This document shows, piece after piece, positions 1-64,000 of a stretch of 64,000 nucleotides of DNA. Within the stretch, counting starts at the first letter, position 1, and every line of letters starts with the position of its first letter. Both the position numbers and the translations under genes were made by a program. The DNA is from Rebecca billardiae RCC1528 (Eukaryota > Protista > Haptophyta): positions 186,001-250,000 of the forward strand of contig OZ251246.1 of the NCBI GenBank assembly GCA_965240325.2, given 5' to 3'. The notes under the pieces are model-generated. The model saw only the letters and a program-made list of their open reading frames with translations. It did no database searches and was not told where the DNA came from.

Positions 1-3000
1 GGGCTCGGTGGCGGTTTTGGCCCGGGCACTGGTGGTGGCGGGCTGGGCGGCGGGCTGGGCGGCGGGCTGGGCGGAGGCGATGGCGGTGGTCGCGGGAGAG
101 GTGGAGGTGGCGAAGGTGGCGGCTCCGGCGGGGGACTAGGAGGCAACGCGGGTGGAGGGCTGGGCGGTGGTGACGGCGGCGGAGACGGCGGCGGCGTCGG
201 AGGCGGCGGGCTCGGCGGCGGCGACGGCGGCGGGGACGGCGGCGGGCTCGGCGGTGGAACCGGCGGCGGCGACGGCGGCGGTGTAGGCACAGCAGCCGGC
301 GGCGGCGGGCTCGGTGGTGGACTGGGAGGCGGGCTCGGAGGCGGGCTGGGCGGCGGCGACGGTGGCGGCGACGGCGGAAGCGCAGGCGGCGGCGAAGGTG
401 GCGGCGACGGCGGAGGCGACGGAGGCGGCAACGGCGTCTCCAGCGGTGGCGGAGGGCTCGGCGGGGGCGACGGCGGCGGCGATGGCGGCGGCACAGGCGG
501 CGGCGAGGGCGGCGGGCTCGGCGGAGGCGACGGTGGCGGCAACGGCGGCGGAGGCGATGGCGGCGGCGACGGCGGAGGCGAGGGCGGCGGGCTAGGTGGC
601 GGCGCCGGAGGTGACGGAGGCGGGAGCGGATCCGTGCGCGGCGGCGGCGGCGGCTGTGGTGGCGGGCTCGGCGGCGGAGATGGCGGTGGGGACGGAGGCG
701 GGGACGGTGGCGGCGTCGGAGGCGGCGGGCTCGGCGGTGGACGCGGTGGCGGTGAAGGCGGCGGGCTCGGCGGTGGCGACGGCGGCGGCGACGGCGGCGG
801 TGTGGGCACAGCAGCCGGCGGCGGCGGGCTCGGCGGTGGGCTTGGCGGCGGACTTGGTGGCGGGCTGGGCGGCGGCGACGGTGGCGGCGCGGGCGGCGCC
901 CCAGGCGTTGGCGAAGGTGGCGGCGACGGCGGAGGCGACGGAGGCGGCAACGGCGTCTCCAGCGGTGGCGGAGGGCTCGGCGGGGGCGACGGCGGCGGCG
1001 ATGGCGGCGGCAAAGGCGGCGGCGAGGGCGGCGGGCTCGGCGGAGGCGACGGTGGCGGCAGTGGCGGCGGCGGCGACGGCGGCGGCGACGGCGGAGGGGA
1101 AGGCGGCGGGCTAGGTGGCGGTGCCGGCGGCGACGGAGGCGGGAACGGATCCGTGCGCGGCGGCGGCGGCGGCTGTGGTGGCGGGCTCGGCGGCGGAGAC
1201 GGCGGCGGGGACGGAGGCGGGGACGGTGGCGGCGCCGGAGGCGGCGGACTCGGCGGTGGACGCGGTGGCGGTGAAGGCGGCGGGCTCGGCGGTGGCGACG
1301 GCGGCGGCGACGGCGGCGGTGTTGGCACAGCAGCCGGCGGCGGCGGGCTCGGCGGTGGGCTTGGCGGCGGGCTTGGTGGCGGGCTGGGCGGCGGCGACGG
1401 TGGCGGCGCGGGCGGCGCCTCAGGCGGCGGCGAAGGTGGCGGCGACGGCGGAGGCGACGGAGGCGGCAACGGCGTCTCCAGCGGTGGCGGAGGGCTCGGC
1501 GGGGGCGAAGGCGGCGGCGATGGCGGCAGCAAAGGCGGCGGCGAGGGCGGCGGGCTCGGCGGCGGAGACGGTGGCGGCACCGGCGGCGGCGGTGACGGCG
1601 GCGGCGACGGCGGAGGCGAAGGCGGCGGCGAAGGCGGCGGCGCCGGCGGCGACGGAGGCGGGAACGGATCCGTGCGAGGCGGCGGCGGCGGCTGTGGTGG
1701 CGGGCTCGGCGGCGGAGATGGCGGCGGGGACGGCGGCGGGGACGGTGGCGGCGTTGGAGGCGGCGGGCTCGGCGGCGGACGCGGTGGCGGTGAAGGCGGC
1801 GGGCTCGGCGGTGGCGACGGCGGCGGCGACGGCGGCGGTGTAGGCACAGCAGCCGGCGGCGGCGGGCTCGGTGGTGGGCTGGGCGGCGGGCTTGGTGGCG
1901 GGCTGGGCGGCGGCGACGGTGGCGGCGCGGGCGGCGCCTCAGGCGGCGGCGAAGGTGGCGGCGACGGCGGAGGCGACGGAGGCGGCAACGGCGTCTCAAG
2001 TGGTGGCGGAGGGCTCGGCGGGGGCGAAGGCGGCGGCGATGGCGGCAGCAAAGGCGGCGGCGAGGGCGGCGGGCTCGGCGGCGGAGACGGTGGCGGCACC
2101 GGCGGCGGCGGTGACGGCGGCGGCGACGGCGGAGGCGAAGGCGGCGGCGAAGGCGGCGGCGCCGGCGGCGACGGAGGCGGGAATGGATCCGTGCGAGGCG
2201 GCGGCGGCGGCTGTGGTGGCGGGCTCGGCGGCGGAGATGGCGGCGGGGACGGCGGCGGGGACGGTGGCGGCGTTGGAGGCGGCGGGCTCGGCGGCGGACG
2301 CGGTGGCGGTGAAGGCGGCGGGCTCGGCGGTGGCGACGGCGGCGGCGACGGCGGCGGTGTAGGCACAGCAGCCGGCGGCGGCGGGCTCGGTGGTGGGCTT
2401 GGCGGCGGGCTTGGTGGCGGGCTGGGCGGCGGCGACGGTGGCGGCGCGGGCGGCGCCTCAGGCGGCGGCGAAGGTGGCGGCGACGGCGGAGGCGACGGAG
2501 GCGGCAACGGCGTCTCAAGTGGTGGCGGAGGGCTCGGCGGGGGCGAAGGCGGCGGCGATGGCGGCGGCAAAGGCGGCGGCGAGGGCGGCGGGCTCGGCGG
2601 CGGAGACGGTGGCGGCACCGGCGGCGGCGGCGACGGCAGCGGCGACGGCGGAGGCGAAGGCGGCGGCGAGGGCGGCGGCGCCGGCGGCGACGGAGGCGGG
2701 AATGGATCCGTGCGCGGCGGCGGCGGCGGCTGTGGTGGCGGGCTCGGCGGCGGAGATGGCGGCGGGGACGGCGGCGGGGACGGTGGCGGCGCCGGAGGCG
2801 GCGGACTCGGCGGTGGACGCGGTGGCGGTGAAGGCGGCGGGCTCGGCTGTGGCGACGGCGGCGGCGACGGCGGCGGTGTTGGCACAGCAGCCGGCGGCGG
2901 CGGGCTCGGCGGTGGGCTTGGCGGCGGGCTTGGTGGCGGGCTGGGCGGCGGCGACGGTGGCGGCGCGGGCGGCGCCTCAGGCGGCGGCGAAGGTGGCGGC

Positions 3001-6000
3001 GACGGCGGAGGCGACGGAGGCGGCAACGGCGTCTCCAGCGGTGGCGGAGGGCTCGGCGGGGGCGAAGGCGGCGGCGATGGCGGCAGCAAAGGCGGCGGCG
3101 AGGGCGGCGGGCTCGGCGGCGAAGACGGTGGCGGCACCGGCGGCGGCGGTGACGGCGGCGGCGACGGCGGAGGCGAAGGCGGCGGCGAAGGCGGCGGCGC
3201 CGGCGGCGACGGAGGCGGGAATGGATCCGTGCGAGGCGGCGGCGGCGGCTGTGGTGGCGGGCTCGGCGGCGGAGATGGCGGCGGGGACGGCGGCGGGGAC
3301 GGTGGCGGCGTTGGAGGCGGCGGGCTCGGCGGCGGACGCGGTGGCGGTGAAGGCGGCGGGCTCGGCGGTGGCGACGGCGGCGGCGACGGCGGCGGTGTAG
3401 GCACAGCAGCCGGCGGCGGCGGGCTCGGTGGTGGGCTTGGCGGCGGGCTTGGTGGCGGGCTGGGCGGCGGCGACGGTGGCGGCGCGGGCGGCGCCTCAGG
3501 CGGCGGCGAAGGTGGCGGCGACGGCGGAGGCGACGGAGGCGGCAACGGCGTCTCAAGTGGTGGCGGAGGGCTCGGCGGGGGCGAAGGCGGCGGCGATGGC
3601 GGCGGCAAAGGCGGCGGCGAGGGCGGCGGGCTCGGCGGTGGAGACGGTGGCGGCACCGGCGGCGGCGGGGACGGCGGCGGCGACGGCGGAGGCGAAGGCG
3701 GCGGCGAGGGCGGCGGCGCCGGCGGCGACGGAGGCGGGAACGGATCCGTGCGCGGCGGCGGCGGCGGCTGTGGTGGCGGGCTCGGCGGCGGAGACGGCGG
3801 CGGGGACGGAGGCGGGGACGGTGGCGGCGCCGGAGGCGGCGGACTCGGCGGTGGACGCGGTGGCGGTGAAGGCGGCGGGCTCGGCGGTGGCGACGGCGGC
3901 GGCGACGGCGGCGGTGTTGGCACAGCAGCCGGCGGCGGCGGGCTCGGCGGTGGGCTTGGCGGCGGGCTTGGTGGCGGGCTGGGCGGCGGCGACGGTGGCG
4001 GCGCGGGCGGCGCCTCAGGCGGCGGCGAAGGTGGCGGCGACGGCGGAGGCGACGGAGGCGGCAACGGCGTCTCCAGCGGTGGCGGAGGGCTCGGCGGGGG
4101 CGAAGGCGGCGGCGATGGCGGCAGCAAAGGCGGCGGCGAGGGCGGCGGGCTCGGCGGCGGAGACGGTGGCGGCACCGGCGGCGGCGGTGACGGCGGCGGC
4201 GACGGCGGAGGCGAAGGCGGCGGCGAAGGCGGCGGCGCCGGCGGCGACGGAGGCGGGAACGGATCCGTGCGAGGCGGCGGCGGCGGCTGTGGTGGCGGGC
4301 TCGGCGGCGGAGATGGCGGCGGGGACGGCGGCGGGGACGGTGGCGGCGTTGGAGGCGGCGGGCTCGGCGGCGGACGCGGTGGCGGTGAAGGCGGCGGGCT
4401 CGGCGGTGGCGACGGCGGCGGCGACGGCGGCGGTGTAGGCACAGCAGCCGGCGGCGGCGGGCTCGGTGGTGGGCTGGGCGGCGGGCTTGGTGGTGGGCTG
4501 GGCGGCGGCGACGGTGGCGGCACGGGCGGCGCCTCAGGCGGCGGCGAAGGTGGCGGCGACGGCGGAGGCGACGGAGGCGGCAACGGCGTCTCCAGCGGTG
4601 GCGGAGGGCTCGGCGGGGGCGACGGCGGCGGCGATGGCGGCGGCGACGGCGGCGGCGAGGGCGGCGGCGAGGGTGGTGGCGACGGTGGCGGCACCGGCGG
4701 CGGCGGCGACGGCGGCTGCGACGGCGGAGGCGAAGGCGGCGGCGAGGGCGGCGGCGCCGGCGGCGACGGAGGCGGGAATGGATCCGTGCGCGGCGGCGGC
4801 GGCGGCTGTGGTGGCGGGCTCGGCGGCGGAGACGGCGGCGGGGACGGCGGCGGGGACGGTGGCGGCGTTGGAGGCGGCGGGCTCGGCGGCGGACGCGGTG
4901 GCGGTGAAGGCGGCGGGCTCGGCGGTGGCGACGGCGGCGGCGACGGCGGCGGTGTAGGCACAGCAGCCGGCGGCGGCGGGCTCGGTGGTGGGCTGGGCGG
5001 CGGGCTCGGTGGTGGGCTGGGCGGCGGGCTTGGTGGTGGGCTGGGCGGCGGCGACGGTGGCGGCGCGGGCGGCGCCTCAGGCGGCGGCGAAGGTGGCGGC
5101 GACGGCGGAGGCGACGGAGGCGGCAACGGCGTCTCCAGCGGTGGCGGAGGGCTCGGCGGGGGCGACGGCGGCGGCGATGGCGGCGGCGACGGCGGCGGCG
5201 AGGGCGGCGGCGAGGGTGGTGGCGACGGTGGCGGCACCGGCGGCGGCGGCGACGGCGGCGGCGACGGCGGAGGCGAAGGCGGCGGCGAGGGCGGCGGCGC
5301 CGGCGGCGACGGAGGCGGGAATGGATCCGTGCGCGGCGGCGGCGGCGGCTGTGGTGGCGGGCTCGGCGGCGGAGACGGCGGCGGGGACGGCGGCGGGGAC
5401 GGTGGCGGCGTTGGAGGCGGCGGGCTCGGCGGCGGACGCGGTGGCGGTGAAGGCGGCGGGCTCGGCGGTGGCGACGGCGGCGGCGACGGCGGCGGTGTAG
5501 GCACAGCAGCCGGCGGCGGCGGGCTCGGTGGTGGGCTGGGCGGCGGGCTCGGTGGTGGGCTGGGCGTCGGGCTTGGTGGTGGGCTGGGCGGCGGCGACGG
5601 TGGCGGCGCGGGCGGCGCCTCAGGCGGCGGCGAAGGTGGCGGCGACGGCGGAGGCGACGGAGGCGGCAACGGCGTCTCCAGCGGTGGCGGAGGGCTCGGC
5701 GGGGGCGACGGCGGCGGCGATGGCGGCGGCACAGGCGGCGGCGACGGCGGCGGCGAAGGCGGTGGCGACGGTGGCGGCACCGGCGGCGGCGGCGACGGCG
5801 GCGGAGACGGCGGAGGCGAAGGCGGCGGCGAGGGCGGCGGTGCCGGCGGCGACGGAGGCGGGAACGGATCCGTGCGCGGCGGCGGCGGCGGCTGTGGTGG
5901 CGGGCTCGGCGGCGGAGATGGCGGCGGGGACGGCGGCGGGGACGGTGGCGGCGTTGGAGGCGGCGGGCTCGGCGGCGGACGCGGTGGCGGTGAAGGCGGC

Positions 6001-9000
6001 GGGCTCGGCGGTGGCGACGGCGGCGGCGACGGCGGCGGTGTAGGCACAGCAGCCGGCGGCGGCGGGCTCGGTGGTGGGCTTGGCGGCGGGCTTGGTGGCG
6101 GGCTGGGCGGCGGCGACGGTGGCGGCGCGGGCGGCGCCTCAGGCGGCGGCGAAGGTGGCGGCGACGGCGGAGGCGACGGAGGCGGCAACGGCGTCTCCAG
6201 CGGTGGCGGAGGGCTCGGCGGGGGCGACGGCGGCGGCGATGGCGGCGGCGACGGCGGCGGCGACGGCGGCGGCGAAGGCGGTGGCGACGGTGGCGGCACC
6301 GGCGGCGGCGGCGACGGCGGCGGAGACGGCGGAGGCGAAGGCGGCGGTGAGGGCGGCGGTGCCGGCGGCGACGGAGGCGGGAATGGATCCGTGCGCGGCG
6401 GCGGCGGCGGCTGTGGTGGCGGGCTCGGCGGCGGAGACGGCGGCGGGGACGGCGGCGGGGACGGTGGCGGCGTTGGAGGCGGCGGGCTCGGCGGCGGACG
6501 CGGTGGCGGTGAAGGCGGCGGGCTCGGCGGTGGCGACGGCGGCGGCGACGGCGGCGGTGTAGGCACAGCAGCCGGCGGCGGCGGGCTCGGTGGTGGGCTT
6601 GGCGGCGGGCTTGGTGGCGGGCTGGGCGGCGGCGACGGTGGCGGCGCGGGCGGCGCCTCAGGCGGCGGCGAAGGTGGCGGCGACGGCGGAGGCGACGGAG
6701 GCGGCAACGGCGTCTCCAGCGGTGGCGGAGGGCTCGGCGGGGGCGACGGCGGCGGCGATGGCGGCGGCGACGGCGGCGGCGACGGCGGCGGCGAAGGCGG
6801 TGGCGACGGTGGCGGCACCGGCGGCGGCGGCGACGGCGGCGGAGACGGCGGAGGCGAAGGCGGCGGTGAGGGCGGCGGTGCCGGCGGCGACGGAGGCGGG
6901 AATGGATCCGTGCGCGGCGGCGGCGGCGGCTGTGGTGGCGGGCTCGGCGGCGGAGACGGCGGCGGGGACGGCGGCGGGGACGGTGGCGGCGTTGGAGGCG
7001 GCGGGCTCGGCGGCGGACGCGGTGGCGGTGAAGGCGGCGGGCTCGGCGGTGGCGACGGCGGCGGCGACGGCGGCGGTGTAGGCACAGCAGCCGGCGGCGG
7101 CGGGCTCGGTGGTGGGCTGGGCGGCGGGCTTGGTGGTGGGCTGGGCGGCGGCGACGGTGGCGGCACGGGCGGCGCCTCAGGCGGCGGCGAAGGTGGCGGC
7201 GACGGCGGAGGCGACGGAGGCGGCAACGGCGTCTCCAGCGGTGGCGGAGGGCTCGGCGGGGGCGACGGCGGCGGCGATGGCGGCGGCGACGGCGGCGGCG
7301 AGGGCGGCGGCGAGGGTGGTGGCGACGGTGGCGGCACCGGCAGCGGCGGCGACGGCGGCGGCGACGGCGGAGGCGAAGGCGGCGGCGAGGGCGGCGGCGC
7401 CGGCGGCGACGGAGGCGGGAATGGATCCGTGCGCGGCGGCGGCGGCGGCTGTGGTGGCGGGCTCGGCGGCGGAGACGGCGGCGGGGACGGCGGCGGGGAC
7501 GGTGGCGGCGTTGGAGGCGGCGGGCTCGGCGGCGGACGCGGTGGCGGTGAAGGCGGCGGGCTCGGCGGTGGCGACGGCGGCGGCGACGGCGGCGGTGTAG
7601 GCACAGCAGCCGGCGGCGGCGGGCTCGGTGGTGGGCTGGGCGGCGGGCTCGGTGGTGGGCTGGGCGGCGGGCTTGGTGGTGGGCTGGGCGGCGGCGACGG
7701 TGGCGGCGCGGGCGGCGCCTCAGGCGGCGGCGAAGGTGGCGGCGACGGCGGAGGCGACGGAGGCGGCAACGGCGTCTCCAGCGGTGGCGGAGGGCTCGGC
7801 GGGGGCGACGGCGGCGGCGATGGCGGCGGCGACGGCGGCGGCGACGGCGGCGGCGAAGGCGGTGGCGACGGTGGCGGCACCGGCGGCGGCGGCGACGGCG
7901 GCGGAGACGGCGGAGGCGAAGGCGGCGGCGAGGGCGGCGGTGCCGGCGGCGACGGAGGCGGGAACGGATCCGTGCGCGGCGGCGGCGGCGGCTGTGGTGG
8001 CGGGCTCGGCGGCGGAGATGGCGGCGGGGACGGCGGCGGGGACGGTGGCGGCGTTGGAGGCGGCGGGCTCGGCGGCGGACGCGGTGGCGGTGAAGGCGGC
8101 GGGCTCGGCGGTGGCGACGGCGGCGGCGATGGCGGCGGTGTAGGCACAGCAGCCGGCGGCGGCGGGCTCGGTGGTGGGCTGGGCGGCGGGCTTGGTGGCG
8201 GGCTGGGCGGCGGCGACGGTGGCGGCGCGGGCGGCGCCTCAGGCGGCGGCGAAGGTGGCGGCGACGGCGGAGGCGACGGAGGCGGCAACGGCGTCTCCAG
8301 CGGTGGCGGCGGGCTCGGCGGGGGCGACGGCGGCGGCGATGGCGGCGGCAAAGGCGGCGGCGAGGGCGGCGGCGACGGCGGCGGCGACGGTGGCGGCACC
8401 GGCGGCGGCGGCGACGGCGGCGGCGACGGCGGAGGCGAAGGCGGCGGGCTAGGTGGCGGTGCCGGCGGCGACGGAGGCGGGAATGGATCCGTGCGCGGCG
8501 GCGGCGGCGGCTGTGGTGGCGGGCTCGGCGGCGGAGACGGCGGCGGGGACGGCGGCGGGGACGGTGGCGGCGTTGGAGGCGGCGGGCTCGGCGGCGGACG
8601 CGGTGGCGGTGAAGGCGGCGGGCTCGGCGGTGGCGACGGCGGCGGCGACGGCGGCGGTGTAGGCACAGCAGCCGGCGGCGGCGGGCTCGGTGGTGGGCTG
8701 GGCGGCGGGCTTGGTGGTGGGCTGGGCGGAGGCGACGGTGGCGGCGCGGGCGGCGCCTCAGGCGGCGGCGAAGGTGGCGGCGACGGCGGAGGCGACGGAG
8801 GCGGCAACGGCGTCTCCAGCGGTGGCGGAGGGCTCGGCGGGGGCGACGGCGGCGGCGATGGCGGCGGCGACGGCGGCGGCGACGGCGGCGGCGAAGGCGG
8901 TGGCGACGGTGGCGGCACAAGCGGCGGCGACGACGGCGGCGGAGACGGCGGAGGCGAAGGCGGCGGTGAGGGCGGCGGTGCCGGCGGCGACGGAGGCGGG

Positions 9001-12000
9001 AATGGATCCGTGCGCGGCGGCGGCGGCGGCTGTGGTGGCGGGCTCGGCGGCGGAGATGGCGGCGGGGACGGCGGCGGGGACGGTGGCGGCGTTGGAGGCG
9101 GCGGGCTTGGCGGCGGACGCGGTGGCGGTGAAGGCGGCGGGCTCGGCGGTGGCGACGGCGGCGACGACGGCGGCTGTGTAGGCACAGCAGCCGGCGGCGG
9201 CGGGCTCGGTGGTGGGCTGGGCGGCGGGCTTGGTGGTGGGCTGGGCGGCGGCGACGGTGGCGGCGCGGGCGGCGCCTCAGGCGGCGGCGAAGGTGGCGGC
9301 GACGGCGGAGGCGACGGAGGCGGCAACGGCGTCTCCAGCGGTGGCGGCGGGCTCGGCGGGGGCGACGGCGGCGGCGATGGCGGCGGCAAAGGCGGCGGCG
9401 AGGGCGGCGGCGAAGGCGGTGGCGACGGTGGCGGCACCGGCGGCGGCGGCGACGGCGGCGGAGACGGCGGCGGCGAAGGCGGCGGGCTAGGTGGCGGCGC
9501 CGGCGGCGACGGAGGCGGGAACGGATCCGTGCGCGGCGGCGGCGGCGGCTGTGGTGGCGGGCTCGGCGGCGGAGACGGCGGCGGGGACGGCGGCGGGGAC
9601 GGTGGCGGCGTTGGAGGCGGCGGGCTCGGCGGTGGACGCGGTGGCGGAGATGGCGGAGGGCTCGGCGGTGGCGACGGCGGCGGCGACGGCGGCGGTGTTG
9701 GCACAGCAGCCGGCGGCGGCGGGCTCGGTGGTGGGCTGGGCGGCGGGCTTGGTGGTGGGCTGGGCGGCGGCGACGGTGGCGGCGCGGGCGGCACCTCAGG
9801 CGGCGGCGAAGGTGGCGGCGACGGCGGAGGCGACGGAGGCGGCAACGGCGTCTCCAGCGGTGGCGGCGGGCTCGGCGGGGGCGACGGCGGCAGCGATGGC
9901 GGCGGCGACGGCGGCGGCGACGGCGGCGGCGAAGGCGGTGGCGAGGGCGGCGGCGAGGGTGGTGGCGACGGTGGCGGCACCGGCGGCGGCGGCGACGGCG
10001 GTGGGGACGGCGGAGGCGAAGGCGGCGGGCTAGGTGGCGGTGCCGGCGGCGACGGAGGCGGGAACGGATCCGTGCGCGGCGGCGGCGGCGGCTGTGGTGG
10101 CGGGCTCGGCGGCGGAGATGGCGGCGGGGACGGCGGCGGGGACGGTGGCGGCGTTGGAGGCGGCGGGCTCGGCGGCGGACGCGGTGGCGGTGAAGGCGGC
10201 GGGCTCGGCGGTGGCGACGGCGGCGGCGACGGCGGCGGTGTAGGCACAGCAGCCGGCGGCGGCGGGCTCGGTGGTGGGCTGGGCGGCGGGCTTGGTGGTG
10301 GGCTGGGCGGCGGCGACGGTGGCGGCGCGGGCGGCGCCTCAGGCGGCGGCAAAGGTGGCGGCGACGGCGGAGGCGACGGAGGCGGCAACGGCGTCTCCAG
10401 CGGTGGCGGCGGGCTCGGCGGGGGCGACGGCGGCGGCGATGGCGGCGGCGACGGCGGCGGCGACGGCGGCGGCGAGGGTGGTGGCGACGGTGGCGGCACC
10501 GGCGGCGGCGGCGACGGCGGTGGGGACGGCGGAGGCGAAGGCGGCGGGCTAGGTGGCGGTGCCGGCGGCGACGGAGGCGGGAACGGATCCGTGCGCGGCG
10601 GCGGCGGCGGCTGTGGTGGCGGGCTCGGCGGCGGAGATGGCGGCGGGGACGGCGGCGGGGACGGTGGCGGCGTTGGAGGCGGCGGGCTCGGCGGCGGACG
10701 CGGTGGCGGTGAAGGCGGCGGGCTCGGCGGTGGCGACGGCGGCGGCGACGGCGGCGGTGTAGGCACAGCAGCCGGCGGCGGCGGGCTCGGTGGTGGGCTG
10801 GGCGGCGGGCTCGGCGGCGGGCTGGGCGGCGGCGACGGTGGTGGCGCGGGCGGCGCCTCGGGCGGCGTCGAAGGTGGCGGCGACGGCGGAGGCGACGGAG
10901 GCGGCAACGGCGTCTCCAGCGGTGGCGGAGGGCTCGGCGGGGGCGACGGCGGCGGCGATGGCGGCGGCGACGGCGGCGGCGACGGCGGCGGCGAGGGTGG
11001 TGGCGACGGTGGCGGCACCGGCGGCGGCGGCGACGGCGGTGGGGACGGCGGAGGCGAAGGCGGCGGGCTAGGTGGCGGTGCCGGCGGCGACGGAGGCGGG
11101 AATGGATCCTTGCGAGGCGGCGGCGGCGGCTGTGGTGGCGGGCTCGGCGGCGGAGATGGCGGCGGGGACGGCGGCGGGGACGGTGGCGGCGTTGGAGGCG
11201 GCGGGCTCGGCGGCGGACGCGGTGGCGGTGAAGGCGGCGGGCTCGGCGGTGGCGACGGCGGCGGCGACGGCGGCGGTGTAGGCACAGCAGCCGGCGGCGG
11301 CGGGCTCGGTGGTGGGCTGGGCGGCGGGCTGGGCGGCGGGCTGGGCGGCGGCGACGGTGGTGGCGCAGGCGGAAGCGCAGGCGGCGGCGAAGGTGGCGGC
11401 GACGGCGGAGGCGACGGAGGCGGCAACGGCGTCTCCAGCGGTGGCGGAGGGCTCGGCGGGGGCGACGGCGGCGGCGATGGCGGCGGCAAAGGCGGCGGCG
11501 AGGGCGGTGGCGAGGGTGGTGGCGACGGTGGCGGCACCGGCGGCGGCGGCGACGGCGGTGGGGACGGCGGAGGCGAAGGCGGCGGGCTAGGTGGCGGTGC
11601 CGGCGGCGACGGAGGCGGGAATGGATCCGTGCGCGGCGGCGGCGGCGGCTGTGGTGGCGGGCTCGGCGGCGGAGATGGCGGCGGGGACGGCGGCGGGGAC
11701 GGTGGCGGCGTTGGAGGCGGCGGGCTCGGCGGCGGACGCGGTGGCGGTGAAGGCGGCGGGCTCGGCGGTGGCGACGGCGGCGGCGACGGCGGCGGTGTAG
11801 GCACAGCAGCCGGCGGCGGCGGGCTCGGTGGTGGGCTGGGCGGCGGGCTTGGTGGTGGGCTGGGCGGCGGCGACGGTGGCGGCGCGGGTGGCGCCTCAGG
11901 CGGCGGCGAAGGTGGCGGCGACGGCGGAGGCGACGGAGGCGGCAACGGCGTCTCCAGCGGTGGCGGAGGACTCGGCGGGGGCGACGGCGGCGGCGATGGC

Positions 12001-14200
12001 GGCGGCGACGGCGGCGGTGTAGGCACAGCAGCCGGCGGCGGCGGGCTCGGTGGTGGGCTGGGCGGCGGGCTCGGCGGCGGGCTGGGCGGCGGCGACGGTG
12101 GTGGCGCAGGCGGAAGCGCAGGCGGCGGCGAAGGTGGCGGCGACGGCGGAGGCGACGGAGGCGGAAACGGCGTCTCCAGCGGTGGCGGAGGGCTCGGCGG
12201 GGGCGACGGCGGCGGCGATGGCGGCGGCAAAGGCGGCGGCGTGGGCGGCGGCGAGGGTGGTGGCGACGGTGGCGGCACCGGCGGCGGCGGCGACGGCGGT
12301 GGGGACGGCGGAGGCGAAGGCGGCGGCGAGGGCGGCGGCGCCGGCGGCGACGGAGGCGGGAATGGATCCGTGCGCGGCGGCGGCGGCGGCTGTGGTGGCG
12401 GGCTCGGCGGCGGAGACGGCGGCGGGGACGGCGGCGGGGACGGTGGCGGCGTTGGAGGCGGCGGGCTCGGCGGCGGACGCGGTGGCGGTGAAGGCGGCGG
12501 GCTCGGCGGTGGCGACGGCGGCGGCGACGGCGGCGGTGTTGGCACAGCAGCCGGCGGCGGCGGGCTCGGCGGTGGGCTGGGCGGCGGGCTTGGTGGTGGG
12601 CTGGGCGGCGGCGACGGTGGCGGCGCGGGCGGCGCCTCAGGCGGCGGCGAAGGTGGCGGCGACGGCGGAGGCGACGGAGGCGGCAACGGCGTCTCCAGCG
12701 GTGGCGGAGGGCTCGGCGGGGGCGACGGCGGCGGCGATGGCGGCGGCGACGGCGGCGGCGAAGGCGGCGGCGAAGGCGGTGGCGACGGTGGCGGCACCGG
12801 CGGCGGCGGCGACGGCGGCGGCGACGGCGGAGGCGAAGGCGGCGGGCTAGGTGGCGGCGCCGGCGGCGACGGAGGCGGGAACGGATCCGCGCGCGGCGGC
12901 GGCGGCGGCTGTGGTGGCGGGCTCGGCGGCGGAGATGGCGGCGGGGACGGCGGCGGGGACGGTGGCGGCGTTGGAGGCGGCGGGCTCGGCGGCGGACGCG
13001 GTGGCGGCGAAGGCGGCGGGCTCGGCGGTGGCGACGGCGGCGGCGATGGCGGCGGTGTAGGCACGGCAGCCGGCGGCGGCGGGCTCGGTGGTGGGCTGGG
13101 AGGCGGGCTTGGTGGCGGACTGGGCGGCGGCGAAGGTGGCGGCGCGGGCGGAAGCGCAGGCGGCGGCGAAGGTGGCGGCGACGGCGGAGGCGACGGCGGC
13201 GGCAGCGGCGTATCCAGCGGAGGTGGCGGGCTCGGCGGGGGCGACGGCGGCGGGGACGGCGGCGGCGCAGGTGGCGGCGTCGGAGGCGGGCTCGGCGGAG
13301 GCGACGGTGGCGGAACCGGCGGCGGCGGCGAAGGCGGTGGCGACGGCGGAGGCGACGGCGGCGGGCTCGGTGGCGGCGCCGGCGGCGACGGAGGCGGGAA
13401 GGGCGCTAGGCGCGGAGGCGGCGGCGGCTGTGGTGGCGGGCTCGGCGGCGGAGATGGCGGTGGTGACGGCGGCGGTGAAGGTGGCGGCGTCGGAGGCGGC
13501 GGGCTCGGCGGCGGCGACGGCGGTGGTGACGGCGGTGGTGTTGGCACAGCCACTGGCGGTGGCGGGCTCGGCGGCGGACTTGGTGGCGGGCTCGGTGGCG
13601 GGCTCGGCGGCGGCGCCGGCGGCGCGCTGGGCGGCGGCGACGGTGGCGGGGACGGTGGCGGCGACGGTGGCGGCGAGGGAGGCGGGCTGGGAACGCCTGA
13701 AATTGGTGGTGGGCTTGGCGGTGGCAGTGGCGGTGGTGCCGGTGGCAGGGCCGGCGGCGGCGAGGGAGGCGGGGATGGCGGGGGAGTTGGCAAGGGAGGC
13801 GGGCTTGGCGGGGGCGACGGCGGCGGGCTCGGCGGTGGCGATGGCGGCTGCGACGGTGGTGGCGAAGGCGGAGGGGCAGGCGGCGGGGACGGAGGCGGCG
13901 TGGGTCCCGGCGGCGGGGACGGTGGCGGGGTGGGCGGTGGGCTGGGCGGCGGAGCCGGGGCAGGGGGAGGCGATGGCGGCGGCGATGGCGGCGGCAATGG
14001 CGGTGGCTGCGGCGGTGGCGAAGGGGGCGGCACCGGAGGCAACGGTGGCGGCGATGGAGGCGGCGATGGCGGTGGGGATGGTGGTGGCGACGGCGGTGGC
14101 ACAGGTGGCGGGGCGGGCGGCGCCGCCGGAGGCGGCGGACTCGGCGGTGGCGTCGGAGGCGGCGGCGACGGCGGCGGCAGCGGTGGCGGTGGCAGCGGAG
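1..14200 (-). repeat. Coding tandem array 1: 519-bp (173-aa) unit, ~24 copies plus degenerate flanks
   Basis: Marker GGATCC (within the RTDPF codons) at 628, 1147, 1666, 2185, 2704, 3223, 3742, 4261, 4780, 5323 ... 12364, 12883. Spacing is 519 or 543, once 741. The unit is SPPP runs punctuated by QPPPPPRTDPF, PAAVPTP and PLETPLP. Confidence 0.95.
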
Positions 14201-17200
14201 GCCCAATCACCACTGTCGAGAGCAGCGGCGTGAACGTGTACAGGAAGTCGGCGTAGAACTGCGCGGACGAGCCGAGGAACGGGAACTTGCGGTCGTCCGC
14301 GCCGTTGCCCAGCGCGTCCGTCGTCTCGATCATCACAGCAACGCCCAAAGACCCGCTGAGCGCCTGCGGCCACCCGCCGCTCGGGTACACGCCCACGCTG
14401 AACACGCCGTTGGCGTACTCGCCGCGCCCCACCCAGTAGCCTTCGGTCGACGTGCCGTTGTCCGTGCCGTTCACGTACACTGGCGTGTATGATGCAGTGG
14501 CCGCGCCGATCTCGAAGAAGACGCTCGTCTGGCTGTCGTCGGCGACGGTGTTGTCGTCCTTCGTCACGACGACGGACACCACGAGCGGGTCGCTCGTGCC
14601 GACGCCAACGGCCCCCGACGGGATGCTGTAGCTCGTCAGGAAGCGGTACTTGCCCGCGACTGCGCGCAGCAGGTACTGCACATCCTGCGCGCCCGTGCTG
14701 TTATCCAGCGTCGGGTCGAGCGCGGACGCGCACGTCGTCAGCCCGGACACGCCGATGACGAACTGCGAGAGCACGCGCACGTCGAATGAGGTCAGGGCGC
14801 AGTCACCGTTCACATCGCCGGCGACGCCAGCCGAGCAGCCCGAGCACTCCGCCAGCCGCCGCGCGCGCGCCGCCCGGCTCGACTCGGTCGGCACAAACAG
14901 GGGCGGCACGTACTCAGCGGCCAGCGCGAGCGCGCGCCGCCGGCTGACGGTCGTCGTGAGGCCGCCTGCGCCCGCGAAGAGTTCGGCGTTCTGCACGCGC
15001 GTCTCGGTCGCGCCCTGCACGGTCACGAGCTCGACGATGCTTCCCGTCAGCGACGTGCTCGCCGAGGACAGCACGTCGAATGTGACGGAGCCGATCGAGG
15101 CGGCAGTGCCGCTGGTGATCTGCGATGCCGTGTTGCCCACAAACCTGACCTCGTTCAGCGGATCGTTGATCGTGCACTCGGCCCACGAGAGCGTGCTGCA
15201 CGACGTCGCGACCAGGACAGCGCTGTCGATGGCCAGCTCGATCTGGAAGTTGACCAAGTACTCCGAGCCGCCACCCGTGTTCACGCGCACGGGCACCGTC
15301 AGCGAGTTGCCAGACTGCTGGAACTGCAGTCCGCTCGCTGAGCCGAGGTCCACGTCGTACGTGCCAGGCTGCAGGTTCGCCGTCACGTCGAGGGCGTCGG
15401 CCACCGCGCCGGCATCGCGCGACGTCGCGGTGATCGAGTTCGCCGCGTCACGGCTGTTGCCGGCGATCGTCACCACGCCGTTCGGGTCGACGCCGAGCAC
15501 GGCCGCGTCGTCGCTCTCAAAGCTGAGCACCTCTGACACGCTCACGTACCCCAGCGACATCAGGTTGGTGTACTGCACGCCGTCCTCGAGCGTGACGAGC
15601 GCGCTCAGCGTGCTCGACGTGCCGTTGGTGGCCAGCAGCGACGCGCCGGACGTCAAGCCGCCCAGGCCCAGCGTCAGCGCCGTCACCTTCACCGCCGTCG
15701 CGTCGACGTAGACGGTGGCTGACGCTGTGAGCGTGCCCCACGTCGCGTTGATGAGCGCAACGCCCGCGCCCACGCCGATGACAGTGCTGCCCGACGTGGT
15801 CGCGACGAGCGTGTTGTTCGACGCCAGCACCATCTCGGCGGCCAGCAGCGTGGGCGAGACCACCGTGCCGTCGCTTAGCGTGGCCGATGGCGTCGTGGCC
15901 GTGCGCTGGAACGTGGTGGACGCGCCGATCAGCCCGAGCGTGTCGTCGTCGAGCGTGATCTCGAATGACGCGCCAGCAGCCGTCACGACCGGCACCTCGA
16001 CGAAGCCATTCAGGAGGTACGAGTCGACGAAGACGGTCACGTTGAGCGCAGTGCACGTTGCACCACTCGCCATCGTCACCTCGTTCACGCCGTCGAATGT
16101 GGCGCACGACGACGGCACCGAGAGCGTGATGTTGGTGCGCGGGTCGGTGGTGAAGTCCACCTGCGACTCGTCTTCAAACGTGACCGTGATCGTGACGGTG
16201 AGCGACGTGGGCAGCGACGTCGGCGGCTCGGCAGCAGGGTCGCCCGGCACGGTCACCTTGGTGGCCGATGTGCTCACGCCCACGCTCACCGCGTTCGGCA
16301 ACTCTAGATCCACGCGCGCGCGGCCCGTCGCGAGCACGGCGCTGCACGAATCGATCCAGCTCGCGTCGAGGAGCAGGCCCTCCTGCGACGTGGCAAACGT
16401 TGCCACGGTAGCCGTCCACGGCGACGATGCGTCGCCCGGCGCACCGACGGTGAGACTCGACGTGCGGCTCGTCAGCGTGACCTCAGTCGACGGCACGAGC
16501 TCGTACGAGCCGTCGCCGAGGTACGCGTACGTGTACACGCTCACCGTCTGCCCTTCGGCCGTGAGCGTCTGCCCGAGAGCAGCCGACGCGTCGAAGCCGC
16601 TCGTCGCGCCCACACTCAGCGTCGACGGCGGCGAGTCGACGAACGCGATCGAGTTGAACGCCACGGGCCGGAGCGATGCGACAAGGCGCTCCACGTCCGT
16701 CGACACCACGATCGTCGACGAGATCGACGGGCTCGAGCCGGATGCGCTGATCGCAGCCGAGCCGACGCCCACGCCCGTCACCGTCACCACGCCGGTCGTG
16801 CCGGACGTGGAGATGCTCGCGACGCCGGCGTCGCCCGAGGCGAGCGTCGCCTCGCGCGTCACGTCCACGTTGCTCACCGTGCTCAGGCCCGTGCCGCCAA
16901 ACGACGCGACGAGGCTGGCCGTCGTCGACTGGAACGCCTGCGTGCCGCACTGGCCGGGCTGCGACGCGCCCTTGATGGCGAAGAGCGTACCGTACCCGAA
17001 GCGGATCTCTGCGGACAGCGGGTGCCACACGCGCAGCGGCACGCTCGCGACCACCGCGCCGCTCGAGACGCGCGTCACGTTGACGAGAGTCGTCGCGGCG
17101 CCCGACGTGCTCGAGCTGCTCGCCACCACCGTGCACGGCGACCCTGAGCTGATGCCGAGCACGCTCGAGTCGAGCGCGAGGCACGAGTAGCCGCTCGACT

Positions 17201-20200
17201 GAGTGGCAGACGCAGTGGCGGCGCGGCTGTACAGCTCGAGCACGCTGAGCGCGGTGGTCACGTCGGTGCCGGAGAGCGGCGCGGTGTTGACCAGCTCGCC
17301 CGAGGCGACGTATGCGAGCCAGCCCTGCACCGCCACGGTCTCGACCACGAGCGTGCCGCTCGCTGACGCGCCGTCGTCCGCGTCGGCGACCACGCCCGCC
17401 TGCTCGCTCACGTACACCTGCGTCGCGTCGTTCACGTACTGCTCGATCTCGACCGAGATGGCGCCGGCGTAGCTGCCAGCGGAGGCACCACCGGCCACGC
17501 TCATCGTCAGCGTGATCAGCTCCACGGCCGTACCGGTCACCTGCGCGTTGGTCGTGCCACCGGTGAGCCCCGTCGCGATGATCGACACGAGGCCGGCCGC
17601 GTTGTCGTTCACCTCCGGTGAGTTGTACGTGCTCGCGACCGACGTGCTGGCGACGCTGAGCACGCTCGAGTTGTACGCAATGTTGATCTGCCAGGTGATC
17701 AGCGCGACGCCACCCGTGTGCGCATACATCACCAGGTCAAAGCTGTCGCCCGCGAACACGGGCGACTGCGCCATCTGGCCCAGCAGGCCGACCGATGGGA
17801 GTGTGTACGCGGTCGGGCTCTCGGCGAGCGTGATCGCGCCCGCACGAGAGCACGAGTCCACGGTGCCGCCGCCGTAGTTGAAGTCGACGAGCACGTCGAC
17901 GCTGCCCGCTGCGGCCGTGCTGAACCAGCCCGAGCTCACGGTGGCCGAGCACTCGCCCACGCCCGTCGTCGCGCTCGGCGAGCCGCACGAGAAGCTCTGG
18001 TCGGAGCCGCCCACCAGCGACAGCGTCAGGCTCACGCTCAGACCAGTGGTGAGCACGGACGAGCGGTGCGCCGCATCGCGAAGCTGGTACGCGACGCGCA
18101 CGCCCGCGCGGTCCGCGTACGCCGTCGGCGTGCGCACCGCGCAGTCCACGCTCGCCGCCTGCTCGGCGGTCACGCTGTAGCTGCTCGCCACGCCGAGATC
18201 GATGCCGTGCGACGCGGCGCGCACCGTGCCGGACGCGCCCACAGACGCGCCCGCCAAGAAGCCCACCGTCAAGTTGTGCCGGTTGCCGGCGCTGCTGACC
18301 GTGCCGTGCACAACCGCGCCCGGGCTGCTGCTCGTCGTGTACAGCGTGATCTGAGCGTCCGAGACCAGCGCATCCGCGCCGAACACGAACGGCGGAAGCG
18401 GCGGCGACGGCGGCGACGGCGGCGGGAATGGCAGCGTGCGCGGCGGCGGCGGGCTTGGCGGCGACGGCGGCGGGAGCGGCGGCGGTGGGCTAGGTGGCGG
18501 CGAAGGCGGTGGGCTCGGCGGCGGCGATGGGGGCGGAGAGGGCGGCTGCGGGCTAGGCGGCGGGCTGGGCGGTGGGCTGGGCGGTGGCGCAGGTGGCACT
18601 GACGGTGGTGGGGATGGCGGTGGGGATGGTGGCAAGGACGGAGGAGGCGACGGCGGCGGGCGAGGTGGCGGCGGTGAAGGAGGCGGGGACGGCGGTGGGG
18701 AAGGTGGTGGGGATGGCGGCGGCTGCGGCGGTGGCGATGGAGGTGGCGACGGGGGTGTGTTTGGCGGAGGGCTGGGCGGAGGGGAAGGCGGTGGCAGAGG
18801 CGGCGGCGGCGAAGGCGGCGGGCTCGGCGGCAGAGACGGCGGCGGTGCGGGTGGAGGAGACGGCGGCGGCGATGGGGGAGGGCTCGGGGGCGGGCTGGGA
18901 GGAGGCGAGGGCGGAGGTGACGGCGGCGGGGTCGGTACAGTCACCGGCGGAGGCGGGCTCGGTGGCGGACTCGGTGGCGGGCTTGGCGGCGGGTTCGGAG
19001 GTGGGCTCGGCGGCAGGCTCGGCGGCGGGCTCGGTGGCGGCAAGGGCGGCTGTGCAGGAGGCGGTGACGGCGGCGGCGAAGGAGGGGGCGACGGCGTGGC
19101 CGCAGCTGGCGGCGGGCTGGGGGGAGGCGATGGAGGCGGGCTCGGTGGTGGGCTCGGTGGCGGCGACGGTGGTGGGCCCGGTGGCAACGACGGCGGTGGC
19201 GAAGGCGGTGGTGACGGTGGTGGCGATGGCGGCGGCACTGGTGGCGGCGGCGACGGAGGGGGCGACGGTGGCGGTGACGGTGGCGGAGATGGCGGCGGGG
19301 AGGGGGGCGACGGCGGTGGAAACGGCTCAGCACGCGGCGGTGGCGGCGGCTGCGGCGGTGGGCTCGGCGGTGGTGACGGAGGCGGGCTTGGAGGCGGTGA
19401 CGGCGGTGGCAAAGGTGGCGGTGGCGAAGGCGGAGGGCTCGGAGGAGGGCTGGGCGGCGGGCTAGGCGGCGGTGACGGTGGCGGTGAAGGCGGCGGCAAT
19501 GGGATAGGCGCGGGCGGAGGGCTCGGAGGCGGGCTGGGCGGTGGGCTCGGCGGCGGGCTCGGTGGCGAGCTCGGAGGTGGAGAAGGCGGTGGCGATGGTG
19601 GCGGTGATGGCGGCGGCGAAGGTGGCGGGCTCGGTGGGGGCGAGGGCGGCGGAGACGGTGGCGGTGTCGGCGTGCCCGCTGCCGGCGGTGGGCTCGGTGG
19701 CGGCCTCGGCGGAGGGCTCGGTGGTGGTGACGGGGGCTGCACAGGCGGTGTTGCGGGCGGCGGCGATGGCGGCGGTGACGGCGGCGGTGACGGTGGCGGC
19801 ACCGGCGGCGGTGGCGACGGTGGCGGCGAAGGCGGAGGGCTCGGTGGCGGCGAGGGTGGTGGCGACGGCGGTGGCGACGGCGGTGGTGATGGTGGTGGCG
19901 AAGGTGGCGGCGCCGGCGGCGACGGAGGCGGGAACGGATCTGTGCGAGGTGGCGGCGGCGGCGCCGGCGGCGGGCTTGGCGGCGGCGACGGAGGTGGGCT
20001 GGGCGGTGGCGACGGCGGTGGTATCGGCGGCGGGGGCGACGGCGGTGGACTCGGCGGAGGGCTCGGCGGAGGGCTCGGTGGAAGCGACGGCGGCGGCGAC
20101 GGTGGCGGCGCAGGCGCGCCAACAGGCGGCGGGCTCGGCGGTGGAATCGGTGGCGGGCTCGGCGGTGGGCTCGGCGGTGGGCTCGGCGGTGGGCTCGGCG

Positions 20201-23200
20201 GTGGGCTCGGCGGCGGCGACGGCGGCGGCGACGGCGGCGGCGACGGCGGTGGCGACGGAGGCGGTGATGGAGGCGGCGTCGGCGCACCTGCTGCCGGCGG
20301 TGGGCTCGGTGGCGGAGACGGCGGCGGGCTCGGTGGCGGGCTCGGCGGAGGGCTCGGTGGTGGGCTCGGCGGTGGGCTGGGCGGCGAAGCCGGCGGCGGC
20401 GATGGTGGCGGTGATGGTGGCGGCGACGGTGGCGGCGCCGGCGGCGGTGGCGACGGTGGCGGCGATGGCGGAGGGCTCGGTGGCGGCGAGGGCGGTGGCG
20501 ACGGCGGCGGCGACGGCGGCGGCAACGGCGGCGGCGAGGGCGGCGGAGCCGGCGGCGACGGAGGCGGGAACGGATCTGTGCGAGGTGGCGGTGGCGGCTG
20601 CGGCGGTGGGCTTGGCGGGGGCGACGGAGGTGGGCTCGACGGCGGCGACGGCGGAGGGCTGGGAGGCGGTGGCGACGGCGGCGGGCTCGGCGGAGGGCTC
20701 GGGGGAGGCAATGGCGGAGGCAACGGCGGCGGCGATGGCGGAGGCGCCGGCACGCCAACAGGCGGCGGGCTCGGCGGCGGACTCGGCGGTGGGCTCGGCG
20801 GTGGGCTCGGCGGTGGGCTCGGCGGTGGGCTCGGCGGCGGCGACGGCGGCGGCGACGGCGGCCGCGACGGCGGTGGCGACGGAGGCGGTGAAGGCGGCGG
20901 CGTCGGCGCACCTGCTGCCGGCGGTGGGCTCGGTGGCGGAGACGGCGGCGGGCTCGGCGGCGGGCTCGGCGGAGGGCTCGGTGGTGGGCTCGGTGGTGGG
21001 CTGGGCGGCGAAGCCGGCGGCGGCGATGGTGGCGGTGATGGCGGCGGCGACGGTGGCGGCGCCGGCGGCGGTGGCGACGGTGGCGGCGATGGCGGAGGGC
21101 TCGGTGGCGGCGAGGGCGGTGGCGACGGCGGCGGCGACGGCGGCGGCGACGGCGGCGGCGAGGGCGGCGGAGCCGGCGGCGACGGAGGCGGGAACGGATC
21201 TGTGCGAGGTGGCGGTGGCGGCTGCGGCGGTGGGCTTGGCGGAGGCGACGGAGGTGGGCTCGGCGGCGGCAACGGCGGAGGGCTGGGAGGCGGTGGCGAC
21301 GGCGGCGGGCTCGGCGGAGGGCTCGGGGGAGGCAATGGCGGAGGCAACGGCGGCGGCGATGGCGGAGGCGCCGGCACGCCAACAGGCGGCGGGCTCGGCG
21401 GCGGACTCGGCGGTGGGCTCGGCGGTGGGCTCGGCGGTGGGCTCGGCGGTGGGCTCGGCGGCGGCGACGGCGGCGGCGACGGCGGCGGCGACGGCGGTGG
21501 CGACGGAGGCGGTGATGGAGGCGGCGTCGGCGCACCTGCTGCCGGCGGTGGGCTCGGTGGCGGAGACGGCGGCGGGCTCGGCGGCGGGCTCGGCGGAGGG
21601 CTCGGTGGTGGGCTCGGTGGTGGGCTGGGCGGCGAAGCCGGCGGCGGCGATGGTGGCGGTGATGGCGGCGGCGACGGTGGCGGCGCCGGCGGCGGTGGCG
21701 ACGGTGGCGGCGATGGCGGAGGGCTCGGTGGCGGCGAGGGCGGTGGCGACGGCGGCGGCGACGGCGGCGGCGACGGCGGCGGCGAGGGCGGCGGAGCCGG
21801 CGGCGACGGAGGCGGGAACGGATCTGTGCGAGGTGGCGGTGGCGGCTGCGGCGGTGGGCTTGGCGGAGGCGACGGAGGTGGGCTCGGCGGTGGCGACGGC
21901 GGAGGGCTGGGAGGCGGTGGCGACGGCGGCGGGCTCGGCGGAGGGCTCGGGGGAGGCAATGGCGGAGGCAACGGCGGCGGCGATGGCGGAGGCGCCGGCA
22001 CGCCAACAGGTGGCGGGCTCGGCGGCGGACTCGGCGGTGGGCTCGGCGGTGGGCTCGGCGGTGGGCTCGGCGGTGGGCTCGGCGGTGGGCGCGGCGGTGG
22101 CGACGGCGGCGGCGACGGCGGCGGCGACGGCGGTGGCGACGGAGGCGGCGATGGAGGCGGCGTCGGCGCACCTGCTGCCGGCGGTGGGCTCGGTGGCGGA
22201 GACGGCGGCGGGCTCGGTGGCGGGCTCGGCGGAGGGCTCGGTGGTGGGCTCGGTGGTGGGCTGGGCGGCGAAGCCGGCGGCGGCGACGGTGGCGGTGATG
22301 GCGGCGGCGACGGTGGCGGCGCCGGCGGCGGTGGCGACGGTGGCGGCGATGGCGGAGGGCTCGGTGGCGGCGAGGGCGGTGGCGACGGCGGCGGCGACGG
22401 CGGTGGCGACGGCGGCGGCGAGGGCGGCGGAGCCGGCGGCGACGGAGGCGGGAACGGATCTGTGCGAGGTGGCGGTGGCGGCTGCGGCGGTGGGCTTGGC
22501 GGAGGCGACGGAGGTGGGCTCGGCGGCGGCGACGGCGGAGGGCTGGGAGGCGGTGGCGACGGCGGCGGGCTCGGCGGAGGGCTCGGGGGAGGCAATGGCG
22601 GAGGCAACGGCGGCGGCGATGGCGGAGGCGCCGGCACGCCAACAGGTGGCGGGCTCGGCGGCGGACTCGGCGGTGGGCTCGGCGGTGGGCTCGGCGGTGG
22701 GCTCGGCGGTGGGCTCGGCGGTGGGCTCGGCGGCGGCGACGGCGGCGGCGACGGCGGCGGCGACGGCGGTGGCGACGGAGGCGGTGATGGAGGCGGCGTC
22801 GGCGCACCTGCTGCCGGCGGTGGGCTCGGTGGCGGAGACGGCGGCGGGCTCGGTGGCGGGCTCGGCGGAGGGCTCGGTGGTGGGCTCGGTGGTGGGCTGG
22901 GCGGCGAAGCCGGCGGCGGCGACGGTGGCGGTGATGGCGGCGGCGACGGTGGCGGCGCCGGCGGCGGTGGCGACGGTGGCGGCGATGGCGGAGGGCTCGG
23001 TGGCGGCGAGGGCGGTGGCGACGGCGGCGGCGACGGCGGTGGCGACGGCGGCGGCGAGGGCGGCGGAGCCGGCGGCGACGGAGGCGGGAACGGATCTGTG
23101 CGAGGTGGCGGTGGCGGCTGCGGCGGAGGGCTTGGCGGAGGCGACGGAGGTGGGCTCGGCGGCGGCGACGGCGGAGGGCTGGGAGGCGGTGGCGACGGCG

Positions 23201-26200
23201 GCGGGCTCGGCGGAGGGCTCGGCGGAGGCAATGGCGGAGGCAACGGCGGCGGCGATGGCGGAGGCGCCGGCACGCCAACAGGCGGCGGGCTCGGCGGCGG
23301 GCTCGGCGGTGGGCTCGGCGGTGGGCTCGGCGGCGGCGACGGCGGCGGCGACGGCGGCGGCGACGGCGGTGGCGACGGAGGCGGTGATGGAGGCGGCGTC
23401 GGCGCACCTGCTGCCGGCGGAGGGCTCGGTGGCGGAGACGGCGGCGGGCTCGGTGGCGGGCTCGGCGGAGGGCTCGGTGGTGGGCTCGGTGGTGGGCTGG
23501 GCGGCGAAGCCGGCGGCGGCGACGGTGGCGGTGATGGCGGCGGCGACGGTGGCGGCGCCGGCGGCGGTGGCGACGGTGGCGGCGATGGCGGAGGGCTCGG
23601 TGGCGGCGAGGGCGGTGGCGACGGCGGCGGCGACGGCGGTGGCGACGGCGGCGGCGAGGGCGGCGGAGCCGGCGGCGACGGAGGCGGGAACGGATCTGTG
23701 CGAGGTGGCGGTGGCGGCTGCGGCGGTGGGCTTGGCGGAGGCGACGGAGGTGGGCTCGGCGGCGGCGACGGCGGAGGGCTGGGAGGCGGTGGCGACGGCG
23801 GCGGGCTCGGCGGAGGGCTCGGGGGAGGCAATGGCGGAGGCAACGGCGGCGGCGATGGCGGAGGCGCCGGCACGCCAACAGGTGGCGGGCTCGGCGGCGG
23901 GCTCGGCGGTGGGCTCGGCGGTGGGCTCGGCGGTGGGCTCGGCGGTGGGCTCGGCGGTGGGCTCGGCGGCGGCGACGGCGGCGGCGACGGCGGCGGCGAC
24001 GGCGGTGGCGACGGAGGCGGTGATGGAGGCGGCGTCGGCGCACCTGCTGCCGGCGGTGGGCTCGGTGGCGGAGACGGCGGCGGGCTCGGTGGCGGGCTCG
24101 GCGGAGGGCTCGGTGGTGGGCTCGGTGGTGGGCTGGGCGGCGAAGCCGGCGGCGGCGACGGTGGCGGTGATGGCGGCGGCGACGGTGGCGGCGCCGGCGG
24201 CGGTGGCGACGGTGGCGGCGATGGCGGAGGGCTCGGTGGCGGCGAGGGCGGTGGCGACGGCGGCGGCGAGGGCGGTGGCGACGGCGGCGGCGAGGGCGGC
24301 GGAGCCGGCGGCGACGGAGGCGGGAACGGATCTGTGCGAGGTGGCGGTGGCGGCTGCGGCGGTGGGCTTGGCGGAGGCGACGGGGGTGGGCTCGGCGGCG
24401 GCGACGGCGGAGGGCTGGGAGGCGGTGGCGACGGCGGCGGGCTCGGCGGAGGGCTCGGGGGAGGCAATGGCGGAGGCAACGGCGGCGGCGATGGCGGAGG
24501 CGCCGGCACGCCAACAGGCGGCGGGCTCGGCGGCGGACTCGGCGGTGGGCTCGGCGGTGGGCTCGGCGGTGGGCTCGGCGGTGGGCTCGGCGGCGGCGAC
24601 GGCGGCGGCGACGGCGGCGGCGACGGCGGTGGCGACGGAGGCGGTGATGGAGGCGGCGTCGGCGCACCTGCTGCCGGCGGTGGGCTCGGTGGCGGAGATG
24701 GCGGCGGGCTCGGTGGCGAGCTCGGCGGAGGGCTCGGTGGTGGGCTCGGTGGTGGGCTGGGCGGCGAAGCCGGCGGCGGCGATGGTGGCGGTGATGGCGG
24801 CGGCGACGGTGGCGGCGCCGGCGGCGGTGGCGACGGTGGCGGCGATGGCGGAGGGCTCGGTGGCGGCGAGGGCGGTGGCGACGGCGGCGGCGACGGCGGT
24901 GGCGACGGCGGCGGCGAGGGCGGCGGAGCCGGCGGCGACGGAGGCGGGAACGGATCTGTGCGAGGTGGCGGTGGCGGCTGCGGCGGTGGGCTTGGCGGAG
25001 GCGACGGAGGCGGGCTTGGCGGCGGCGACGGCGGAGGGCTGGGAGGCGGTGGCGACGGCGGAGGGCTCGGCGGAGGGCTCGGGGGAGGCAATGGCGGAGG
25101 CAACGGCGGCGGCGATGGCGGAGGCGCCGGCACGCCAACAGGCGGCGGGCTCGGCGGCGGACTCGGCGGTGGGCTCGGCGGTGGGCTCGGCGGCGGGCTC
25201 GGCGGCGGCGACGGCGGCGGCGACGGTGGCGGCGACGGCGGTGGCGACGGAGGCGGTGATGGAGGCGGCGTCGGCGCACCTGCTGCCGGCGGTGGGCTCG
25301 GTGGCGGAGACGGCGGCGGGCTCGGTGGCGGGCTCGGCGGAGGGCTCGGTGGTGGTGACGGGGGTGGGCTGGGCGGCGAAGCCGGCGGCGGCGACGGTGG
25401 CGGTGATGGCGGCGGCGACGGTGGCGGCGCCGGCGGCGGTGGCGACGGTGGCGGCGATGGCGGAGGGCTCGGTGGCGGCGAGGGCGGTGGCGACGGCGGC
25501 GGCGACGGCGGTGGCGACGGCGGCGGCGAGGGCGGCGGAGCCGGCGGCGAGGGAGGCGGGAACGGATCTGTGCGAGGTGGCGGTGGCGGCTGCGGCGGTG
25601 GGCTTGGCGGAGGCGACGGAGGCGGGCTTGGCGGCGGCGACGGCGGAGGGCTGGGAGGCGGTGGCGACGGCGGCGGGCTCGGCGGAGGGCTCGGGGGAGG
25701 CAATGGCGGAGGCAACGGCGGCGGTGATGGCGGAGGCGCCGGCACGCCAACAGGCGGCGGGCTCGGCGGCGGGCTCGGCGGCGGACTCGGCGGTGGGCTC
25801 GGCGGTGGGCTCGGCGGCGGGCTCGGCGGCGGCGACGGCGGCGGCGACGGTGGCGGCGACGGCGGTGGCGACGGAGGCGGTGATGGAGGCGGCGTCGGCG
25901 CACCTGCTGCCGGCGGTGGGCTCGGTGGCGGAGACGGCGGCGGGCTCGGTGGCGGGCTCGGCGGAGGGCTCGGTGGTGGTGACGGGGGTGGGCTGGGCGG
26001 CGAAGCCGGCGGCGGCGACGGTGGCGGTGATGGCGGCGGCGACGGTGGCGGCGCCGGCGGCGGTGGCGACGGTGGCGGCGATGGCGGAGGGCTCGGTGGC
26101 GGCGAGGGCGGTGGCGACGGCGGCGGCGACGGCGGTGGCGACGGCGGCGGCGAGGGCGGCGGCGCCGGCGGCGACGGAGGCGGGAACGGATCTGTGCGAG

Positions 26201-29200
26201 GTGGCGGTGGCGGCTGCGGCGGTGGGCTTGGCGGCGGTGACGGGGGCGGACGCGGCGGCGGCGACGGCGGCAGGCTCGGCGGTGGTGGCGATGGTGGCGG
26301 GCTTGGAGGAGGGCTCGGCGGTGGCGACGGAGGTGGGCTCGGCGGCGGAGACGGCGGCGGGGATGGCGGCGGCGTGGGCGTGCCCACTGCTGGCGGTGGG
26401 CTCGGTGGCGGAGACGGTGGCGGGCTCGGCGGCGGGCTCGGCGGAGGGCTCGGCGGTGGGCTCGGTGGTGGGCTGGGCGGCGAAGCCGGCGGCGGCGACG
26501 GTGGCGGTGTTGGCGGCGGCGACGGTGGCGGCGCCGGCGGCGGTGGCGACGGTGGCGGCGATGGCGGAGGGCTCGGTGGCGGCGAGGGCGGTGGCGACGG
26601 CGGTGGCGACGGCGGTGGCGACGGCGGCGGCGAGGGCGGCGGCGCCGGCGGCGACGGGGGCGGGAACGGATCTGTGCGAGGTGGCGGTGGCGGCTGCGGC
26701 GGTGGGCTTGGCGGAGGCGACGGAGGCGGGCTCGGCGGCGGCGACGGCGGCGGGCTGGGAGGCGGTGGCGACGGCGGCTGGCTCGGCGGCGGGCTCGGCG
26801 GGGGCGACGGAGGTTGGCTCGGCGGCGGCGACGGCGGTGGCGACGGCGGCGGTGATGGAGGCGGCGTCGGCGCACCTGCTGCCGGCGGTGGGCTCGGTGG
26901 CGGAGACGGCGGCGGGCTCGGTGGCGGGCTCGGCGGAGGGCTCGGTGGTGGGCTCGGTGGTGGGCTGGGCGGCGAAGCCGGCGGCGGCGACGGTGGCGGT
27001 GATGGCGGCGGCGACGGTGGCGGTGGCGTCGGTGGCGGCGATGGCGGAGGGCTCGGCGGCGGCGAGGGCGGAGGCGACGGCGGCGAAGACGGCGGCGGCG
27101 ATGGCGGAGGTGACGGTGGCGGTGCTGGCGGCGACGGAGGCGGGAACGGATCCGTGCGCGGCGGCGGCGGCGGCTGTGGTGGCGGGCTCGGCGGCGGTGA
27201 CGGAGGTGGGCTCGGCGGCGGCGACGGCGGTGGCGACGGCGGCGGCGGCGAAGGTGGCGGGCTTGGTGGCGGCGACGGCGGCGGGCTTGGCGGCGGGCTC
27301 GGCGGTGGCGACGGTGGTGGCGACGGCGGCGGAGACGGTTGTTCGTCAGGTGGCGGGCTCGGCGGTGGGCTCGGTGGAGGGCTTGGTGGTGGGCTTGGTG
27401 GAGGCGAAGGCGGAGGCTGTGGCGGCGAAGCCGGCGGCGGCGACGGTGGCGGTGATGGCGGCGGAGACGGTGGCGGAGACGGTGGCGGCAACGGCGCAGG
27501 CGGCGGGCTGGGGGGAGGGCTGGGTGGCGGGCTCGGCGGCGGGCTCGGCGGCGGCGACGGCGGCGGCACCGGAGGCGGCGACGGCGGCGGCGTCGGCGGC
27601 GGCGACGGCGGAGGCGAAGGCGGCGGCGCGGGCGGCGACGGCGGCGGGAACGGCTCGGCGCGCGGCGGTGGCGGCGGCAGCGGCGGTGGGCTTGGTGGCG
27701 GCGACGGTGGCGGGCTGGGAGGCGGGCTCGGCGGGGGGGATGGTGGCGGCGGGCTTGGCGGTGGGCTCGGTGGCGGCCTCGGCGGCGGGCGCGGCGGTGG
27801 GCTTGGCGGCGGGCTCGGCGGCGGAGACGGCGACGACGACGGCGGTGGGCTTGGCGGTGGCCGAGGCGGTGGGCTTGGCGGCGGGCTCGGCGGTGAGCGC
27901 GGCGGCGGTGACGGCGGCGGGCTCGGTGGCGGGCCCGGCGGCGGGCTTGGCGGCGGCGGGCTCGGTGGCGGGCTTGGCGGCGGGCTCGGCGGCGGCGATG
28001 GCGGCGGCGATGGCGGCGGCGCCGGCGGCGGCGACGGCGGCGGAGAGGGCGAGGCCGACGGCGGCGGGCTCGGCGGCGGGCTCGGCGGCGGGACCGGCGG
28101 CGGAGATGGCGGCGGGCTCGGCGGCGGTGGGCTCGGCGGCGGGCTCGGAGGCGGGCTCGGCGGTGGACCGGGTGGTGGAGACGGCGGCGCGCTCGGCGGT
28201 GGGGACGGGGGCGGCGTCGGCTGCGGCGACGGCGGCGGGCTTGGCGGCGGTGAGGGCGGCGGGCTGGGCGGTGGTGACGGCGGCAGGCTTGGCGGCGGGC
28301 TTGGCGGTGGACGCGGTGGTGGGCTCGGCGGCGGGACCGGCGGCGGCGGGCTCGGCGGCGGGCTCGGAGGCGGGCTCGGCGGTGGACCGGGCGGTGGAGA
28401 CGGTGGCGGGCTCGGCGGTGGGGACGGGGGCGGGCTCGGCGGAGCCGACGGCGGCGGAGACGGGGGCGGCGTCGGCTGCGGCGACGGCGGCGGGCTTGGC
28501 GGCGGTGAGGGCGGCGGGCTGGGCGGTGGTAACGGCGGCGGGCTTGGCGGCGGGCTTGGCGGTGGACGCGGTGGTGGGCTCGGCGGCGGGACCGGCGGCG
28601 GCGGGCTCGGCGGCGGGCTCGGAGGCGGGCTCGGCGGTGGACCGGGCGGTGGAGACGGTGGCGGGCTCGGCGGTGGGGACGGGGGCGGGCTCGGCGGAGC
28701 CGACGGCGGCGGAGACGGGGGCGGCGTCGGCTGCGGCGACGGCGGCGGGCTTGGCGGCGGCGAGGGCGGCGGGCTGGGTGGTGGTGACGGCGGCGGGCTC
28801 GGCGGCGGGCTGGGCGGTGGACGCGGTGGCGGGCTCGGTGGCGGGAACGGCGGGGGCGGGCTCGGCGGTGGAGACGGCGGCGGACTCGGCGGCGGTGATG
28901 GCGGCGGGCTGGGTGGCGGGCTTGGCGGTGGGCTCGGCGGCGCGCGCGGCGGTGGGCTCGGCGGCGGCGACGGCGGCGGCGACGGCTGCGGCGGGGGCGG
29001 CGATGGCGGCGGGCTCGGCGGCAGCGACGGCGGCGGGCTCGGCGGCGGCGACGGCGGCGGGCTCGGCGGCGGAGCGGGCGGCGGCGACGGCGGCGGGCTC
29101 GGCGGCGGGCTCGGCGGTGGCGGGCTCGGCGGCGGGCTCGGCGGCGGGCTCGGCGGCGGGGAGGGCGGCGGGCTCGGCGGCGGAGTGGGCGGCGGGATGG

Positions 29201-32200
29201 GCGGTGGGCTCGGTGGCAGGCTCGGCGGCGGGCTCGGCGGCGGCGACGGCGGCGGCGACGGTTGCGGCGGGGGCGGCGAGGGCGGCGGGCTCGGCGGCGG
29301 AGATGGCGGCGGGCGCGGCGGCGGGGACGGTGGCGGGCTCGGTGGCGGGCTGGGTGGCGGCGACGGCGGCGGCGACGGCGGAGGGCTCGGCGGCGGCGGC
29401 GAGGGCGGCGGGCTGGGTGGCGGGCTCGGCGGCGGCGACGGCGGCGCGCTCGGCGGCGGGCTCGGCGGCGGGCTCGGCGGCGGGCTCGGCGGCGGGCTCG
29501 GCGGCGGGCTCGGCGGCGGGCTCGGCGGCGGGCTCGGCGGCGGGCTCGGCGGCGGCGACGGCGGCGGCGACGGCTGCGGCGGGGGCGGCGAAGGCGGCGG
29601 GCTCGGCGGCGGGCTCGGCGGCGGACTCGGCGGGGGCGACGGCGGCGGGGCCGGCGGCGGGCTCGGCGGCGGCGACGGCGGCGGGCTCGGCGGTGGGCTC
29701 GGCGGCGGCGGGCTTGGCGGCGGGCTCGGCGGCGGGCTCGGCGGCGGCGACGGCGGCGGCGACGGCGGCGGCGCGGGCGGCGGGCTCGGCGGCGGCGACG
29801 GCGGCGGGCTCGGCGGCGGGCTCGGCGGCGGCGACGGCGGCGGCGACGGCTGCGGCGGGGGCGGCGACGGCGGCGGGCTCGGCGGCGGCGAAGGCGGCGG
29901 GCTCGGCGGCGGCGACGGCGGCGGGCTCGGCGGCGGCGACGGCGGCGGCGACGGCGGCGGTGACGGCGGCGGGCTCGGCGGGGGCGGGCTCGGCGGCGGG
30001 CTCGGCGGCGGCGACGGCGGCGGGCTCGGCGGCGGTGAGGGCGGCGGGCGCGGCGGCGGGCTCGGCGGCGGGCTCGGCGGCGGCGACGGCGGCGGCGGGC
30101 TCGGCGGCGGGCTCGGCGGTGGCGACGGCGGCGGCGACAGCGGCGGCGAAGGTGGTGGCGACGGCGGCGCAGCCGGGGGCAAGGAGGGCGGCGGCGGCGA
30201 CGGCGGCGGGGACGGCGGCGGGGAGGGCGGTGGGCTGGGCGGCGGCGACGGCGGCGGCGGCGACGGCGGCGGGCTCGGCGGCGGGCTCGGCGGCGGGCGC
30301 GGCGGCGGCGACGGCGGCGGGCTGGGCGGCGGGCTCGGCGGCGGGCGCGGCGGCGGCGACGGCGGCGGGCTCGGCGGAGGCGACGGCGGCGGCGGGCTCG
30401 GCGGCGGCGACGGCGGCGGGCGCGGCGGCGGCGACGGCGGCGGGCGCGGCGGCGGCGACGGCGGCGGCGACGGCGGCGACGGCGGCGGGCTCGGCGGCGG
30501 CGACGGCGGCGGGCTCGGCGGCGGCGACGGCGGCGGGCTCGGCGGCGGCGACGGCGGCGGGCTCGGCGGCGGCGGGCTCGGCGGCGGCGACGGCGGCGGC
30601 GACGGCGGCGGCGACGGCGGCGGGCTCGGCGGCGGCGGGCTCGGCGGCGGGCTCGGCGGCGGGAACGGCGGCGGCGGCGACTCGAGCACGTCCGCGCAGC
30701 AGCGCACGTAGATCCCGCCCGCCGATCCCTCGAACCGGCACTTGTTCGGCTCCGCGTCGTCGTCGTCCCAGGTCTCGTAGCCCTGCGGCAGCGCGAGGCG
30801 CGCGGCGGCGCGGCGCAGCGTGGCGGTTGCGCAGGCACGCGCACGCGCGGCGTCACGCGGCGCGCGGGCGCGCGCGCCTCGCGCTGGCCGCTCGGGCGCT
30901 CGCTCGCTCGCGGGCGGGCGGCGGGGCGGCGCGCGCGCGCGCGCACCTGGTCGCCCTCAGGCTCGCAGTTTGTCCCGGCGCAGTCGCAGCGGTCGGACGC
31001 CCAGACGCGGAGGTTGTCGTACGAGCAGCCCGAGCCCTGCGCGACGCCAAAGCGCAGCTCGTCGAGGGTGCACAGCCGCGCGCCGATGGTCTCGCAGAAG
31101 TCGAAGGCGCCGCCCGTGCCGATCGCCGCGCGCGTGCCCGAGCACGCCGACGGCGAGCCGTAGTAGATGCCCACGTCAGTACGCGCGCACACCAGCGGGT
31201 GGCTTGTGCTGTTGCCAAAGGTCCACGCGGCCTCGGTCGTGACGCCGAGCTCGGCGCACGAGCGGTTGGAGCGGACGATGGGCGGCGAGGGCGGGGTGGG
31301 CGGCGGCGGCGCGGGCGGCGGGCTGGGCGGCGGCGAGGGCGGCGGCGCAGGCGGCGGGCTCGGCGGCGGCGTCGGCGGCGGCGTCGGCGGCGGCGGGCTC
31401 GGCGGCGGCGACGGCGGCGCGGGCGGCGGCGTCGGCACGACGCGCGGCGGCGGCGGCGGGCTCGGCGGCGGCGCGGGCGGCGGCGGCGACGGCGGCGGCG
31501 CTGGCGGCGCCCCGGGCGGCGGGCTCGGCGGCGGGCTCGGCGGCAGCGCAGGCGGCGGGCTCGGCGGCGGGAACGGCGGCGGCGGCGACTCGAGCACGTC
31601 CGCGCAGCAGCGCACGTAGATCCCGCCCGAAGATCCCTCGAACCGGCACTTGTTCGGCTCCGCGTCGTCGTCGTCCCAAGTCTCGTAGCCCTGGTGGCGC
31701 GGCGACGCGGCGGCGCGGGCGCGCGGGCGCGCGCGGGCTCAGCGGCGGCGTGGGCGCGCGCGCAGATCGGCGGCGTCCGCGCGCTCGCGCGCGGCCGCGC
31801 GCGCGGAGCTGCGCGCGCGCGCGCGCACCTGGTCGCCCTCAGGCTCGCAGTTTGTCCCGGCGCAGTCGCAGCGGTCGGACGCCCAGACGCGGAGGTTGTC
31901 GTACGAGCAGCCCGAGCCCTGCGCGACGCCAAAGCGCAGCTCCTGCAGCGTGCACAGCCGCGCGCCGATGGTCTCGCAGAAGTCGAATGCGCCGCCCGTG
32001 CCGATCGCCGCGCGCGTGCCCGAGCACGGGTCGGGCGAGCCAAAGTACGTGCCCACGTCAGTACGCGCACACACCAGTGGGAAGCCGGAGGCGTTGCCGA
32101 AAGACCACGCGGCCTCGGTGGTGACGGCGAGCTCGGCGCACGAGCGGTTGGACTTGACGACGGGGGCGAGCGGCGGGCTGGGCGGCGGGCTGGGCGGCGG

Positions 32201-33272
32201 CGCGGGCGGCGGCGGGCTCGGCGGCGGCGACGGCGGCGGGCTCGGCGGCGGGCTCGGCGGCGGCGACGGCGGCGGGCGTGGCGGCGGCGACGGCGGCGAT
32301 GCCGGCGCGGGCGGCGGCGGCGGAGACTCGAGCACGTCTGCGCAGCACCGCACGTAGATCCCACCCGACGCGCCCTCGAAGCGGCACTTGTTCGGCTCGG
32401 CGTCGTCGTCGTCCCAGGTCTCGTAGCCCTGCGGCGGCGCGCGCGCGGCGGCAGGGGCGCGCGGCGCGCGGCGCGGCGGCGGAGCGACGCGACGCGGTCG
32501 GCCGGCCGGCGCGGGCGCGCGGGGCGCGGGGCACGTGCGGCCGGTCACGCGCGCGCGGCGAGGGCGCGCGCGCGCGCGCGGCAGCAGCAAGGGCGGGCGG
32601 CACGACGCCGCCGCCGCGCCGACGCACCTGGTCGCCCGGATCCGAGCAGCTCGCGCCGGCGCAGTCGCAGCGGTCGGACGCCCAGACGCGGAGGTTGTCG
32701 TATTCGTTGCAGCCCGAGCCCTGCGCGATGCCGTCGCGCAGCTCCTGCAGCGTGCACAGCCGCGCGCCGATGGCCTCGCAGAAGTCGAACGCGCCGCCCG
32801 TGCCGATGGCCGGGCGCGTCCCCGAGCACTCGGACGGCGCGCCGTAGTAGATGCCCACGTCGGTGCGCGCGCACACCAGCGGGTAGCTCGAGTTGCCAAA
32901 CGACCACGCCGACTCGGTCGAGACGGCGAGCTCGGCGCAGGACTTGTTGGAGATCGCGTGCGCCGTGGGCGAGGCGAGCAGCGCGAGGAGGAGCGTCAGC
33001 GCGTGCGCCGGCCCGGAGCCGCCGCTCGCCGTGCGCACGGCAGTCGTCGGGCGCGGTGCGGCGCGGTCGGCGGCAGCGGCCTGGCCGTGCGCTGCGTCGT
33101 CAGCGCGCGACCCGTGCTCGCACGAGTCGCGCATCTTGCGGGGCCCAGCGGGACGGGCCCTCGGAGGTGATGTCGCGGGGCTGGCCGCGCGCGAGCGCGC
33201 CGGCCAAAGCGGCGACGTGGGCGGCGACGCGCCGCACGCCGCGTGGGCGGCGTGCTTGCGCAGGCGCCCCAT
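1..33272 (-). CDS. Giant secreted/surface proline-rich protein (>=10,900 aa, 3' end outside window): 3 Cys-rich modules, Ser-Pro3 rod, TMEM132-like cohesin/Ig block, cohesin, dockerin, second Ser-Pro3 rod
   Basis: Exons 33272-32628 (alternative ATG 33134), 32428-31829, 31690-30947 and 30782-<1, joined by three phase-0 GT..AG introns; the first three exon lengths are multiples of 3. I found no stop in the last exon (codons at 3k..3k+2): the repeat arrays were checked through their antisense codons and most of 14.2-18.4 kb was hand-translated. Hydrophobic ALTLLLALLASPTAHA precedes the first module. Confidence 0.88.
14640..14820 (-). other. Dockerin-like module (duplicated Ca-binding loop-helix) within the giant protein
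   Basis: Reads GDVNGDCALTSFDVRVLSQFVIG...LDPTLDNSTGAQDVQYLLRAVAGKYRF, matching the GDxNxDxxxxxxD / DxxxDxxxxxxD dockerin pattern. Confidence 0.7.
14960..15345 (-). other. Second cohesin-like domain within the giant protein
   Basis: Reads DVDLGSASGLQFQQSGNSLTVPVRVNTGGGSEYLVNFQIELAIDSAVL, resembling the cohesin TVPV.v....l..fq..l.yD..vL pattern. Confidence 0.6.
15350..18390 (-). other. TMEM132-like ectodomain block (cohesin-like domain followed by Ig-like beta-sandwiches)
   Basis: Motifs appear in TMEM132 order: PVFAGDSFDLVMYAHTGGVALITWQINIAYNSSVL, GWLAYVASGELVNTAPLSG, VPLRVWHPLSAEI, C...FQSTTASLVASF...NVDVT. Composition is S/T/V/A/G-rich and beta-like. Confidence 0.7.
18390..30680 (-). repeat. 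Coding tandem array 2 (~4,100 aa of Ser-Pro3): 13 RTDPF-marked units of 480-636 bp plus an irregular SPPP region (27700-30680)
   Basis: GGATC markers at 19936, 20572, 21196, 21820, 22456, 23092, 23692, 24328, 24952, 25564, 26188, 26668, 27148. All spacings are multiples of 12 bp. Confidence 0.93.
30687..32950 (-). repeat. Three copies of a ~140-aa, 12-Cys module (C-type-lectin/Link-fold-like) separated by short Pro linkers
   Basis: Each copy reads SN(K/R)SCAEL..PLVCARTDVG..CSGTR..AFDFCE.IGARLCTL.EL..GSGC.YDNLRVWASDRCDCAG..C...GDQ|GYETWDDDDAEPNKCRFEG..GGIYVRCCADV. Confidence 0.85.
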
Positions 33273-33776
33273 CGTTAGCTTGGCAGTGGCACCCGCCTGC
33301 CGCAACTCTCTCACCTGCCGCGCTCGTTGCTGGTGCGCTGCGCACTGGACACTTGTGCGCGCCGCCGCCAAGAGCGCGAGCTCGGAACGGCGAGATCGCG
33401 TATTCGCGACTGGATGATAGGGCATCCATGGGAACATAGGGGGCGGCACTATAATACGGCAGATGAGCCGGGTACTCTTCGCAATATCAAATCCGCTCGT
33501 TGTTCGGAAGAATGAGGCCAGCGTGTATGATTCCGTAGGCCAGATTTGGCACATCCGTTACATTCAACAGCTCAGCATCCAATTATTGTCGAGTCAAACG
33601 GTCGCGAAAAAAAAACAATAAATCTTCGGCGAAAACCCACCGCACTTGTAACGTCACGTCAGCGTGGCGGCCACAAAAGCCACCCCCTCCCTCACGCGCG
33701 CGGCGGCCGCGAGCGAGGGCGCCAGATCGGGAGCGATCGAGCGGGCGCGTACGTCGGCAGCGCGCCTGTAGACGCG

Positions 33777-35740
33777 ATGGCATCCTCGTCGCTTAGTGAG
33801 CTGGTGCGCGCGCGCGCGCGCGCACGACAACGCGCGCGGCGCGCAGCGCGCGGCACGCGCGTGCTCGCGCTCGCGGCCGACGCGGGAGGCAACTTGCACG
33901 GCGCGCGCGCGCGCAGGCGGACGCGGCGCGGTACGACGACTACAGCGCGATCTTCTCGCTGCTTGACCGCGAGCGCGCGGGCTACATCGACTCGGCCGAG
34001 ATGGTCGCCGTGCTGCACTCCTCCGGCCGCACGGAGCGCGAGGCCGCGGACGTTGTCGCCGACGCGGACGCGTCTGGCGACGGCCACTTCTCCTTCGAGC
34101 CGTTCGTCTCGCTGATCGAGCGCTCGCTGGAGAAGACGACGGTGAAGCTCGCGCAGCGCCAGGGCGCGCCCCCGCCCGGCGGCGAGGTCAGCGTGCCCCG
34201 CCACTACGTCGTCGTCACCTTCCTCTCGATTCTGAACGACTACCGCAAGCGGCGCGAGGACGCCGGCGACTACCTGACGGCGGCGGCTGTGAAGGAGGTG
34301 TACGCGGCGATGCAGATCCAGGAGGAGGCGCGGCTGCACGAGGCGGTGCGTGCACGCCCGCGCGCGCGCCTCCTCGCGCGCTCGGCACGCCGCGCGCTTC
34401 ACGCGGCACGCACCCCCGCTGCCCCGCTGCCCCTCTGCGCGTGCGGCCACGGCGGTCTCCCCGCTGCCCCTCTGCGCGTGCGGCCACGGCGGTCTCCCCG
34501 CTGCCCCTCTGCGCGTGCGGCCACGGCGGTCTCCCCGCTGCCCCTCTGCGCGTGCGGCCACGGCGGTCTCCCCGCTGCCCCTCTGCGCGTGCGGCCACGG
34601 CGGTCTCCCCGCTGCCCCTCTGCGCGTGCGGCCGCGACGGTCTGCGCAGGTGGCCGCGCGCCAGGAGGCGGAGCGCTCGGGCGTGGAGGAGGCGCACATG
34701 ATGGAGGCGATGGAGTTCAACACCGCGTGGTCGCGCAACATGGAGGACTTCGAGCGGCAGGCGCTCGACATCGAGGAGCAGACGCGGCAGAGGCACACGA
34801 TCGAATTTGCTGCGTTCCAGGAGGAAATTCGCCTCAAAGCGCCGATGCGGCAGAAATGGTCCCGCGAGCTGCTCAACCTGCGGAAGGTGCAGGAGACGCT
34901 GGCGAAGCAGGGCAAGTACGCGGAGGCGCAGGTGCGTGCGGCCGCCCGACGCACCCGAGCACCGCGCACGCCGGCGCACGCGGCGCGCCAGACTCTGCGC
35001 TGACCGCGCGCCCGCGCGCTCGCTGACCGGCGCCCGCGCGCCGCCGCGCGCCCGCCCGGCCGTGTGCTGCGCGCTCAGGCGACCAAGCTGAAGGGAGACC
35101 AGCTGGAGCAGTGGGAGAAGGCGAAGATTGAGAACGAGCTGCAGGTGGTGTACGCCACGAAGGAGCTGCAGATGAAGCGCGCGCAGGCACGCGAGCTCGA
35201 GGCGCTGCAGAAGCGCATCCAGCGCGGTCGCGACGAGCACAAGGTGCGACGCGGCCGCGCGGCGCGCGGCGCGCGCGATCGTCTGTCTGGCGGGACGCGC
35301 GCGCCGGAGCTCCGGCGGGATGGGAAGGGCAGCGCGCGCGGGGGATGCCAGCTGGCCGAACATGCTGCGTACATCCCCGCGGCGGCTGGCTGGGGGTGCA
35401 TACGAGCAGGTGGGCCGATCCGGCCGGGCGGCGGTGTTCCTGCCAGCCGCCTTGGCAACTCACCTCACCCGCCTCGCATGCGCGCTCCCGCGGCCGCCGC
35501 ACGCGCGCGCGCGTGCGCGCGCAGGAGCACTGGCTCAACGGCGCGCAGCGGCTGATGCAGTCGCACCGAAACATGCTCTCCGACCTCAAGACGAAGCAGT
35601 CGATCGAGAGCGGCAAGGTGAGCCAACAGGTGAAGGCGGAGCTCTCGCCCGCGGTGGTCAAGCCGCACCGGCCACCGTCCAAGGTGCCCGGCAAGCTCAA
35701 CACCCGCGATGCATCGTCCATGTCCTACAAGTCGCACTGA
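33777..35740 (+). CDS. EF-hand pair plus long coiled-coil protein (uncharacterised, possibly cytoskeletal/ciliary)
   Basis: Exons 33777-33803, 33917-34345, 34650-34931, 35079-35243, 35525-35740 with in-frame GT..AG joins. EF loops DRERAGYIDSAE and DASGDGHFSFEP; helical tail with KWSRELLNLRKVQETLAKQGKYAEA. Confidence 0.8.
34422..34643 (+). repeat. 37-bp minisatellite, ~6 copies, inside intron 2
   Basis: CCCCGCTGCCCCTCTGCGCGTGCGGCCACGGCGGTCT at 34422, 34459, 34496, 34533, 34570 and a degenerate copy at 34607. Confidence 0.95.
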
Positions 35741-36212
35741 TAGGACAGGTCGTGATGAAGATTACGATATGATGACGCCGACATCATCTGTCGTGATGCG
35801 GATGCCGCCATCAGTCGTCGCGCCGCGTATATACTTAGAGGGCGGGTCTCAACATTAATTAATAATAACGCTCAATTTATAGAGCTAGACAATAATAATT
35901 AATAATAAACGGCTCGGTCGTGATATATGCTATAGTGTATACTGCTGCTGAGTTATCGGTATAGCATACAGCAGTAGTCGATCATCACACTCACGACAGG
36001 CGGCGTGATATCACGTGATGACATCACGTGACGACCGGCCATCGATCATCCGCGGATCGAGTCTCAGTAGTGTACTGAGCAGTAGTTTGATGCGGGCTGC
36101 GGCCACGACTGGACTGTAGTGGCGGACAGGCATGTGAGCACTCTATTCGGCTGATTGACAACGCAGGACAACGCTGGATGCCATGCGAGCCGGATTCTTG
36201 GCGTTGCTCATA

Positions 36213-38024
36213 GACACTCAGTTATGGCCCGCGGTGCAGGGCGGAGCGCGCAGCGTGGAGCCCGCTCCGGCTCCGTGGGCCCTAACCACGTTTAAAAAGA
36301 TCTTTGATCAAAGAAAAAAGGGATGGGCTGCCATGGGGGACGATTTTCAGGGCTGGAGGAGACCGAGTTTCGAATTTTGAGACCGCAAGAGACATCCATT
36401 GCAGCGAGAAATGGACGCGTCCGCTCTTTTGATAGTCAGAGGAATCAACGAAACCCACGTCCAAGTGTGCGAGGGTGGGTAATTGTGGGTAGACTGTGAG
36501 GCCATAGTAAATAAGCACATGACCATAGTAAAACAAGCATATAGTCAGTTATAACAGGCCTCGCTGCCGCTACTAGGCGCGCGCCAGACACGGAGCGCGC
36601 GCACCAGTCAGTGACCAGTTGCGTCGCGCTGCGCACGGAGCATGATGGCAGCATGCGCGCCCGAGATCGCGGCGGGGGCGGCGAGATCGCGGCGGGGGCG
36701 ACGGGCAACAGCCTGCCCGCGGGCGCGTTCGTCACTCGAGGAGCAGCGCGCAAGGGCGAGCCGAGTCCGGAGCACGCGAGCTCGTCGCTCGCCGCCCGGA
36801 GCAGAGCGACCGCCGAGCGAGCCGCGCGGCACGGAGCTGATGAGCCGGATGCGCCCGGAGCTCGCGCGGCTGAAGGGCGAGCTCAAGCACGCGCGCGAGC
36901 TCGCGCCTCGACGCTGAGCGCGAGCTCCTCCTCAACTCGGTCGACGGCGGCGCGGAGGTGCAGCAGCGTGAGGACGAGCAGGAGCATCAGTGAAACGCGC
37001 GCCGGTTCCGGGTCGCGCAGCGGCGCCCAGCTGCCTGCACGCGAGCGGCGGCCACGTGGCGCGAGGAGCTGCGTGGGGAAATCGCCGCGCGCGTCGACGC
37101 GGCGATCACCGGGCTGCAGGCCTCGGCAATCGACGCGGTGCGCACCCTCGCCGCCAGCCACGACGACTCCGCCGTCGAGCTGCAGCAGCTGCGCGCGCAG
37201 ATGCCAGAAGTGCCGATGGGCGGCGGCGTTACCCGCGGCGTGATCAGCAGGCTGACGTGCACGAGCACGTGACACGCGGAGGCGCTACGCGCCAAGCTGG
37301 CGAAGTGCGGCGCCGAGCTCGACGAGCTGAGCGACGCGGCAACGGACGCGCTGGGCGCCCGCGCTGCCATCGTCGCGGCGCCCTCCAGCAGCTCGAGCAG
37401 CTGTGGATAGATAGATGGCTGTCGAGGCGACCGCGGGTGTGACTCACAGTGTGAGTGAGTCGCGCGCGGCTCAGCCTGCCGCTGGCAGCCGCCGTCTTCG
37501 AGGCCGACGCGGCGGAGGAGGCGGCGGGCGAGCACGGCGGCGCGGTGGAGCAGGCGCGCACGCGCGGCGGCAGGCGCGACGCGCCGCTCGCCTCGTTCCA
37601 CAGCCCCGAGCTCCGCTCGGTCCAGCGGTCTCGGTGCGAGGCTGCGCAGCCGGCAGGCCGGGGCCAGCAGTGGCGCGCGCTCTCGCTCTGCCGGCACGAG
37701 CGACCAGCGGCCCGTCGTCGAGCGCATGGCGCAGGGCGAGTACCTCAAGCAGGTGCGCCCGCTCGCGCGCACGCGCCGGCTCGCGCCGCGCCAGCGCCTC
37801 TCGCCCTGCCTGCGCGCGCGCGCCGGCCGCGGCTAGTCCCCGCGGCGGCCCGCGGCGACAGTCCTCGGCCCGCCGGCCCGGTGGGCGGCAGTGACTGAGT
37901 TGGCGGTGGCAGCTCAGGCGAACTGTTACACATGTCAGACTGAGACAGCAGCCGACGGAGGGTGCACCGCGGGCCCCGAACTACGTTCGTTCTACGGAAA
38001 AAGACCGCGGAACGCGGTCATATA
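36213..38024 (+). mobile_element. Non-autonomous Helentron/Helitron2-like element, copy 1
   Basis: 5' GGCCCGCGGTGCA (36226-36238) is inverted at a subterminal site (37963-37975), followed by hairpin GACCGCG-GAA-CGCGGTC (38003-38019). Both ends and ~37270-38024 are homologous to 60801-62754. No TSD seen. Confidence 0.65.
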
Positions 38025-38774
38025 GATTCCCTATAACGCCACATATATGTGGCGTTATAGCGGAGCTATGTAATTCCGAGGGTGTCCGGCGGCAGAATAG
38101 GTGACTTGCCGCTGCTGGTGGTCAAGAGCTCTCTCCCTCCAACTGCCGTACAAGATCCTGCAGGTCCTTTCTGCTGATGGTAACCAGCGTTCCAAATAAA
38201 AGTGCTCGCTCATCATTTTTGTACCAGCTCCCAACATCATATCATATCTTGGGTGCGCATGCTGAGCATATTCTATATGAGTCGTTTACCGCTACCGACT
38301 TGACTCGCGGCCTTCCTCTCTCTCACGTGCGCGGACCTCTCCATAAAAGCGCTAGCTCTACTTATGTACCCGCTCCTATCTACTTCGAGCCCGAGACCGT
38401 ACCTGCTACAAAGTAGCTAGGTGTCGTCGGGCAGCTTCTCATTCCAACCGTCTGCAAGTCGATCGTCATCGACTACGGCTCATTTGTCGTTGCTGCGCAC
38501 TCACCTCCGGCGCCGACGAGCTATTCCGCATCGGCCCTGCTGCTTGCTTTGCTCATCAACAGCAGCCTCGTAGTTGCTCGCCTCGCTGCCATTTTGCTGG
38601 CGGCGCACCCGGCGCACAGTCTGGCACCGTCGGCTCAGTCGCTCTTCCCGTTCAGCCCGGAACCAAATCCCCCAAACTCAAGTATGATACATCATCATGT
38701 TTGTATGTGTACCTGCGCATCGTGCCGATTAGCGATGCGACTTCGGCAGCGGCTGAGTCGCTCTTTGTGCAGGA

Positions 38775-38777
<3 letters not shown>

Positions 38778-38837
<60 letters not shown>

Positions 38838-38860
38838 AGAGATCTGATATATATATATAT
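38778..38860. repeat. Compound (CA)n(GA)n...(TA)n microsatellite
   Basis: Directly visible dinucleotide runs. Confidence 0.95.
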
Positions 38861-40277
38861 TAATTAGTAGTAGTATATGTATATATATAAGTATAATACG
38901 ACAAATCGTGGCGGCGCGGTCCGCGGGTTACGCCCATCGTCGCATGTTGGCGTTGCTGAATGCTGATCCGATCACGCGTCGTCACGCGGTCCGCGATCAT
39001 CATCGATCGACATCGTCATCCGCCGCCGCGGCGGTGCCGCGGCGCGGTCCGTACATCACAGGACGCAGTCATAGTCCGGTCGTCTGGCAGCCCGGCGCCC
39101 TGCTGGGACCAAGTCTCTGTCCAAGTGCGCTGATGATGCTACGACGATCGGCCGGCGGCACTACTACTGCTCTGTACGATCGACCGACTGCGCTATAGTA
39201 CTCCGGGGCCGCGTACTCTGGCAGCGCGCCAGGTCGCGAACGGTAGTCATCGTCGATCACGTATACCCGGTCCGCGTAGTAGTTAGTATAGTGTAGCAGT
39301 GACGATTATATTCGCGCGCGCTCGTGATACTGATATACGACTGATATAGATAGAGCAGCATCAGTGACTATGAAGGCGTCTGCGACAGGCGACGACACTG
39401 ATCCTGACTCTGACAGCGCCCGCCGACGACTCGAGTCGTAGTCGTCAGTCGGTGTGGCAGCAGGCCGTGCCCGAGCGACCAGGCCGGCAGGCCCGGACCA
39501 GGGCCTCTGGCTCTCACTCCCACGGGTGCGGGCACGCGTGCCCGTTCGAGCATGGCGGTGCCCCGCCTCGCTCGCGACCGGGCGCACCGGCGCATGCCCT
39601 CTCGCGGGCCCAACCTCGGCTGCGTGCCGCGTGGGCGGCTGCCTCTCCCAGCAGGAAGGCTTTTCTTGCCCTCCCACCCTAAAGTCTACAGACCGTTTGA
39701 CTTTGAGTCCGCCGGTGCTGAGGTGGCCGCATGGCCTAGGGCTGCGGTGCGTTGGCTGGCAGGGGCGGTGGCCCTCGCGGCCTCGGCCGCTCTCGGCGCC
39801 GCGCCTCCCCTGTTTCGCGTTGGGGAGGGCGCCGGTCGCTTGCGCTCCGCATGCATCGTCCAGCTTGGCCTCTGTCAGAGTTGTCATCGAGTCTGTCGTG
39901 TACGGCCTCTAGGCGGCGTGTATTATAATATATATATATATAGGCAGCGTGCTGCTATCAGTCGGCGTTGCTTCTATCGAGTCCTTCCTGCACGGCGCCC
40001 GTGTACGGCACGTGGCGGTGTCGTAGCTGCACGCGTCGGCTCCTTCTGGGGACAGTCTGTCTCCCCACCGCCGTCCGCCTCGTAGTCTACGCTGCTATCA
40101 ACACCACGCACTTCAAAAGATCGTCTCAATCTGGGGCTGCCGAGCATATATATATATACACATCGTCACTACACACAAATGATCGATGGTGATCGGCTGC
40201 TTGCGACAGGCTTAGTGCCGCCATCATGGACAGCATCGGTCTCAGTAGCATCATCGTCACCCCCTGCTGTCATCAGC

Positions 40278-41634
40278 TTAAACATCGTCGTCAGTGGACC
40301 CATCATCGTCATCGTGCTGTGTCTCATCGCTGTCATCATCGTTGTCGCCGCGGTTGGCATCAGCGCTGAGGCGCATTTCTGCTGATGATGATGCCGGTGG
40401 CCGAAGACGAAGCGTGACGACGGTCGAGGCGCCTGGATCGCCCTCGTCGTCTACCGTGTACTGCCCGTCGCCGCCTCCGCCGTGCGCGGACCAGCTTGGC
40501 GCGCTCGTGCGGAGCAGCCGAGCGCGGATCAGCATGTCCGCCCTCTCCGCTTCGAGGCGAGCCAGGCGCTCCTTCAGCCGCTCGCGCCGCTCGAGCGCCT
40601 TGGCCTCCACGCGGCGCCGGACATCGGCCATTTGCGCGGCCTCGCCGAGCTCCAGCAACGCCGCGTGGTCGTCGACGCCAGCGCGCGTCGCCGGCCCAGC
40701 CGATGGCGCAGGTGCTGGCGCGTGCATGCGGGCAAAGAAGGCGCATCGGCACACGCGGCCATCCTCCGCATCGGCCGAAGCGCCGCGGCGGAGCGAGGCG
40801 CCCGTAAGCATGTACCGCGTCTCGGGCGGAATGCATATCCAGTCGCCGGCCGAGAGCTCGAGCGTCCTGACGTCCGGCCCGACGGGCACGCTCGGCGCGC
40901 GGCGCGTCGCAGACTCGTCGTCAGCATCGTCCTCCGCGTCCGAGCTCGCCTCGGCGCGCGCGCGCTGCATGTGCAGCCACGCGGCACCTTCGAGCACGCG
41001 CAGCGCGACGAGGCCGTCGTGGGTGTACCGCCACGGCTTGATGGCGGTCGGCCCGACCATCAGCTCGCCCGCGTCCCAGTCTGCCGTCTCCTTGAACACG
41101 TGCGCGACAGCACACGTGCCTGCGCCGAGCGCATGCATGCGCGCGCGCGCGCGCATGCACACCCGCGGTCAGGCGCGCTCGCGAGTCGAGGGCGCGGCCG
41201 CGCACGACGCGCGCGCATTCGACATGCTCGCGCGCGACTCTCAGAGCGCGCTCGCGCGTGCCTGTTTCCGCGTCGAACGCTTCCGCGGCCTGGCCCTCCG
41301 CCTCGGCCAACGCTTCAATCTCCGCAGGCTCGCGCCAGACGAGTCCGTGCTGCGAGACGTGCTCGACAAAGCCCGTGCGGCGCGAGTTTGCATCGTGCGG
41401 AGAACGTGTCGCCGTGCGCTCTCGCTCGCGCTTGAGGATGCCGCGACGCGGCACGGTTTGCGCGGCCTGACAGGGAAGCGCGTTGATCGGTTGAGTGGCG
41501 TTCGCGGCGTGATCGACGTGCGAGCGCGGCGGCGCGCGCTCATCCGTCTCGGCCTTGTCGGGCGCGAAGAGCGCGCTTGCTTCGTCCGCAGCGGTGTTAT
41601 CGATGCGCGCGAGCGCGCGCGAGCGCTTCGTCAT
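40278..41634 (-). CDS. Cupin-domain protein (resembles the CENP-C/Mif2 C-terminal cupin)
   Basis: Exons 41634-41163 and 41119-40278, joined by a 43-nt GT..AG intron that restores frame. Motifs DAGELMVGPTAIKP..LRVLEG and LELSAGDWICIPPETRYML, then a coiled coil and an acidic tail. Confidence 0.55.
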
Positions 41635-41805
41635 CACGTCTAGATGCTCGTGCGCGCGCCCGCCAAGTGCTCCGTCGGTCGTCGTGAGCAGTCCGCTCGC
41701 GCGCTCGCGCTGTGCTGACGACGGGTACAGTACCCGCGGGTTTCGTCGGTACTGTACAGGGCAGTACAGCAGAGTCCAGTGGCGGCTGGTGAGCACGGAT
41801 GCACG

Positions 41806-42876
41806 ATGTCGCACAAGAAGGACCACGGCGGCACGCACTTCACGTCGTGGGCGCAGGAGCTGGCCAAGGCGGGGCTGCGCGAGCCCACGAGCGCCATCGC
41901 CTTTTCGCCCGACGGGGCGCACGTCGGCGTGGCGACGGCCGCCGGCTGCCGCATCCTCGCCACGGACGACCTTCGGCCGCTAGATGCGACGGCCGACGGC
42001 AACGCCGCGCTGGCCGTCCGGATTTCGCACGGCGGATTCGCGGTCGTGGGGCGGGCGGATGGCACCGCCCACGTGTACAGCGCAGGCGTGCGCGCGCCCG
42101 CGCCCACGCTTGTGCTCGACGGCCACGCCGGCCCCGTCGTCAGCGTGGCCATCTCGCCTGGGTTTGCGGGCGCACGTGACCAGCCGGAGCGCATCGCGAC
42201 AGCGTCGGCGGATGGCACCGCGCGCGTGTGGCAGGTGGCACGGGGCGCATGCGTGGGGCTGCTGACGGGGCACACCGGCCCGCTGAGCTGCGTCGACTTC
42301 TCCGCCGACGGTACGCGCATCGTGACCGCTGCGGCCGACGGCACGGCGCGCGTGTGGGCCACGCCCGCTGCCAGCGCCTCCGGCCGAGACGACCCGGTCG
42401 CGTGCGTGGCTGTGCTGCGCGGCCACGCGGGCGCGCTGTCCGTCGCGCGCTTCGGCGCGAAGCGCCACGCGAGCGTGGTCGTGACCGGCTCGTCCGACGC
42501 GACCGCACGCGTCTGGGACCTTCGGGCGGGCGGCCAAGGCGGCCAAGGATACGCTGGGAGGCAGCACACGCCCAGCGTGGCGGCGGGCGCGGCTGCGCCG
42601 CTCGACGTCGCGCCAGCGTCCGTGCTCGAGTGCGGTCGCACCGCGGGCGTGGTCGACCTCGCCCTTGGCGAGAACGCCGAGACGCTGTGCACAGCCTCGG
42701 CGGATGGCTCGATGCGCCTGTGGACGCTGCGCGACGGCAAGCTGGCCCGCACACTCACCGCCGGCGGCGAGGCCGCAGCCGTGGCCTTCTCGGCGACCAA
42801 GCTCGTGACGGCGACAACCAAGGGCACGATCAAAGTCTGGGGCATCGTGCCGAGCGGGGGCCGCCCGCGGGCGTGA
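41806..42876 (+). CDS. WD40-repeat protein
   Basis: Single exon with repeated GH...(T)(A/G)SxDxTARVW motifs, e.g. GHAGPVVSV..TASADGTARVW and TGSSDATARVWD. Confidence 0.9.
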   Translation: MSHKKDHGGTHFTSWAQELAKAGLREPTSAIAFSPDGAHVGVATAAGCRILATDDLRPLDATADGNAALAVRISHGGFAVVGRADGTAHVYSAGVRAPAPTLVLDGHAGPVVSVAISPGFAGARDQPERIATASADGTARVWQVARGACVGLLTGHTGPLSCVDFSADGTRIVTAAADGTARVWATPAASASGRDDPVACVAVLRGHAGALSVARFGAKRHASVVVTGSSDATARVWDLRAGGQGGQGYAGRQHTPSVAAGAAAPLDVAPASVLECGRTAGVVDLALGENAETLCTASADGSMRLWTLRDGKLARTLTAGGEAAAVAFSATKLVTATTKGTIKVWGIVPSGGRPRA

Positions 42877-43696
42877 CGCGGATCGATGCGCTCGCGCTTC
42901 CCGTGGGCAGCACTACCCAGGTCCGCGCGATCGCCACGTATCATCATCGCCCCTGGCCGGACAACTTGTGAATGTCCTGCTCATCACGACATCAGGTGTG
43001 CAGTGTGAGTGCGGCAGGCATCAAGTGAACCAGAGCGTGCTCGTCGTGCAGAAGCTTCGACTGATGAGGGTCGAATAATCCTATCATATTCTCAGAAAGT
43101 CAGAAGGACTCAAAACTTCATGGATTGCACTTTGAAAGCATGAGAAGGGACCAGAGTTCTTGCTAAGTGAAGTCATCAATGTGTCCGCCGAACATTCGTG
43201 TCGTTTAAAGCCAATTACAAATTGGCATCCGAAATTTCAAGGCGAGCGCGCGGCGACCACGTTCCGTCACAGATAGGACAGGGTGGACCCTTGATCGACC
43301 TATCAAGATCAAAGTTGGCATTGTGTATTGAATCGTTGATAATGGAGGAATTCGGGCCGTTCAGCATGACCCGCCACGTTTGAACTCATTGGCCGACAAC
43401 TCATCGCCAGGGTACTCATATTTGCCGAAGATGACGAAGCTGATTGAGACCACCGCGAGCGACCTTCTCCTGACTCTGAGCCGCACAGGTTTGGGTCGCG
43501 AGCGGCCCACACCTGAGTCGCCCGAAGAATCCCACTACTGGACTCGTAGCTAGACCCAACGACCAATTGGCTGCGCGGGTGAGCGTCGATCTCCACGCGC
43601 CAGCAGCACCACCCACCAATCCACACCAGAGCGAGCGCGCTCTCGGCGACGGCATCGCGCTCGCCCTCCTCGCCTGCCACCCCGCCCGCCCGCGCG

Positions 43697-45508
43697 ATGC
43701 ATCTCGTTCCTCCCGAGTGCATCGCCAGCACCCGCGCGACGGCGGCGTGCCAGCTCGTCACGCTCGTCCTTCTCGGCGCGACGATCGTCCGCCTCTACCT
43801 CGCCGCCGTGCGCGCGCGCGCCGAGCTCGCCACCGCGCGCAGCGCGATGCGCTTCTGGTCCCACGAGTCGAAGAACGCCCTGCTCGGCGCGCTCGCCACC
43901 GTCGACGCGGCGCACGGCGCGCTCATCGATTCCGCCTCGCCGCCTGATGGCGACGAGGCCGCCGCGAGCGCGAGCGGGGCCGCGGACGACGTGGCGCGTG
44001 CCACCGCCTTGCTCGCCGACGTGTCTTCCGAGATTCACACCACCCTGGATGACCTCATCGACACGGCGCGCGCCACCGCGCTCGCCGCCGGCACGTACCG
44101 CGCGCAGCCAGTGCCGACCGACCTGCGCGCGATGCTCGGCGCGTCGGCGCGCGCCGCGGGCTGCGGCGCGCGGCACGCGCTGCGCGTGAGCGTCGAGGGC
44201 GATCTCCAGCCGGCGCACGTGCTCATCGACGCGGACATCCTCCGCCACGCGCACGCCAACGCGCTCTCCAACGCGCGCAAGTACGGGGCGCCCGACACGC
44301 CGATCGTCACGCGCGCACACGTGACGCTCGCGGGCGAGCTGCGGCTCAGCGTGACCAACGCGCCGGGCGCGGGTCACACGAGCCTGTGCAGCCTGGGCGC
44401 GCTGGGCGCCGCCGAGCTGCTCGCCACGCCCGGCTCGCGCGCGGGCTTCCACCGCGCGCACGAGAGCGCCGCCGTCGCGCACGCGTCCGCGGGCGACGGC
44501 GGTTGGATCATGGCCACGTGCGTGCGCGTGCTCGGCGGCGCGATGCGGCTCGAGGCGCGCTCCGCCGAGGTGCAGTGGGCGCTCACGTGCCCCGCGCCGC
44601 TCACGCTGCTCCCGCCGCGCGCCAAGCCCGTCCTGGCGCAGCCGCGCTCGCCGTGTGACGTCGGCGCCCCCGCCGCCGCGCCGCGCTCGCCACCGCCGCG
44701 GGCGCCGCGCTCGCCCCCGTCGGCGGCGCACGCAGAGTCAGACCAAGGGTGTCCGGCAGACGCCCTCTCCCGGCTCCGCCCGCGGCAGTTGGAGAAGCCG
44801 GACTCTGCCGACGAGCACTCGCCCTCGCCGCCCGCGCGGCGGCGGCGGCACGCGTCGTGCGGCGCCGACGACGCCTTCTGCCTCCCGCCGCACGCGTACG
44901 TCCTCTGCCTCGACGACTCGCGCATGCAGCGCGCGCTGCTCGAGCGCACGGTGCCGGATGCGCTCGGCGTGCCCGCGGCGCGCGTGCTCGTCCGCGGCAA
45001 GGACGCGTCCGAGATCGGCGAGTTCGGCGCGCTCGTGCAGCGGATGGTGCGCGCGGAGCCCGAGGCGGCGTTCCTCGTGCTCGCCGACGAGCACCTCGGC
45101 TGCCCCGGCGCGAGCCTGCGCCACGGCTCCGCCGCATGCGCAGCGCCCCGCGTCGACGAGGCGTCGCTGTCGGGCTCGCGCATCATCGGCGCTGTGCGCA
45201 AGGCGCTCGGGCCGTCGCTCGAGCGGCGCACGCTGTGCGTCGTGCGCACCGCCGCCGACTCGGACGAGGCCGAAGCGTACGCGCGCGCCGGGCTGGCGCA
45301 CGCCGTGGTCACCAAGGGACGCAACAGCGCCTCGAGCCTGCGCGCCGCCCTCGAGCCGCTGTGGCGGCAGCGCTTCACGGCCGCCGACGGCGGCGGGGCG
45401 CGGCGACTCTCGAGCGCCCAGGGCTCCGACTCCTCCGGCTCCGAGTCGTCCTCGTGCTCCGGCTCGACCGCCTCGCCCAACTTTCGACGGCGACTGGCAA
45501 CCACGTGA
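43697..45508 (+). CDS. Hybrid histidine kinase (TM, HisKA, HATPase, receiver)
   Basis: N-terminal hydrophobic helix, H-box FWSHESKNAL, N-box NALSNARKYG, G2-like AGDGGWIM, receiver LCLDDS..LADEHL..VRTA..VVTK. The true start may lie further upstream. Confidence 0.8.
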   Translation: MHLVPPECIASTRATAACQLVTLVLLGATIVRLYLAAVRARAELATARSAMRFWSHESKNALLGALATVDAAHGALIDSASPPDGDEAAASASGAADDVARATALLADVSSEIHTTLDDLIDTARATALAAGTYRAQPVPTDLRAMLGASARAAGCGARHALRVSVEGDLQPAHVLIDADILRHAHANALSNARKYGAPDTPIVTRAHVTLAGELRLSVTNAPGAGHTSLCSLGALGAAELLATPGSRAGFHRAHESAAVAHASAGDGGWIMATCVRVLGGAMRLEARSAEVQWALTCPAPLTLLPPRAKPVLAQPRSPCDVGAPAAAPRSPPPRAPRSPPSAAHAESDQGCPADALSRLRPRQLEKPDSADEHSPSPPARRRRHASCGADDAFCLPPHAYVLCLDDSRMQRALLERTVPDALGVPAARVLVRGKDASEIGEFGALVQRMVRAEPEAAFLVLADEHLGCPGASLRHGSAACAAPRVDEASLSGSRIIGAVRKALGPSLERRTLCVVRTAADSDEAEAYARAGLAHAVVTKGRNSASSLRAALEPLWRQRFTAADGGGARRLSSAQGSDSSGSESSSCSGSTASPNFRRRLATT

Positions 45509-46290
45509 TGGCTGGGCGAGCGCAGTCGATGCGCGGAGCGCCGACGAGTCACGCCCACAACGCGCAACGCGACTTTCTCACGACGGCTGCGACGGCGATG
45601 GCTGAGGCTGCTGCTCGCGCAGTGTGGCGATGCAGGGCATTGGGTTGCGGGGCGCTTTTCGCGCGCGCAGCGTGGCCGCGTGCTGCCTCATCCGCCGCGA
45701 AGCGCGGGCTATCATGGGCGGCGGACCATCCCGGACCTACGACGACTGATGGGCTGGCCGGCCCGCCCGGTCTCGCGGTCTCGGACTCGGAGTCGGTGCC
45801 AGCAGTCCGGCGAGCGGTAGCTGGGTTGCTCGCCTGCTCCGAAGCAGATCTATGACTCAGTGTCGTCGCGTGACGACCCACGATGAGTGCGCGCTGCTGC
45901 TAGCTATATGGCGAGTGTGAGCGCGACGAAGATATTATTATATTTAATTTAAAATATATAATATATATATATATATGAATCGTATTGTAATATATATATA
46001 GTAATTTATTATAAATAAATTAAAATAATTAATAGGAGCCGCGCCTGCTACTGACTCTGAGGCCTGATGCTGATGATGAACGTCGATCAAAGTCTACTGC
46101 TGCGTGATGATCGAGTGATGTCGATGAGCGCCCTGCGGCCGCGGAGTGCCAGAGTGCGGACCCTGCTGGCGGCTGCGGCCTGCGCCGGCCGGCGGCCGCG
46201 CGTGGCAGCGGGCGCGACGCAGCCCGTGACGACGCTGCCACAGTCCGCCCGCGAGCTGCGCATCGCGTCCCTCTGGCCCCGCCGCGCGCC

Positions 46291-47263
46291 TCACAGCAGC
46301 GGCGCCAGCCGGTTCTCCAGCTTGTTGTACATGTCGCGGTACCAGTGGCGGCACACGTTGAGAAACAGCACCTCGCGCGGCGCCGCCGACCTGTTGGCGG
46401 CGCCGCGGTGCAGCACGCGGCCGTCGAAGACGATGAGCGAGCCGAGCGGGCAGTCGAAGGCGTGGGCGGGCAGCGCGCGCGCGGCGTTGGCCTTGACGTG
46501 GCTGCTCGGCTGGAACTCCGTCGGCCCGTTCCCGGCCGCGTGGCTGACCGCGCACAGCGGCACGAACACAGCTATGAAGTGCGGCGGCAGGTGCGCCGGG
46601 TGGGCGAACAGATGCGGCACGTCCTGATGCCAGCGCTGCTCGGCGGCGCCGGGCTCGGCGGCGACGAGGCCGGCGGTCTCGACGCGCGCCTTCGGCCCGA
46701 GCAGCTTGCGCAGCGCAGACACCAGCCGCTCGTCCGCGAGCACGCCGCCCGCGCCCGGCGAGAACGGGTGCGCCGACGGGTCGAAGTTGAGCTCGGAACG
46801 GCNNNNNNNNNNNNNNNNNNNNNNNNNNNNNNNNNNNNNNNNNNNNNNNNNNNNNNNNNNNNNNNNNNNNNNNNNNNNNNNNNNNNNNNNNNNNNNNNNN
46901 NNTGAGCTCGGAACGGCCCAGGTTTCGATTTCGGCTCGACGTCACCTCGCCCTCGCGGCGCATGCGCGCGAGCTCCGCGGCCCATGCGCGGACGCGCACC
47001 GGGTCGAAGAACTCGGGCACGCAGCACACGCCGTGCGCGCGCACGGCGAGGGCGATCGCCTCAGCATCCTCCGGCCCGCCGGTCGCGCGCACCACCGCAG
47101 GCGGCACTTTGGCCGCGCCGTCCAGGCATGCCGCCGTGGGGCCGGCAGGCTGCGCTCGTCGGCGGCGGCGAGTGATGGAGAGCACAGCACGAACGGCGCA
47201 CGCACCCACGACGAGCGCCGCCGCCGTGGCGAGCTGGCGCGGTGTGCTCCACGAGTGGGCCAT
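46291..47263 (-). CDS. Phytanoyl-CoA dioxygenase (PhyH)-family Fe(II)/2OG oxygenase, ~285 aa after gap closure
   Basis: QRWHQD (HxD), NGPTEFQPSSH and FDGRVLHRGAANRS; N-terminal hydrophobic anchor. The frame is continuous if the 15-nt overlap across the N gap is merged. Confidence 0.85.
46803..46902. other. 100-N assembly gap
   Basis: Run of 100 N, flanked on both sides by the same 15-mer TGAGCTCGGAACGGC. Confidence 0.99.
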
Positions 47264-47393
47264 GCTTTAGCCCGGGTCAGAAGCGGGGCCGCGCGCCATC
47301 GTGCGGACTGCGGAGTGAAGTGCCACGCGGGTGCCAGTGCATCACGGCAGTGATGACTACCCGACAGTTTAGTTGATCAGCAATCGGCGCAGC

Positions 47394-48788
47394 ATGGCGG
47401 CGCTCCTCGCATCCCGGCGGTGGTGTCGAGAGGACTGGCGCGTCTCCGCGCTGGCGCCCGCGTACGAGGGCGCCGGCGCGTACCGGCGTGACATCGACCG
47501 GCTCGTCGAGCACTGCGCCGCCGTGCAGGCGGCGCTCGGCGCGCGGGAGAGCGCGGACGAGGCCATCCGCAACTTGCCGCGCGGCGGTCAGCGGCATGAG
47601 ATCGCCGCCGCGCTCAAGGCGGGCGCGCGGCTGCGCGGCCTCGAGTCGGACGGGAGCTGCCGGTACTGCTTCCTCTCGCCGTGCATCTGCGCCGCCATCG
47701 AGACCGTCCCCGCCCTCCGCCACCGCGTCTGGCTGCTGCTGCACCACACCGAAGTCTTTCGGCGAACGAATACGGGCAAGCTGCTCGCGCTCGCGTGCCC
47801 GGGCGCGCGGCTCGCGGTGGCAGGCGTGCCTGCGCTGGAGGCGCCCTTGCTCGAGCTCATGGCGCAGGCACGGCCGACCACGGTTGTGCTGTACCCAGGG
47901 CCGGGCTGCATCGGCACGGCGGAGCTGCTCGCCGCGCTGCGCACGAACGCCCGCCCCGTTCACGGAGCGGCCTCTGGTGCTGCGCGCGCGCGCGCGCGCG
48001 CCAGCCCACCGCACGGCGCCGTGCTGCCAGCACTCGACATCGTCCTCCTCGACGCGACATGGACGTGCGCCAAGTCGCTCGTGCGCCGGCTCCCGCCGGA
48101 CGCGCGCTTCGTCCGCATCAACACGGCCGCCGGCGGCGCGCGCTCCCTCTTTGCCACCAGGCACCAGGGCGAGGCGCGCGGCGAGGCGGGGCTGGTCTCA
48201 ACTGCCGAGGCGTGCGCAGCCCTGCTCGACGAGCTGGGCGAGCCGCACGAGCTCGGCGCGGCGCTGCGCGACAACTTCCGGCTGAGCGAGGACACGGTGC
48301 TGCTCCAGTCACGAGGCATGCACAGGCAGCGCTTCGGCTCGTGGACCAAGCTGACGCCGCGAGCGCGCGCGGCCCATCAGGGCCAATCCGGGCCGGGCGG
48401 CGCGCCAGCGCGCCACAGCTCGAGCGACGACGGCCGCGGCGTGGAGAGTGGCGGGGGCGCGCCGGGGAACGTGGATACCGACGACGGCGCGCCGCCCGCG
48501 GAGGACGGGTGCGCCGCGCACGCGAGAACGAGCAGCTCGCCGTGCTCGCGGCCGCGCGGCACAGACCCGCGTGCCGATGGCGGTCGCAGCAGCGGCGCTC
48601 ACGTCTCAGAGCATCAGCAGCAGCAGCCAGGGTCCTCGGGTGCCGACGCCGACGCCCGCCCACCGCTTTGTCTGGCGGCTCCTTGCAACGCCGCCAACCG
48701 CGACGGCCGGCTCGTGCTCGTGGCTGCACACGCCGGGGGCAGAATCGACGAGGACGATGACGCCTTGGTCTTATTGGACTCTGAATGA
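47394..48788 (+). CDS. DTW-domain protein (tRNA-uridine aminocarboxypropyltransferase, TapT/DTWD2-like)
   Basis: CRYCFLSPCIC, LLHHTEVFRRTNTGKL, LLDATWTCAK and VSTAEA motifs. Confidence 0.85.
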   Translation: MAALLASRRWCREDWRVSALAPAYEGAGAYRRDIDRLVEHCAAVQAALGARESADEAIRNLPRGGQRHEIAAALKAGARLRGLESDGSCRYCFLSPCICAAIETVPALRHRVWLLLHHTEVFRRTNTGKLLALACPGARLAVAGVPALEAPLLELMAQARPTTVVLYPGPGCIGTAELLAALRTNARPVHGAASGAARARARASPPHGAVLPALDIVLLDATWTCAKSLVRRLPPDARFVRINTAAGGARSLFATRHQGEARGEAGLVSTAEACAALLDELGEPHELGAALRDNFRLSEDTVLLQSRGMHRQRFGSWTKLTPRARAAHQGQSGPGGAPARHSSSDDGRGVESGGGAPGNVDTDDGAPPAEDGCAAHARTSSSPCSRPRGTDPRADGGRSSGAHVSEHQQQQPGSSGADADARPPLCLAAPCNAANRDGRLVLVAAHAGGRIDEDDDALVLLDSE

Positions 48789-49039
48789 CAGCGCGCACCA
48801 GCAGGACGCGCGCAACTGACGACGACTTTCATCATTTCATGTGAGCATCATCATCATCGACATATTGGTAACGCCGGCGAGCTGCGTGCGAGCTCAGCAT
48901 CATAGAGACAGTAGCAGAGTGGTTGTGGCGCTGTGCACTGGGGTAGTGACTATGATAACAGTGTGGATTGTGGTGTCACGGCAGTGAGGGGTGTGGCCGG
49001 TTTGGAGCCGTGCGTGCTTACCCCCATACTGCCGATTTA

Positions 49040-51352
49040 GGGCCATTCTGGACCCGGCGGAAAAATTTCCGCCGAGGGTATTCGGGGTAAAAGCCCGCTT
49101 TTTCTTGCCGGCATAGCTATGCCGGCAAAAAGTAACGAGCGTTTGGAAAAAATCTCAACTCGACCCCCAGATGAGATTTTTGCCGTATGTACTACTATGG
49201 AAATTGTAAGCTCTATCTGGCGACCTGTCCTTTGTGAAGCCGAAGTTGGGGGGTCGTCGGAACCCGCCCCGCGGTACTGGGCTGCCCCGGCCGGCGCCGA
49301 TCATGGTGTCCCGCCGCCGCACCCGCCCCGCTGCCCCGTGAGCTGGAGCGCGCGGGTGGGAACGGTGCGATCGCGGGTCCACCTTCCCCCACACCAAGCG
49401 ATGTGCTGCGATTCGCTTTCCTCCGTGGTCACCAAGCGCGCGCACGCTCCTGCTCTTGCGCCTCCGCGCCAAATGCGCAGATGTGCGACCGCACGCGACA
49501 GCGTACGCTGACGCTGCATCAGGGCTTGAAGTACGCACTGGTACGGCATAATGCTCTGATTGCGCATACGCCGCGCTTTGCCCCCGCGCGCGTTACCGTC
49601 ATCGTGACGTGCATGCGCATCCGGAGGCATCGAGGAGTGAATCGGCACGAGAGCATGATGTTCACCCTTTTCTTGCGGCGTCGCCAGATGCCGTTCGCGG
49701 TGCCAGTGCGCGCGCCCACGTGCCCCGGCTTTTTGTTATCCACGCGCTACTCAGAAGCCTACGCCGCTTGGTGCTCCCCCTGCACGGGCATCAGCGTGCT
49801 GGCCTTCGTGCCACTCCCAAGGCCAGACGTGCGACTCAGATGGGGCGAATGCGCGACACGCCTTGTTTGTTACCTGTGATGGCATGTACGTTGAGCACTC
49901 GCCGTGCGGCTAGCGCGATTGGTGCTCATTAGGAGTCTTGCGGTGGAGAGCAGTCCAGAGCCTAAGTTGCCAGCGCTTACATCTACACCACCCCTGATCG
50001 CGCGTGACAACTCTCAGCCTCAGGCTGTAAAATGTCATGCTGTGCACTCATGCCAGCTCATCTACTCAACGTCTCACGCCAAACGGCGTTTGGCCGCGAC
50101 TGCGGCTCAGCGCTGGCGACTTTGCCCGGACGTGAGCAAACGTACATTCGCCCCCACAACCGCGCCGGCGCCATTCAAGATGCGCTCGTGCCGACCACTG
50201 TCAGTGCTCTAGTAGCTCACTGAGGACGTGCTCGCGCTTTTCATGCCGACACCAGTGTGCATTGAGCTAGGCGCTCTTGTCACTCGCGCGCGCAAGAGCG
50301 AAGTGAGTACGTACAAGGCCTGGCCAGAGACAAGGGCGGTAAGGGCTGTCAACTCCGAGTGGCGCCGAGTGGCGGAGGTTGGGCGCCCCTCAACTCGTGC
50401 GGCCTCGCGGCGCAGCGGCTAAGTCTCCTGGGGCGCAGCCCTGGAGGGCGCGTGGGGTGCGCACGCCGCGTGCTCCTGCGGCCGCGGCAGCGGCCGCGGA
50501 CACGGCGCGCGTGGTTGGTCGTATCATCTGGCGCGAGGCGGCATGACGCGCGCCCATCATACGTGAGCCTCGCCCCGGGCGCGCGCCCGACCCGCGCCGA
50601 CCGCACCGCGCACCGCGCGCGCGCCGGCGGCTGGCGCGTGGCCACGGCTGGCTCTTGGTGCGGCGCGCGTGCGCGGCTGGCCTGAGGCGCGGCGAGGGCG
50701 CCGGCAAGCGCAGCGCGCGGCGTGAGAGGGTACTACGTGCTGTCTAGCAGGCGACCAACCACGCGCGCCGTGTCCGCGGCCGCTGCCGCGGCCGCAGGAG
50801 CACGCGGCGTGCGCTTCCCCACGCGCCCTCCAGGGCGGCGCCCCAGGAGACTTAGCCGCTGGGCCGCGAGGCCGCACGAGTTGAGGGGCCCAGAACCTCC
50901 GCCACTCGGCGCCACTGGGAGTTGACAGCCCTTACCGCCCTTGCCAGAGATCAGGTGTGGGAGCGCTGCACGCTGCTGCAAAGCCGTGCCTGGTGCCACA
51001 TCTGCAAGTTGGCTGCCGTCCTCGCCGTGCTCGAGCACTTCGCCCAGCGCTAGCGCCCAGCGCGCAAGCACGCCCTTGACCCGCTCACACGCGCATGGCT
51101 CGCGCCGTGCGCCTCGCCGCTGCCCATCGCGACAGGTGTCTACGGGCGGTGCGTGGGCGGCGCTTGCAGCACGGGCGATGGCTGATGGCGTTCTGCGACG
51201 AGCCCCGTTGCGACATCGGTCCGCGTCCTATGAGCTCGCGTTCGATCTCGCGACCTGTAAGTCGTTTCGTACGCGAACCGTCGGCAAGAAAAAACGGGCT
51301 TTTACCCCGAATACCCTCGGCGGAATTTTTTCCGCCGGGTCCAGAATGGCCC
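49040..51352. mobile_element. Non-autonomous PIF/Harbinger-like DNA transposon
   Basis: 71-bp TIRs starting GGGCCATTCTGGACCC (49040-49110 and 51282-51352, 2 mismatches), with TTA target duplication at 49037-39 and 51353-55. No transposase ORF recognised. Confidence 0.88.
50331..50943. mobile_element. Nested 613-bp MITE with ~190-bp TIRs (CA..TG ends; P-element-like or hAT-like)
   Basis: CAAGGGCGGTAAGGGCTGTCAACTCC... (50331-50521) is inverted at 50752-50943, with direct repeat CCAGAGA on both sides. Confidence 0.85.
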
Positions 51353-51389
51353 TTACTGTAGATTGTTGGCGGGCTTGGCGCCGGACATC

Positions 51390-52585
51390 ATGCCCATGGC
51401 GCCTCCGCTGGGCCCTCCATCCGCCTCGCTTCGGAGGCCGCGCGCGCAGCTGGTGCTGGGCGCGCTCGCCGCGATCGCGCTCCTGCCCGGGTGGGCATCT
51501 TCGGCTGGCGCGGCGACGTGCGAGGGCCGCGGCTGCGATGCGTGCGTCGGCTCCCCCTTCGGGCGCGCGCTGCGCAAGCACGAGTCGTCGATCGCGTGCA
51601 TCGTGCTGCAGCCGGGCGACGGCGACAGCGGCGGGAAGAAGGTGCGATGGTCGCGCGGCCCGCAGCACGCGCGCGGCGCCGCGCGCGTGCGCCCCCCGCG
51701 CGTGCAGCTCACCCGGCTCGCCGGCCCGCGCGCCACGCGCACGCTACGCGCGCGCGCGCACCTCTCGCCTTGCGCCGCCGTCGGGTCGGACGCGGCCGCA
51801 GGCGGTTTTTTATCCACGCGTGGATGAGTACTCCGTGATGGAGGTGACCGACTTTGGCGAGGACCTGACGAACATCTGGGTCGCGGTCGAGGGCATGGGC
51901 ACCATCGGGCAGAACGCCGACCTCGAGTGGATCGACCACACGAAGCGCTTCAAGGCCGGGCCGAACGTGCGCGAGCCGCGGCGCCGGCACCGCGCCGGCG
52001 GTCGCTCCCCGCAGCTCGCGGCCGCGCCGTGCCCCGCGGCGCGCCGACCCGCCCGCGCGCCGGCGCGCCCGCCTCGCGCCGCGCCAGGTCGTCCCGTTCT
52101 TCACCGTCATCGTCCACCTCGACATGGGCGTCGTCGAGCGCGTGCAGTGGGACTCGGGCTGCTCCACCTGCTCGTCCGCAAACGCTGCGTGCATGGCGGA
52201 CGACTCGGGCGCGGTCTGCAAGCCGAACGGCGGCAGCATCGGGCCGTGCTCGGACTGCTCGATCTCGGCTTCGGCGTGCACCGACGGCGCGTGCGTGCCG
52301 CGCGTGTACATCGCGTGGCTCGGCACCGACGCGAGCGGAGAGCCGTGCACGAGCGCGGGTGCGCAACGCGCGCCGCGCGGCACGCCCGCGCGCTCGCCGC
52401 CGGCGCGCAACCGGCCGGGAGGCCAGCGGCGTTGCTCACACCGCGCGCCTGGCCGCCGGCGCGCGCGCATCCTGCTGCGCTGCCGCGCAGGCAAAATCAT
52501 CTCGCGCTTCCGCGCGTACTCGATGCGCGGGCTCTACGACTCTGCGTCGGGCAGCTCGGTCGAGCTGAACAACCTGGAAGAGTAG
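51390..52585 (+). CDS. Secreted Cys-rich hypothetical protein
   Basis: Exons 51390-51641, 51802-51966, 52088-52358, 52491-52585 with in-frame GT..AG joins. Signal-like LVLGALAAIALLPGWASSAGA; motifs FYPRVDEY, WDSGCSTC and YIAWLGTDASG...SAG. Confidence 0.75.
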
Positions 52586-53654
52586 CCGCGATGGCGCAAT
52601 CAGTCAGACTCGGCCTCCGCTCAGCAGCTGCAGTGTTCCCATCTCGTGAGCTCCCTTCGGAGCGTTGTCAGCCATCACCGGCAACCGCTCCGTGAATGGC
52701 ATGGCGACCTGGAGGGGACCACCGCGTGTGCCAAGACTGCGGGAGCGCGATTCGGGCGATCACGGTTCGGTCTGACACGGGGCCCCGGGCAGGGGGCGGC
52801 GCGGCCGCGGCCGGGGGGCGCCGGGCGGGACTGCATACGTTTCGGGCGCGCCCGCGCCGGCACCGTTGTCCATCCGACGGCCCAGGATTCGGCGGGCCGG
52901 TCCGACCGCAACGACCGTAGTCAGTCGTCCGCAATTCTACGTGCCGAGGATCACACAGACACACAGTCCGATGTGCCGTGGCCTGCGCGGGACGACCCCG
53001 GAAGACTGTCCCGAGCGGCCGCCGAGGACGCCAGTGCGCAGCCAATTCGCAGCGGGTTACACCAGTGATCGCCGGTATTATGACGAGCGAATTATGAGCT
53101 GTATGGGGGGAAGCTGCTATGATAGAAGCATGCTGTGAATTTACCGCCGATGCTGTTGTATCAACAGGTACTCTTTGCTAGTGTGCAAGCACTCAATGGT
53201 TGGTGATTGGTCAATCAAGAGACATTGAGCAAGCACAAAACGTGAAAGTGAGCACCGGTGTGTCGTTCTGTCGAAAGTTTCTCCCGAAGGGCGATGTCTA
53301 TTTCCGCCTCTCAGACTTCAGACTTGTCCGTGGCTATATTCATCGAACTCGTGCAACCGTCACGCAGCCAGTTTTCTACCGCTTGGGCGTGGTATCTTCC
53401 AGCTCGTGCGGCCTGTTCGGCTCGCAGCGGGTAAGCAGGTCCTCCCTGGCGACTATGTAAAATCACTTTCGAACTTTCTGCGCCTACAATACTCTTCACC
53501 CGATCAAGGCCAATCGTTAGAGAAGTTACAAGAATACGACTGCTTTTAACCACCCGTACGTCGCGACAGCCGGGGCCTGCCGTCGTCGTCGGCGCACCTG
53601 CGCTCGCTCTCTTCCGTGGCGATTCGCCTCGGCGTACTGGCCGGTCGCTGCGGC

Positions 53655-55436
53655 ATGGAGGTGGTGGAGACCACCGCCGGGTCCATGGGTGCCGAGCCGG
53701 CTGTCGGCGGCGCCCCGGCCGCTCCGCCCGCCGCCGAGCCTTCCCCCGCCGCCACCGACACGCTCTCGCCCGCAACGAACGCGGCGCTGCCGCTCCCGGC
53801 GCCGCAGGGGACGAACGGTCCGCACGCGCGCGTGGGCGCGCCTGCCGCAGCCCCGCCGATGGGCGCTCCGGCCACCGCACCTAGCGGCACGGGCGGCGCG
53901 GCGAGCAGGAAGCGCAAGTACGACATCAAATTCAAGGGCGTGTACGCGTGCCGTGGCTCGGGCGCCAACGCGTGGCAGGCCCAGATTCGGATCGGCGGCA
54001 ACATGCACCACCTGGGCGTATACGCGACCGCGGCCGAGGCGGCGCGCGCATACGACGAGCAGGCGCACACCCTGGGCCGGTCGCTCAACTTCCCCGACGA
54101 CCCGCCACCTCTCGGCGCCCCGGGCGCCGCGCCCCCCCGTCCGCCCGTGCGCGCGCGCTCGCGCAAGCCGCAGGCGACGCCAGTGGTGACTGCGATCGTG
54201 TCGCCGTGCGGGCAGTGCGCTTTGGGCTCGGGCTCGGTGGCGGCGATTGCGGGCGCGCCGGCCGGCGCTCCTACCGGCGCACCCGTCGGCGTGCTCGGCA
54301 GCCCCGCGCTCGGCTCGCCCATGGGCGGCTGCGGCGGCGGCCCCCAGGCCTCCGCCGCGCAGCAGGCAGCAGCTGTCGCTTGCGCGCTGCCGCCGACCGC
54401 GTGTGCTGAGGCGGGGCTCTCGCTGCCGCCGCAGCAGCAGGTGGAGATGCTCCTCGAGAGCGCGCGGCAACAGAGCGCGCATCGGGCGCGGCAGGCGCAG
54501 CCGCCACCGACGCACGAGGCGCACGCGTCGCAGGCGCACGCGCACGCGCGCGCGCAGGCGCAGGCCGCGGCTATGCTACTGCACTCCGCGCCAACGCTGG
54601 CCGGGTCGCCGGAGTCGGGGCCGGCGCTCCAACCGCGCAGCGCGCTGCACCAACCTGCGCGCTCGCCCCCGCCCGCCGCCGCCGCCGCCGCGCAGCCGCA
54701 GCCGACGCCGCCGCTCGGCCCAGCGCCCGCACAGCCGCCGCCGAGCGGGCAGGAGCAGCAGGAGCAGCAGCAGCAGCAGCAGCTGCAGCAGCAGCAGCAG
54801 CAGCAGCAGCTGCAGCAGCAGCAGCAGCAGCAGCAGCAGCTGCAGCAGGCGGCAGAGGCGGCGGAGACCACGGAGACGGCGCGCGCGCTCGGGGCTGCGG
54901 CCAGTAGCCTCCTCGCCGCCGCGGTCGACCCAGACGCCGCGGCCGCGGACGGCTTCGTCGGGGACGGCACGACGGCCGGCGCGTGCGCCGGCAGTCCGGA
55001 CGACATCGGCGGCCCTCCCCCAGCGCACGCAGCGGCAGCCGCGCTCGTCCCCGGCCTGCCCGGGCTGGGGGCGACCACCGAGCAGATCGCAACCTCGCTC
55101 GCGGCCCCCTGCATCTTCTCGCAGACGATGGTGCTGGACAGCGCCGCCATCGCAGCGGGCAGCATGCCACTGAGCGGGCCGCCGCCGCAGTGCACCGCGC
55201 CGGACGGCGCAGCGGGCGCAGGGCTGCGACTCACGTCGATCGAGACGCTGCCGCTCGCGCCGCCGCCGATGCCACCGCTCGGCGGCTGCTCGGCAGTCGA
55301 CGTCAAGCCGACAGTCGACGTGCCGAGCGATGCCCTCGCGCTTGGGGCCGGCGCGCGCGGCGCGGCGGACGGTGCGCCGATCTACGCGGCGAGCGCACCG
55401 GCTGAACTCGTCGGCTCAGTCAGCGGCGAACGCTGA
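53655..55436 (+). CDS. AP2/ERF-domain transcription factor with poly-Q tract
   Basis: KFKGVY...WQAQIRIGGNMHHLGVYATAAEAARAYDEQA...LNFP, with A/P/Q-rich low-complexity flanks. Confidence 0.88.
   Translation: MEVVETTAGSMGAEPAVGGAPAAPPAAEPSPAATDTLSPATNAALPLPAPQGTNGPHARVGAPAAAPPMGAPATAPSGTGGAASRKRKYDIKFKGVYACRGSGANAWQAQIRIGGNMHHLGVYATAAEAARAYDEQAHTLGRSLNFPDDPPPLGAPGAAPPRPPVRARSRKPQATPVVTAIVSPCGQCALGSGSVAAIAGAPAGAPTGAPVGVLGSPALGSPMGGCGGGPQASAAQQAAAVACALPPTACAEAGLSLPPQQQVEMLLESARQQSAHRARQAQPPPTHEAHASQAHAHARAQAQAAAMLLHSAPTLAGSPESGPALQPRSALHQPARSPPPAAAAAAQPQPTPPLGPAPAQPPPSGQEQQEQQQQQQLQQQQQQQQLQQQQQQQQQLQQAAEAAETTETARALGAAASSLLAAAVDPDAAAADGFVGDGTTAGACAGSPDDIGGPPPAHAAAAALVPGLPGLGATTEQIATSLAAPCIFSQTMVLDSAAIAAGSMPLSGPPPQCTAPDGAAGAGLRLTSIETLPLAPPPMPPLGGCSAVDVKPTVDVPSDALALGAGARGAADGAPIYAASAPAELVGSVSGER
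54750..54848 (+). repeat. Interrupted (CAG)n coding repeat (poly-Q)
   Basis: CAG runs broken by GAG and CTG codons. Confidence 0.95.
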
Positions 55437-56893
55437 GCAACTTGCGGCACGCCAACGCCAACGGACGGACAGAGTGAGAGGGCGATTGAGTGCGCAGGCG
55501 GGGCCGCCGGTGGGGTCAGGGATGGCTTTCCCCGCGGGCAGCCTGTCGGCGCGTGCTGGCTCGCCCGGGTCGGGGGTCTTTGGCTGCGCGACCGCCGCAT
55601 GGTGCCGCGGTGGCGTAGCGTGCCGGCTGCGGAGTGCGGACTCGAGCCGGGGCGCAGACGTCGTGCTGGCTGCTACCGCTCTGACGCGTGCGCGCCCGTC
55701 GGCGCCCGACTCCGGACCCGCAACAGTCCGTGACTCGGACTCCGTACGTCGCGCCGTGTGCCAGCAATGGCCGTCTGGCGTCTGGCAGTGGCCCGCGCCC
55801 GCGCCCGCGGCCCCGCACAGCCGCTGCGGCTGCCGCCAGTGGCCCTGGGCCCTGGCGGCGAGTCACAGACAGGCTCCGCTGGCGCCGCTCACGCCTCTGA
55901 ATTGACACCGACGACCGCGGCCCGGCCGACGCCGCCCGACGGCGACGCGGGCGACCGGCGAGTCGGGCGACGGGCCGGTCCGACTCACTGATGACCGCGG
56001 ATGAATTGTCATTATTGCTACGACGCTGCATATAATATAACAGTCTTATAGGCGCGGCCTGCGGGGCCGATAGTTATAATCATACTGATTGACGATCTGA
56101 TCTGTGATCACTCACACTGATCATGATGACCGCGATTCATCGGGCTCGCCCGGCGATTGTCGCCGTCGGATCAGAGAGCCTGAGGCACGCACGCGCCCGG
56201 GCTGAGCCTGAGCGCAGGCCGATGGCGATTACTTATCGGAACCGGGTCGTCTCGTCAGGACCGCTTAGACGGCCAGTCGCCCGTCAGTCGCCTCAGTCGG
56301 ACTGCTGTCGTCAGGACGCAGACTCCCGCCGCCACTCCGTCTCCGGACCGGGAGCAGTAGTCACGAGTCTCACTCACGGCCCATCACGGATCACGGGCAC
56401 TCGCGTCAGGCCGCACGCTCGGACGCCGGCACCGGGGTGTGACGGGACCTCCGCGGAGGCCGCCGTGACACTGCAGAGCTGCTGTCACACTGCCGGGCTC
56501 GCGGCCGGGCGCCAAGTACTGCTGTACTGTCCATGGGCCTGAAGTGCCTGAACTCCCGGGCCCGGGCCGGCCGGGGCCCGCGAGTCAGAACGCCAGTGAC
56601 GGGCGAGCCGCTAACGTATGGTCCGCGGGCGCCGGGCCGTGTCGGTGTCACAGGGAGGCGTGGGACCGCAGCCGGTGGCTCGGGCCACGCGGACTCGTAG
56701 CGGACTCACTCGTCAGTGACTCACGGAGCCTGCGCGGCTGCGGCATCAGGCACGCGAGTGACGCAAGAGCGGCGACGCCAGCCGGGCCAGCGGAGTCGCG
56801 GACTGGCGACGGACAGCCGGCGGTAACAAGGACAACTACAGTATAATGTTCGTACGCGGTACTCACACAGTGACAGAGTAGTACTACTACGAC

Positions 56894-57778
56894 TCACTTG
56901 GCTCGGAGCAGGTGCCAGATGGTTGCCGAGACGAGCGCGGCGGCAACGGCGGAGCGGAGCGCGAAGAGCACGCGCCTCTGCCCCGGATCGGCCGCCCCGC
57001 CCCGCCCTTCGCCCGCGAGCGCGCGCTCCGACGCCGCGAGCACCGCCGCGCCGTGCTGCTTCTCGATCGTCTCGCGGCACGCGCGGAGCGGGCGCGAGCC
57101 CTTGTGCCGCTGCAGGTGCCCATCTGGGTGTACGATCGGGATGCGCGGCGGGTTGGCGCCGCCGGGCTGGTCGAGCCACTCGCCGTCGGGCGTGAGCTCC
57201 ATCGCCGCCACCTCGCAGTTCCGCAGCTCCACCGCGAGCAGGTGGCAGATGAAGCCGTGGTGCGTCACGACCACCATGGACGTCTCCGCCCGACGCTGCA
57301 GCCACGCGACAAACGCGCACTGGCGGTCGGCGAGCGCGCGCAGGCCGCCGTCGAGCGGTATCCGCCTCTGCTTGCACCACGGCGCGGGCTTGACGTACCA
57401 CATGTCCTCCACCTCGGACAGGTCAAACTCCACGCCGAACTCGGCGCGCAGCTCCTCAGCCGGCCGGCCGGTGTCGGCGTTCGACGTGCCGATCTCCTGA
57501 ATGAGCGGCGTGGCGACGCGCGGCGCGGAGACGTCGGGCAGCGCGAGCTCGGCGGTCTGCAGCGTGCGGCGGAGGGGTGAGACCACGATCAGCTGCGCAC
57601 CGACCTCGAGCGCCTTCGTGCGTGCCAGCGCCCTCGCCTGCTCGCAGCCCTTGGGCGTGAGGCCCGGGTCGCGTACACTCGAGTCACGCGTGGCATTGTG
57701 CTCGGCCTCGCCGTGGCGCACGAACCACACGCGCTTGCGCTGCGGCGTGGGCGGGGCATGTGCGCCGTTCACGCCCAT
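56894..57778 (-). CDS. Histidine phosphatase / phosphoglycerate mutase-like protein with hydrophobic C-terminus
   Basis: FVRHGEAEHN, DPGLTPKG, VSPLRRTLQTA and VVTHHGF motifs. Confidence 0.88.
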   Translation of the reverse strand: MGVNGAHAPPTPQRKRVWFVRHGEAEHNATRDSSVRDPGLTPKGCEQARALARTKALEVGAQLIVVSPLRRTLQTAELALPDVSAPRVATPLIQEIGTSNADTGRPAEELRAEFGVEFDLSEVEDMWYVKPAPWCKQRRIPLDGGLRALADRQCAFVAWLQRRAETSMVVVTHHGFICHLLAVELRNCEVAAMELTPDGEWLDQPGGANPPRIPIVHPDGHLQRHKGSRPLRACRETIEKQHGAAVLAASERALAGEGRGGAADPGQRRVLFALRSAVAAALVSATIWHLLRAK

Positions 57779-58260
57779 GGCTGGCCGCTCGGCCGCCCGC
57801 GCGTCGCCTCGGCGCTCGCGAGGGCGCACGCCGCCGCTGGCTGGGCCGCTGTGTTGCTGCGCCGCAGCTCTCCCCTGTGATGCGTGTGATGACGCCAGCT
57901 TTTTTCCGGTGATGCTTCCGATCAATTCGCTGCGCGGCAAAACCGCGCGGATCATTTATTCTCGGCGCTTGTTTTCGGCTTTGCACTTTTCTGGCCGCGC
58001 GCGAATTCCGAGGCTCCCGGATCGGCGTTTAATTACGGGTCTTTCCCGAAGCCCCGCTGCGCACGCCGGTGCGCACACAGGCTGCCGAGAGGGTGCCGAC
58101 GAGATGCCGTCCGGGGGCCGCAGCCTGCCGGCGCGCCGACCGAGGGCCGCGCACCTGCTCGGCGTTTCGTCGCTCCGGCCCCGCTCGCCGCCGATTCCGG
58201 GTGGCCCTTTTGTCATCAACGCGCGTCTAGGAGGGCGAGGATCCGCCACGGCCCGTCGCG

Positions 58261-60354
58261 ATGCTGGCAGCCCTCGTCATCGGCGCAACCGCCTTCTCGG
58301 GCTCGCGCGCGGGCCTGTCCCGCGCGCGCGTCTCGCGCGTCGGCAGCCCGGCGATGTCCGCGGATGAGCCGTGGAACGCGGACATCATCGCAAAGTCGAC
58401 GATGGGCGTCGCGGACCTCGAGTGCGCGCGCGCCGAGCGCCATTTCGAGCGTCGCGTGAGCATGAGCCGCCGCGCGCACGTCGGCATGAGCGACGGGTGG
58501 GCGCACGGGCCTCGCGCCTGCAGCCCGGGCGTGCGAGTGCTCGAGAGCCTCCACACCCGGCGCGCTCCCGCCGCATGCGCCGCCGCATGACCCCGGCCCT
58601 GCGCATTGCGGCTGCAAGCTCATTCCAAATCGCCCGCCCGCGCCCCGCCCTCGCGCGCTCGCCGCGCGCGATCGCGACCGAGCAGGAAGGCGGTGGGCCA
58701 GTCGTCGAGCAAGGGCCAGGACTTCCTCGAGGCGGAGCCGTACTGGGACGTGAGCGGCATCCCGCTCAACACGTACAAGAACAAGGTGCGCGTGCGCTCG
58801 CGCGCTCGTCCGCGCGCGCGCCGCGAGCGGCGCGCAGCCTCGCGCGGGCGCGGGAGGGGGGGGGGGAGGATGGAGCGGGCGCCTCCTCGCCCCGCCAGGC
58901 GCGCGCGGCCAGGCGCGCGCGGGTCGAACCGGATGGGCCGCCTCGCCCCTGCTCGGCTGGCCCCGCCGCGCATCCGCGCGTCAGAGCGCTCGCCGAGCGC
59001 CCGCGCCCGTGCGGCGGCTGCCTCGCGCTGCGCACGCCACGCTCTGTGTGTGCACTCATCAGCCCCCGCGCGCTCGCTCGCTCGCCCTCCCTCCCTGTCG
59101 CGCGCGACGCACGCTCGGCCCACCTCGGCTCGCCCGCTCGCCCCGCGCGCGCGCAGGCGCCGTTCACGGGCAAGGTCGTCTCGTGCAAGCGCATCGTCGG
59201 CCCCGACGCGACTGGCGAGACGTGCCACATCATCATCTCGCACGGCGGCAAGATGCCCTACTGGGAGGGGCAGTCGTACGGCGTGATCCCGCCGGGCACG
59301 AACCCGAAGAACGGCAAGCCGCACACGGTGCGCCTCTACTCCATCGCCTCCTCGCGGTACGGCGACGACATGACGGGCAACACGGGCTCGCTCTGCGTGC
59401 GGCGCGCGGTCTACGTTGACCCCGAGACGGGCAAGGAGGACGACTCGAAGAAGGGCGTCTGCTCCAACTACCTCTGCGACGCGACGCCGGGGCTCGAGGT
59501 GAAGATGACGGGCCCGTCGGGCAAGGTCATGCTCATGCCGGAGCAGGACCCGAAGACCGACCTGATCATGGTGGCGACCGGCACTGGCATTGCGCCCTAC
59601 CGCGGCTTCATCCGGCGCCTGTTCGTCGAGAAGACGCCCGCCGGCGCCGCGTACAAGGGGCAGGCGTGGCTCTTCCTCGGCGTGGCGAACTCGGACTCGC
59701 TGCTGTACGACGACGAGTGGCAGGCGGCGCTCAAGGCGTACCCCAACAACTTCCGCCTCGACTACGCGCTCTCGCGCGAGCAGTCCAACAAGAACGGCGG
59801 CAAGATGTACATCCAGGACAAGGTCGAGGAGTACGCCGACGAGATCTTCAACAAGTGAGTCGCCCTTTGGAGGAGCGGCGCATCTGCGCATTTGCGCGCG
59901 CGTGATGGCTGCGCGCCTGGTGCCTTCGGCGATTGTTCGTCTGGCGCGCCGGCCGGCCGAGCGCGCGCGCGGCGCGGTGCGGCCGTGTGCGGGCTGTGAG
60001 CGGCCCCACCCGCGCGCGCGGCGTCGCGCTCACGCGCCGCCCGCCCTCCTCGCACACCCCGCCCCGCGCCAGGCTGGAGAACGGCGCGCACATGTACTTC
60101 TGCGGCCTGAAGGGCATGATGCCTGGCATCACCGACATGCTCGAGCGCGTCGCCTCGTCCAAGGGCATGAACTGGGCGGAGAAGCTCGAGCAGTTCAAGA
60201 AGAACGGGCAGTGGCACGTCGAGGTGCGCCGCTGCGCGATGGCGCGCGCGCGCGCGCGCGCGCGCGTGCGCTCGTGTGTGCATCGCGCTCACGCCCGCCT
60301 GCCTCCGCGCGTGTCGCTCGGTGCCGCTCGCGCGCTCGGCCGCAGGTGTACTAA
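58261..60354 (+). CDS. petH: Plastid ferredoxin-NADP+ reductase
   Basis: Exons 58261-58421, 58686-58785, 59157-59854, 60073-60223, 60346-60354. Motifs [45 protein letters not shown]. Bipartite presequence [12 protein letters not shown]. Confidence 0.97.
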
Positions 60355-60800
60355 GCGCAGCATGTTCTCGTTGTGGTCTTCGTGAGTAATTCGTCATGTA
60401 CGCACACGAGCATGCTGCCGCTGACCCCGTCCGCAGCGCGCGGCGTGCGCCACAGCTTGCTGGCGCGGCGCGGCGCGGCTGCTGACCCGCTCGGGCAGCG
60501 GCCGTCCTGGTGGGTGAGTCGAGGCTGCCTCGGACGGGCGGCGGTCGGGCAACGGCACTTGGTTGGACGTGAGTTCGTGACTCTGACCGGCTCAGCCGTC
60601 AGCGTCGTTGCATCAGGACGACTGGTGCTGATACGATGACGATGATGACTACTGAGAGCTATAGATATACACTGGCATCACAGTCTAAGTGATAACTATG
60701 CAGCAGGGCTAGCTGACCGACTCGGAACCGCGGCCACTGTGACTGGCAGTGGCACGTCCACTCACCACTGTCCGACCGTGTCTGACGCAGTCGTGACGAC

Positions 60801-62754
60801 GACACTCTATTATGGCCCGCGGTGCAGGGCGGAGCGCGTAGCGTGGAGCCCCGCCGGGGGCCCTCACTACGTTGTCAAAAAGATCTTTTGATCAAAGAAA
60901 AGGGGACGGGGGACGATTTTGAGGGCTGTTGGAGGGTGAGTTTTCGACTTTTAATGAGGGGGGGTATCAGCTGTCCATCACAGCTTAAAAGGCCGCGCCC
61001 GCTGCAATTCTTGTATCTACTATGGACGGACGTGGGATCAGATACCCCGGGGGTGAAACAAGTGAGTATTCCTACCCCTCTTGTATGCTGAAGTACGAGT
61101 TTGCCGAGCGACGTTTGATTGTTTTGGGTCGAAAACAGCTATGAGGCCAGATTCTTTTTGATAGTGCTTGTTCAAATACGTTACCCGCCTGTCTCGATGG
61201 ATGAACCGCCTCGTCATATTAAAAGAGATTCTTTTCAATAGCGCTTGTCAACCAAGTTACCCGTCTGCCTCGATGGATGAACCTCCTAGTGTCATAATGA
61301 AGGGATTGTTTTGAATAGCGCTGGTTAAACCAAGTTACCCGCCTGCCTCGATGGATGAACCTCCTTTGCCATATGAAAGAATAAAAATGGGTTACCCGCC
61401 CGCCAGCGTCTCGCGACGAGGACGGGTGCCCAAGCGGCAAACACGCACATGGCATGATCATCGGCATCGCCGTCGGCGGGCCCATCTTCGGCCGGCTCGA
61501 GCTGATGCACATCACGACGCTCAAGCAGGCGCTGTCCGTACCGACGTTGGCGCGCCTCCAGCGGATGGTCGACAAAGCACCCGTGGGCGAAGGAGGACCA
61601 CAATCATGGCCGAGTCATCGGAGACGTCGCTGACCTCGCGGCTTCAAACATCAACCGCTCAGCCGGTTGCCACCGCGGCCGAGCGGTGCGCGCTCGCCAC
61701 CGCGGCCGGCGCTGTGCACGGGCGTGCTGAGCCCGGGCCGCGTGAGCTCGCCCACCTCGCCCGGCGCGCACGCCGACGCCGCCATCGCGGCTCGGCGGCC
61801 GGACTCATCTCGGCCCGCAGCGCGTGCGTCCCCCCGCGGCGGCGCGCGCCGCCGTCGCCGCCGCGCAGGCCGTGCACTCGGTGGATGAGGAGACGGCCCT
61901 GCTGCGCGCGGAGCGCTGCGCGCCGCGCGCTGCTCCTGCTGCGGCGCGCAGTAGTCCGCTCGTCCGCCCCGCGGGCTCGCCACGGAGCCGACGAGCGCGA
62001 TGACGACAATCGAATGAGCACGAGTGCGCACGGAGGCGCTGGGCGCCGAGCTGGCGAAGCGCGGCGCCGAGCTCGACGCGCTGCGCGACGCGGCGACGCG
62101 GACGCGCTGGGCGCGCGCGGCGCCCTCGTCGCGACGCCCCGTGCAGCAGCTCGAGCAGCCAGCTGTGGAGTAGACGGCCGTCGACTCGAGGGCGCCACCG
62201 CGCCGGGTGAGTAGTGAGCACGCACGGGCTCCGCCTCGGTCGGAGGCTGGCTGGCCGCCGCCGTGGCTTCGAGGCCGACGCGGCGGAGGAGGCGGCGGGC
62301 GAGCACGGTGGCGCGGTGGAGCAGGCGCGCACGCGCGGCGGCAGGCGCGACCCGCCGCTCGCCTCGTTCCACCCCGAGCTCCGCTCGGTCTCGCCTCTCG
62401 GTGCGCGGCTGCGCAGCGCCGTGAGCGCAGGCTGGGGCCGCTGGGGGTGGGGCCAGCAGAGTGGTGCGCGCTCTCGCTCTGCCGGCACGAGGCGCGCCGG
62501 CTGAGCGACCAGGGCACCAGCGGCCCGTCGTCGAGCGCGTGGCGCAGCGCGAGCACCTCAAGGCAGGCTTGCCCTGCGCGCGCGCGCCGCTGCCCCGGCC
62601 GCCGTCCGTACTTCTTCACGCCGCGGCGGGCCCGCGGCGACAGTCCTCATCGGCCCGCCATGTTGACCAGACTGAGACAGCAGCCGACGGAGGGTGCACC
62701 GCGGGCCCCTAACTACGTTGGTTCTACGGAAGGACCGCGGAACGCGGTCATATA
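60801..62754 (+). mobile_element. Non-autonomous Helentron/Helitron2-like element, copy 2
   Basis: Inverted repeat at 60814-60826 and 62695-62707, hairpin at 62733-62749, and homology to copy 1 at both ends. Confidence 0.65.
61146..61400 (+). repeat. ~77-bp degenerate tandem repeat (3 copies plus a partial) inside element copy 2
   Basis: GTTACCCGYCTGYCTCGATGGATGAACC core at 61180, 61256, 61334; partial at 61391. Confidence 0.9.
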
Positions 62755-62818
62755 TATATAGTCTTATGAACTCTTTCGATGGAATCTGAGCTAGTATAGA
62801 CTGCTACTAGACTACTAG

Positions 62819-62820
<2 letters not shown>

Positions 62821-62855
<35 letters not shown>

Positions 62856-62870
62856 TCATATATATATAGT
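62821..62870. repeat. (AT)n microsatellite
   Basis: Directly visible. Confidence 0.95.
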
Positions 62871-63196
62871 ACGCTGCTAGTCTCTACTACCGTCAGCCGT
62901 CTACGAGTTCGCGGCCACTCCGCGGGCCCCGGGAGTCGGGAGTGCCACCGTGCCGCTCCGCGCGAGCCAGTGTCGTACGGTCCGCTGACTCAGGCCGCGT
63001 GACTCATCGCGTCAGCACGGCCGCAAATATTGTATTCAAAACTAACCGCGGCGGCGCGGCCGGCGCGCGGCCGCGCGCGCATCGCCGCGGCCCGGCCGGC
63101 GGCGGCGGCACGGGCCGGCACCGGCACCCGGCCCGCGCGGTACCAATCCGCCGCGTCGTCTGACGACTCATCCGTGTCCGCAGCAGAGTCGCGCCC

Positions 63197-64000
63197 TCAG
63201 CGATGATGATGCTGGTGCTGGCCCGGAGACGGCGCGTGACTCTGATTGCGTACAAACCGGCTGCACTCCCTCCTGATCGGCCGCCCAAAGTGCGAGTACT
63301 CGCGCTGCGTGATGCGGCATAGCTGCCGGAGGCCGGGCGCGTAGATGGGAGCGGAGAGATTGTACTTGTACTGAAGCTCCTTGCCAGCCGCCTGCGCCAG
63401 CATCAGGTTTTGGTCGTTGCGCTGCCGTCCGCCGTCCGTGTGCCTGGGACTGAAGTCGAGACCATCTGGGAGTCCAGGCCAGCGTAGCGCGGCGAGGGTT
63501 GGCTGCAGCTCGCTGAGCGTGCCGGTCAGCGTCGGCTGGTCGCTGCGTGCCGTGCACACCAGGTCTTGCGGCCTGAAGTGATGGTCGATGCGGCGGCGCC
63601 CAGGGTTCGTCTCGAAGGCATTGCCCAGAGCCTTCACGTACATGTTGAACGTGAGGCAAGACCGATGCCCGCGCAACTCGCGTGGCAGCAGGTGCCTAAT
63701 GCGACCGATCAGGTCTTGAGCCTGGCACGGTCGCGTCGTCGAGCCCGGGCAGCAGCCGACCTTGTCGTGGAAGCCGCTGATGTAGCGATCGATCGGGTCC
63801 CTGATCACGTTGATCCGCATCTGCGCGACCTCGTCAATGTCATTGTCTTTCGAGTAGCGCACGTGCGGCACGCCGGTCCACCCGTCCGGCGCGTGACAGT
63901 TGCGGCCCTTGTCGCTGCTGAGCGCCGCGTGAAGCCCGCAGAAGAGAGTCGTCGAGCCGCACTTGTTGCACGCGCACAGGATGAGCTTCGTGCCTTGCAG
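63197..64000 (-). CDS. Sulfotransferase family 2 (carbohydrate sulfotransferase-like), 5' end outside window
   Basis: LILCACNKCGSTTL (5'-PSB-like), VIRDPIDRYISGF (3'-PB-like) and DHHFRPQ. Confidence 0.8.
   Translation of the reverse strand: MQGTKLILCACNKCGSTTLFCGLHAALSSDKGRNCHAPDGWTGVPHVRYSKDNDIDEVAQMRINVIRDPIDRYISGFHDKVGCCPGSTTRPCQAQDLIGRIRHLLPRELRGHRSCLTFNMYVKALGNAFETNPGRRRIDHHFRPQDLVCTARSDQPTLTGTLSELQPTLAALRWPGLPDGLDFSPRHTDGGRQRNDQNLMLAQAAGKELQYKYNLSAPIYAPGLRQLCRITQREYSHFGRPIRRECSRFVRNQSHAPSPGQHQHHHR

Follow-up and report, generated by a model that had tools for sequence, protein, structure and literature searches.

Translation of the minus strand of the 64-kb window, that is, the whole stretch of DNA that was analyzed, revealed one frame without stop codons spanning positions 3..30956 (10,318 codons). 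The corresponding minus-strand gene model consists of four exons and three phase-0 GT-AG introns and runs from position 33272 to below position 1; the 10,923 aa encoded in the window are only part of the product, the gene continuing past position 1 and its C-terminus lying beyond the window. All features described below lie on the minus strand. Exon 1 (32628..33272, 215 aa), with an ATG at 33272, encodes a signal-like segment and the N-terminal part of the first of three Cys-rich head modules. It is separated by intron 1 (32429..32627, 199 nt, GTGCGT..CAG, phase 0) from exon 2 (31829..32428, 200 aa), which carries the C-terminal part of head 1 (GYETWDDDDAEPNKCRFEG..VRCCADV), a 55-aa SPPP spacer, and the N-terminal part of head 2. 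After intron 2 (31691..31828, 138 nt, GTGCGC..CAG, phase 0), exon 3 (30947..31690, 248 aa) encodes the C-terminal part of head 2, a spacer of ~100 aa of SPPP, and the N-terminal part of head 3, followed by intron 3 (30783..30946, 164 nt, GTGCGC..CAG, phase 0). Exon 4 (1..30782) extends over at least 30,780 nt, or 10,260 codons, is stop-free, and leaves the window at position 1; the AG of its acceptor ends at 30783, so that the exon begins at 30782, in agreement with the exon of at least 30.8 kb proposed in the preliminary description of this DNA. Splicing is necessary because introns 1 and 3 are not multiples of 3 nt in length and intron 2 contains an in-frame TGA stop; the frame is restored by removal of each of the three predicted introns.

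Besides the ATG at 33272, a second candidate start is located near 33134. The hydrophobic signal-like segment ALTLLLALLASPTAHA, which includes an AHA-type cleavage motif, lies ~88 residues after the first candidate and ~43 residues after the second. From this end, the product comprises the three heads, a first proline-rich rod (rod A, 18414..30665, 4,084 aa), a folded hub (14187..18413, 1,409 aa), and a second rod (rod B, 1..14186, at least 4,728 aa), close to the ~4,100, ~1,400, and at least 4,700 aa anticipated for these parts; the open frame and the four-exon model thus sustain the earlier proposal of one very large gene on the minus strand whose parts stand in this order. Its reported absence from the ORF track is real and is explained by the ORF list leaving out ORFs that run off the source. 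Over the gene, that list instead holds decoy ORFs from other frames. Positions 1-33272 contain no N runs, the sole one in the window being at 46803-46902.

The Cys-rich tip modules at 33272-30684 are, as previously described, three in number, with 80–94% identity among the copies. Each is small, contains 10 Cys, is separated from the next by a short SPPP linker, and is interrupted at the same spot by one of the three introns. The C-terminal part of head 3 (30666..30782, GYETWDDDDAEPNKCRFEG..CCADVLES) continues unspliced into rod A. The suggestion that these heads are lectin-like fared less well: weak language-model feature leads (Atlas) to Xlink, Lcl_C, InvE_AD, and Lectin_C-type folds hint at a possible C-type-lectin-like adhesion fold, but the modules matched nothing in Pfam or in a word-index homologue search, a relative's head module had no match in a PDB sequence search, and the AlphaFold (AF2) head model reached a pLDDT of only 47.9.

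The two rods are built almost entirely from Ser-Pro-rich repeats. Rod A (72% Pro, 20% Ser, mostly Ser-Pro3) is organized into higher-order units of 160–212 aa marked by RTDPFPPP and lacks Tyr, Cys, Lys, and Trp, and rod B (71% Pro, 16% Ser) contains at least 17 near-identical 173-aa units (96% nucleotide identity) along with 181- and 247-aa variants, the rod persisting at the window edge. In total, there are 1,310 copies of SP3 and 159 of SP4, and Ser and Pro together account for 88–91% of the rods, so that repeated Ser-Pro3-5 motifs make up most of the protein, as in extensin-type hydroxyproline-rich glycoproteins (HRGPs). The Tyr-based cross-link motifs YXY and VYK are absent from the 8,812 rod residues, which include 0 Tyr and 2 Lys; plant-type extensin cross-linking is excluded given that the rods lack Tyr. 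At 0.31 nm per residue, the calculated extended lengths are ~1.27 μm for rod A and at least 1.47 μm for rod B, so the earlier estimates of ~1.3 and at least 1.5 μm hold as extended lengths.

At the GC content of the rods (83%), two minus-strand and two plus-strand frames are open, and openness is therefore no evidence of coding, which has to come from the coding signature. Rod Pro codons differ at position 3 only (CCG/CCA/CCT/CCC), and Ser is encoded by both TCG and AGC. Among the 17 equal 173-aa units, differences at codon positions 1, 2, and 3 number 20, 36, and 170, with a synonymous to non-synonymous ratio of 1,949:420 in frame compared to 93:2,242 and 182:2,120 when the frame is shifted; rod A displays this pattern as well. 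Not a single frame slip was found over the 8,812 rod codons (~26 kb), and length differences between units always amount to whole codons. A synonymous excess is also seen in the antisense Gly-rich frame (2.4–3.1, versus 3.3–4.8 for the sense frame), since both frames place the variable base third in the codon, and hence the sense reading rests on the dual Ser codon families, for which the antisense reading gives Asp versus Leu, on the continuity with the hub, and on the Pro-rich linkers of relatives. The third-position bias, the two Ser codon families, and the unbroken frame show that these extensin-type arrays, the SPPP rods of the preliminary description, are under protein-level constraint.

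The hub (GC ~70%; GC1/GC2/GC3 of 0.60/0.56/0.92) is open along its whole length in the coding frame only, one other minus-strand frame being open over just the last ~500 nt, and we estimate the chance of 1,409 stop-free codons at this composition at ~1e-12. That this region is folded, as initially suggested, is borne out by a confident AlphaFold model (pLDDT 86.6) without intron-like insertions, and strong homologues were found in a HMMER search. The hub contains 16 Cys and 11 N-X-S/T sequons and is modeled as ~11 beta-sandwich domains in a chain with a dockerin-like pair of helices, in the order TMEM132-like cohesin/Ig array, Big_2-type Ig, cohesin-like domain 2, basic linker, dockerin-like domain, and terminal beta-sandwich. 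The TMEM132-like part (cohesin and tandem Ig, 16290..17804) includes a match to PF16070 (Ig_TMEM132_4th), which scores 38.5 bits where the cut-off is 27 (E 1.1e-9), and residues 1–505 of the model align to residues ~240–800 of TMEM132A-E (Foldseek E 1e-23 to 1e-25, probability 1.00); with regard to the cohesin fold, the top Foldseek match is the scaffoldin CbpA. No transmembrane helix or cytosolic tail follows directly on the TMEM132-like part, which instead leads into more Ig domains, the cohesin-like and dockerin-like domains, and rod B. For the cohesin-like domain 2 (14955..15323), the family profile at positions 828–878 matches solved cohesins weakly (E ~0.008), and residues 837–946 of a Diacronema relative match Pfam Cohesin with an E-value of 6e-10. 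The dockerin-like domain (14631..14828) contains two visible D-x-N/T-x-D loops, the Ca-loop-like motifs GDVNGDCALTSFDV and DPTLDNSTGAQDV; the family profile over positions 981–1058 matches solved type I dockerins (E 4e-6 to 1e-3), and the hub's own sequence scores 14.5 bits against Pfam Dockerin_1, under the cut-off of 22.9.

Taken together, we consider it reasonably probable that the locus comprises the 5' end, 33.3 kb or more and 10,923 codons, of a genuine minus-strand gene for an extracellular, HRGP-type giant, the alga probably being a haptophyte with affinity to Diacronema (Pavlovophyceae). By analogy with the Chlamydomonas protein MST3, the Ser-Pro3 arrays would be hydroxylated and O-glycosylated and would form stiff polyproline-II rods of ~1.3 and at least 1.5 μm, serving as spacers, or forming the axial thread of a fibril on the surface or flagellum. 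In this picture, the distal tip would carry the Cys-rich heads, further copies or partner proteins could dock at the cohesin/dockerin node, and the sequence downstream of the window might supply the membrane attachment of the base. Predicted properties of the giant are its expression, modification, rigidity, and location as well as its binding partners and anchor. Haptophytes carry an ExAD-like GT47 (PMC5371791), which is consistent with a capacity for HRGP-type glycosylation in these algae, modification of the giant itself being putative.

A possible, though rather unlikely, alternative is that the chain is a precursor cleaved between cohesin 2 and the dockerin, at the RRR/RRxL linker, yielding rod units that bear a cohesin and a dockerin at opposite ends and would rejoin non-covalently and Ca2+-dependently into longer filaments, a lattice, or a cell covering, rather than one tether. 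The polybasic linker in question (SRRRA ... RARRL, 14835..14942) is disordered and holds the sole stretch of the hub model with pLDDT below 50 (residues 965–986), RRR/RRxL motifs are seen in most of the 36 aligned hub-family members, and cohesin and dockerin are neighbors within one module. The sub-threshold dockerin score of the hub itself and the weak cohesin matches speak against this possibility, and adjoining domains of these two kinds might just as well interact in cis or with other proteins. A more specific version, in which the precursor would be a molecular rope cut at the polybasic hub sites, with cohesin and dockerin rejoining micrometer-long glycosylated rods end-to-end or side-to-side, strikes us as quite unlikely; if true, one gene would give rise to an extracellular filament or lattice, multi-micrometer in size, dependent on Ca2+, and mechanically separable, and thereby to a eukaryotic parallel of cellulosome-type coupling that is structural rather than enzyme-holding.

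The relatives of the hub bear on another alternative, namely, that the locus is real but its mature products are far smaller, with the arrays spliced out or with internal promoters giving rise to separate head, hub, and rod proteins, so that a chain of 10,900 aa is never made. The HMMER search with the hub retrieved 678 relatives, the best of them from Prymnesium parvum, Diacronema lutheri (43% identity), and Pavlovales sp.; the closest relatives are thus haptophytes, and members of the family abound in haptophytes and green algae. No Pro-rich run longer than 264 aa was present in the predicted proteins of the best 150 of the 678 relatives, and in a Diacronema protein two hubs directly adjoin, both of which would fit separate, smaller products. 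Such repeats are probably often masked by gene callers, however, and the giant rods could be either lineage-specific or lost from gene models in this manner. The metagenomic relative P0021 (2,761 aa), with a head module, Pro/Thr-rich linkers, a hub, a Pro-rich linker, and a C-terminal hydrophobic segment in this order, has the layout of the giant in miniature. In the locus itself, variation biased toward synonymous changes and the use of two Ser codon families argue for translation of both arrays in this frame, there is no stop to terminate any separate upstream product, and the reading frame passes from the head into the rod and between rods and hub without a splice, which makes production of small proteins only improbable. 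Finally, that the arrays are a non-coding, GC-rich satellite or an assembly artefact, open by composition and with a shorter hub gene in between, is very improbable: several array frames are open on both strands, TRF finds simple 9–15-nt periods, and units 96% identical are difficult to assemble, but the skewed codon-position differences, the retention of Ser by TCG and AGC, two unrelated codons, a frame constant across 26 kb, a hub without a start or stop of its own, and the freedom of the region from N runs all stand against it.

Returning to the giant surface protein, the in-window part alone, if expressed as read, would be among the longest known polypeptides. Its arrays would be the longest of the extensin type known to us in any gene. 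Expression as read would also extend the MST3 principle, whereby one polyproline-II chain sets filament length, beyond green algae to haptophytes, and the length reached from ~0.8 μm to several. Moreover, the TMEM132 cohesin/Ig architecture, together with a dockerin-like domain, is placed inside a predicted algal surface protein, and the giant offers a testable case of eukaryotic cohesin-dockerin coupling. Genes of this kind escape gene callers, so the annotation of haptophyte surface proteomes is probably incomplete.

The preliminary description knew of no described protein with this full architecture, but much of the plan is found in MST3 and seven further SIP-binding, PKD-like giants related to it (PMC11015965). 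MST3 (Cre06.g309951) of Chlamydomonas reinhardtii, with 8,572 aa, is a hydroxyproline-rich glycoprotein and the axial protein of the mastigoneme (Huang et al., Cell 2024; PMC11015965), comprising a signal peptide, a poly(Pro) region, five C-type lectin domains, Ig-like domains, a ~800-nm polyproline-II core, and a PKD-like anchor; a PKD2-like transmembrane domain without helix S1 is a trait of the class, and in the giant any such anchor would be encoded past position 1, outside the window. Its polyproline-II helices span hundreds of nm, and in the cryo-EM structure, 429 residues cover 133 nm, i.e. 0.31 nm per residue (PMC11015965). Both rods of the giant, at 4,084 and at least 4,728 residues, exceed the poly(Pro) cut-off of >2,500 residues employed in the MST3 search (PMC11015965), albeit with a repeat motif unlike that of MST3. 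The likeness, which is by published description and not by sequence alignment, includes giant size, an N-terminal signal (signal-like here), small Cys-containing domains (lectin-type in MST3) spaced by poly(Pro), and Ig-like domains. In both cases, gene models in the annotation are wrong (annotation versions, for MST3). A polyproline-II core setting a filament length of hundreds of nm, with the heads distal, is known for MST3 and would apply to the giant by analogy. The differences are also clear: MST3 is a chlorophyte protein and the giant is haptophyte-like; the repeat is P13..P11(XXP)3 in the former and Ser-Pro3 in the latter; and MST3 has a partner sheath protein, MST1, whereas none is known for the giant. 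In addition, the two rods of the giant are interrupted by the TMEM132-like cohesin/dockerin node, and MST3 is not described with such a node. The giant can thus be regarded, by analogy, as an extreme variant of the rod-on-anchor design of MST3, an architecture that has precedent.

In plants, Ser-Pro3/4 repeats are hydroxylated, arabinosylated, and Ser-galactosylated and adopt the polyproline-II conformation, and the extensin-type HRGPs (Ser-Hyp3-5) of plants and green algae include the Chlamydomonas sexual agglutinins, which consist of a fibrous shaft and a globular head. The giant shares with this class the Ser-Pro3/4 repeats and, with members such as the agglutinins, the shaft-plus-globular-head plan, but its rods comprise 8,812 residues, compared to tens to a few thousand, it has folded adhesion-type domains between the rods, and, unlike plant extensins, it lacks Tyr and hence isodityrosine cross-links.

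With the animal TMEM132 family and the choanoflagellate and sponge coherin-type cadherins, the hub has in common a cohesin followed by tandem Ig (BIG2), the PF16070 match being above threshold and the Foldseek E-value ~1e-24. In the giant, unlike TMEM132, this module is internal, flanked by rods, devoid of an adjacent transmembrane helix or cytosolic tail, and continued by more Ig and by a second cohesin-like and a dockerin-like domain. The TMEM132 architecture has been dated to early holozoans, and vertebrates lack dockerins (Sanchez-Pulido and Ponting 2018; PMC6030884); the abundance of the hub family in haptophytes and green algae contrasts with that dating. The bacterial cellulosome scaffoldins CipA and CbpA appear to share cohesin/dockerin folds with the hub family, as judged by Foldseek and profile matches, and both have modules joined by Pro/Thr-rich linkers. 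In contrast to scaffoldins, the giant is eukaryotic, combines cohesin and dockerin in one module with no enzymes attached, and has linkers three orders of magnitude longer.

On the minus strand, a six-frame scan identified a stop-free frame that runs from position 30956 to position 3 at the window edge, a distance of 10,318 codons. Its translation reads through 58 intron-like residues, then GYETWDDDDAEPNKCRFEG...CCADV, then a Pro-rich array, rod A (18414-30665; 4,084 residues, 72% Pro, 20% Ser), a hub of ordinary composition (14187-18413; 1,409 residues), and a second array, rod B (1-14186; 4,728 residues inside the window, 71% Pro, 16% Ser), which continues at the edge. This translation bears out the order of Cys-rich modules, rod, hub and rod proposed in the preliminary description, and the scan, combined with the splice model below, supports its proposal that the frame is open from an acceptor at 30782 past position 1. 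The gene is indeed missing from the ORF track, as had been noted, because the listing omits ORFs that leave the source sequence; it shows decoy ORFs in other frames instead. GC content, ~68-70% in ordinary sequence, reaches 82-88% over 1-14000 and 18000-32000, tracts in which the plus strand has a strong G-over-C skew. The gene contains no N runs; the single one in the window, a scaffold gap of 100 N at 46803-46902, lies outside it.

Upstream of 30782, a Cys-rich module of ~145 aa is present in three copies (33272-30684, minus strand) that are 80-94% identical, and all three are interrupted at one codon boundary (..GDQ / GYETW..) by introns of the form GTGCG...CAG, with lengths of 199, 138 and 164 nt. 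The lengths of introns 1 and 3 are not divisible by three, and intron 2 carries an in-frame TGA; intron removal restored one frame in each of the three cases. The resulting minus-strand model consists of exon 1 (33272-32628, 215 residues), exon 2 (32428-31829, 200 residues), exon 3 (31690-30947, 248 residues) and exon 4 (30782 to below 1, 10,260 residues in the window), for a sum of 10,923 residues. Two candidate start ATGs, at 33272 and ~33134, are located 88 and 43 residues ahead of a signal-like segment, ALTLLLALLASPTAHA/I, where the slash marks the break before I. A 37-nt tandem repeat (34422-34643, 6 copies, 98% matches) lies ~1.2 kb upstream of the ATG, with an AT-richer patch (~33480-33700) between the two.

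The evidence for coding differs in kind between the hub and the rods. Across the hub (GC ~70%; GC1/GC2/GC3 = 0.60/0.56/0.92), just one frame, that of the giant gene, is open over the whole length, with a second minus frame open over the final ~500 nt only. Frame openness was dropped as evidence in the rods, because two frames on each strand are likewise open there, and the codons themselves were considered. In both rods, Pro codons (CCG 4,331, CCA 1,084, CCT 592, CCC 292) have positions 1 and 2 fixed as CC. Ser codons come from TCN and AGY, families unrelated to each other, and are mainly TCG (726) and AGC (593). Higher-order rod units differ in length by whole codons in all cases. Among 17 equal 173-aa units of rod B, differences at codon positions 1/2/3 numbered 20/36/170, and pairwise codon differences comprised 1,949 synonymous vs 420 non-synonymous, compared with 93:2,242 and 182:2,120 when the frame is shifted; rod A units behaved in the same way. 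Ser and Pro make up at least 62% of every 30-residue window in both rods, and thus the frame is unslipped over 8,812 codons.

The synonymous excess alone, however, was rejected as proof of strand. The antisense, Gly-rich frame of the rods shows such an excess too (2.4-3.1), since the two readings share their variable base, the N of both CCN and GGN. The sense strand is favored by three other observations: the dual Ser codons, TCG and AGC, which both read as Ser in sense but as Asp and Leu in antisense; the seamless passage of the frame into head and hub; and the linkers around the hub in its relatives, which are Pro-rich, not Gly-rich. Decoy ORFs of 4,000-4,700 codons cover the arrays at 1-14253 (+), 18355-30708 (+), 18944-31738 (-) and 19508-33436 (+), and, together with the antisense synonymous excess, they can mislead annotation that relies on ORFs or on dN/dS. 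In the one sequencing run containing the hub, contigs of ~150 nt at depth 2-5 covered parts of the hub only, without indels and without bearing on junctions or strand; apparent joints across the hub in this run were rejected as repeat-to-repeat artefacts with sides of 21-34 nt. On the whole, it is very probable that the gene is genuine and that translation proceeds through its arrays.

Exhaustive HMMER searching with 1,200 residues of the hub recovered 678 proteins at E <=1e-3, 161 of them at E <=1e-30; many are themselves giants (4,000-7,800 aa) that contain the module two to four times. The top named relatives are all from haptophytes, namely, Prymnesium parvum KAL1521827, Diacronema lutheri KAG8459670 (43% identity) and Pavlovales sp. 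CCMP2436, followed by the green algae Cymbomonas and Mesostigma. None of the proteins recovered is nearly identical to the hub in the window, the best being 43% identical at full length and 69% across a fragment of 285 aa, and therefore the giant gene seems to be absent from public protein sets. In the predicted D. lutheri protein, two hub modules adjoin without a spacer at residues ~1190-1210, an arrangement that may be real or may reflect loss of a Pro-rich array from the gene model.

The surrounding sequence encodes a histidine phosphatase (His_Phos_1, 56894-57955, minus strand), a DTW domain protein (47373-48788, plus strand) and an NAD_binding_1 protein (58371-59858, plus strand). The best named relative of the phosphatase is from D. 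lutheri (62% identity), and its product is present in the public protein collection, whereas that of the giant gene seems to be absent. GC content here lies between the values of Emiliania (65.7%) and Diacronema (73.25%) (PMC8379373). The phosphatase match and the GC content together suggest a haptophyte resembling the Pavlovophyceae. An ORF at 53616-55436 (plus strand) contains a stretch that by eye resembles AP2/ERF, KFKGVY..AWQAQIRIGG..HLGVYATAAEAARAYD, adjoined by a GCA trinucleotide run at 54749-54848; this reading was unconfirmed, with no Pfam match at E <=0.001.

Within the hub, Pfam detected PF16070, the fourth domain of TMEM132 (38.5 bits vs a cut-off of 27). An AlphaFold2 model built from a 36-sequence alignment of the hub family (pLDDT 86.6) is an unbroken chain of beta-sandwiches plus a single disordered stretch (965-986), one small helical domain and, at the end, another beta-sandwich. 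Residues 1-505 of the model match TMEM132A-E at residues ~240-800 (Foldseek E 1e-23 to 1e-25), and the model also matches cellulosome scaffoldins; Foldseek matches in PDB were set aside as generic Ig arrays only (gp210, S-layer proteins). The family profile matched Big_2 domains (LigA/LigB) over hub positions 636-739. Its match to solved cohesins, at 828-878, is weak, and it matched solved dockerins of type I at 981-1058 (E 4e-6 to 1e-3); the window's own dockerin-like sequence scores 14.5 bits, under the Pfam threshold of 22.9. The linker containing the disordered stretch (14835-14942, minus strand) separates the second cohesin-like domain from the dockerin-like one. SRRR and RARRL occur in it, and most of the 36 aligned family members, from haptophytes to green algae, have polybasic RRR/RRxL motifs at the same place. 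This linker may be a processing site.

The Cys-rich head module had no Pfam matches at E <=1 or E <=10 and no homologues by word-index search. Exon 2, which joins the C-part, spacer and N-part of the module, was modeled as a natural circular permutant and gave a pLDDT of 47.9. In the ESM Atlas, the module falls among unnamed haptophyte clusters (score 0.92), with lower-scoring leads to DUF7495, Xlink, Lcl_C, InvE_AD, FGE-sulfatase and Lectin_C clusters, which we take to be largely C-type-lectin-like folds; such a fold for the heads is a lead rather than a result. A 2,761-aa metagenomic relative of the hub, P0021, starts with a head homologous to that of the giant (local phmmer E 2e-7) with the same VRCCADV ending; this head gave only chance matches to PDB sequences. 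P0021 continues with Pro/Thr-rich linkers, hub, Pro-rich stretch and C-terminal hydrophobic segment, and hence the head-spacer-hub-spacer-anchor plan is a family trait. When hub relatives were checked for terminal PKD-type anchors, the C-terminal parts of two giants instead contained TNFR-type Cys repeats or cadherins, and a third relative had only a PT repeat in its flanks. The extreme feature of the giant protein is its spacers, the longest Pro-rich run in the predicted proteins of the 150 best hub relatives being 264 aa.

Both rods are punctuated by the motif RTDPFPPP, spaced at 160-212 aa in rod A; in rod B the spacing is 173, 181 or 247 aa. These intervals are equivalent to ~50-65 nm in a polyproline-II (PPII) conformation. 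Rod B includes at least 17 units at 96% nucleotide identity, indicating recent growth of the arrays by tandem duplication; array length may vary from strain to strain. Tyr is absent from the rods, which excludes plant-type extensin cross-linking. ExAD-like GT47 has been reported in haptophytes (PMC5371791), which is compatible with, but not proof of, Hyp-arabinosylation. At 0.31 nm per residue, the predicted extended lengths are 1.27 micrometres for rod A and at least 1.47 micrometres for rod B. The preliminary description gave ~1.3 and at least 1.5 micrometres on the same figure. It is also the one behind the expected length in work on the Chlamydomonas mastigoneme, where tip filaments measured 146 nm and 429 PPII residues were expected to span 133 nm, or 0.31 nm per residue (PMC11015965).

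The giant protein would most likely act as a tether or axial thread of glycosylated polyproline-II, carrying adhesive heads and docking nodes. Alternatively, cleavage may occur at the conserved basic linkers, with the pieces re-joined via cohesin-dockerin contacts.

The preliminary description knew of no protein with such an architecture, a view that has to be corrected. The Chlamydomonas mastigoneme is built round one copy of MST3, an HRGP of 8,572 aa that combines a signal peptide and a poly(Pro) region with five C-type lectin domains and with Ig-like domains. The glycosylated PPII core of MST3 runs the length of the ~800-nm filament, and its membrane domain, PKD2-like without helix S1, forms a base common to seven more Chlamydomonas giants (Huang et al., Cell 2024, PMC11015965). 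The TMEM132 architecture has been dated to early holozoans, and vertebrates are noted to lack dockerins (Sanchez-Pulido and Ponting, PMC6030884); in the literature searched, we found no report of haptophyte cohesin-dockerin or TMEM132-like giants. The design class is already known from MST3; what is new in the giant protein is its Ser-Pro3 chemistry, its scale, its lineage and the presence, between the rods, of a TMEM132-like cohesin/dockerin node.

Follow-up and report, generated by a model that had tools for sequence, protein, structure and literature searches.

What might a cohesin, a polybasic linker and a dockerin, lying in tandem within one eukaryotic chain, be for outside a cellulosome? 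Few non-covalent links between proteins are known to be stronger than a cohesin-dockerin pair, and nearly all study of such pairs has been in bacterial cellulosomes. In the window analyzed here, which is the whole stretch of 64,000 nucleotides, the earlier note had read such a tandem, with SRRRAL...RARR|LA at 14942-14853 between a cohesin-like domain and a dockerin-like module. Re-reading this segment in frame on the minus strand, where RRRAL...RARRL spans 14942-14853, returned the same residues and coordinates for cohesin, basic linker and dockerin. We conclude that the three parts are almost certainly a real, conserved cassette at the end of a TMEM132-like module. We tentatively propose, at a probability of roughly 0.45 for the whole mechanism, that they form a convertase-nicked, non-covalently held cohesin-dockerin joint.

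All coordinates are positions in the window, and all features of the giant gene are on the minus strand. The gene is laid out as follows.

3..30956, minus strand: stop-free reading frame of 10,318 codons, running off the window start
30678..33002, minus strand: probable N-terminus of the giant gene, with a signal-peptide-like segment, Cys-rich repeats and introns
18390..30677, minus strand: upstream extensin-like Ser-Pro3 rod, (SPPP)n, of ~4,100 residues (repeat analysis)
14205..18389, minus strand: globular TMEM132-like module of 1,395 aa (Pfam and homologue matches)
3..14201, minus strand: downstream Ser-Pro3 rod of at least 4,730 residues, extending past the window (repeat analysis)

The 10,318-codon frame (codon starts x on the minus strand for which 30956-x is divisible by 3) is the body of a giant secreted protein and is composed of 61% Pro and 17% Ser. 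Translation of the open reading frame places the globular module in frame with the Ser-Pro3 arrays on either side, each of which exceeds 4,000 residues. The upstream array has a 12-nt unit and a higher-order period of ~624 nt, and the downstream array has a higher-order period of 519 nt with a self-identity of 90%. At the other end of the gene, a signal-peptide-like segment (32955-33002) is followed by three Cys-rich repeats of ~150 aa, and a short GT-AG intron interrupts each of them (the one at 30783-30946 is 164 nt long). A Pfam search of this region, 30678..33002, returned no match; it is probably the N-terminus of the same gene as the rods and module. The signal-peptide-like N-terminus, Cys-rich repeats and extensin-like rods suggest a secretory context. 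As in extensin-type hydroxyproline-rich glycoproteins, Ser-Pro(3-5) arrays run for thousands of residues in a secreted protein, but the arrays here are far larger, belong to a haptophyte-like alga and have adhesion modules embedded in them. One DNA-type sequencing run yielded five short, low-depth contigs, all of them away from the linker.

The module itself reads, in order, N-terminal region, cohesin 1, Ig-like domains, cohesin 2, loop, dockerin and beta-sandwich. Its parts that matter here are the following.

17397..17804, minus strand: cohesin 1, TMEM132-type (Pfam Cohesin E 8.9e-4, below the gathering score)
14940..15365, minus strand: cohesin 2 (structure comparison; AlphaFold2 pLDDT >90)
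14934..14945, minus strand: basic motif 1 (SRRR), at the N-terminal end of a helix predicted over 14913-14942
14835..14909, minus strand: exposed loop of low confidence, ending in CSGC (AlphaFold2 pLDDT)
14856..14867, minus strand: basic motif 2 (RARR, with LAEC next), a candidate site for convertase cleavage (conservation)
14640..14834, minus strand: type I-like dockerin with two EF-hand-like Ca loops (Pfam, family profile and structure)
14202..14639, minus strand: C-terminal MG/Ig-like beta-sandwich, packed with the cassette (VIA Z ~8 to 4U48, 6RPT_E and 1F02)

The Pfam domain Ig_TMEM132_4th (PF16070) was found at 17019-17312 (E 1.1e-9; 38.6 bits, cut-off 27). It immediately follows cohesin 1, as in the domain order of the TMEM132 family, and the UniRef names of the relatives are those of TMEM132 fourth-domain proteins. 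Where the TMEM132 family has a single C-terminal transmembrane helix and cytoplasmic WIRS/PP1 motifs, the module here continues into at least 4,730 residues of downstream rod, and the frame then leaves the window. The homologue search returned 677 representatives at E<=1e-3, many of them spanning the whole module. The closest relatives are from haptophytes and green algae which, along with the GT-AG introns, bears out the eukaryotic origin proposed in the earlier note; in line with its non-cellulosomal reading, the protein has no carbohydrate-active enzymes. Relatives in Prymnesium and Diacronema carry two or three modules each. Between the three modules of Prymnesium P0004, 3 differences were counted in ~65 dockerin columns versus 12 in 998 upstream columns, numbers too few for a conclusion. 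Other relatives have cadherin repeats and a downstream tyrosine-phosphatase open reading frame, and resemble lefftyrins. For the analysis of the linker, 117 homologous modules were drawn from haptophytes, green algae and these cadherin-bearing giants.

Single-copy Pfam scores are sub-threshold for the cassette, and family profiles and structure comparison were used for the domain calls. Two cohesins per chain had been proposed, and both were recovered. Cohesin 1 scores 19.9 bits with Pfam Cohesin (PF00963; cut-off 24.1) and is 29% identical to cohesin 2 (E 4e-5). The window's own cohesin 2 gave no Pfam match; among its 31 homologous segments, 14 match Pfam Cohesin, the sole family matched, with a best E of 1.3e-8. 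Its model has the cohesin fold, a nine-stranded jelly-roll beta-sandwich; the top Foldseek matches are solved cohesins (E 4.8e-7) and VIA-align gives Z 10-11.9 and rmsd 2.5-3.1 A over ~128 residues (2VO8, 4UMS, 5NRK and 1OHZ_A). The C-terminal domain may be a third cohesin, on the basis of a weak profile match to ScaE cohesins (E 0.01), but the fold search favors MG/Ig-like sandwiches (Z ~8).

The dockerin-like module of the earlier note proved to be a dockerin by several routes. This copy matches Pfam Dockerin_1 (PF00404) over positions 1-54 of 57 with E 0.0046 and 17.6 bits, versus a cut-off of 22.9, and 10 of 31 homologues match Pfam dockerin with a best E of 4.9e-7. When a profile of the 31 homologous segments was compared with the PDB, the best 30 rows were all dockerins, with a top E of 7.8e-8 and both repeats covered. 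The model superposes on 2CCL_B with Z 10.0 and rmsd 1.6 A over 61 of 62 residues at 31% identity, and rmsd is also 1.6 A to 4FL4_A. Neither of the two 12-residue Ca loops is disrupted: DVNGDCALTSFD occupies 14781-14816 and DPTLDNSTGAQD 14682-14717, and each has D at positions 1, 5 and 12, with position 3 being N or T. In the AlphaFold2 model, residues 201-212 and 234-244 form the helices that complete the two loop-plus-helix repeats. In a 32-sequence alignment of ~33% mean identity, the Ca-loop residues G191, D192, D203 and D236 never vary, and conservation of D196 is 90% or higher. Judged from these residues, the dockerin is of the Ca2+ type. It has extra cysteines, with a CxxC ahead of the domain and a Cys within Ca loop 1.

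Between cohesin 2 and the dockerin lies a spacer of ~38 residues: SRRR comes first, then a short helix, then a loop predicted to be disordered that contains RARR. The two basic motifs differ in setting. SRRR has pLDDT 84-93 in two AlphaFold2 models and contains R151, which is at least 90% conserved. The loop has pLDDT 42-65 in model 1 and 53-81 in model 2, and in the three-domain model residues 167-180, RARR included, are the sole stretch below 50; RARR itself has pLDDT ~42-53, and its R177 is at least 90% conserved. SRRR, being placed in a confident helix and not in the disordered loop, is therefore a weaker cleavage candidate than RARR. The globular part of 1,395 aa has no dibasic sites other than SRRR, RARR and one DRKF.

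The earlier note had named conservation of the linker in homologues as a point on which its proposal could fail, and the family is clear on this point. Of the 117 modules, 99 have a dibasic site in the first 20 aa following cohesin 2, 98 have one in the last 25 aa ahead of the dockerin, and 42 contain the strict furin consensus R-x-K/R-R. Both linker ends are dibasic in 85 of the 117 modules, versus a mean of 19.5 and a maximum of 30 for shuffled linkers. In the rest of the modules, a dibasic site occurs in just 6% of 20-aa windows, and Arg plus Lys make up 16% of the linker versus 5% outside it. In other lineages Lys stands in place of Arg (KR, KK), and the motif is thus not a GC artefact. 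By these counts, the polybasic nature of the linker is beyond chance. A 32-sequence MAFFT alignment had suggested that only R-x-L, and not RxxR, is conserved; anchoring the 117 linkers on the dockerin and Cys puts the last basic pair at a constant distance from the Cys, and that impression is partly an alignment shift. A PEXEL or RxLR-type export motif was rejected, with the basic motif thousands of residues from the N-terminus. The cassette offers what a convertase substrate presents in sequence, namely R-x-K/R-R or a dibasic site in a loop predicted to be exposed, in a secretory protein. The algal-branch motif can also be read as R-R-(x)-L; an S1P-type subtilase would fit that form just as well and is kept as the alternative protease for this branch.

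In the AlphaFold2 models the dockerin (pLDDT 90-97) packs with its neighbors; pTM is 0.89 when cohesin, loop, dockerin and sandwich are modelled together and 0.88 without the sandwich. Cis packing was judged from pTM, an indirect measure. On these models, we favor docking of the dockerin on the adjacent cohesin 2 in cis, with fairly good confidence. With the dockerin on its neighboring cohesin, the spacer becomes a surface loop, and the whole-linker lengths of 31-359 aa across the family are to be expected of a loop bulging from a closed clasp. In its default state the cassette is probably clasped shut within one molecule, the RARR loop standing out from it, and does not present two free sticky ends.

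Our proposal builds on this predicted state. In the secretory pathway, a subtilase-type convertase would nick the loop, either kexin/furin-like at RARR|L or S1P-like at RRL; we put cleavage of the loop in vivo at even odds. After the nick, the chain would be held solely by the non-covalent, Ca2+-stabilized cohesin-dockerin contact, and each module would become a pre-cut joint between micrometer-long polyproline rods. Such a joint could bear load, could open under force or upon loss of Ca2+ (shedding), or could swap partners from cis to trans (polymerization). Pre-nicked non-covalent joints are known from animal surface proteins, including the Notch S1 furin site, mucin SEA, adhesion-GPCR GAIN and the zona-pellucida consensus furin site, and the Notch S1 chains are held together in a Ca2+-dependent manner. 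The proposed joint would share with them a secretory cut in a folded unit, two chains held non-covalently, and opening under force or a cis-to-trans switch, whereas its folds are unrelated and its cleavage is inferred only.

The explanation that survives best beside this one, although we consider it rather unlikely, leaves the chain covalent, with the dockerin as a Ca2+-stabilized plug that stiffens the module end against cohesin 2 and the beta-sandwich. The basic residues would then have some other role: they might form salt bridges with the dockerin's acidic loops, bind scales or anionic polysaccharides, or act as a sorting signal. This explanation is in keeping with the high pTM found for the packed unit and with observations that count against nicking: motif 1 sits within a confidently predicted helix adjoining the cohesin, most modules are without the strict furin consensus, and adjacent cohesin and dockerin domains in one chain are common in prokaryotes with no known processing. 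Apart from a near-invariant Arg and a dibasic site, however, the loop varies in both sequence and length and is predicted to be disordered; this is the signature of a short linear motif and fits less well with a packing role, as does the avoidance of dibasic sites in the rest of the module.

A partner in trans is decidedly unlikely in our estimation. Here the dockerin would bind a cohesin on another chain, either a cohesin 1 or the cohesin 2 of a different module or molecule, and the rods would be cross-linked into a lattice, whether cleaved or not; the cis contact of AlphaFold2 would be a transient precursor state or an artefact of single-chain modelling. Each module does have two cohesins per dockerin, leaving cohesin 1 without an adjacent partner, and the multi-module relatives in Prymnesium and Diacronema also speak for a partner in trans. 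Nevertheless, dockerin and cohesin 2 co-occur, adjacent and in the same order, in nearly every dockerin-bearing module, the cis arrangement is predicted with high confidence, and the window holds no other dockerin and no free dockerin-bearing client, its single dockerin being on the same chain as the cohesins. Chance resemblance in non-functional DNA, that is, a generic beta-sandwich and EF-hand-like sequence in a GC-rich frame with rare stops, could draw on Pfam scores under the gathering thresholds for this copy and on repeat arrays that at 83% GC are open in all frames, but is refuted to the point of being extremely improbable by the homologue search, dockerin profile and fold comparison, since the 4.2-kb module (70% GC) has a single open frame across it, can be aligned over its full length with hundreds of proteins (30-50% identity), and gives fold and profile matches specific to cohesins and dockerins.

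Returning to the proposed nicked joint, its parts have counterparts in known systems. The type I pair of Acetivibrio (Clostridium) thermocellus (1OHZ, 2CCL) has the same two folds (cohesin Z 10.4 on 1OHZ_A; both Ca loops in the dockerin). Unlike in that pair, the domains here are adjacent in one eukaryotic chain, with predicted cis pairing, a conserved dibasic loop and extra cysteines, in an adhesion-type module in which Pfam found no enzyme or carbohydrate-binding module (CBM). The absence of these from the module, a single same-chain dockerin in the window and an intron-bearing eukaryotic gene set the locus apart from a cellulosome. Cohesin followed by dockerin in one polypeptide is also seen in non-cellulosomal proteins (Archaeoglobus fulgidus cohesin 2XDH; bacterial and archaeal 'Cohesin/Dockerin type I domain-containing' clusters), but those are prokaryotic, mostly small, and without a TMEM132-like module or polyproline rods. 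We know of no conserved dibasic loop in prokaryotic single-chain cohesin and dockerin proteins. The TMEM132/coherin/lefftyrin/hedgling module (PMC6030884) has the same order of conserved region, cohesin and Ig (BIG) domains, whereas here a second cohesin, dibasic loop, dockerin and beta-sandwich are added, and the module is apparently repeated on Ser-Pro3 rods, where TMEM132-type proteins have a single transmembrane helix as their anchor.

The one paper on the eukaryotic TMEM132-type cohesin, by Sanchez-Pulido and Ponting in 2017 (PMC6030884), left open whether this cohesin has a partner at all, as no dockerin was detectable in vertebrates. A full-text literature search for dockerin together with coherin, choanoflagellate or haptophyte found nothing relevant beyond that paper. 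A bona fide dockerin now stands within the wider eukaryotic TMEM132-type module, beside a second cohesin, and conservation of the dibasic ends of the intervening loop extends across haptophytes, green algae and cadherin-bearing giants. A nicked, Ca2+-dependent clasp is a concrete hypothesis contained within a fragment of ~250 residues. Motif conservation and the models suggest a cut-then-held-together joint outside any cellulosome. If true, it would be a new kind of pre-cut extracellular joint beside SEA, GAIN and Notch, and would provide a natural eukaryotic, disulfide-bearing cohesin-dockerin pair for protein engineering. A broader reading, which we regard as quite unlikely, is that the ancestral TMEM132/coherin-type adhesion module would be a self-latching device, in which a secretory convertase cuts between second cohesin and dockerin, and that the giant polyprotein is thereby chopped into micrometer-long polyproline links, with a dockerin at the start and a cohesin at the end, joined or re-joined in trans via Ca2+-dependent contacts. 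Should this hold, it would mean a reversible, force-bearing 'snap-link' fiber in eukaryotes and would supply the TMEM132-type cohesin lineage with its missing dockerin partner.

Two long Ser-Pro3 repeat arrays with a GC content of 83% are separated by a stretch of ~70% GC. Long open stretches occur in all three minus-strand frames of the arrays, so ORF length alone is uninformative there. The upstream array (18398-30679) has a higher-order repeat with a period of about 624 nt, and the downstream array (163-14202) one of 519 nt with 90% self-identity. GC otherwise ranges from 0.64 to 0.88, with a dip to 0.585 at 38001-40000, and an assembly gap of 100 N lies at 46803-46902. The features considered here are as follows.

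30678-33002, minus strand: three tandem Cys-rich repeats of ~150 aa each (next segment included)
32955-33002, minus strand: signal-peptide-like hydrophobic segment preceding the Cys-rich repeats
30956-3, minus strand: stop-free frame of 10,318 codons (61% Pro, 17% Ser) that leaves the window
17397-17804, minus strand: cohesin 1, directly before Ig_TMEM132_4th (Pfam Cohesin, sub-threshold, E 8.9e-4)
17019-17312, minus strand: Ig_TMEM132_4th (Pfam, above threshold, E 1.1e-9)
14940-15365, minus strand: cohesin 2
14640-14834, minus strand: dockerin

Only the first 118 codons of the 10,318-codon frame and a block of ~1,395 codons (14205-18389), in the same reading frame as the arrays on either side, are not Ser-Pro3. 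The Cys-rich repeats matched no Pfam family, and each is broken by a short frame change that matches a GT...AG intron (e.g., 164 nt at 30783-30946). Together with the signal-peptide-like segment, these introns indicate that the gene is eukaryotic and encodes a secreted protein. The region at 30678-33002 is the probable N-terminus of this giant gene; its start codon was not located. The protein is laid out as lectin-like heads, a Ser-Pro3 rod of ~4,100 residues, the globular module and a second rod, at least 4,730 residues long, extending beyond the window. If the rods are polyproline-II helices (0.31 nm per residue), each would be ~1.3-1.5 micrometres long.

When the last 1,200 residues of the module were searched exhaustively with HMMER, 677 cluster representatives were retrieved at E<=1e-3 and 161 at 1e-30, many aligning over the full query and several carrying two to four copies. 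The named relatives, from Prymnesium parvum, Diacronema lutheri (43-50% identity), Pavlovales sp. CCMP2436, Cymbomonas tetramitiformis and Mesostigma viride, are all hypothetical proteins. They make a pavlovophyte-like haptophyte the most probable source of the window. The P. parvum protein KAL1521827.1 has a tandem of three nearly identical 1,385-aa modules (residues 579-4733), whose differences (among them three in the dockerin, two in the linker and 12 in 998 upstream columns) are too few for interpretation. In some other relatives, the module is joined with cadherin repeats. A metagenome locus from a 1.36-Mb contig (ENA ERZ26695902) contains, at locus positions 2437-29829, two ORFs of 1,790 and 4,149 aa that encode cadherin repeats together with TMEM132-like modules; small ORFs and a Y_phosphatase ORF come after them. 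This layout recalls that of the lefftyrins; lefftyrin and coherin cadherins have the TMEM132 architecture (Sanchez-Pulido and Ponting, PMC6030884).

The structure of the last 396 residues of the module was predicted from an alignment of 32 copies (mean identity 33%) with a pLDDT of 89.2 and a pTM of 0.89, and only residues 167-180 fell below a pLDDT of 50. The best Foldseek matches in the PDB were cohesins (4UMS, E 4.8e-7). In an independent structure-alignment search, VIA, cohesin 2 (model residues 9-150) matched many cohesins, including 1OHZ_A, over ~128 residues (Z 10-11.9, rmsd 2.5-3.1 A), and the dockerin (residues 188-248) superposed on the C. thermocellum Xyn10B dockerin, 2CCL_B (Z 10.0, rmsd 1.6 A, 61/62 residues, 31% identity). 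When a profile built from 31 dockerin segments was run against every PDB sequence, the best 30 rows were all dockerins (best E 7.8e-8, both repeats covered). Scanned singly with Pfam, 10 of 31 dockerin segments matched Dockerin_1 and 14 of 31 cohesin segments matched Cohesin, with no other family matched. Among the Ca2+-ligand positions, G191, D192, D203 and D236 are invariant in the 32 sequences and D196 is conserved in at least 90%. These fold and profile matches therefore bear out both the cohesin and the dockerin proposed in the earlier note, and the cassette is almost certainly real. The last domain (residues 249-396) is an MG/Ig-like sandwich (VIA Z about 8). Its profile (14202-14639, minus strand) gives a weak match to Ruminococcus ScaE cohesins (E 0.01), although the fold search favors MG/Ig-like domains; it may be a third, strongly diverged cohesin-like domain.

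Cohesin, loop and dockerin were also modeled with AlphaFold2 without the last domain (250 residues), giving a pLDDT of 90.0 (90-97 in the dockerin) and a pTM of 0.88, as against 0.89 with that domain. Such a pTM would be unexpected if the placement of a quarter of the residues relative to the others were random, and a direct intramolecular contact is therefore predicted. On this model, cohesin 2 and the dockerin probably dock in cis. SRRR begins a confident helix (residues 150-159), and RARR lies within the sole floppy stretch.

The motif RRRAL...RARRL does lie at 14942-14853, as first reported. SRRR, RARR and a single DRKF are the only dibasic sites in the 1,395-residue module. Linkers were compared in 117 homologous modules, anchored at the cohesin end and the first Ca2+ loop; they range in length between 31 and 359 residues, and their sequence is not conserved. 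Two relatives have insertions of 330-360 residues in the linker, with a basic run retained at both ends. A dibasic site occurs within 20 residues past the cohesin in 99 modules and within 25 residues ahead of the dockerin in 98. Both ends carry one in 85 of 117, as against a mean of 19.5 over 200 rounds of linker shuffling (highest value, 30), so this property of the putative cleavage linker is conserved in homologues. Outside the linker, only 6% of 20-residue windows are dibasic. The strict furin consensus is found in 42 modules. Cadherin-bearing lineages have R-x-K/R-R or K-R at both linker ends, the second a short fixed distance from a Cys, and modules of the ERZ26695902 locus have R-x-R/K-R at both. 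Because Lys often stands in for Arg in the cadherin-bearing lineages, GC-rich codons do not account for the dibasic signal. The second motif of haptophytes and green algae is R-R-(x)-L, which is also compatible with the S1P-type subtilase consensus of plant and animal substrates. The chances that the loop is cleaved are about even.

The best-supported reading, with a probability of roughly 0.45, is that the dockerin is closed on cohesin 2 as a Ca2+-stabilized clasp, with the connecting loop serving as a conserved processing site of the subtilase type. Cutting of the loop would convert the polyprotein into a chain of rod-shaped links (each dockerin-sandwich-rod-...-cohesin) kept end to end by non-covalent clasps. 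The clasps could bear load, let go on Ca2+ loss or force, or swap partners in trans. Notch S1, SEA, GAIN and the zona-pellucida furin site follow the same logic of a cut-and-held joint. Of the two main rivals, we consider an uncleaved rigid clasp unlikely. Trans cross-linking via cohesin 1 or other modules is less likely still given the cis model, although the module does have two cohesins, as had been claimed (29% identical), and one dockerin, so cohesin 1 is without a built-in partner.

Non-cellulosomal chains that combine a cohesin with a dockerin are common among prokaryotes, and the TMEM132-type module with a single cohesin is known across eukaryotes (PMC6030884). In the literature searched, we found no account of a true dockerin in a eukaryotic TMEM132-type module, of its pairing with a second cohesin, or of a conserved dibasic loop between the two; earlier mention of each is possible. 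The structure of the cassette is solid, and its mechanism is a proposal that is cheap to test.
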